A stretch of DNA of 24,944 nucleotides. It comes from Planctomycetota bacterium. Lineage in GTDB: Bacteria; Planctomycetota; Phycisphaerae; Phycisphaerales; Phycisphaeraceae. The DNA lies in NCBI GenBank assembly GCA_039818285.1, contig JBCBUE010000001.1:23388-48331 (forward strand). The letters are read 5' to 3'. The notes beneath the pieces were generated by a model. It saw only the letters and a program-made list of their open reading frames with translations, was not told the origin of the DNA and did no database searches. Made by a program: the position numbers and the translations under genes. This document shows, one piece after another, positions 1-24,944 of this stretch (the first letter of the stretch is position 1; every line of letters starts with the position of its first letter).

Positions 1-8
1 CCACCACC

Positions 9-1235
9 ATGCCCAGCCACCCGCGACCCGCCGCCCGTCGCCGCGCGCTCGAAGCGCTCGATCGGTTCACGATCGAGCTCCCCTCCTGGGGGTTTGCCAA
101 CACCGGCACGCGGTTCGGCAAGTTCCATCAGCACGCCGCCGCGGCGGACCTCGACCACAAGCTCCACGACGCCGGGGTCGTGCACCGGCTCACCGGCGCC
201 TGCCCGACCGTCGCGGTGCACGTGCTCTGGGACTTCGACGACCCGACCGACCCGGCCTCGGCCAAGCGCACCCGCGCGTTGGCCCGCCGGCACGGCGTCA
301 AGATCGGCTCGATCAACCCCAACCTCTTCCAGGACCAGCACTACCGCCACGGCTCGTTCTGCTCGCCCGACCCGGCGGCGCGCGACGCCGCGATGACCCA
401 CACGCTCGAGTCCGTCGCGCTGGGCAAGGCGGTCGGCAGCAAGTCGCTGGCGATGTGGCTGGCCGACGGCACGAACTACCCCGGGCAGGACAACATCGCG
501 CAGCGCTTCAACCACCTCAAGGACGCGTACAAGAAGCTCGCCGCGAAGATGCGCACCGGCTGGAAGGGCTCGACGCTGCTGGTCGAGTACAAGCCGTTCG
601 AGCCGGCGTTCTATCACACCGACATCCCCGACTGGGGCGCGGCCCTGCTGCTCTGCCAGCACGCCGGGCCCAACGCCAAGGTGCTGGTCGACACCGGCCA
701 TCACCTGCCCGGCTGCAACATCGAGCAGATCGTCGCGCTGCTGCTCAACGAGGATCGGCTCGGCGGGTTCCACTTCAACGACCGCAAGTACGCCGACGAC
801 GACCTGACGCTCGGCTCGATCGATCCCTACGCCGTGTTCCGCATCTTCAACGAGATCGCGCAGCACGAGTTCGACCGCGGGCTCAAGCCGGGCGCCGCGA
901 AGATCGACTACATGGTCGACCAGTCGCACAACCTCAAGCCCAAGCTCGAGGCGATGGTGCAGACGGTGTGCGAGGCGCAGAAGCTGTTCGCCAAGGCCCA
1001 CCTCGTCGATCGCGACAAGCTCGCCAAGGCGCAGGCCAAGGGCGACATCGTCGGCGCCGAATCGCTGCTCAAGGCCGCCTTCGACGCCGACGTCACGCCG
1101 GTGCTGACCAAGTGGCGCAAGGCCCGTGGCCTGGCCGACGACCCCCTCGCCGAGCTGCGCTCCAGCGGCGTCATCCAACGCCTCGGCAAGGAACGCCGCG
1201 ACGCCAACGCCGTCGCCGGCGGGGGCTACGCGTGA
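9..1235 (+). CDS. rhaI: L-rhamnose isomerase, metal-dependent xylose-isomerase-like TIM-barrel type (Pseudomonas stutzeri/rhizobial RhaI class). The 5' end may extend beyond the window.
   Basis: 408-aa ORF. The motifs LPSWGF..TGTRFGKF, VEYKPFEPAFYHTD, VDTGHH, LGGFHFNDRKYADDDL, MVDQSHN and the C-terminal AGGGY match the RhaI family as I remember it. There is no in-frame stop between window position 3 and the ATG at 9. Confidence 0.8.
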   Translation: MPSHPRPAARRRALEALDRFTIELPSWGFANTGTRFGKFHQHAAAADLDHKLHDAGVVHRLTGACPTVAVHVLWDFDDPTDPASAKRTRALARRHGVKIGSINPNLFQDQHYRHGSFCSPDPAARDAAMTHTLESVALGKAVGSKSLAMWLADGTNYPGQDNIAQRFNHLKDAYKKLAAKMRTGWKGSTLLVEYKPFEPAFYHTDIPDWGAALLLCQHAGPNAKVLVDTGHHLPGCNIEQIVALLLNEDRLGGFHFNDRKYADDDLTLGSIDPYAVFRIFNEIAQHEFDRGLKPGAAKIDYMVDQSHNLKPKLEAMVQTVCEAQKLFAKAHLVDRDKLAKAQAKGDIVGAESLLKAAFDADVTPVLTKWRKARGLADDPLAELRSSGVIQRLGKERRDANAVAGGGYA

Positions 1236-1379
1236 AACGACAGACGCCAGAACGTGTGACGGTGTCCACGCGTAATCACGCACCGCAGCGTCTTTGGCAA
1301 GTGATGGTTCAAATTCTCGGGCAGTGATCGGCTGGCAATCCGATCACGCCGTCCTTCGGTCCCTTCTGGAGCAAATCTC

Positions 1380-2957
1380 ATGGTGTCATCGACCGAGAAC
1401 CCGGCGTCGCGACTCCCCGCACGGGGGATCACCCGGCGCGACCTGTTGAAGGGAACTGCCGCAGGCGGCTTGGCCGCTTCGGGCTTGGCGAGCGTCGGAG
1501 AGGCGCTGGGGCAGGGCCTAGGCCCCGCCGGCCAGGACGGAGCCCAGCCGAATCTCGTGTTTGTCTTCTCCGATCAGCAGTCGTGGGACATGCTCGGCTG
1601 CTATGGCAACTCGCAGATCGTGACGCCGAATCTCGACCGATTCGCCGGGCAAGGTACCCGGTTCACCCACTGCTTTGCGAATCAACCGGTCTGCACGCCC
1701 TACCGCGGCATGCTGATGACCGGCAAGCACGCGTTGCACAACGGCTGCTTCTCCAACGACGTGCCGCTGCTTCCCCAGGCTGGGCCGTTCTTCGGCGAGA
1801 TCCTCCGCGATGCGGGCTACGACACGGCTTACGTCGGCAAGTGGCACCTGCTCGGCGGCAAACGGGACCGACCGATCCCCCGCGGGCCGATGCGTTACGG
1901 CTTCGATTCACCGACGTTCTACACCGACAACTGCACGACCCAGTACCACCCCGATCACACGTTCTTCTGGAACGAGCATGATCAAAAAGAGAAGTACGGC
2001 GAATGGCAGCCCTACGGCCAGACACGGCAGGCCCTTGACTTTATCGAGCAGCAGGACGCCGACAACCCGTTCGCCCTGTTTCTCTCGTGGCACCCGCCGC
2101 ACGACAACGGCAAGCGGGACGGGTACTACCTGTACGACCTCTACGGCCGGCAGCCCGAACTCGAGGAGCTCTACGACGGGGTCGACCTCAAGATCCGCGC
2201 CAACGTCCCGGACCAGAGCGAACGACGCAAGCAGCAGCTGCGCGACCACATGGCGATGTGCAGCGGGGTCGACGTGGCATTCGGCCGGCTCATGGCGGCG
2301 CTCGAAGAAAAGGGCGTGGCCGACAACACCATCGTGGTGTTCACCGCGGATCACGGCGACATTCTCGGCGCGTATGACTGGACCATCCCCAAACAGATCA
2401 TCCACGATGTGTCGTCCCGCGTTCCGCTTCTGATCCGCCAACCCGGCGGCGTGGACGCGGGGCGGGTCAGCGACCTGCTGATCAGCGGCATCGACCTGAT
2501 GCCCACGCTGCTGAGCATGATGGGCCTGCCTTCGCCGGCGGGCATGCACGGCCGAGACCTGGCCGATGCGATCGCGTCCCACGACGACGACGCGATCGAG
2601 TCGATCCCGATGTGGATGACCATGAGGCCGCTGGATTATCGAGGCGTCATCACCCGCGACTACACGTTCTGCACCCAGCGAGATCGGCCCGAGCACCAGC
2701 TGTCGAACATGCTCTACGACCGCCGCGCCGACCCCGATCAACTCGACAACCGCTTCCACGACGACAGCGTCCGCCCACTCCGAGCCCACCTCGAGCGGAT
2801 GACGCGCCGGCACATGGAACGGTTCGACGACCCGTTCATCACGTTCGATGAACTGCTCCAGATCCGCCCCATTCGGCAGTGGCAGTACCCCCCGCAGGGC
2901 GACGACCCGCGAGCGTGGTCGTTGCCCATCGATCTGATCCACGGACGCACGACCTGA
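1380..2957 (+). CDS. Formylglycine-dependent sulfatase (S1 arylsulfatase family) with a twin-arginine signal peptide
   Basis: 525-aa ORF. Tat-like leader: ITRRDLLKGTAAGGLAASGLA. N-terminal metal-site strand: NLVFVFSDQQSWD. Canonical C-x-P-x-R motif CTPYRGMLMTGK at 1692-1706. Also GKWHL and VVFTADHGD motifs. GGAG lies 8 nt upstream of the ATG. Confidence 0.9.
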   Translation: MVSSTENPASRLPARGITRRDLLKGTAAGGLAASGLASVGEALGQGLGPAGQDGAQPNLVFVFSDQQSWDMLGCYGNSQIVTPNLDRFAGQGTRFTHCFANQPVCTPYRGMLMTGKHALHNGCFSNDVPLLPQAGPFFGEILRDAGYDTAYVGKWHLLGGKRDRPIPRGPMRYGFDSPTFYTDNCTTQYHPDHTFFWNEHDQKEKYGEWQPYGQTRQALDFIEQQDADNPFALFLSWHPPHDNGKRDGYYLYDLYGRQPELEELYDGVDLKIRANVPDQSERRKQQLRDHMAMCSGVDVAFGRLMAALEEKGVADNTIVVFTADHGDILGAYDWTIPKQIIHDVSSRVPLLIRQPGGVDAGRVSDLLISGIDLMPTLLSMMGLPSPAGMHGRDLADAIASHDDDAIESIPMWMTMRPLDYRGVITRDYTFCTQRDRPEHQLSNMLYDRRADPDQLDNRFHDDSVRPLRAHLERMTRRHMERFDDPFITFDELLQIRPIRQWQYPPQGDDPRAWSLPIDLIHGRTT

Positions 2958-2996
2958 CCGCTTCGGGCGCCACGCCAACAGAAGAGAGCCCCACAG

Positions 2997-4862
2997 ATGC
3001 ATTTTCTAACTCGCTGCTTCTTCGTGATGCTTGTCGCGATCGCAGCATGGTCTGCGCCCGCCAGGGCTCAACCGGATCGGGCCGAGCCGATGAACGTCGT
3101 CTTCATCTTGGCGGACGACATGGGCTGGATGGACAGCTCGACCTACGGCAGTCGGTTTTACCGAACGCCGAACCTCGACCGGCTGGCCGAGCGTGGCATG
3201 CTGTTCACCGACGCCTACGCCGCCAACCCGCTCTGCTCCCCGACTCGCGCGAGCATCCTCACCGGCCAATACCCCGCGCGGATACGGATGACGACCCCCG
3301 CCGGCCACCTGGGCCCGGTCGTTATCGATGTCGAGATGCCCGCGGCCGGCGATCCGAGCCAGCCCGCGACCTCCGCGCCGAACAAGACCCGGCTCGAGAA
3401 CGAGCGGTTAACGATCGCCGAGGTGCTTAAGCAGGCCGGCTACGCGACCGCGTTCGTCGGCAAGTGGCACCTGGGTTCGGCCCCGTACGTCCCGGAGAAC
3501 CAGGGCTTCGACGTCAACATCGCCGGCGGTCGATACCCCGGCCCGCCCAGTTTCTTCTCGCCCTACCGCATCCACAACCTCCCCGATGGTCCCGAGGGCG
3601 AGCACATCTGCGACCGCCTGACCACCGAAGCCATCGACTGGATGAAGCAGCAGGACGGGCCGTTCTTCCTCAACTATTGGCTGTACGACGTCCACGCCCC
3701 CTTCCAAGGCAAGCAGCCGCTCATCGCCGAGTACGAGAGACGGATCGATCCGAACGACCCGCAACGCTGCGCAACGATGGGGGCGATGCTGCAGACGATG
3801 GACACCAACATCGGCAGGCTCCTCGACGCGATCGACGAGATGGGCATCGCCGACAACACGCTGATCGTCTTTACATCCGACAACGGCGGGAACATGTACA
3901 ACTGGGTCGATGGCGTGCGGCCAACCAGCAACACGCCGCTGCGTGGGGGCAAGGCAATGATCTACGAGGGCGGGGTCCGCGTGCCGTTGATCGTGGTGGC
4001 GCCCGGCACGACTCGACCGGCGAGCATCAGCGGCGCGATGACTTCGACCATCGACCACTTCCCGACGATCCTCGACCTGCTCGGCCTGGCGACGCCCGAA
4101 GACGCGGTTATCGACGGCATCAGCTTCGCTCCGGTGCTGGCCGGCGAAGTCGAGACCGCTCGCGAGGTGGTGTTCTGCCACTACCCCCAGTACATGGGCG
4201 GCGGCCGCAAACCGCCGATGAATCTCGCCCGGCCGTGCACGAGCGTCCGCGTCGGCGACTGGAAGCTGATCCGTTTCTACGCCGACGGCCCGGATCAGAC
4301 GGACCGCTTCGAGCTGTACGACCTGTCGCGGGACATCGGCGAGACCCACAACCTCGCCGATCAATACCCGGACATTGTCGAGAAGCTCAACGCCATGATC
4401 GACGTGCATCTCGAAAGGACCGACGCGTTGGTGCCCAAGGCCAATCCGGCCTACAGACAGAAGATCGAGGGGTGGGCCGGCGTCAATGACATCGAACTCA
4501 CCCATCATCCCGGCGCCATCGTCGGTGTCTCCACCGGCAGCGACCCGTTCATCGTCTGCGACCCCGTGCCCGCGGTCCGGGGCCCGCTCACGATGCGGAT
4601 CCGGATGCGATCGGAGGGCGATGGTAATGGGCAAGTGTTCTGGAGCACGACGGCGCAGCCGGGCTTCGCGAAGAATCGCTCGGCCGAGTTCATCGCCATC
4701 CACAATGGTCAGCCCCAGACTTACGAAGTGAGTTTCCAAGCCAACAGCCCTCTCAAACATCTCCGGATCGACCCGTCACGCTCAACCGGACGGATCGAGA
4801 TCGACTCGATCGAGCTTTTCGACTCCGACGGAAGAACGCAGAAAGCATGGCGTTTTGACTAA
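2997..4862 (+). CDS. Formylglycine-dependent sulfatase with an appended C-terminal domain of about 145 aa (beta-sandwich-like)
   Basis: 621-aa ORF. Sec signal: MHFLTRCFFVMLVAIAAWSAPARA. Also VVFILADDMGW, CSPTRASILTGQYP (Cys codon at 3234), GKWHLG and FTSDNGG. The sulfatase fold ends around aa 475 and is followed by an extra domain. Confidence 0.9.
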   Translation: MHFLTRCFFVMLVAIAAWSAPARAQPDRAEPMNVVFILADDMGWMDSSTYGSRFYRTPNLDRLAERGMLFTDAYAANPLCSPTRASILTGQYPARIRMTTPAGHLGPVVIDVEMPAAGDPSQPATSAPNKTRLENERLTIAEVLKQAGYATAFVGKWHLGSAPYVPENQGFDVNIAGGRYPGPPSFFSPYRIHNLPDGPEGEHICDRLTTEAIDWMKQQDGPFFLNYWLYDVHAPFQGKQPLIAEYERRIDPNDPQRCATMGAMLQTMDTNIGRLLDAIDEMGIADNTLIVFTSDNGGNMYNWVDGVRPTSNTPLRGGKAMIYEGGVRVPLIVVAPGTTRPASISGAMTSTIDHFPTILDLLGLATPEDAVIDGISFAPVLAGEVETAREVVFCHYPQYMGGGRKPPMNLARPCTSVRVGDWKLIRFYADGPDQTDRFELYDLSRDIGETHNLADQYPDIVEKLNAMIDVHLERTDALVPKANPAYRQKIEGWAGVNDIELTHHPGAIVGVSTGSDPFIVCDPVPAVRGPLTMRIRMRSEGDGNGQVFWSTTAQPGFAKNRSAEFIAIHNGQPQTYEVSFQANSPLKHLRIDPSRSTGRIEIDSIELFDSDGRTQKAWRFD

Positions 4863-4895
4863 CGGCACCGCGGCGTTTTCTGCTCGCCGCTTCGG

Positions 4896-6575
4896 TTGGA
4901 GATTCCATTGCCCTCATCCATAACCACTCTGCAACGCCTGCTGCTCGCCGTGTGCCTTTTAGCCGGCGCGGCCGCGTCGGCCCAGTCAGCTCGGTCCGCC
5001 ACGCCGATCGCATCAATCGCCGCATCAGACCAGTCAGTCACCGTAAAACTCGGCCAGTCCGATCGAGAAGTGGAGCTGTTTGCGATCGGCGTGCATCAGC
5101 CACTGTCTACCCCGGCACCGGCGCTGTGGGGCGGTCGGCCCAACGGGCAGCGGGTGGAGCTGCAACGGTTCGACCCGGCAAAGCGTGACCGCGTGTTCCA
5201 TCGCTTTATGTTGCGTGATAAGCAGACCGGTCGAGCGATCGGTCGGGGGCGATTCGTCGATGATCTGGATGCGCTGACCGCAGACGGCTCCAGCGAGCCC
5301 TGGCCCGAAGGGATTAAAGGGATTCAAGCCCCGCTGATCAATCAGGACATGATCGAACTGGGCGTCTCGCACATCACCGACAACATCTCGATCGCCACGC
5401 TGATCAACGGCGTGGCTGGGCCCGACCACGACCCTGAGTTCACCTACACCGTTGACGGCGTGGCCTATGCCTTCCGCCCCGACCAGGTTCGGCAGAAAGA
5501 CAAGCTCTACAAGTTCATGCACGACCACGGCATCAACGTGCTGAGCATCATCCTCTGCTACATCTCCGAAACTCGGAACCCGAATAGCCCGCTCTACCGC
5601 GAGGACGGCAAGCCGGTCGAGCTCGAGCTCGCCCATCCCGGGGCCCGGCCGGACGAAATGGTTCAGAACCTGACCGCGGTGAACCTGTCCACCGAAGAAG
5701 GCCAGCGTCAGTACCGAGCGGTCATGGGCTTCCTCGCCCAGCGCTATTCACGCCCGGACAACCGCTACGGGCGGCTGGGCGGGCACATCATCAGCAACGA
5801 GGTCAACTCCCACTGGGTCTGGCACCACATGGGCGAGGTCGAACCGTTGGCCGTGATCCGCCAGTACGCCGAGCAGCTACGGCTCTCGTACTACGCCATC
5901 CGCCAGCACGATCCCGACCCGCAGGTCTTCATCTCCATGGACCACTACTGGACTCACAAACACGGGGCCAGCCGCAAACGCTACATGCCCGGCCGGGAGT
6001 TCCTGGATCGTTTCGCTGCTGAGATGGCCGCGACCGGCGATCTGCCCTGGCACGTCGCCCAACACCCCTACCCCGAGAACCTGTTCGACCCCGCCTTCTG
6101 GGATGACGAGACCGCCTGGTCGTCTTACGACAGCCCACGGATCACCTACAACAACGTCGAGGTGCTGGTCGGTTACATGCAGCGACCGCAACTGCTCTAT
6201 GAAGGCGAGCAGCGGACACTGATCCTGTCCGAGCAGGGATTCCACGCCGGGAAAACCGAGGAGAGCGAGCGCGTCCAGGCCGCGGCGTACGCGCTGGCTC
6301 ACTACAAGCTGTCCAACCTCCCCGGCGTCCGAGCCCACGTCCTCCACCGGCACACCGACCACCCCGACGAGGGCGGGCTGCTGCTGGGCGTTCGCGCCTG
6401 CGACCCGCAAGGCCGGCCGACTCACAAGCGGCTGATGTTCGATGTCTTCGCCGCCGCGGACACCGACCGCCAGGAGGAAGTCTTCCGATTCGCGCTGCCG
6501 ATCATCGGGATCGACAGCTGGGAGCAGGCGATGCCATCAACGGGGCCGTTCCCCTCGCAACGGGCCGCGCGATAA
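4896..6575 (+). CDS. Secreted uncharacterised protein; putative clan GH-A (beta/alpha)8 glycoside-hydrolase-like protein. It may correspond to a DUF-type family that I cannot name with certainty.
   Basis: 559-aa ORF. The start is uncertain: TTG at 4896, or in-frame TTG at 4908 preceded by GGAG at 4898-4901. Signal peptide: LLLAVCLLAGAAASAQS. ISNEVNSHW (Glu codon 5799-5801) and LILSEQGF (Glu codon 6231-6233) lie about 144 aa apart. That resembles the acid/base and nucleophile strands of clan GH-A enzymes. Confidence 0.6.
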   Translation: MEIPLPSSITTLQRLLLAVCLLAGAAASAQSARSATPIASIAASDQSVTVKLGQSDREVELFAIGVHQPLSTPAPALWGGRPNGQRVELQRFDPAKRDRVFHRFMLRDKQTGRAIGRGRFVDDLDALTADGSSEPWPEGIKGIQAPLINQDMIELGVSHITDNISIATLINGVAGPDHDPEFTYTVDGVAYAFRPDQVRQKDKLYKFMHDHGINVLSIILCYISETRNPNSPLYREDGKPVELELAHPGARPDEMVQNLTAVNLSTEEGQRQYRAVMGFLAQRYSRPDNRYGRLGGHIISNEVNSHWVWHHMGEVEPLAVIRQYAEQLRLSYYAIRQHDPDPQVFISMDHYWTHKHGASRKRYMPGREFLDRFAAEMAATGDLPWHVAQHPYPENLFDPAFWDDETAWSSYDSPRITYNNVEVLVGYMQRPQLLYEGEQRTLILSEQGFHAGKTEESERVQAAAYALAHYKLSNLPGVRAHVLHRHTDHPDEGGLLLGVRACDPQGRPTHKRLMFDVFAAADTDRQEEVFRFALPIIGIDSWEQAMPSTGPFPSQRAAR

Positions 6576-6717
6576 ACAAATCTAAAAAATTCTGTGTAGT
6601 CGATGTCGAGATTCCTTGACGCCGATTCACTTATTCAGTGGAGCAGCCTAGCTGGGTCTGTGTATTGGCTTCATATTTCAGATTGGTCACATCGGATTCA
6701 GGCAAGCAGAGGTTTCT

Positions 6718-7233
6718 TTGGAACAGTTCGCGGTCATCCGAGCCATCCTCAACGATCGAGACCGCCTGTTCGCCTACATCTGGTCGATCTTGGGGAACGT
6801 TCATCAGGCTGAAGACGTGCTACAGGAAGTCACCATCGTGGCGATCGAGAAGTGCAACGAGATCGAGAACGAGTCCGCCGTGCGGGCCTGGTTGCGGACG
6901 GTGGCCAGGCTCAAGTCGATGGAAGCGATCCGAGCGTCCCGCCGTCAACCAGCCGCGATGGACGCGGCGGTGCTGGACCAGATCGGGCGGGCCTGGCAAC
7001 GGTTGGACGGCCAGAAGACCAGCGATCTCGTCGACGCTTTACAAGCCTGCGTGAACGAGCTGTCACCCAAGGCCCGCAAGATCGTCAAGCTGCGCTACGT
7101 CGACGCGATGAAGTCCGGCGAGATCGCCGAGTTGCTTGAACGTAAAGTCGCGACGGTCTATCAGGCCCTCACCCGGGCCCACCGAGCCTTGGCCGAATGT
7201 GTCCGCCGACGAACAGGGCTGGCCAATGCCTGA
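6718..7233 (+). CDS. ECF-type RNA polymerase sigma factor (sigma-70 family, planctomycete-type group)
   Basis: 171-aa ORF with a TTG start and AGAGG 5 nt upstream (6708-6712). Region 2-like: DRLFAYIWSILGNVHQAEDVLQEVTIVAIEK. Region 4 HTH-like: LSPKARKIVKLRYVDAMKSGEIAELLERKVATVYQALTRAHRAL. The stop overlaps the start of the next gene. Confidence 0.85.
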   Translation: MEQFAVIRAILNDRDRLFAYIWSILGNVHQAEDVLQEVTIVAIEKCNEIENESAVRAWLRTVARLKSMEAIRASRRQPAAMDAAVLDQIGRAWQRLDGQKTSDLVDALQACVNELSPKARKIVKLRYVDAMKSGEIAELLERKVATVYQALTRAHRALAECVRRRTGLANA

Positions 7234-8812
7234 GCACCCCAGCGACATCCAGGAAGAGGCGCGTTGGCAGGAACTGGCGGTCATGCACCTGGGAGGCGAG
7301 GCAGGCGACGCACAGCAGCGCGAGCTCGTTGCGCTGCTCCGAGATCGGCCGGACCGCCAGGACCGTTACGTGATGATCTGCCTGCAGGCGCGGCTGCTGG
7401 CAGCCCGGCTGGCCGGGGTGTTGCAGGAGGGGCTGGCCGAGGACTGGTGGCCCCGGCAAGCCATGCGCGACCTGCTCGCGTTGGAACTGAAGAGTGAGGC
7501 GAAACCCGTTGATCTGACCGCGCGTCTGGATGCCGAGCAGTCGGCGGAGGCATTGCGACTGACGCCCGTGGAAGACGCTTCCCGGGGTGAGGGCCGCCGC
7601 GTCATCGTGATCCCTTGGGCGCTCGTTTACGCCGGTTTCGCCGCAGCGGCGGCGCTGGTCTTTGCTTTGGCGTGGTTCGCGTTGCCAGGCCCTGGCCAGA
7701 CACACTTGCCGAACACGCACGCCGAGGCCGTTTCGCCAAAGCCCGAGTCACCATTTACCGAAGACCAACCGCACCCCCCGCTGATCCCGGTTGTCGCGAC
7801 GGTCACCGAGCTGTATGAGCCGGCCTGGGCCGAGGCTCAAGGCAAAGCCTTTGCCCGACCAGCCCTCGGCGACGAAGTCCGCGAACAGGATGTGCTAGCC
7901 CTGACCTCAGGCCTGGTCGAACTCACGACCCGGCGAGGTGCGGTGGTCGTGATTGAAGGGCCGTGCGAAGTCGTCCTGACCGGCGACAACGGGGTAAGCC
8001 TGCCACGAGGGACCCTCTCAGCCCACTGCCCGCCCGAGGCAGTGGGCTTCGTGGTTCAGACCCCGACCGGACGGATCGTGGACCTGGGCACGGAGTTTGT
8101 CGTCAATGTCGATGAGGCCGGTCGAACCGAGACGTTGGTCAACTTAGGCTCGGTCGCGGTGGGCAACGGCGGTTCAACCCCACTGACGCTGACCTCTGGC
8201 CAATCCGCTGCGATCGACGCGAACACCCGTTTGGTCGCATTGCAGGACCTGAGCCGGTCGAACCTGAACCAACGCAGCCCACAGGATCGGCTCGAGCTAC
8301 GGCGGGTCGGGATCAGGCAAGCCAGCGAGAAGCTGCATCTCACCGATCCACCCGACCGGGCCCCCAACCACACCGTCGCCGATCGCGAACGGGTCCTGCT
8401 GATCGCCGAGCGCCAAGGAGTGTTGCTCAACGATCCGCTTGAAGTCACCACGACCGCCACAGGCCGACTAACCGATATTGAGGGCTCGAGCGGTTGGCTG
8501 GAAGCCCAGGTCCCCATGGACAGCTACCTGATCCATGCCAGCGTGAGCCCGGAAGACCCGATGCGCAACTTTGCGGTCTCAATCTCTTTCGACCGCCCGA
8601 TCCTCGGCGTCGCGGCGACCGTGCCGCACCTGGATGGCACGGATGCCGCGTTCGGCAACCAGCAGACCGTCTACACCCCCAACAACCTCGACCGACACCT
8701 CGAGTTCGGCGACGTACTCGAGATCACCCACGACCGGCGCACGCTGCGTCTGTGGATCAACGTCGGCACCGCCATGGATCAGTTGCGTGTTTTCGTCGGT
8801 TCGGAACGCTGA
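7226..8812 (+). CDS. FecR-family transmembrane anti-sigma factor with an uncharacterised C-terminal domain of about 210 aa
   Basis: I place the start at ATG 7226, which overlaps the sigma gene stop (ATGCCTGA). The ORF-track start at 7136 lies inside the sigma gene. There is a single TM segment, VIVIPWALVYAGFAAAAALVFALAWFAL. The FecR-like beta region is LTSGLVELTTRRGAVVVIEGPCEVVLTG...GFVVQTPTGRIVDLGTEFVV. Confidence 0.8.
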   Translation: MPEHPSDIQEEARWQELAVMHLGGEAGDAQQRELVALLRDRPDRQDRYVMICLQARLLAARLAGVLQEGLAEDWWPRQAMRDLLALELKSEAKPVDLTARLDAEQSAEALRLTPVEDASRGEGRRVIVIPWALVYAGFAAAAALVFALAWFALPGPGQTHLPNTHAEAVSPKPESPFTEDQPHPPLIPVVATVTELYEPAWAEAQGKAFARPALGDEVREQDVLALTSGLVELTTRRGAVVVIEGPCEVVLTGDNGVSLPRGTLSAHCPPEAVGFVVQTPTGRIVDLGTEFVVNVDEAGRTETLVNLGSVAVGNGGSTPLTLTSGQSAAIDANTRLVALQDLSRSNLNQRSPQDRLELRRVGIRQASEKLHLTDPPDRAPNHTVADRERVLLIAERQGVLLNDPLEVTTTATGRLTDIEGSSGWLEAQVPMDSYLIHASVSPEDPMRNFAVSISFDRPILGVAATVPHLDGTDAAFGNQQTVYTPNNLDRHLEFGDVLEITHDRRTLRLWINVGTAMDQLRVFVGSER

Positions 8813-8868
8813 ATCTCTATTTCATGGGCGGCGTGCCCGTCGTTTTCTGCTTCTCAGGAGGTTTCAAG

Positions 8869-9513
8869 ATGGCTCAGAACGTGCTCACCCTCTCCGTCCT
8901 CTCGCTCGCAACAGCGGTGGGGAGCGGCGCAATGGGCGCCACGCTCTACAGCGCGGACTTCAATGACCCCGGCGATTACGCGGGATTCGTCGATTTTGGC
9001 AACCGCCTGACCGGAGACACAGTGGATGGCGGCGGGACGTTGACCGGCGTCACGAACGTCGGGGACCCGCAGTTGCGGGTCGGCGAAGTCGCCAGCCCGC
9101 TCAACCTGACGTTGGAGGACCTGGAGACGATCACCATCCGCATGCGCGTGAGTGAGACGAACAACGGCGTCTTCACCGACCCCGCAACCGCTGGGAACGT
9201 TGGAGCGCAGCTGCGATGGGGACTCGTGCCCTATGGGTCCCCGGGGGCGACCAACGTGCCCGGAGCGGGGGCAAACCTGCTCACTCTAGAATCGTCGGTC
9301 GCGGATGGGGGTGGCTACTACATCCTGACTTACGATGTTTCTTCGCTGTCGGACCCGGACGATCTCGACTCCCTGCGATTCGATCCTACCGACCAACTCG
9401 TCGGCGCGTTTATCGAAGTCGACTACTTCCGCGTCATCGGTGTTCCCGAACCCGCCTCTCTGGCGCTGCTCGCTGTTGGCGGGCTGTGCATCGTCGATCG
9501 GCGTTGCCGATGA
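8869..9513 (+). CDS. Small secreted protein with a PEP-CTERM sorting signal (P1)
   Basis: ATG at 8869 is preceded by AGGAGG (8856-8861). Signal peptide: MAQNVLTLSVLSLATAVGSGAMG. C-terminus: VPEPASLALLAVGGLCIVDRRCR, that is PEP (at 9445-9453), a hydrophobic helix and an Arg cluster. The part of the ORF upstream of 8869 is Arg/Pro-rich off-type sequence. Confidence 0.85.
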   Translation: MAQNVLTLSVLSLATAVGSGAMGATLYSADFNDPGDYAGFVDFGNRLTGDTVDGGGTLTGVTNVGDPQLRVGEVASPLNLTLEDLETITIRMRVSETNNGVFTDPATAGNVGAQLRWGLVPYGSPGATNVPGAGANLLTLESSVADGGGYYILTYDVSSLSDPDDLDSLRFDPTDQLVGAFIEVDYFRVIGVPEPASLALLAVGGLCIVDRRCR

Positions 9514-9584
9514 ACGATTTCTTTCTTGGCATAGTGTCGCTCAATCGCCTCACGGTGTCTTCCTCATTTCTGAAAGGTCGTGCC

Positions 9585-10400
9585 ATGCAATCCCGAGTCC
9601 AGCAAGGTTTCACGCTGATCGAACTGTTGGTCGTGATCTCCATCATCGCGCTATTGATCGCCATCCTGTTGCCCTCCTTGGGTGCGGCTCGGCGAGTCGC
9701 AAGGCAGATCCAGAGCTCAACACAGGTTCGCGGCATCCATCAAGGGCTCTTCATCTATGCGCAGTCTGCGAAGGGGCTTTATCCAGGGGTCGATACGATC
9801 TCCGACACGGGCAGCGAGGCTTTTACCGACGCGGCCGACATTGCGCGGTACTCCTCCGGCGGCGTGTTAGCCGGCTCACACGCCAACGCCAGGTGGATCA
9901 TGCTCATGGAGGGTGACTACTTCGCTCCGGATTACGCCATCAGCCCGGGTGAAACCGAAACCGAGAAATTGACGACCTTCGACCGCCAAGCCGCGACGGT
10001 GTACACGATCGATAATTACATGTCTTCTTTCGCCCTGTCCCAACTCAATCTCGCTGATAACTCCCCGGCGCCTGGCCGACTCGGTGAATGGTCGGACACC
10101 GCCAATTCCAGTTCGGTCGCGGTCTCTGACCGAATGCTGTCCGGGGTCAATTCAGTCGTTTCGACGCACGCCAGCATCTGGCAGGACGACCCGGGCAAGT
10201 GGGTCGGCTCGATCGCATACAACGACAACCACACCGAGTTCAGCGACACCTCGGAAGTTGAGGGTACGGGCTACGGCGACATCCGCAACGATTTGCCAGA
10301 CAACCTCTTTGCCGACAACACGCCCGGCGAGCAGAACTCGGTCAACCACGCCAACGCCAAGCAAATCGCGAATGGCGCGTCGACGGTAGCTCTTCCCTAG
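9585..10400 (+). CDS. Pseudopilin-like protein with a prepilin-type N-terminal cleavage/methylation domain, a DUF1559-like divergent member (D1)
   Basis: ATG at 9585. Leader MQSRVQQG|[32 protein letters not shown] is the classic G|FTLIELL prepilin motif followed by the planctomycete DUF1559-type helix. The C-terminal SIAYNDNHTEF resembles the DGH strand, but with DNH in its place. Confidence 0.85.
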   Translation: MQSRVQQGFTLIELLVVISIIALLIAILLPSLGAARRVARQIQSSTQVRGIHQGLFIYAQSAKGLYPGVDTISDTGSEAFTDAADIARYSSGGVLAGSHANARWIMLMEGDYFAPDYAISPGETETEKLTTFDRQAATVYTIDNYMSSFALSQLNLADNSPAPGRLGEWSDTANSSSVAVSDRMLSGVNSVVSTHASIWQDDPGKWVGSIAYNDNHTEFSDTSEVEGTGYGDIRNDLPDNLFADNTPGEQNSVNHANAKQIANGASTVALP

Positions 10401-10502
10401 CCGTTCACGATCGTCACGCCACATCAGGCATACGCGCAGGCAGGTCGCGGTTGATCTGCGTCTCGGATTAAAACAGTCGCTCTACCTCAGGACACGAAAT
10501 CA

Positions 10503-12002
10503 ATGCGAACACTCCCACGCTATGTACTCACGTGGCTGCTTCTCTCCCTGACGGTATCGGCCGCACAGGCCGCGGACCGCCCCAACATCGTGATGATCTT
10601 CACCGACGACCAGCGGGCCGACGCCGTTGGGTACACGGGCAATCAGGCGGTATCGACGCCTCACCTCGACCGCTTGGCCAAGCGCGGGGTCGTGTTCAAC
10701 AACTGCTTCGTGAACACGTCGATCTGCGCGGTCAGCCGGGCGAATCTCCTTGCCGGGCAGTACCCCGGCCGGCACGGGATCGATGACTTTTTCAAGACCT
10801 TCAGCGCTCGGCAGTTGCGTGACACGGTGCCCGGGCGATTGCAGCGAGCCGGGTACCAGACCGCGTTCTTCGGCAAATGGGGCATCGGCGATCGGCCCGA
10901 CGCGACGCACCAAGGCGCAGCGGTGTTCGACTATTGGGCCGGCCAACCGATGCAAACCAACTTCTTCTACGAGCCAGACTGCCGGTTTGTGAACTTCGAT
11001 GGCTTCGCCCGCCCGCTGGACGACCTGTGCGACTGCCCCGCCGACAGCAAGGGGCGGGTGGGTTTCCGCAACCGGATCGGCAAGGCGAACCTGAAGGACC
11101 CGATCCAAGCCGACTCGACCGTCGTCCCGATGAAGGTCGAGCAGTTCCTCGATGGGCGAGACCCGGACAAACCGTTCTGCATGATGCTCTTCTTCAAGGG
11201 GCCGCACTCGCCGTTTGGGGACTGGGACCCGGCGGTCGAACACGTGACCGACAACCTGAACATGCCCGTCCCGTCGAGCGCGACGGTCCCGCTTGCGCAG
11301 CGCGAGCCGAACTTTATCCGCAAGTCGCTCGGCGCCCCCAGCGGGATGCGGTACCTCAACCACCCGTCCGCGCTGGATCAACACCTCCGCGACTACTACC
11401 GCCTGATCTCGAGCCTGGACCTCGGCGTCGGCCGGGTGATGGAGGCGCTCGAGGCCCGCGGGCTGGCCGAGAACACCGTGGTCCTCTTCACCTCAGACAA
11501 CGGCCACTTCAAGGGAGAGCACGGGCTGGCGGGCAAGTGGCTGATGTACGAGCCCTCGCTGCGGGTTCCCGGGTTCATCTACGACCCGCGGGCCGAGGCC
11601 GAGACCGGCGGCACGGTCAGCACCCGCCCGGTGATCACCACCGACTTTTCGGTGACCATGCTGTCGCTGGCCGGGCTCGACATCCCCGACTCGATGACCG
11701 GCTTGGACCTGACCCGTTTGGCCGAAGACCCCAACGCCGCGGGCTGGCGGCAAGACGTGTTCTACGACCACCCCTACGGCCACGGCGGAGCGATCCCCAC
11801 CACCGTCGGTGTCCGCACCCCTCGGTACAGCTACATCCGCTACACCGACCAGACACCGGTCTACGAACAGGTGTTTGATCTCCAAGAGGACCCGAACCAG
11901 CTGAACAACCTGATCGACTCGGCCGATCCAGAACTGATCCGGTCGCTGCGGGCACGGTGCGATGAGTTGATGAAACAGGTCGGCCCGATGGCGAACCGTT
12001 GA
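10503..12002 (+). CDS. Sulfatase (S1 family) with a non-canonical active-site pentapeptide, CAVSR
   Basis: 499-aa ORF. Signal peptide: MRTLPRYVLTWLLLSLTVSAAQA. Also IVMIFTDDQRAD, ICAVSRANLLAGQYP (10725-10739), FGKWG and LFTSDNGHFKGEHG. Confidence 0.85.
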   Translation: MRTLPRYVLTWLLLSLTVSAAQAADRPNIVMIFTDDQRADAVGYTGNQAVSTPHLDRLAKRGVVFNNCFVNTSICAVSRANLLAGQYPGRHGIDDFFKTFSARQLRDTVPGRLQRAGYQTAFFGKWGIGDRPDATHQGAAVFDYWAGQPMQTNFFYEPDCRFVNFDGFARPLDDLCDCPADSKGRVGFRNRIGKANLKDPIQADSTVVPMKVEQFLDGRDPDKPFCMMLFFKGPHSPFGDWDPAVEHVTDNLNMPVPSSATVPLAQREPNFIRKSLGAPSGMRYLNHPSALDQHLRDYYRLISSLDLGVGRVMEALEARGLAENTVVLFTSDNGHFKGEHGLAGKWLMYEPSLRVPGFIYDPRAEAETGGTVSTRPVITTDFSVTMLSLAGLDIPDSMTGLDLTRLAEDPNAAGWRQDVFYDHPYGHGGAIPTTVGVRTPRYSYIRYTDQTPVYEQVFDLQEDPNQLNNLIDSADPELIRSLRARCDELMKQVGPMANR

Positions 12003-12522
12003 CGCAACCCAAGTTCATCCGCCTGTTGCCGTTCTCCTCGCGAGGCCGCCGGGACGCGACCGAGGAGCAAGCACGAACGATGGCCACCTCGCGGAGCGCT
12101 GGTTCCAGTTGTCGGGCGGTGGACTCGCGGTGATCCGCGAAGACGCTGCACGGCCTCCAGACGCCCACGCCGCGTGCCTTCCACGGCCCAAGAACGGGGC
12201 GATTGGCCGAAAGAACAAGATGCCCGAGTCGGCCCAAACCTCGCAACCTCCGCTTCAAGCTTCGCTTCCGGGAAAGTTGCGGAGCCATCATCGAGCGGAC
12301 GGGCCCCGTCGGACCGCATAGCGTACCGGCCGACATCTCTAACTCTATTACTCATCATTATTAATGAAAATCATCTAGTTTCAGCCGGCTTGGCGCGCAT
12401 CTCCAGGACACGTCTTGACGAGTCGTGAGATGCCCCGGACCACCTAAACCCGTAGAGCGGTATAGTCTAGTCCATAAGGCTTCGATCTTGTCGATCTCTT
12501 TCGGTATTCAAGCCAAAGATCA

Positions 12523-12550
12523 TTGACATCGGCCATTTTTCCCGTATATT
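12523..12550 (+). promoter_or_regulatory. Sigma70-like promoter: TTGACA - 16 nt - TATATT
   Basis: TTGACA at 12523-12528 and TATATT at 12545-12550, inside an AT-rich island (about 12330-12650) in an otherwise high-GC window. It lies about 100 nt upstream of the P2 start codon. Confidence 0.55.
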
Positions 12551-12656
12551 TTCGATAGATCGATTTTCGCGGTGTCATGTAGCGTTTCTCTAAATACAGT
12601 CTCAGACCTTTGATGGTCTAGTCAATTAACGATGACTCTCTAACTAGGAGGTTTTG

Positions 12657-13292
12657 ATGAATAGCAAGTACGGAATGCTGCTCGGTGCGGGCCTGTCGCT
12701 GCTGGTCGCGCACTCGTCGTCGGCGGCGATCGTCGCCAGCTTCGAGTTTGACAACGCCGGTCAGCCCGAAGGCTGGACCCTGAACAACGCATTACGCTCG
12801 GTCAACGGGAATGGGTTCCTGCGTGGCAACGCCAGTACCAACGACCCGCAGATGATCCTCGACGAGAGTCTTGAACTCACCCGTACCGCCGCTTCGACCG
12901 CCTGGGACGAGTTGATCGTTGTGGTGAGCGAGTACGACGCGTTTAGCAACAACCCCGGCGATGCCGGCAGCCTGATCACCGATACGGATACGACCGGAGT
13001 TGTGGCGATCTTCAACCTTCAGGGTGGGGTCCTCACTGAAAACCTAGGCACCCCGACGGCCTCTGCCGTCGACAGCAACGGGTTCGTGACCCTGACGTGG
13101 GACATCAGCGCACTCTCGACCGCGACCACGGGTCGCATCCGGATCGACCCCGTGGGCGGGCCGGACACGACCGGCAACTCGTTCTTCGTCGACTCGATCA
13201 CGCTTACCGACGACAACCCCATCCCCGAGCCCGCTTCGTTGGCCCTCGTTGGCCTGGGCTGCCTGGTGATGGCTTCGCGCCGTCGCAAGTGA
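12657..13292 (+). CDS. Small secreted protein with a PEP-CTERM sorting signal (P2)
   Basis: ATG at 12657; the ORF track starts one codon earlier, at TTG 12654. AGGAGG lies at 12646-12651. Signal peptide: MNSKYGMLLGAGLSLLVAHSSSA. C-terminus: IPEPASLALVGLGCLVMASRRRK (PEP at 13224-13232). Confidence 0.85.
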   Translation: MNSKYGMLLGAGLSLLVAHSSSAAIVASFEFDNAGQPEGWTLNNALRSVNGNGFLRGNASTNDPQMILDESLELTRTAASTAWDELIVVVSEYDAFSNNPGDAGSLITDTDTTGVVAIFNLQGGVLTENLGTPTASAVDSNGFVTLTWDISALSTATTGRIRIDPVGGPDTTGNSFFVDSITLTDDNPIPEPASLALVGLGCLVMASRRRK

Positions 13293-13321
13293 GCCAAGTT
13301 GATTTTTGTTGAAATCCAAAG

Positions 13322-13351
13322 GGTGCCCCCAGAGCGGGGCACCTTTTTTTT
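13322..13351 (+). terminator. Rho-independent terminator
   Basis: GGTGCCCC (13322-13329), loop CAGAGC, GGGGCACC (13336-13343), then eight T (13344-13351). It lies 30 nt after the P2 stop codon. A second small hairpin, CCGAG..CTCGG, follows at 13356-13371. Confidence 0.8.
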
Positions 13352-13437
13352 GTCGCCGAGCGTTCGCTCGGTCACTGCTTGAGGCGAACGCGGCCGGCAT
13401 GTTGGGGTCAATGCTTGGTGCGGAGGGCCCGCCCGCC

Positions 13438-14976
13438 ATGCAGCAGCGACCGATCGGACGCGAAGAGTCAAGCACTTCCACCCTTAGGAAGCCAATCGTG
13501 AATGCCAGCGTCTCGAGATGGTCTGCGTTTGTCATCGTTTTCCTGTCGCTGCTCACCGGGCGGACCACTTCGGTCGTGGCGGAGCGCATTGACGACCGCC
13601 CCAACATCATCTGGGTGTTCTGCGACGACATGGGGTGGGCGGACCTGGGCGCGAACGGCTCGGTGGACGACGCCAAGACGCCGAACCTCGACGACCTGGC
13701 CGAGCGGGGCGTGCGGTTCACCAGCGGCACCATCACCGCGCCCCAGTGCTCGCCCAGCCGCGCGGGCCTGTTGACCGGGCGTTACCAGCAGCGTTTCGGC
13801 TTCGGCCACATCGGGCTTGGCCCGTTGCCCTTGTCCGAGATCACCATCGCCGAGCGCCTGGCCGACGCGGGGTACGCCACCGGCATGATCGGCAAGTGGC
13901 ACCTCGAACCCAACGCGGCGACCCCCGACTTCAACCGGGAACGCACCGGAGACCCCAAGCGGGTTCCGCCGCCGGAGGAGTTCCTCCGTTACTTCCCCGA
14001 GCAACGCGGTTTCACGGACGTGTACAAAGGGGAGATCCAGCAGTACCGCCGGACGTACCGGCTCAACGGGCAGGACTTGCCCGAGGGCGCCGGCCCGATC
14101 CAGACGGTGCAGCACCCCGGCTACCGCTTGACCACGCAGACGCAAGCGGCGTTGGCGTTCATCACGCGGCATCGCGATCAGCCATTCTTCCTGTACCTGG
14201 CCTATTTCGCGCCGCACGTCCCGCTGGAAGCGACGCCCGAGCTGTTGATGCGTTTCCCCGGGCCGATGGCCGAACGCCGCCGGCACGCGCTGGCGATGAA
14301 CGCCGCGATGGACGACGGTGTCGGCGCGATCGTCAAACGCCTCGAGACGCTGGGCCTGGCGGACAACACCATGATCGTGTTCCTCTCGGACAACGGCGCT
14401 CCGATCAAGATCACGAAGGAAGACCGCACGCTCGAGTGGAAAGGCGGGGCTTGGGATGGCTCGATCAACGACCCGCTCAATGGCGAGAAGGGGACGATCC
14501 TGGAGGGCGGCATCCGCGTGCCGTTCGTCATGGCGTGGCCGGGGCAGATCCCGGGCGGGCAGGTGGTCGACGAGCCCATCAGCAGTCTCGACCTGGCCGC
14601 GACGAGCATGGCGATGGCCGGGCTGGAGCCGGCCGAGACCATGGATGGGGTCGACCTGCTGCCGAGCCTGGTCGATGGCGAGCCCATAGTCGAGCGCGAC
14701 CTGTTCTGGCGGTTCTGGGGGCAGTCGGCGGTGCGTCGGGGGGACTGGAAGCTGCTGGTGCTCGCCACGGGCGAGCGTTACCTGTTCAATCTCGCCGACG
14801 ATCCAAGCGAGCAACACAACTTGGCGTCGGAGCACCCCGATCGCGTCGACCGCCTGTACCGGTCGCTCGAATCCTGGGCCGGGCAACTCGAGCCCGCGGG
14901 GTTGCCAAGCGGCAACCTGAACGACCAGGAGCAGAAGTTCTACGAGGCGTTCCTCGGTCGGCCCATCGATCGATAA
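13438..14976 (+). CDS. Formylglycine-dependent sulfatase (S1 family)
   Basis: The start is uncertain. One option is ATG 13438 with GGAGG 11 nt upstream. The other is GTG 13498 with AGGAAG 6 nt upstream, which gives the cleaner signal peptide MNASVSRWSAFVIVFLSLLTGRTTSVVA. The ORF-track start at 13306 overlaps the terminator and is unlikely. Motifs: IIWVFCDDMGWAD, CSPSRAGLLTGRYQ (Cys codon at 13747), GKWHL, FLSDNGAP. Confidence 0.9.
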   Translation: MQQRPIGREESSTSTLRKPIVNASVSRWSAFVIVFLSLLTGRTTSVVAERIDDRPNIIWVFCDDMGWADLGANGSVDDAKTPNLDDLAERGVRFTSGTITAPQCSPSRAGLLTGRYQQRFGFGHIGLGPLPLSEITIAERLADAGYATGMIGKWHLEPNAATPDFNRERTGDPKRVPPPEEFLRYFPEQRGFTDVYKGEIQQYRRTYRLNGQDLPEGAGPIQTVQHPGYRLTTQTQAALAFITRHRDQPFFLYLAYFAPHVPLEATPELLMRFPGPMAERRRHALAMNAAMDDGVGAIVKRLETLGLADNTMIVFLSDNGAPIKITKEDRTLEWKGGAWDGSINDPLNGEKGTILEGGIRVPFVMAWPGQIPGGQVVDEPISSLDLAATSMAMAGLEPAETMDGVDLLPSLVDGEPIVERDLFWRFWGQSAVRRGDWKLLVLATGERYLFNLADDPSEQHNLASEHPDRVDRLYRSLESWAGQLEPAGLPSGNLNDQEQKFYEAFLGRPIDR

Positions 14977-15531
14977 TGGCTGAGACTGGGGCAGCCAGCG
15001 AGCCGACCCGCGCCGACGCGCTTGACGTGGTCGCTGCCAAGCGTCGCGCCGACGCCGCGATGAAGTGATTGCGGGTCGTCACGACCGCCGCACAGATCGG
15101 TGTCCGCTCGCCAAGCCCCCCAGCTATTGACTCGCAACACAGGCGACCTGCTCGACGCCCCAGATGTACCGCACCCTGTCGACGCGGCGAATCGTCAGGT
15201 CGTTGATGAGCATGTACGGCTCGGTGACGTCATGCGTGCCAGACGTGTCGGTCCGATTTGCGTCACGACCTCGGGTCGACGCCGCGGATCCGGCTCGATC
15301 AGCTCAATGAGTTCGCTTGGGGCGTCGCCAACGCCCTGCCGCGATCAATGCATCCCTCGCTCGCCAGCCTTCACTAGCAACAATCGATCAAATCGATCTA
15401 AATTATTATTTTTCATGTTTTTATGATTCTTTCGCCAAAGCCCGCGAGAGATCACGGCGTCAGTCGATTCTCGGATGTGCACGGTGAAGCCCGCCTCGAA
15501 CCAATAGCTTGCCGAGTTATGTGAACCTGTA

Positions 15532-15560
15532 TTGACACTATTATGAGTTTAATTCATAAT
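15532..15560 (+). promoter_or_regulatory. Sigma70-like promoter: TTGACA - 17 nt - CATAAT, embedded in an inverted repeat
   Basis: TTGACA at 15532-15537 and CATAAT at 15555-15560, in an AT-rich island (about 15370-15640) some 75 nt upstream of the P3 start. The inverted repeat CTATTATGA (15538-15546) / TCATAATAG (15554-15562) spans the spacer and the -10 box. Confidence 0.5.
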
Positions 15561-15636
15561 AGGTTCATTGCGGGTCGGCAGTCGTCGGCTCACCCTTTTC
15601 GAAGGCTCCGATTCACGTTCCTCAGGAGGTCTCAAA

Positions 15637-16452
15637 ATGAATACTCAAATGACGATTGGTTCGGCCACGCTCTTGCTTCTCGGCTCCACGGCTTCGGCCG
15701 GGCCCATCACCACGCCGTTCGTCGAGACGTTCGATGACGCGGTCACCCCCGTGACGCTCGGCTTCAACGACTTCGGCGGGGCCGTGAACCCCGCCGATGT
15801 GGGGGCCAACGGCACCAACCCCGGCGTCAACATCGCGAACGGCCAGCTCGTCATCTTCGACAACACCGACTTCGGCGACGTCGCGACCGCGCTCGTCCAG
15901 CCGAGCTTCCCCGCCGCCACGCCGTTCACGGTCTCGGCCGATTTCTCGGTCGCCGCGACATCGGGCGATAACTTCGACTTCACGAACAGCCGCATCGGCG
16001 TCCTCGCCAACGGCATCGACCCGAACAATTTCAACCAGACCTTCTCCGGCCTGTTTGCCTACGTCGAGAACATCAACGTCAGCGGAGACGAGTACGTCTT
16101 CCGCCTCGCCAACGACGACACCATCCTGGCCACCAGCCCGGTCTTCGACCTGACCGACGGCACCCCCGACTTCAGCATCCAGCTCGATGGTGTCTTCTTG
16201 CCCAGCACCGACCTCGAGCTCACGGCCACGTTCACCGACGCGGGCGGCGAAAACATCGTGGCCCCACTCGTGCAAACCGTGGTCGGCGTCGACATCCCGG
16301 GCGGCGCCAATGCGGGGGTCCGCGCTTCGATCGGCTTCAACAACTTCGAGGTCGGCGTGGACAACCTCAGCGTCGCCGTGATCCCCGAGCCGGCCTCGCT
16401 CGCGCTCGTCGGCGCCGCCCTGGCCTGCGTGGTCGCTCGTCGACGCTGGTGA
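15637..16452 (+). CDS. Small secreted protein with a PEP-CTERM sorting signal (P3)
   Basis: ATG at 15637 is preceded by AGGAGG (15624-15629). Signal peptide: MNTQMTIGSATLLLLGSTASA. C-terminus: IPEPASLALVGAALACVVARRRW (PEP at 16384-16392). Confidence 0.85.
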   Translation: MNTQMTIGSATLLLLGSTASAGPITTPFVETFDDAVTPVTLGFNDFGGAVNPADVGANGTNPGVNIANGQLVIFDNTDFGDVATALVQPSFPAATPFTVSADFSVAATSGDNFDFTNSRIGVLANGIDPNNFNQTFSGLFAYVENINVSGDEYVFRLANDDTILATSPVFDLTDGTPDFSIQLDGVFLPSTDLELTATFTDAGGENIVAPLVQTVVGVDIPGGANAGVRASIGFNNFEVGVDNLSVAVIPEPASLALVGAALACVVARRRW

Positions 16453-16528
16453 AGCTGTGACTTGCCGCGTGGGTCGGTTGACGCCGGCCGCACGCCTTTC
16501 TGCCGCGATCTCGACGACAATCGATGTC

Positions 16529-17710
16529 ATGAACACCGCCACTTCCAATCGCCATCACGACCCCCTCGCTCCGCTCCGCGGCGCCTATCCCAGCCGGGGC
16601 GCCGCCGATGTTCTCTGCGAACGCGTCGCCAACGTGCTGACGGCGGGCGGTTTCGAGGTCGGCGAACGCTTCCTCACGGACGACGAGCTGGCCGAGACCA
16701 CGGGCCTGAGCCGGTCGACCGTGCGGCGGGCGATCGCCGTGCTCCGGGCGCAGGGCTGGCTGCACAGCACGGCCGGCCGCGGCACGTTCGTGGGACGTCG
16801 CGAAGGGCCGACGCCCAGCTCCGACGAAGGCCGTTCGCCGGCTTCCACATCGCTTCGGATCGGCGTGCTGGCCTACTCGGTGAGCTCGCCCGAGTTCGAC
16901 TGGTTCACACCGAGCGTGATGCGCGGCATCCAACCCGTCGCCGCCGAGACGCACGCGCGGGTCGAGCTGATCGGCGGGCTGGGCCACGCGATCGACGACG
17001 CTCTGGCTCAATTGGACCGCCTAGCGCCGGACGCCCTGATCTGCCTCTCGGTCAACCCCAGCGACGAACTGCTGCTCCGTCACGCGTCGCAGCGCGGGCT
17101 GCGTTGCCTGATCGCCGGCACCGCGTTCCCCGAGCTGGACGTCCCCCGCGTCTGCGAGGACAACCGAGGCGGCATGGACATGGTCGTCCGCAAGGTCGCC
17201 GAACAAGGGCATCGCCGCATCGGGCTGATGATGCGTCGCTGGCCGGGCGCCTGGCTGCTCAAACGTCACGAGCAATGGCACGACACGCTGCGCGACCTGG
17301 GCTTCGACCACGACGAAGGCCTCATGCACTGGCTACCGAATCGCGATGAGGCTTACGTCGCTCGCTCCGCTCACGACGCCGTCGAGGCGTGGTTCGATCG
17401 CGCCAAGCCCACCGCCGTGATCTGCGGTCACTACGGCCCGACGCTGCACCTCGGCCAGCTCATCCGGCAACGCCGGCTCACGACCCCCGCCGATCTGTCC
17501 GTGGCGGTCATCGACCAGCACGCGGACGCCACGAAGATGCTCGGCGTCAGGCCGGCGATGGCGTCGTTACCCCTGCAGGAGATCGGCCGGACCCTCGCCC
17601 GCCAGGCCGTCGACTGGTGTCGCGGCCAGACGCCGCCGTCGCTGACCCGGCTGCCGATGACCTGGACCGACGGCGCGACGCTCGGCCCGACCGCGGAGGT
17701 CAAGCCATGA
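16529..17710 (+). CDS. Transcriptional regulator with a GntR-type winged HTH fused to a LacI/GalR-type (periplasmic-binding-protein fold) sugar-sensor domain, i.e. AraR-subfamily architecture
   Basis: I place the start at ATG 16529; the ORF track starts at 16457. HTH: ERFLTDDELAETTGLSRSTVRRAIAVLRAQGWLHSTAGRGTFV. It is followed by LRIGVLAYS..., ALICLSVNP, RRIGLMM and LSVAVIDQH strands typical of PBP type-1 effector domains. The stop overlaps the next gene's start (ATGA at 17707-17710). Confidence 0.8.
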   Translation: MNTATSNRHHDPLAPLRGAYPSRGAADVLCERVANVLTAGGFEVGERFLTDDELAETTGLSRSTVRRAIAVLRAQGWLHSTAGRGTFVGRREGPTPSSDEGRSPASTSLRIGVLAYSVSSPEFDWFTPSVMRGIQPVAAETHARVELIGGLGHAIDDALAQLDRLAPDALICLSVNPSDELLLRHASQRGLRCLIAGTAFPELDVPRVCEDNRGGMDMVVRKVAEQGHRRIGLMMRRWPGAWLLKRHEQWHDTLRDLGFDHDEGLMHWLPNRDEAYVARSAHDAVEAWFDRAKPTAVICGHYGPTLHLGQLIRQRRLTTPADLSVAVIDQHADATKMLGVRPAMASLPLQEIGRTLARQAVDWCRGQTPPSLTRLPMTWTDGATLGPTAEVKP

Positions 17711-18477
17711 CGGATTCACCCGCATGTAATTTAGTTCCGGGCAAGTGCTGGCTAGGTGTCGTTTTCACGCTCGGCGTTGCCGCGACGCCCTTCTCGCAAG
17801 CCGAGGAGGTCGTGTACCGCGAGACGTTCCCCAATCCAACAGGCCAAGCCCAATCGCTCGTTGAATACGCGTGGACGTATCACCTCGGCCCGGCGGGCTG
17901 GGACGAGACCCGCAACGACGCGACCCAGTCGCTGGTCAACGAGAGCCGTGGCTCGCAGCCCGACGCCGCGCCCGTCGCTTCGGGAGACGACGCGACCTCG
18001 CCCAATGGCTACGTGGTCAACGCCCTCGGGCCGGACGGACTCGATGACGATCCCTGGTGGAATCGCCTCAGCCTGTACGTCACCGAAGAGGTCGCGATCG
18101 ATCAATCGACGCACGCGCTCACCGCCATGAGCGTCGATCTGGCTGTGAGCCAACCCGACGCCGCACGCTTCGTCGTTCGCGTCGGCGATCGATGGTTGGC
18201 GTCGGCTGAGGCTTTCGAGCCCACTCCGCTGGCGGGATACGCCGTGTACGACCGATTCGCCGCCGATCACGCCGAGTGCCGGCTCGATTTCCACGTCGCC
18301 GAGTGGCTGCCCCTGGCGTTCGTGCCGGGCACGACCATGAGCCTCGACCTCGACACCACGCCGATCACCCTGCCCGACGGCCCGCTCACCGCCGTGGGCC
18401 TGCTGATTCAGCCCACCGGGTTCGAGGCGTTCGACAACTTCACGATCTACGGCGTTTCCAACACGCCCTCCCCATGA
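17707..18477 (+). CDS. Secreted hypothetical protein. It has the same size and layout as the PEP-CTERM proteins but no anchor, ending in ...VSNTPSP (P5).
   Basis: ATG at 17707 overlaps the regulator's stop. Signal peptide: [32 protein letters not shown]. The mature N-terminus [12 protein letters not shown] and the C-terminal strand [13 protein letters not shown] parallel the corresponding parts of P1-P4. Confidence 0.65.
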
Positions 18478-18506
18478 CTCTCTTTTCCCCGACTGGGAGA
18501 CCTTTT

Positions 18507-19301
18507 ATGCTCGCCTCTGCATCGCCCCAACCGCATCGACGCCACGCCTTCACGCTGATCGAGCTGCTCGTGGTCATCTCGATCATCGCGCTACTGATCG
18601 CCGTCCTGCTGCCCGCTCTTCAGGCGGCTCGAGAGACCGCCCGTGCGACAAAGTGCGGCGCGACCCTCCGGCAGATCGGCATCGCCGTCGCCGCGTACGA
18701 AGTGGATTACGGCGTGATGCCCATCGGCATTCACAGCTTCAGCCCGGTCTATTTCGATTGGACCTTCAGCCTCGCCGACGATTACATGGGCGGCGGCGGC
18801 GACGGCCCCGCGATCGGCCAGCAACGCGAGCGTGTCCTGCAATGCCCGAGCGCCGAGCAAGCCGTCGAAACACCGGGCAGCGATGCCAACCACTACTCGT
18901 CGCACCCACGGCTGATGCCCAACGTCCTCGATCAAGACTTCCACGCCGGCGGCGGCGCGCTGCTGCAGGCTTATCGATCCGACCAGGTCCTCGACGCCAG
19001 CGACAAGTTTCTTGTCATCGACGGAGCCCTGAACCCCAGCCAGAACGACAGCGCCGAGCCGATCGCGCGAAACATCGACGGATTCCGAATCTTCTACCAA
19101 GGCCTGGTCGAGGCGCCAGGAACCGATCTCGACGTCACGATCGATACCGGCGATAACACCGACTCGGTCGGAAATACCCAGCAGCCTCGCTTCCGCCACG
19201 GCGGCAACTCGACCGCCAACGCGGTACACGTGGACGGACACGTTCAGACACATCGCTTCGGCGAGATGACGGCCAGGGCCACACGTCTGATCGAACCCTA
19301 A
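18507..19301 (+). CDS. DUF1559-type pseudopilin-like protein with a prepilin-type N-terminal cleavage/methylation domain (D2)
   Basis: ATG at 18507, with GGAG 7 nt upstream. An alternative in-frame ATG at 18474 overlaps the preceding stop codon. N-terminus: ...HRRHA|[33 protein letters not shown]-terminus: [20 protein letters not shown], the His...DGH signature of the DUF1559 family. Confidence 0.85.
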
Positions 19302-19343
19302 TGCTCAGCCACGAGAACGACGCAAGGATCGAAAGCCGATCGC

Positions 19344-21596
19344 ATGCAATTACCAACCCTGTTTCATCTCGCACGTCGTTCTCGATGCCGAGGCCATCTT
19401 GGAGCGATCGGGATGTCACTGATATTCGTATCGGCGAGCGCCGATGTCGCGCTCTCGGAAGCGGCGCACGAGCACAAACACGGCACCTGGCAGCCGCGTG
19501 CCATGGTCACCGCCGAGGCCCGCGCCGCCGGTGTGACCGTCGGCGGCGAGGGCGCCCAGTGGCCGCAGTCGATCGACATCGATCCGGTCACCGGCGAATT
19601 CCTCGTCTTCTCGACCGACGTCGGCGGGCTCTGGCGCAGCATCGACGGCGGGGCCACCTGGGAACCGGCCAACGTCGGCTACACGCCGCGTGGCGGGTGC
19701 GGCATCGCCATCGACCCGAACTTTCCTGAGCGCGTGATCAGCGTCGGCAGCAACTCGATGGGGTCGGCCGAGAACGGCCTGTACCTCAGCGAAGATCGCG
19801 CAGCGTCCTGGCGAGCGGTGATGAAGGTGCCCATGTCAGGCCGAGAAGACCGGCGCCGCCAAGTCGCGTTCGACCCGACGACGGGCGACGACGACGCGGG
19901 CCTGACGCGCGTGGCCTATTGGTCGCGCGGCCGCGAGGTGCAACCGGACATCTGGGGTGAACTGGAGATCGACCCCGGCCTGTACCGCAGCGACGACGGG
20001 GGCCGACACTGGACACGCCTCGACGGCGCCGCCGACGCAGCCGGCCACGCGGCGCTCGCGGTGCACCCGACGACGGGTCGGCTGTACGCCGCAAGCGAAC
20101 GCGGGGTCTACGTCAGTGACGACCGCGGCTCGACGTTCCACCGAGTGCTCGACACACCCGCGACAAGCATCGGGGTGAGTCCAGATCGGCCGAACGCGGT
20201 GTGGGTGACGCACCCCGACGGCCTCTCAAGCTCGAGCGACGCCGGCGAGTCGTGGTCCGCCATCGAGACGACCGGGCTCGAAGAGCCCATCGCCGGCGAG
20301 ACCGGCCGCGACGCGGCGCCGACGCCCCGCCGCAACGTCGTGTTCGGCGCCTTGCGTGTCAGCCCCGCCGACGCCGACCGGATGGTCATGCGCTCTCTCG
20401 CCGACGACTGGCGCTGGCTGCGTCACGTCTCCCACGACGGCGGGCGGACCTGGCGCCTCGGCGAGGTCGACTCATCGCTCGCGTTCTTCCCGCTGAACGC
20501 CAGGCAACTCATGTTCGACTGGCACCCGACCGATCCCGACGTCGTGTGGTCCTTCGGGGGCGACTGGCCGACTCGGAGCGACGACGGCGGTCAAACCTTC
20601 GAGTGGGCGGGCAATGGGCAAAACGCCGTCTTCGTCGCCGGCCACTTCAACTTCAACCCGCATCATCCCGGCCTGCTGTTCCTCTCCAGCCAGGACTACA
20701 ACGGGGGCGTCACCCACGACGGGGGCGAGACGTGGCGATACACCCCCGTCTCCGGCGAGGGGTGGGGCGGCTTCGTGTACGGCGGATTGGCGATCTCGCC
20801 GACCGTGCTGGTTGGCGGCCATGCCCGAGGCGGATGGGGCGCCGAGCGGGTGCTGTCGATCAGCCGTGACGGCGGCGCGTCGTGGTCCGAGTCGCCCGAC
20901 GTGAGCTGGACGAGCGATCGCGGCGACCCGACGTACGGCGTGGACGTCGGCTTGGTAGATCCGATCGACCCCGACCGCGCGTTCATCGCCGGCTTCCGCA
21001 CCACCGACGGTGGCGCGACGTGGTCACGAATGGACGGCGTGGACGGCGTGTACGCGGCAAGCCGGTCGTCCAGCCGACTCTTCGGCGTCGAAGCCGACGC
21101 GGCTCGCTCCCGACTGGTCGTCAGTGACGACCACGGCCAGACCTGGAAGGAGCTGATCCAAATCGACGGCTCGATCGACGACGTCTCGGTCACGCCGGAC
21201 GGATCGACCGTCTACCTCGCGAGCCAGTCTCGCCTGTGGCGCTACCGCGTCGACGGCGATCGCGAACGCGTCTTGGGCAACCCGCTGGTGCTGATCGACA
21301 CCCCGCCGACGTCGACCGGCCGCCATCGGATCGACTCGGTCGCGGTCGACCCTCGCCATCCGTCCACGGTGTTCGCCGGCCAACGAATCGACCTGCACGC
21401 GGCCGACGTCGGCGTGATGCGTTCTGACGACGGCGGAGCGACGTGGCACAACCTCAACGCGAGCGCCCCGCTTGGACCGGGCGAGATCGTCGATGGGGGC
21501 CGCGAGCCCCAGTGCATCCGGGTCGACCCGCACACCGGCGACCTCTGGGCCACCACCGGCTGCTACGGCGTCTGGGTCTATCGCCAGGCCAACTGA
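19344..21596 (+). CDS. BNR/Asp-box repeat double beta-propeller protein, GH74-like (xyloglucanase-family fold) or sortilin/VPS10-like; secreted
   Basis: 750-aa ORF with a signal-like N-terminus (LGAIGMSLIFVSASA). Twelve Asp-box (S-x-D-x-G-x-T/S-W/F) motifs lie between 19638 and 21449: SIDGGATWE, SEDRAASWR, SDDGGRHWT, SDDRGSTFH, SSDAGESWS, SHDGGRTWR, SDDGGQTFE, THDGGETWR, SRDGGASWS, TTDGGATWS, SDDHGQTWK, SDDGGATWH. The size and repeat number fit two 6-7-bladed propellers. Confidence 0.7.
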   Translation: MQLPTLFHLARRSRCRGHLGAIGMSLIFVSASADVALSEAAHEHKHGTWQPRAMVTAEARAAGVTVGGEGAQWPQSIDIDPVTGEFLVFSTDVGGLWRSIDGGATWEPANVGYTPRGGCGIAIDPNFPERVISVGSNSMGSAENGLYLSEDRAASWRAVMKVPMSGREDRRRQVAFDPTTGDDDAGLTRVAYWSRGREVQPDIWGELEIDPGLYRSDDGGRHWTRLDGAADAAGHAALAVHPTTGRLYAASERGVYVSDDRGSTFHRVLDTPATSIGVSPDRPNAVWVTHPDGLSSSSDAGESWSAIETTGLEEPIAGETGRDAAPTPRRNVVFGALRVSPADADRMVMRSLADDWRWLRHVSHDGGRTWRLGEVDSSLAFFPLNARQLMFDWHPTDPDVVWSFGGDWPTRSDDGGQTFEWAGNGQNAVFVAGHFNFNPHHPGLLFLSSQDYNGGVTHDGGETWRYTPVSGEGWGGFVYGGLAISPTVLVGGHARGGWGAERVLSISRDGGASWSESPDVSWTSDRGDPTYGVDVGLVDPIDPDRAFIAGFRTTDGGATWSRMDGVDGVYAASRSSSRLFGVEADAARSRLVVSDDHGQTWKELIQIDGSIDDVSVTPDGSTVYLASQSRLWRYRVDGDRERVLGNPLVLIDTPPTSTGRHRIDSVAVDPRHPSTVFAGQRIDLHAADVGVMRSDDGGATWHNLNASAPLGPGEIVDGGREPQCIRVDPHTGDLWATTGCYGVWVYRQAN

Positions 21597-21719
21597 CCCC
21601 CGCCCCGGTCAACCAGACAGTAAAGGGGTCGAAGACGGCGGGTTCCCGGGCTGCCGTGGCCTGTCGAGCCGGCCGATCGCCGGCGTAGCCGGGCGCCGTT
21701 CAGTCCAAGTGACGATTTT

Positions 21720-21777
21720 AAGCAACTAGTTGCTTGACTCGAGATGCGCGGCTCTGTAATCTAGAAACCAGTTGCTT
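21720..21777 (+). promoter_or_regulatory. Promoter (TTGACT - 17 nt - TAATCT) bracketed by two LacI-type operator candidates
   Basis: O1 is the perfect 16-bp palindrome AAGCAACTAGTTGCTT at 21720-21735, overlapping the -35 box TTGACT (21734-21739). The -10 box TAATCT lies at 21757-21762. O2, TAGAAACCAGTTGCTT at 21762-21777, matches O1 at 13 of 16 positions. The centres are 42 bp apart. Confidence 0.55.
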
Positions 21778-21804
21778 AAACGTGTGTCTGACTCAGAGGT
21801 TCCC

Positions 21805-22839
21805 ATGCCCCGCACCGCCAAAGGCAGCCCGACCATGCTCGCCGTCGCCGAGCACGCCGGCGTCAACAAATCGACGGTCAGCCGGATCCTCAACGACAGC
21901 TACCCCAAGGGTTTCTCCGTCCGCCCCGAGGTCCGCGAGCGTGTCCTGCGGGCGGCCAAAGAACTCAGCTTCAAGCCCAACCCCTTCGTCCGTGGGCTCA
22001 AAGCCAAGCGGACCAAGATGGTCGCCATGCTGGGTTTGCGCGACTTCGGCTGGTCCAGCCGGGGGGCCGACGAGCACGCCATCAACGCGATGATCGACGC
22101 CTTGGCCGACGCCGACTACGAGGTCTGCACGACCTTTATCAAGCCCGGCAACCCCGACTTTCAGCCGCCGCGGTGGCGTGTCGATGCCGCGGTGGTCGTC
22201 GGCAACTCCTCGGCCGAGCAGGTCAGCGAGCTCGATCAGTCCGGCATCCCCTACGTCACCGTCAACGGCCCGGCCGGCCCGGCGGGCGGATCGGTGATCG
22301 TCGACGACGCGCACGGCGCCGAGTCGGCCGTGCGCAAGCTGATTGAGCTCGGCCATACCCGTATCGCCTATCTCTACTCGGCGTTCGACGCGACGCCGCC
22401 CGCGGCCGACCGCGTGGCGCACGCCAGCGAGATCGACCGCCGCGACGCATACGTCGCCGCGATGCAAGAAGCCGGTCTCGAGCCCGTCGCCGGCTACGAC
22501 CGCACCGACTGGACCGCCGAGCAAGCGATCGAGCAGATCGTCGTTCGCGACAAGGCCACGGCGATCCTCTCTTATCACCACGTCATGGCCGTCCAACACG
22601 TCGCCGCGATCCAGCGGGCCGGACGACGCGTGCCGGACGACGTCAGCGTGCTCTGCTTCAACGACGCGTTTCCCACCGCCGAGATGCACCCGTCGCTCAC
22701 CGCGATGTCGCTGCCCGGCGAAGCGATGGGCCGCGAGACCGCCCGCATGATCCTCGACATGATCGAGGGCGGGACACCCAAGCAGATGCTGTTCTCCGAG
22801 TCTCTGATTCTCCGCGAGTCGACGGCCCGTTGTCGTTGA
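21805..22839 (+). CDS. LacI/GalR-family transcriptional regulator
   Basis: I place the start at ATG 21805, with GAGG upstream; the ORF-track TTG at 21772 lies inside the operator. HTH: PTMLAVAEHAGVNKSTVSRILND..VRPEVRERVLRAAKELSFKPNPFVRGLK. It is followed by a PBP-type effector domain (KMVAMLG, GHTRIAYL, VSVLCFND). Confidence 0.9.
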   Translation: MPRTAKGSPTMLAVAEHAGVNKSTVSRILNDSYPKGFSVRPEVRERVLRAAKELSFKPNPFVRGLKAKRTKMVAMLGLRDFGWSSRGADEHAINAMIDALADADYEVCTTFIKPGNPDFQPPRWRVDAAVVVGNSSAEQVSELDQSGIPYVTVNGPAGPAGGSVIVDDAHGAESAVRKLIELGHTRIAYLYSAFDATPPAADRVAHASEIDRRDAYVAAMQEAGLEPVAGYDRTDWTAEQAIEQIVVRDKATAILSYHHVMAVQHVAAIQRAGRRVPDDVSVLCFNDAFPTAEMHPSLTAMSLPGEAMGRETARMILDMIEGGTPKQMLFSESLILRESTARCR

Positions 22840-22883
22840 TCGCTCCGTCTCTGTCCGTGTGGACCCTTCAAGGAGGTTCTTGG

Positions 22884-23582
22884 ATGCCAACTCAGATGTT
22901 CAATGTGCTGACCGGCGGATTCGTAACCGTGACGACCCTCGCGATCGCAACGGCAAGCCCAACCGCGTCGGCCGCCGTCTTCACAGACGCCGGCAATTCG
23001 GGCGATTTCTTCGGCACCGCCAACCAGATGGCGATCTTCAACACGGGTCAGGACTACCTGATCGACGGCTCGTTCGAGGTCAGCTTCACGACCTACGACG
23101 GCGACGGCGGCACCCTCGAGGACGACAAGGCCCTCGGGACGATCGACTATCACGTCGCCAACATCGACCTTGGCCTGCCCGCTGGAGAGACCTTCACGGG
23201 CGTTGAGATCGACACCGCGACGTGGGACGGCCGATCCAACTTCGACGGCCAATCCGAGAGCGACATCTACATGGTTCAGCTCTCGGATGACGGCGTGACG
23301 TTTGGCGCTCCCATCGTGCTCGGCTTCACCACGCCCGTCGTTTCGTCGAACCCCGGCTTTGTCCTGTCGACCGGTTCGGCGGACGGCTTCTTCGCCGATT
23401 ACGTCCGGATCAGCATCCTGTCGCGCGTCGAAGCGGCCGGCTCGGGCGCCAACGACCCGTGGTCGTCGCGCATCGAGGAGATCCGCCTGACCTCCGGCGT
23501 GATCCCCGAGCCCGCGTCGCTCGCGCTCGTCGGCGCTGGCGTCGCGCTGGCCGGGCTCCGTCGCCGTCGGGCGGCCGACTGA
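22884..23582 (+). CDS. Small secreted protein with a PEP-CTERM sorting signal (P4)
   Basis: ATG at 22884 is preceded by AGGAGG (22871-22876). Signal peptide: MPTQMFNVLTGGFVTVTTLAIATASPTASA. C-terminus: IPEPASLALVGAGVALAGLRRRRAAD (PEP at 23505-23513). Confidence 0.85.
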   Translation: MPTQMFNVLTGGFVTVTTLAIATASPTASAAVFTDAGNSGDFFGTANQMAIFNTGQDYLIDGSFEVSFTTYDGDGGTLEDDKALGTIDYHVANIDLGLPAGETFTGVEIDTATWDGRSNFDGQSESDIYMVQLSDDGVTFGAPIVLGFTTPVVSSNPGFVLSTGSADGFFADYVRISILSRVEAAGSGANDPWSSRIEEIRLTSGVIPEPASLALVGAGVALAGLRRRRAAD

Positions 23583-23660
23583 CCTCTGCCCCGGCGTCGC
23601 CCGCAAGCGTCGCGGGGCTTTCCGTTCTGTTTCGCCTACCCTTTAGCAGGACTCTCTCTC

Positions 23661-24446
23661 ATGAAACGTCAAGGCTTCACCCTGATCGAACTGCTGGTCG
23701 TGATTTCCATTATCGCCCTGCTGATCAGCATCTTGCTGCCCGCGCTCGGCGCCGCCCGCGCATCGGCTCGCGATCTCCAGTGCAAGTCCAACTTCCGCCA
23801 GCTCGGCATCGCCAACCTCGCCTATTCCGTCGAGCACGGCGACCGCATGGCCGCGACGTGGGAGCACGGGTTCGCAGGAACATCGACCTTCTGGCAGGAG
23901 AACCTCGCCGAATACATCACCGTTCTCGAAGACGACGCCACCGCCACGACCCGCGAGCGTTGGCGTTCCAACCCCGACAACATGCTCAACTGCCCCGAGT
24001 CCGACTTCGGCGCGACAACGGATCGCTTCACAAGCGCCCCCAACAGTCTCATGCAAGGCGATCAGAACGGCGCAGACCCGTGGGACGGGTACGAGACCTA
24101 TGTGGTGCCGAACCCCTCTGAGATCATTATGTGCGGCGAGACAGACGGCGACCAAGGCGGCGCCGTCTCCAACAACCTGACCAGCGTCGACGGAACGATC
24201 GGTTGGGCCGGCGGCGGATTCGCGACTTCGATTGTCGGAAGCTGGTACTCCATCCCTGGCTTCCGCCACGGCGGTGACTACGAAGGAGCGGTGCCATCGG
24301 CGGCCGACCCGCTTCGAACCCTCGCCGGTCGGACGTCCAACCAGGTCTTGATGGACGGCCACGTCGACTCGTTCGAGCCCGAACAGCTCGTCGACAACAA
24401 CGGCGACGGCTACGACGGCAACGGCTCGCCCTGGCGCTGGTGGTAA
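23661..24446 (+). CDS. DUF1559-type pseudopilin-like protein with a prepilin-type N-terminal cleavage/methylation domain (D3)
   Basis: N-terminus: MKRQG|[33 protein letters not shown]-terminus: [11 protein letters not shown]...[12 protein letters not shown], the His...DGH signature with an insertion. Confidence 0.85.
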
Positions 24447-24529
24447 AGCCCACACGTCATCACCTCCTCTGAACGCCTGCGCCCGAGCGGTCAAGCGGCC
24501 GCTCGTGGCATTTGCGGAGACACCTCCCG

Positions 24530-24944
24530 ATGAAACCGTCCCACCTTGCTATCGCGCTGGCGTGTGCCTCGACCATCGTTTGTTCTCACGTCGGCGGCGT
24601 CCACGCACAAGGGGACGAAACGCCTTTCGTGCTCGACCGCGCGGCCGAGCCGGCCTACGGCCCCTGGCGGTCATCGCGGATCGGCGGCGGCGGCTACCTG
24701 GTCAACGGGCTTTTCACCACCGACCCCGACGTCATGTACTGGTACAGCGACGTCGGCGGCGTCTACCGCTCGGACACCGCCGGCCGGTCGTGGCGGCAGA
24801 TCAACGGCACGTCCGACGCTCCGGCGTTCGCGAACGTCCGCTCTCTGCTCGTGGACCCGCGCGACCCCGATCACCTGATCGCGGCAACCGGTTGGCAGTG
24901 GGGTGAGCGCGAAGGCATCATGCTCTCCAACGACGCCGGCGAGA
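24530..24944 (+). CDS. GH74-like / BNR-repeat beta-propeller protein, 5' fragment that runs off the window end. It is not in the supplied ORF track.
   Basis: My own translation of the frame from ATG 24530 (GGAG 10 nt upstream) gives MKPSHLAIALACASTIVCSHVGGVHAQGDETPF...WRSSRIGGGGYLVNGLFTTDPDVMYWYSDVGGVYRSDTAGRSWRQING...LSNDAGE, with no stop up to 24944. The GGGG[YF]-x20-D[VI]GG-x-YR-x5-W pattern is what I remember for GH74 N-termini. It parallels FSTDVGGLWRSIDGGATWE in the 19344 gene. Confidence 0.65.
   Translation, partial: MKPSHLAIALACASTIVCSHVGGVHAQGDETPFVLDRAAEPAYGPWRSSRIGGGGYLVNGLFTTDPDVMYWYSDVGGVYRSDTAGRSWRQINGTSDAPAFANVRSLLVDPRDPDHLIAATGWQWGEREGIMLSNDAGE

Follow-up and report, generated by a model that had tools for sequence, protein, structure and literature searches.

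PEP-CTERM and pilin-like genes in recurring cassettes with regulators and exported enzymes in Phycisphaerae

Genes for a regulator, a PEP-CTERM protein (P), a type IV pilin-like protein (D) and an exported enzyme form cassettes that recur in other Phycisphaerae genomes and on metagenome contigs. This architecture is not a local accident. The window, meaning the whole 24,944-nucleotide stretch analyzed here (Planctomycetota bacterium, family Phycisphaeraceae), is tentatively read as four substrate-specific polysaccharide-utilization cassettes, in which a surface P and a pseudopilin D would capture and deliver the polymer that the enzymes degrade. The original prediction had likened the window to the polysaccharide utilization loci (PULs) of Bacteroidota, and that likeness is supported by the recurrence and by D heads and P domains that both group with enzyme family. 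Bacteroidota PULs contain a SusC/SusD pair, whereas the Phycisphaerae cassettes contain a PEP-CTERM and pilin-like pair. As predicted, no TonB-dependent receptor or SusD family matched any of the 20 proteins of the window.

Gene content and expression signals of the window

All 20 genes examined lie on the forward strand (Table 1). The previously proposed gene list, starts, coordinates and gaps were all reproduced, and the starts yield intact open reading frames of the families named. A P-type gene lies directly 5′ of each of the three pilin-like genes, at distances of 71, 29, and 78 nt. The gene directly 3′ encodes an exported enzyme, either a sulfatase or a BNR propeller, with gaps of 102, 42, and 83 nt. 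The other within-cassette gaps measure -8 (the overlap of the sigma and FecR genes), 56, 76, -4, and 44 nt, with 145 nt between P2 and S2, and the cassettes are separated by 654, 660, and 208 nt. The local context points to a sulfated, rhamnose-containing glycan as the substrate.

Table 1. Features of the window (positions counted from its first nucleotide)
Feature	Position	Strand	Basis
Upstream context, four genes	9..6575	+	Pfam, NCBIfam
L-rhamnose-isomerase-like gene	9-1235	+	TIGR02635, 460 bits, under equivalog cutoff
Upstream S1 sulfatase with TAT signal	1380-2957	+	Pfam
Second upstream S1 sulfatase	2997-4862	+	Pfam
DUF5722 gene upstream of cassette A	4896-6575	+	Pfam
ECF sigma factor, cassette A	6718..7233	+	Sigma70_r2/r4_2
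FecR-like anti-sigma factor, one membrane segment	7226..8812	+	PF04773
P1, signal peptide and PEP-CTERM	8869..9513	+	PF07589, TIGR02595; perfect AGGAGG
D1, type IV pilin-like, head unrelated to DUF1559	9585..10400	+	N_methyl, 33.7 bits
S1, exported formylglycine-type sulfatase	10503..12002	+	PF00884
Promoter-like site before P2, TTGACA-16-TATATT	12523..12550	+	sigma-70-like, 11/12
P2, PEP-CTERM protein, P1 paralogue (30% identity)	12657..13292	+	PF07589, TIGR02595
Intrinsic-terminator-like hairpin directly 3′ of P2, in the P2-S2 gap	13318..13347	+	12-bp stem and T8
S2, exported sulfatase, C-S-P-S-R motif	13438..14976	+	PF00884
Promoter-like site before P3, TTGACA-17-CATAAT	15532..15560	+	sigma-70-like, 11/12
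P3, PEP-CTERM protein	15637..16452	+	PF07589, TIGR02595
GntR-HTH and Peripla_BP_3 regulator	16529..17710	+	Pfam
P5, exported, without anchor; belongs to a PEP-CTERM protein family	17707..18477	+	homology
D2, DUF1559-type pilin-like protein	18507..19301	+	PF07596, 38.7 bits; N_methyl
G1, 750-aa exported BNR/Sortilin-Vps10 propeller, putative glycoside hydrolase	19344..21596	+	Pfam
Operator-like perfect palindrome AAGCAACTAGTTGCTT and second copy (13/16), upstream of lacI	21720..21777	.	
LacI-family regulator, cassette D	21805..22839	+	Pfam
P4, PEP-CTERM protein	22884..23582	+	PF07589, TIGR02595
D3, pilin-like, borderline DUF1559, 32% identity to D2	23661..24446	+	
G2, N-terminal part of second exported BNR-type protein, cut by window end	24530..24944	+	

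In cassette A, the ECF sigma factor scores 121.8 bits against TIGR02989, a Rhodopirellula/Verrucomicrobium family with a cutoff of 124.55, and the FecR-like protein matches PF04773 at 23.4 bits, just below the gathering score of 24. The best solved relative of the cassette A sulfatase is 6hr5 (E = 1e-65). The description of the propeller enzymes as GH74-like draws on BNR/Sortilin repeats, a sub-threshold NF045728 match and a weak PDB match to 6p2m (E = 2e-4). The G2 gene is also cut in Logan contig L084.

The promoter islands expected in the large between-cassette gaps were recovered as sigma-70-like sites before P2 and P3, in gaps where GC falls to 0.58-0.60, and the terminator expected between P2 and S2 was located as a hairpin. 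Cassette B, once taken as one unit, is probably not a single operon, as P2 is flanked by a promoter and a terminator of its own. At the lacI promoter, the palindrome AAGCAACTAGTTGCTT and its 13/16 copy bracket TTGACT-17-TAATCT, and 0 such palindromes are expected from shuffles. A perfect AGGAGG Shine-Dalgarno sequence is found at P genes only, and a strong hairpin lies 3′ of the stop codon in 21 of 39 P genes. Expression signals favor P. P and D may be transcribed separately, as the hairpins 3′ of P and the distinct promoters could indicate.

The P and D protein families

D1, D2, and D3 match PF07963 (N_methyl) at 32-34 bits. In D2, the residue at position -1 of the prepilin cleavage site is Ala instead of Gly. 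The DUF1559 label applies unevenly. D2 exceeds the PF07596 gathering score, with a match that covers profile positions 1-46 only; D3 falls just under it (22.5 bits against 23.3); and D1 has no PF07596 match in a Pfam profile search, its N-terminus matching GspG/IV_pilin profiles. The AF2 model of D2 (pLDDT 92.4) confidently predicts a pilin-like shape, with an N-terminal helix of 52 residues that matches type IV pilins and GspG/ComGC profiles. This helix is the only part resembling solved structures, and the modeled D2 head gave no match in the PDB. DUF1559 is still described as a family of unknown function (PMC10632474), and paralogues occur in dozens per genome (PMC10632474; PMC13274419).

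The P domains represent several unrelated families. Full-length alignment of the globular parts was obtained for P1 and P2 only; the others share just the sorting tail, outside which the P proteins have no Pfam match even at E <= 5. P1 scores below the Pfam gathering score and above the TIGR02595 cutoff, and a search with its sequence retrieved P1 only, which makes it an orphan at this level. P5 has no Pfam match in a profile search, and its model (pLDDT 40) is unreliable. Homology confirms its identification as an anchor-less P: a C-terminal PEP-CTERM tail is present in about 60 of its 95 remote relatives.

Recurrence in genomes and metagenomes

Synteny with cassette C (P5-D2-BNR with the GntR regulator) is kept in Phycisphaera mikurensis AP012338 and in three further assemblies, at identities of 46-56% for the BNR proteins 3′ of the D2 orthologues, 43-55% for full-length D (heads 37-52%), 30-46% for P5, and 50% for the GntR regulator of P. 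mikurensis. P5 orthologues lie directly 5′ of D2 orthologues in L001-L003. Among related loci, the order LacI/GntR-P-D-GH10 recurs, as in Mucisphaera with LacI-P-D-GH10-GH10 (L088). In L089, D-GH10-ABC-xylose genes accompany a divergent LacI-P-P-GH10-GH43, and L001 has anchor-less P-D-GH53-MFS-P. An unrelated contig (L167) carries sigma-FecR/LamG-P-D-GH29-GH78, an order matching cassette A, and its FecR+LamG protein is 40% identical to the FecR domain of cassette A. LacI-D-GH10 (L004) and heparinase-D-heparinase (L048) also count among the related loci; these two and L073 are among the D-enzyme loci without a P gene.

A DNA pattern specific to the P-to-D junction had 0 matches in 100 window shuffles. 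In metagenomes, at least 37 of 80 pattern loci, among the matches listed, are true PEP-CTERM-to-pilin junctions, and enrichment figures of this kind derive from small, partly biased samples with rough ORF calling. D heads cluster by downstream enzyme, with identities of 33-62% among BNR-linked and 28-43% among GH10-linked heads. P domains likewise follow the enzyme family found at their locus: L088_505 and L089_471 share 41% identity over 389 aa, and P3 matches proteins of other BNR loci (L003_P, 44%; L087_254, 33%).

The tightest and commonest adjacency is D then enzyme, rather than P then D. D directly precedes an exported enzyme in three window cases and in L001 (twice), L002, L003, L004, L048, L072, L088, and L089. 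The position of P changes: it may precede the regulator, follow D, or belong to a divergent operon. P-D pairs beside glycan enzymes recur in related genomes, and P-D pairs also adjoin genes for phytase, NIF3, PhyH, MoxR, and cytochrome c peroxidase. In a broad PVC sample of 80 loci centered on DUF1559-type genes, there were three PEP-CTERM genes in all, two of them <=107 nt upstream of the central D gene, and none adjoining a Planctomycetia D gene. In this sample the pair is absent from Planctomycetia DUF1559 loci, and it is not a general property of DUF1559.

Proposed mechanism and alternatives

Each cassette would combine a sensor or regulator (ECF sigma with FecR, GntR-PBP regulator, or LacI), an abundantly made surface P with a Sec signal peptide and PEP-CTERM anchor, a pilin or pseudopilin-like D with a variable head, and one or more exported enzymes. 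The regulator would be relieved by breakdown products. P would be exported, its C-terminal anchor cut off by an exosortase encoded elsewhere, and shown in bulk on the cell surface. After cleavage by a prepilin peptidase, D may serve as a low-copy alternative or tip subunit in a shared filament of the type II secretion or type IV pilus-like kind. Its head, alone or with P, would recognize the polymer and bring it either as far as the outer membrane or across it. A putative surface capture or fiber role of P-D is plausible. The co-encoded sulfatase or hydrolase would then break the polymer down, and ABC or MFS importers would take up the products.

Counted against capture by P-D are the failure to find a glycan-binding domain or fold for P (Pfam, P5 model) or the D head (PDB comparison of the D2 model), the pairs beside non-glycan genes, the P-less D-enzyme loci, the possibly separate transcription of P and D, and the small, partly biased samples behind the enrichment figures. 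In the main rival explanation, which we consider rather unlikely, D is a cargo-specific type II secretion pseudopilin that recruits the adjoining enzyme, and possibly P, for export across the outer membrane or surface tethering, with specificity arising from protein-protein contacts rather than glycan binding. Type II secretion has been suggested to export the alginate lyases of a cluster with a PulG-like gene (PMC13274419). Recruitment of cargo by D also agrees with the constancy of the D-enzyme adjacency, with D head clades that track enzyme family, with GspG and GspH as the best D N-terminal matches, and with a P-D-phytase locus (L105/L120) whose substrate is non-polymeric. However, loci with two or more enzymes (GH10-GH10, BNR-BNR, GH29-GH78, and several sulfatases around D1) have a single D, some P-D pairs lack an exported enzyme downstream, and in known type II systems a single pseudopilin set serves all cargo.

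Improbable, in our view, is a periplasmic role in which D, processed or merely helix-anchored in the inner membrane, holds oligosaccharides or organizes enzymes in an enlarged periplasm, while P is an independent surface or matrix protein. The archaeal ‘bindosome’, with sugar-binding proteins that carry pilin-type signal peptides, is comparable, and the Pfam short name of DUF1559 (SBP_bac_10), the NCBI name of relatives (‘PulG-like putative transporter’), the dozens of paralogues, and a head size of about 200 aa, which would be large in a major filament subunit, all fit. Yet the D2 model has no likeness to solute-binding folds, the ABC-importer loci L088 and L089 carry their own SBP_bac_1 protein, and D has the invariant pilin motif (F+1, E+5) that forms, with the 52-residue helix, the filament assembly interface. 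Least probable, and by our estimate very improbable, is that two very large, fast-evolving envelope families lie near enzyme genes only through dense packing of secreted-protein genes or hitch-hiking. The orphan status of P1, the mutually unrelated P domains, the shifting position of P, the probably monocistronic P2, and the non-glycan neighbors speak for it. Such an absence of a specific link is difficult to reconcile with orthologous synteny that is kept between genera whose proteins are only 30-56% identical, the grouping of both D and P with enzyme family, the many true metagenome junctions against none in the shuffles, and the sigma-FecR-P-D-enzyme order on an unrelated contig.

Polymer capture and delivery by P and D is the reading we prefer, and published work also speaks for it. 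A hypothesis cited in PMC12078418 has pilins act as a ‘fishing rod’ in the uptake of polysaccharides by planctomycetes, and mucin uptake by Akkermansia depends on its pilus-type MUL2 locus (PMC13174399). One PulG-like pseudopilin of a verrucomicrobium is encoded within a cluster that alginate induces, and a second pseudopilin, encoded outside this cluster, is over-expressed on alginate (PMC13274419). Published support for the likeness to PULs is indirect; CAZyme clusters of Planctomycetota are reported as functionally uncharacterized, with 30-34% unassigned genes (PMC11131199). The cassette is a testable candidate for polysaccharide handling in Phycisphaerae without a classical SusC/SusD system.

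Gene content and expression signals of the cassettes

The four gene groups of the window, cassettes A to D, appear to be substrate-specific, regulator-controlled units in which PEP-CTERM proteins and pilin-like proteins are the specificity-bearing accessory parts. Below, P denotes a PEP-CTERM protein or an anchor-less relative of one and D a protein with a prepilin-type N-terminus, at any locus. All 20 credible genes of the window lie on the forward strand, in DNA of 62-70% G+C. Pfam and NCBIfam confirmed the gene families named in the original prediction, and the gaps between the genes were reproduced exactly. The predicted absence of a TonB-dependent transporter and of SusD was also upheld, with no match to TonB_dep_Rec, Plug, SusD, or RagB in Pfam among the 20 proteins. 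A PUL-like organization is likewise apparent, as ECF/FecR, GntR-PBP, and LacI regulators occur with sulfatases and BNR-type proteins, and with GH10, GH53, GH29, and GH78 enzymes in loci elsewhere.

Cassettes and located features. Positions are those of the window unless another locus is named; L numbers denote loci or contigs from other genomes or metagenomes compared with the window.
Feature	Position	Strand	Content or description
Cassette A		+	ECF sigma, FecR-like anti-sigma, P1 (PEP-CTERM), D1 (prepilin-type N-terminus), sulfatase S1
Cassette B		+	P2, sulfatase S2
Cassette C		+	P3, GntR-HTH/Peripla_BP_3 regulator, P5 (no family), D2 (N_methyl + DUF1559), G1 (750 aa, BNR/Sortilin-Vps10)
Cassette D		+	LacI, P4, D3, second BNR-type protein (G2) cut at window end
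Rhamnose-isomerase-like gene	9-1235	+	TIGR02635 460 bits, under cutoff
DUF5722 gene	4896-6575	+	E = 1e-111; 33 nt after two sulfatases
S1	10503-12002	+	Sulfatase of cassette A
Shine-Dalgarno sites of the four PEP-CTERM genes	8855-8868; 12643-12656; 15623-15636; 22870-22883	+	Perfect AGGAGG 5-7 nt before ATG
Terminator	13318-13347		12-bp stem + T8, directly 3' of P2
Region 30-85 nt upstream of lacI	21720-21777		Perfect 16-bp palindrome AAGCAACTAGTTGCTT and a 13/16 second copy, flanking TTGACT-17-TAATCT
P gene of xylanase locus L088	8358-9875 of L088		Two copies of a novel ~170-aa module
P gene of xylanase locus L089	6003-7418 of L089	-	Two copies of a novel ~170-aa module
Phytase locus L105 (= L120)	776-3588 of L105		PEP-CTERM / pilin-like / beta-propeller phytase

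The PF00884 sulfatase domain was detected in the window sulfatases with E-values of 1e-47 to 1e-58, which places them among the formylglycine-dependent sulfatases of the S1 family. The maturation motifs are CTPYR, CSPTR, and CSPSR, and S1 carries the unusual variant CAVSR. The nearest solved relative of S1 is PDB 6hr5 (E = 1e-65), which we take to be the ulvan rhamnose-sulfatase domain of Formosa agariphila and whose CAASR aligns with CAVSR. An L-rhamnose-isomerase-like gene, two sulfatases, and a DUF5722 gene lie 5' of the cassettes and outside their predicted extent; the first belongs to the same strand block as S1. Together, the kinship of S1 to 6hr5 and the rhamnose-isomerase-like gene suggest a sulfated rhamnose-containing glycan as the substrate of the left part of the window. 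The DUF5722 protein is probably a glycan-active enzyme of the sulfatases' pathway. G1 had been described as GH74-like. BNR/Sortilin-Vps10 repeats are indeed present, but the GH74 label is a fold-level guess, with NF045728 at 132.8 against a cutoff of 175 and a weak match to 6p2m (E = 2e-4) as the sole GH74-type hit in the PDB.

Near-consensus sigma-70-type promoters (11/12) precede P2 and P3. Perfect Shine-Dalgarno sequences are confined to the four PEP-CTERM genes; P5 has GGAGG, and the remaining window genes match at 5 of 6 positions or fewer, usually with poor spacing. Stops of P genes were also compared with mononucleotide shuffles, using the four window PEP-CTERM genes and 35 non-redundant metagenome P-D junctions (the end of a P gene to the start of the D gene directly downstream). 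A markedly stable hairpin (z < -1.5) follows the stop in 21 of these 39 cases, and the mean z is -1.55. The AGGAGG sites, promoters, and post-P hairpins argue that P is equipped for strong expression and the genes downstream of it for weaker expression. Strong stem-loops, often with a T-run, are found between P and D in L105, L113, L127, L130, L134, L135, L138, L143, L150, L156, and L159, and suggest attenuation or separate transcription of P.

The promoter of P2 and the terminator that immediately follows it indicate that this gene is probably monocistronic, with S2 reached via read-through or its own promoter. Thus, the minimal cassette originally proposed for B keeps its P2/S2 order but probably comprises separate units. 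The palindrome pair at lacI is arranged as in a repressor-controlled promoter and may provide the operators through which LacI controls the LacI-P4-D3-G2 unit. Rfam matched no RNA family in the window.

Properties of the pilin-like and PEP-CTERM proteins

D1, D2, and D3 have a class III signal peptide (G/A at -1, F at +1, E at +5, and a hydrophobic helix), match PF07963 at 32-34 bits, and reach TIGR02532. The -1 residue of the prepilin site is Ala, not Gly, in D2 and many relatives of its pilin-like family. D2 and D3 are 32% identical over their whole length, and D1 shares the N-terminal helix alone with them. Of the three proteins labelled DUF1559 (PF07596, gathering score 23.3), D2 scores above the threshold (38.7 bits, over profile positions 1-46 of 268 only), D3 falls just below it (22.5 bits), and D1 has no match. 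PF07596 is also present in the precomputed annotation of D2 relatives. The structural model of D2 (pLDDT 92.4) consists of a 52-residue N-terminal helix (residues 17-68) followed by a mixed alpha/beta head. Foldseek and sequence profiles matched type IV pilins and GspG/ComGC along the helix alone (best Foldseek E = 0.15), and neither Foldseek nor a sequence-profile search of the PDB found a solved counterpart of the head. A solute-binding fold, prompted by the Pfam short name SBP_bac_10, was unsupported by either search. A Cys pair, HYSxHPR, and RxRH...DGH are conserved in the D2 family, which suggests that its members share a scaffold and differ in their loops. A DNA motif built on the C-terminal RFRHGG...DGH of D2 was too orthologue-specific to serve as a sampler. 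No D1 relatives were found in the metagenome scan.

P1 to P4 end with a PEP motif, a hydrophobic helix, and a basic cluster, and P5 is without this tail. The gathering score of PF07589 is reached by P2, P3, and P4; P1 scores 19.2 against 20.7 and reaches TIGR02595 (17.9 against 16). The PEP-CTERM subfamily models all fall under their cutoffs on the window P proteins and align to the tail alone. This tail is the sole part common to P1-P4, full-length paralogy being limited to P1 and P2 (30% identity). An exhaustive search collected 95 representatives of the P5 family at E <= 1e-3, and an indexed search gave just 4 close matches. About 60 of the 95 end with 'PEP...hydrophobic...RRR', which confirms that P5 belongs to a family of PEP-CTERM proteins but itself has no anchor. 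A P5 model built from a 5-sequence alignment was unusable (pLDDT 40).

Among 5.8 billion proteins, P1 has no detectable homologue beyond itself and its window paralogue P2. The P domains appear to evolve extremely fast. Ten P proteins compared with Pfam at E <= 5 matched by the sorting tail alone, and the P5-family profile had no PDB match at E <= 10. Alignment of the P5 family with P1-P4 by hhalign covered only the last strand plus the tail, or the leader. With these null results, the idea that all P proteins form one family was dropped. The N-terminal 'F-x-D/E-F-D' and C-terminal 'D-N-x-x-hydrophobic' strands of P proteins may resemble those of concanavalin-like jelly rolls. In the P protein of L088, a dockerin/EF-hand-like repeat stands just before the sorting signal (Dockerin_1 E = 0.1, EF-hand_1 E = 0.02); a similar repeat in the L089 protein was recognized by eye only.

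Distribution of the P-D pair and its grouping with enzyme type

D2 has thousands of relatives. Of those with a species name, the proteins of Phycisphaera mikurensis and Mucisphaera calidilacus are nearest, a kinship that assigns the source organism to class Phycisphaerae. Loci syntenic with cassette C are found in P. mikurensis (PEP-CTERM / GntR-PBP / P5-like / D / BNR), GCA_039025495 (GntR / P3-like / P5-like / D / BNR), and an ENA contig (PEP-CTERM / P5-like / D / BNR), and a rearranged version is found in GCA_014207395 (GntR / D / P3-like / BNR / BNR). Identity to the cassette C proteins is 46-56% for BNR, 43-55% for whole D (37-52% for the heads), and 30-46% for P5. More distantly related D proteins occur in glycan loci with different enzymes. 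Mucisphaera has LacI / PEP-CTERM (505 aa) / D / GH10 / GH10, and a second glycan locus of P. mikurensis has an anchor-less P-like protein / D / GH53 / MFS / PEP-CTERM (562 aa). In L089, D / GH10 / ABC importer / xylose catabolism lies opposite a divergent LacI / P / P / GH10 / GH43. The order of cassette A recurs in the metagenome contig L167 (ECF sigma / FecR+LamG / P / D / GH29 / GH78). Shorter arrangements are LacI / D / GH10 (L004), heparinase-like / D / heparinase-like (L048), GH30 / D (L020), LamG-GH42 / D / DUF4838 (L072), and, on a metagenome contig, GntR-PBP / P / D (L090). Neighbours in the fetched loci were called by simple ORF rules in high-GC DNA, from small samples partly picked by D2 similarity.

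Eighty loci spread over the PVC superphylum came from a genome scan with a D alignment, most of them recognized through the pilin helix. In these loci (~1.1 Mb), a sorting-tail HMM detected three PEP-CTERM genes, two of which lie at most 107 nt upstream of the central D, in one Phycisphaeraceae and one Lentisphaerae genome. This placement argues that the P-D pairing is non-random, and it seems to characterize Phycisphaerae together with certain further PVC lineages outside Planctomycetia. The same HMM found no PEP-CTERM neighbour of the Planctomycetia D genes in the 80-locus scan. These genes (entries among L005-L063) are longer, at 310-380 aa, and in most cases a small ORF on the same strand comes next, typically of ~100-230 aa. 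This conserved partner appears to differ from that in Phycisphaerae. Thus, the predicted PEP-CTERM/DUF1559 adjacency holds for Phycisphaerae and some others but not for DUF1559 as a whole.

A DNA pattern for the P-D junction (PEP-CTERM start, 150-210 nt, FTLIEL) occurs twice in the window and in none of 100 shuffles, and it matched at least 120 stretches in metagenome contigs. True junctions, with a sorting tail, a stop, 78-151 nt, and the FTLIEL codons, were present in 37 of 80 fetched loci. A readable gene follows D in about 13 distinct metagenome junction loci. Five of these loci encode glycan-active or other exported hydrolases (GH29 + GH78, GH123, SASA esterase, BNR_2, and phytase); the rest encode NIF3, PhyH, MoxR, cytochrome c peroxidase, CpXC, and DUF3467. 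At the phytase locus, the phytase ORF starts at the D stop codon, and the pair accompanies an exported enzyme acting on a non-polysaccharide.

With the N-terminal helix removed, the D heads fall into groups that match the downstream enzyme. Identity among BNR-linked heads is 33-62%, and among GH10-linked heads it is 43% (L088/L089), 33% (L004/L089), and 28% (L004/L088); between locus types, head alignments are weak or absent. The P proteins of two GH10 loci share 41% identity over 389 aa and have the repeated module in common, and P3 has relatives in two further BNR loci. This grouping by enzyme argues that both partners are kept with a particular enzyme or substrate type. Judged from these sequences, P and D appear to be maintained together with that type, diverging much faster than the enzymes. 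Xylan is the predicted substrate of the GH10 loci and galactan that of the GH53 locus, and for the window sulfated rhamnan or ulvan-like glycans are predicted.

Possible roles of the pair and relation to known systems

The P and D proteins may serve in capture and delivery, a role that we tentatively favour. P would be displayed in large amounts at the cell surface by an exosortase. D would enter a shared filament, of the type II secretion or type IV pilus-like kind, as an alternative subunit present in few copies, and would recognize the polymer. A capture role agrees with the 'fishing rod' hypothesis of pilus-mediated polysaccharide uptake, for which no candidate subunits are known to have been named (PMC12078418), and with the MUL2 pilus-type locus that Akkermansia needs for mucin uptake (PMC13174399). 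The main rival makes D a cargo-specific pseudopilin for secretion or display of the adjoining enzyme. The constant adjacency of D to a following enzyme and the phytase locus favour such an adaptor, but a single D can serve a locus with several enzymes and some P-D pairs have no enzyme, and we regard this explanation as somewhat unlikely.

In an extension of the capture role, which we consider unlikely, P and D would be halves of one device. D, a substrate-specific pseudopilus subunit, would carry or dock P, here the binding protein processed by an exosortase, and the filament would capture whole polysaccharide chains and haul them via a secretin into the periplasm. Two further explanations are less likely than either capture or the adaptor. 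That D is a tethered periplasmic binder is improbable, and mere co-localization of the P, D, and enzyme genes is very improbable.

Bacteroidota PULs resemble the cassettes in that each substrate has its own locus with a sensor or regulator to match, ECF sigma/anti-sigma pairs among them, in that non-catalytic specificity-bearing envelope proteins are encoded beside exported enzymes, and in that a genome carries multiple paralogous loci. Unlike PULs, the cassettes have no TonB-dependent transporter or SusD, their accessory PEP-CTERM and pilin-like proteins would need machineries encoded elsewhere, and most of their regulators are cytoplasmic proteins of the LacI or GntR-PBP type. The window itself has no gene for a prepilin peptidase, assembly ATPase, platform protein, or secretin. 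Among PVC bacteria, Akkermansia muciniphila has a pilus-type locus needed for uptake of mucin, a host glycan, into the cell (MUL2, Amuc_1099-1102, with pilin-like Amuc_1102 and PilM), as summarized in PMC13174399. As described there, MUL2 is a single conserved machinery and pilin locus rather than a paralogous pilin gene per enzyme cassette, and no PEP-CTERM partner is described. The nearest published observation is from Verruconatronum alginivorum (Verrucomicrobiota), which has a PulG-like pseudopilin gene inside an alginate-induced polysaccharide-lyase cluster, 67 paralogues in the genome, and a pseudopilin outside the two induced clusters that is over-expressed on alginate (PMC13274419, 2026). 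That study mentions no PEP-CTERM partner, the only role it considers is export of the enzymes through type II secretion, and it does not compare the pilin heads (PMC13274419).

The D proteins share the class III signal peptide, F+1, E+5, and long hydrophobic N-terminal helix with the GspG/H and ComGC pseudopilins, and uptake of a polymer by a filament has a precedent in the competence pseudopilus. Unlike these pseudopilins, D proteins have heads of ~200 aa without a solved counterpart, their genes are scattered in catabolic cassettes and not in a gsp, pil, or com operon, and their equivalog scores are all far under the cutoffs. The P proteins have the PEP motif, hydrophobic span, basic tail, signal peptide, and many paralogues of exosortase substrates such as the PepA flocculation protein and XDP1. 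To our knowledge, known PEP-CTERM genes are tied to exopolysaccharide or biofilm loci and not to catabolic cassettes with sugar repressors, in which the window P genes sit.

No paper in the literature searched combines PEP-CTERM with DUF1559, prepilin, or CAZyme clusters; at most a general review touched on them. DUF1559 is described as a family without known function and the largest paralogue group in Planctopirus (PMC10632474), and Planctomycetota CAZyme clusters are reported to be functionally uncharacterized, with about one-third of their genes unassigned (PMC11131199). Phycisphaerae, like other PVC bacteria, play a major part in degrading sulfated algal and plant polysaccharides, but they have no SusC/SusD, which accounts for uptake in Bacteroidota. 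What is new here is the placement of specific pilin-like and PEP-CTERM genes in apparently substrate-specific, regulator-controlled cassettes, and the diversification of both P and D alongside the enzyme family. If P and D were halves of one device, it would constitute a third, SusC/SusD- and TonB-independent route of 'selfish' polysaccharide uptake, couple exosortase and prepilin peptidase sorting, two systems not known to have been linked, and give a function to the largest paralogous family without a known role in Planctomycetota. The cassettes offer concrete, testable gene pairs with predicted substrates, and the P-D signature is a simple sequence tag with which such loci may be annotated in PVC genomes and metagenomes.
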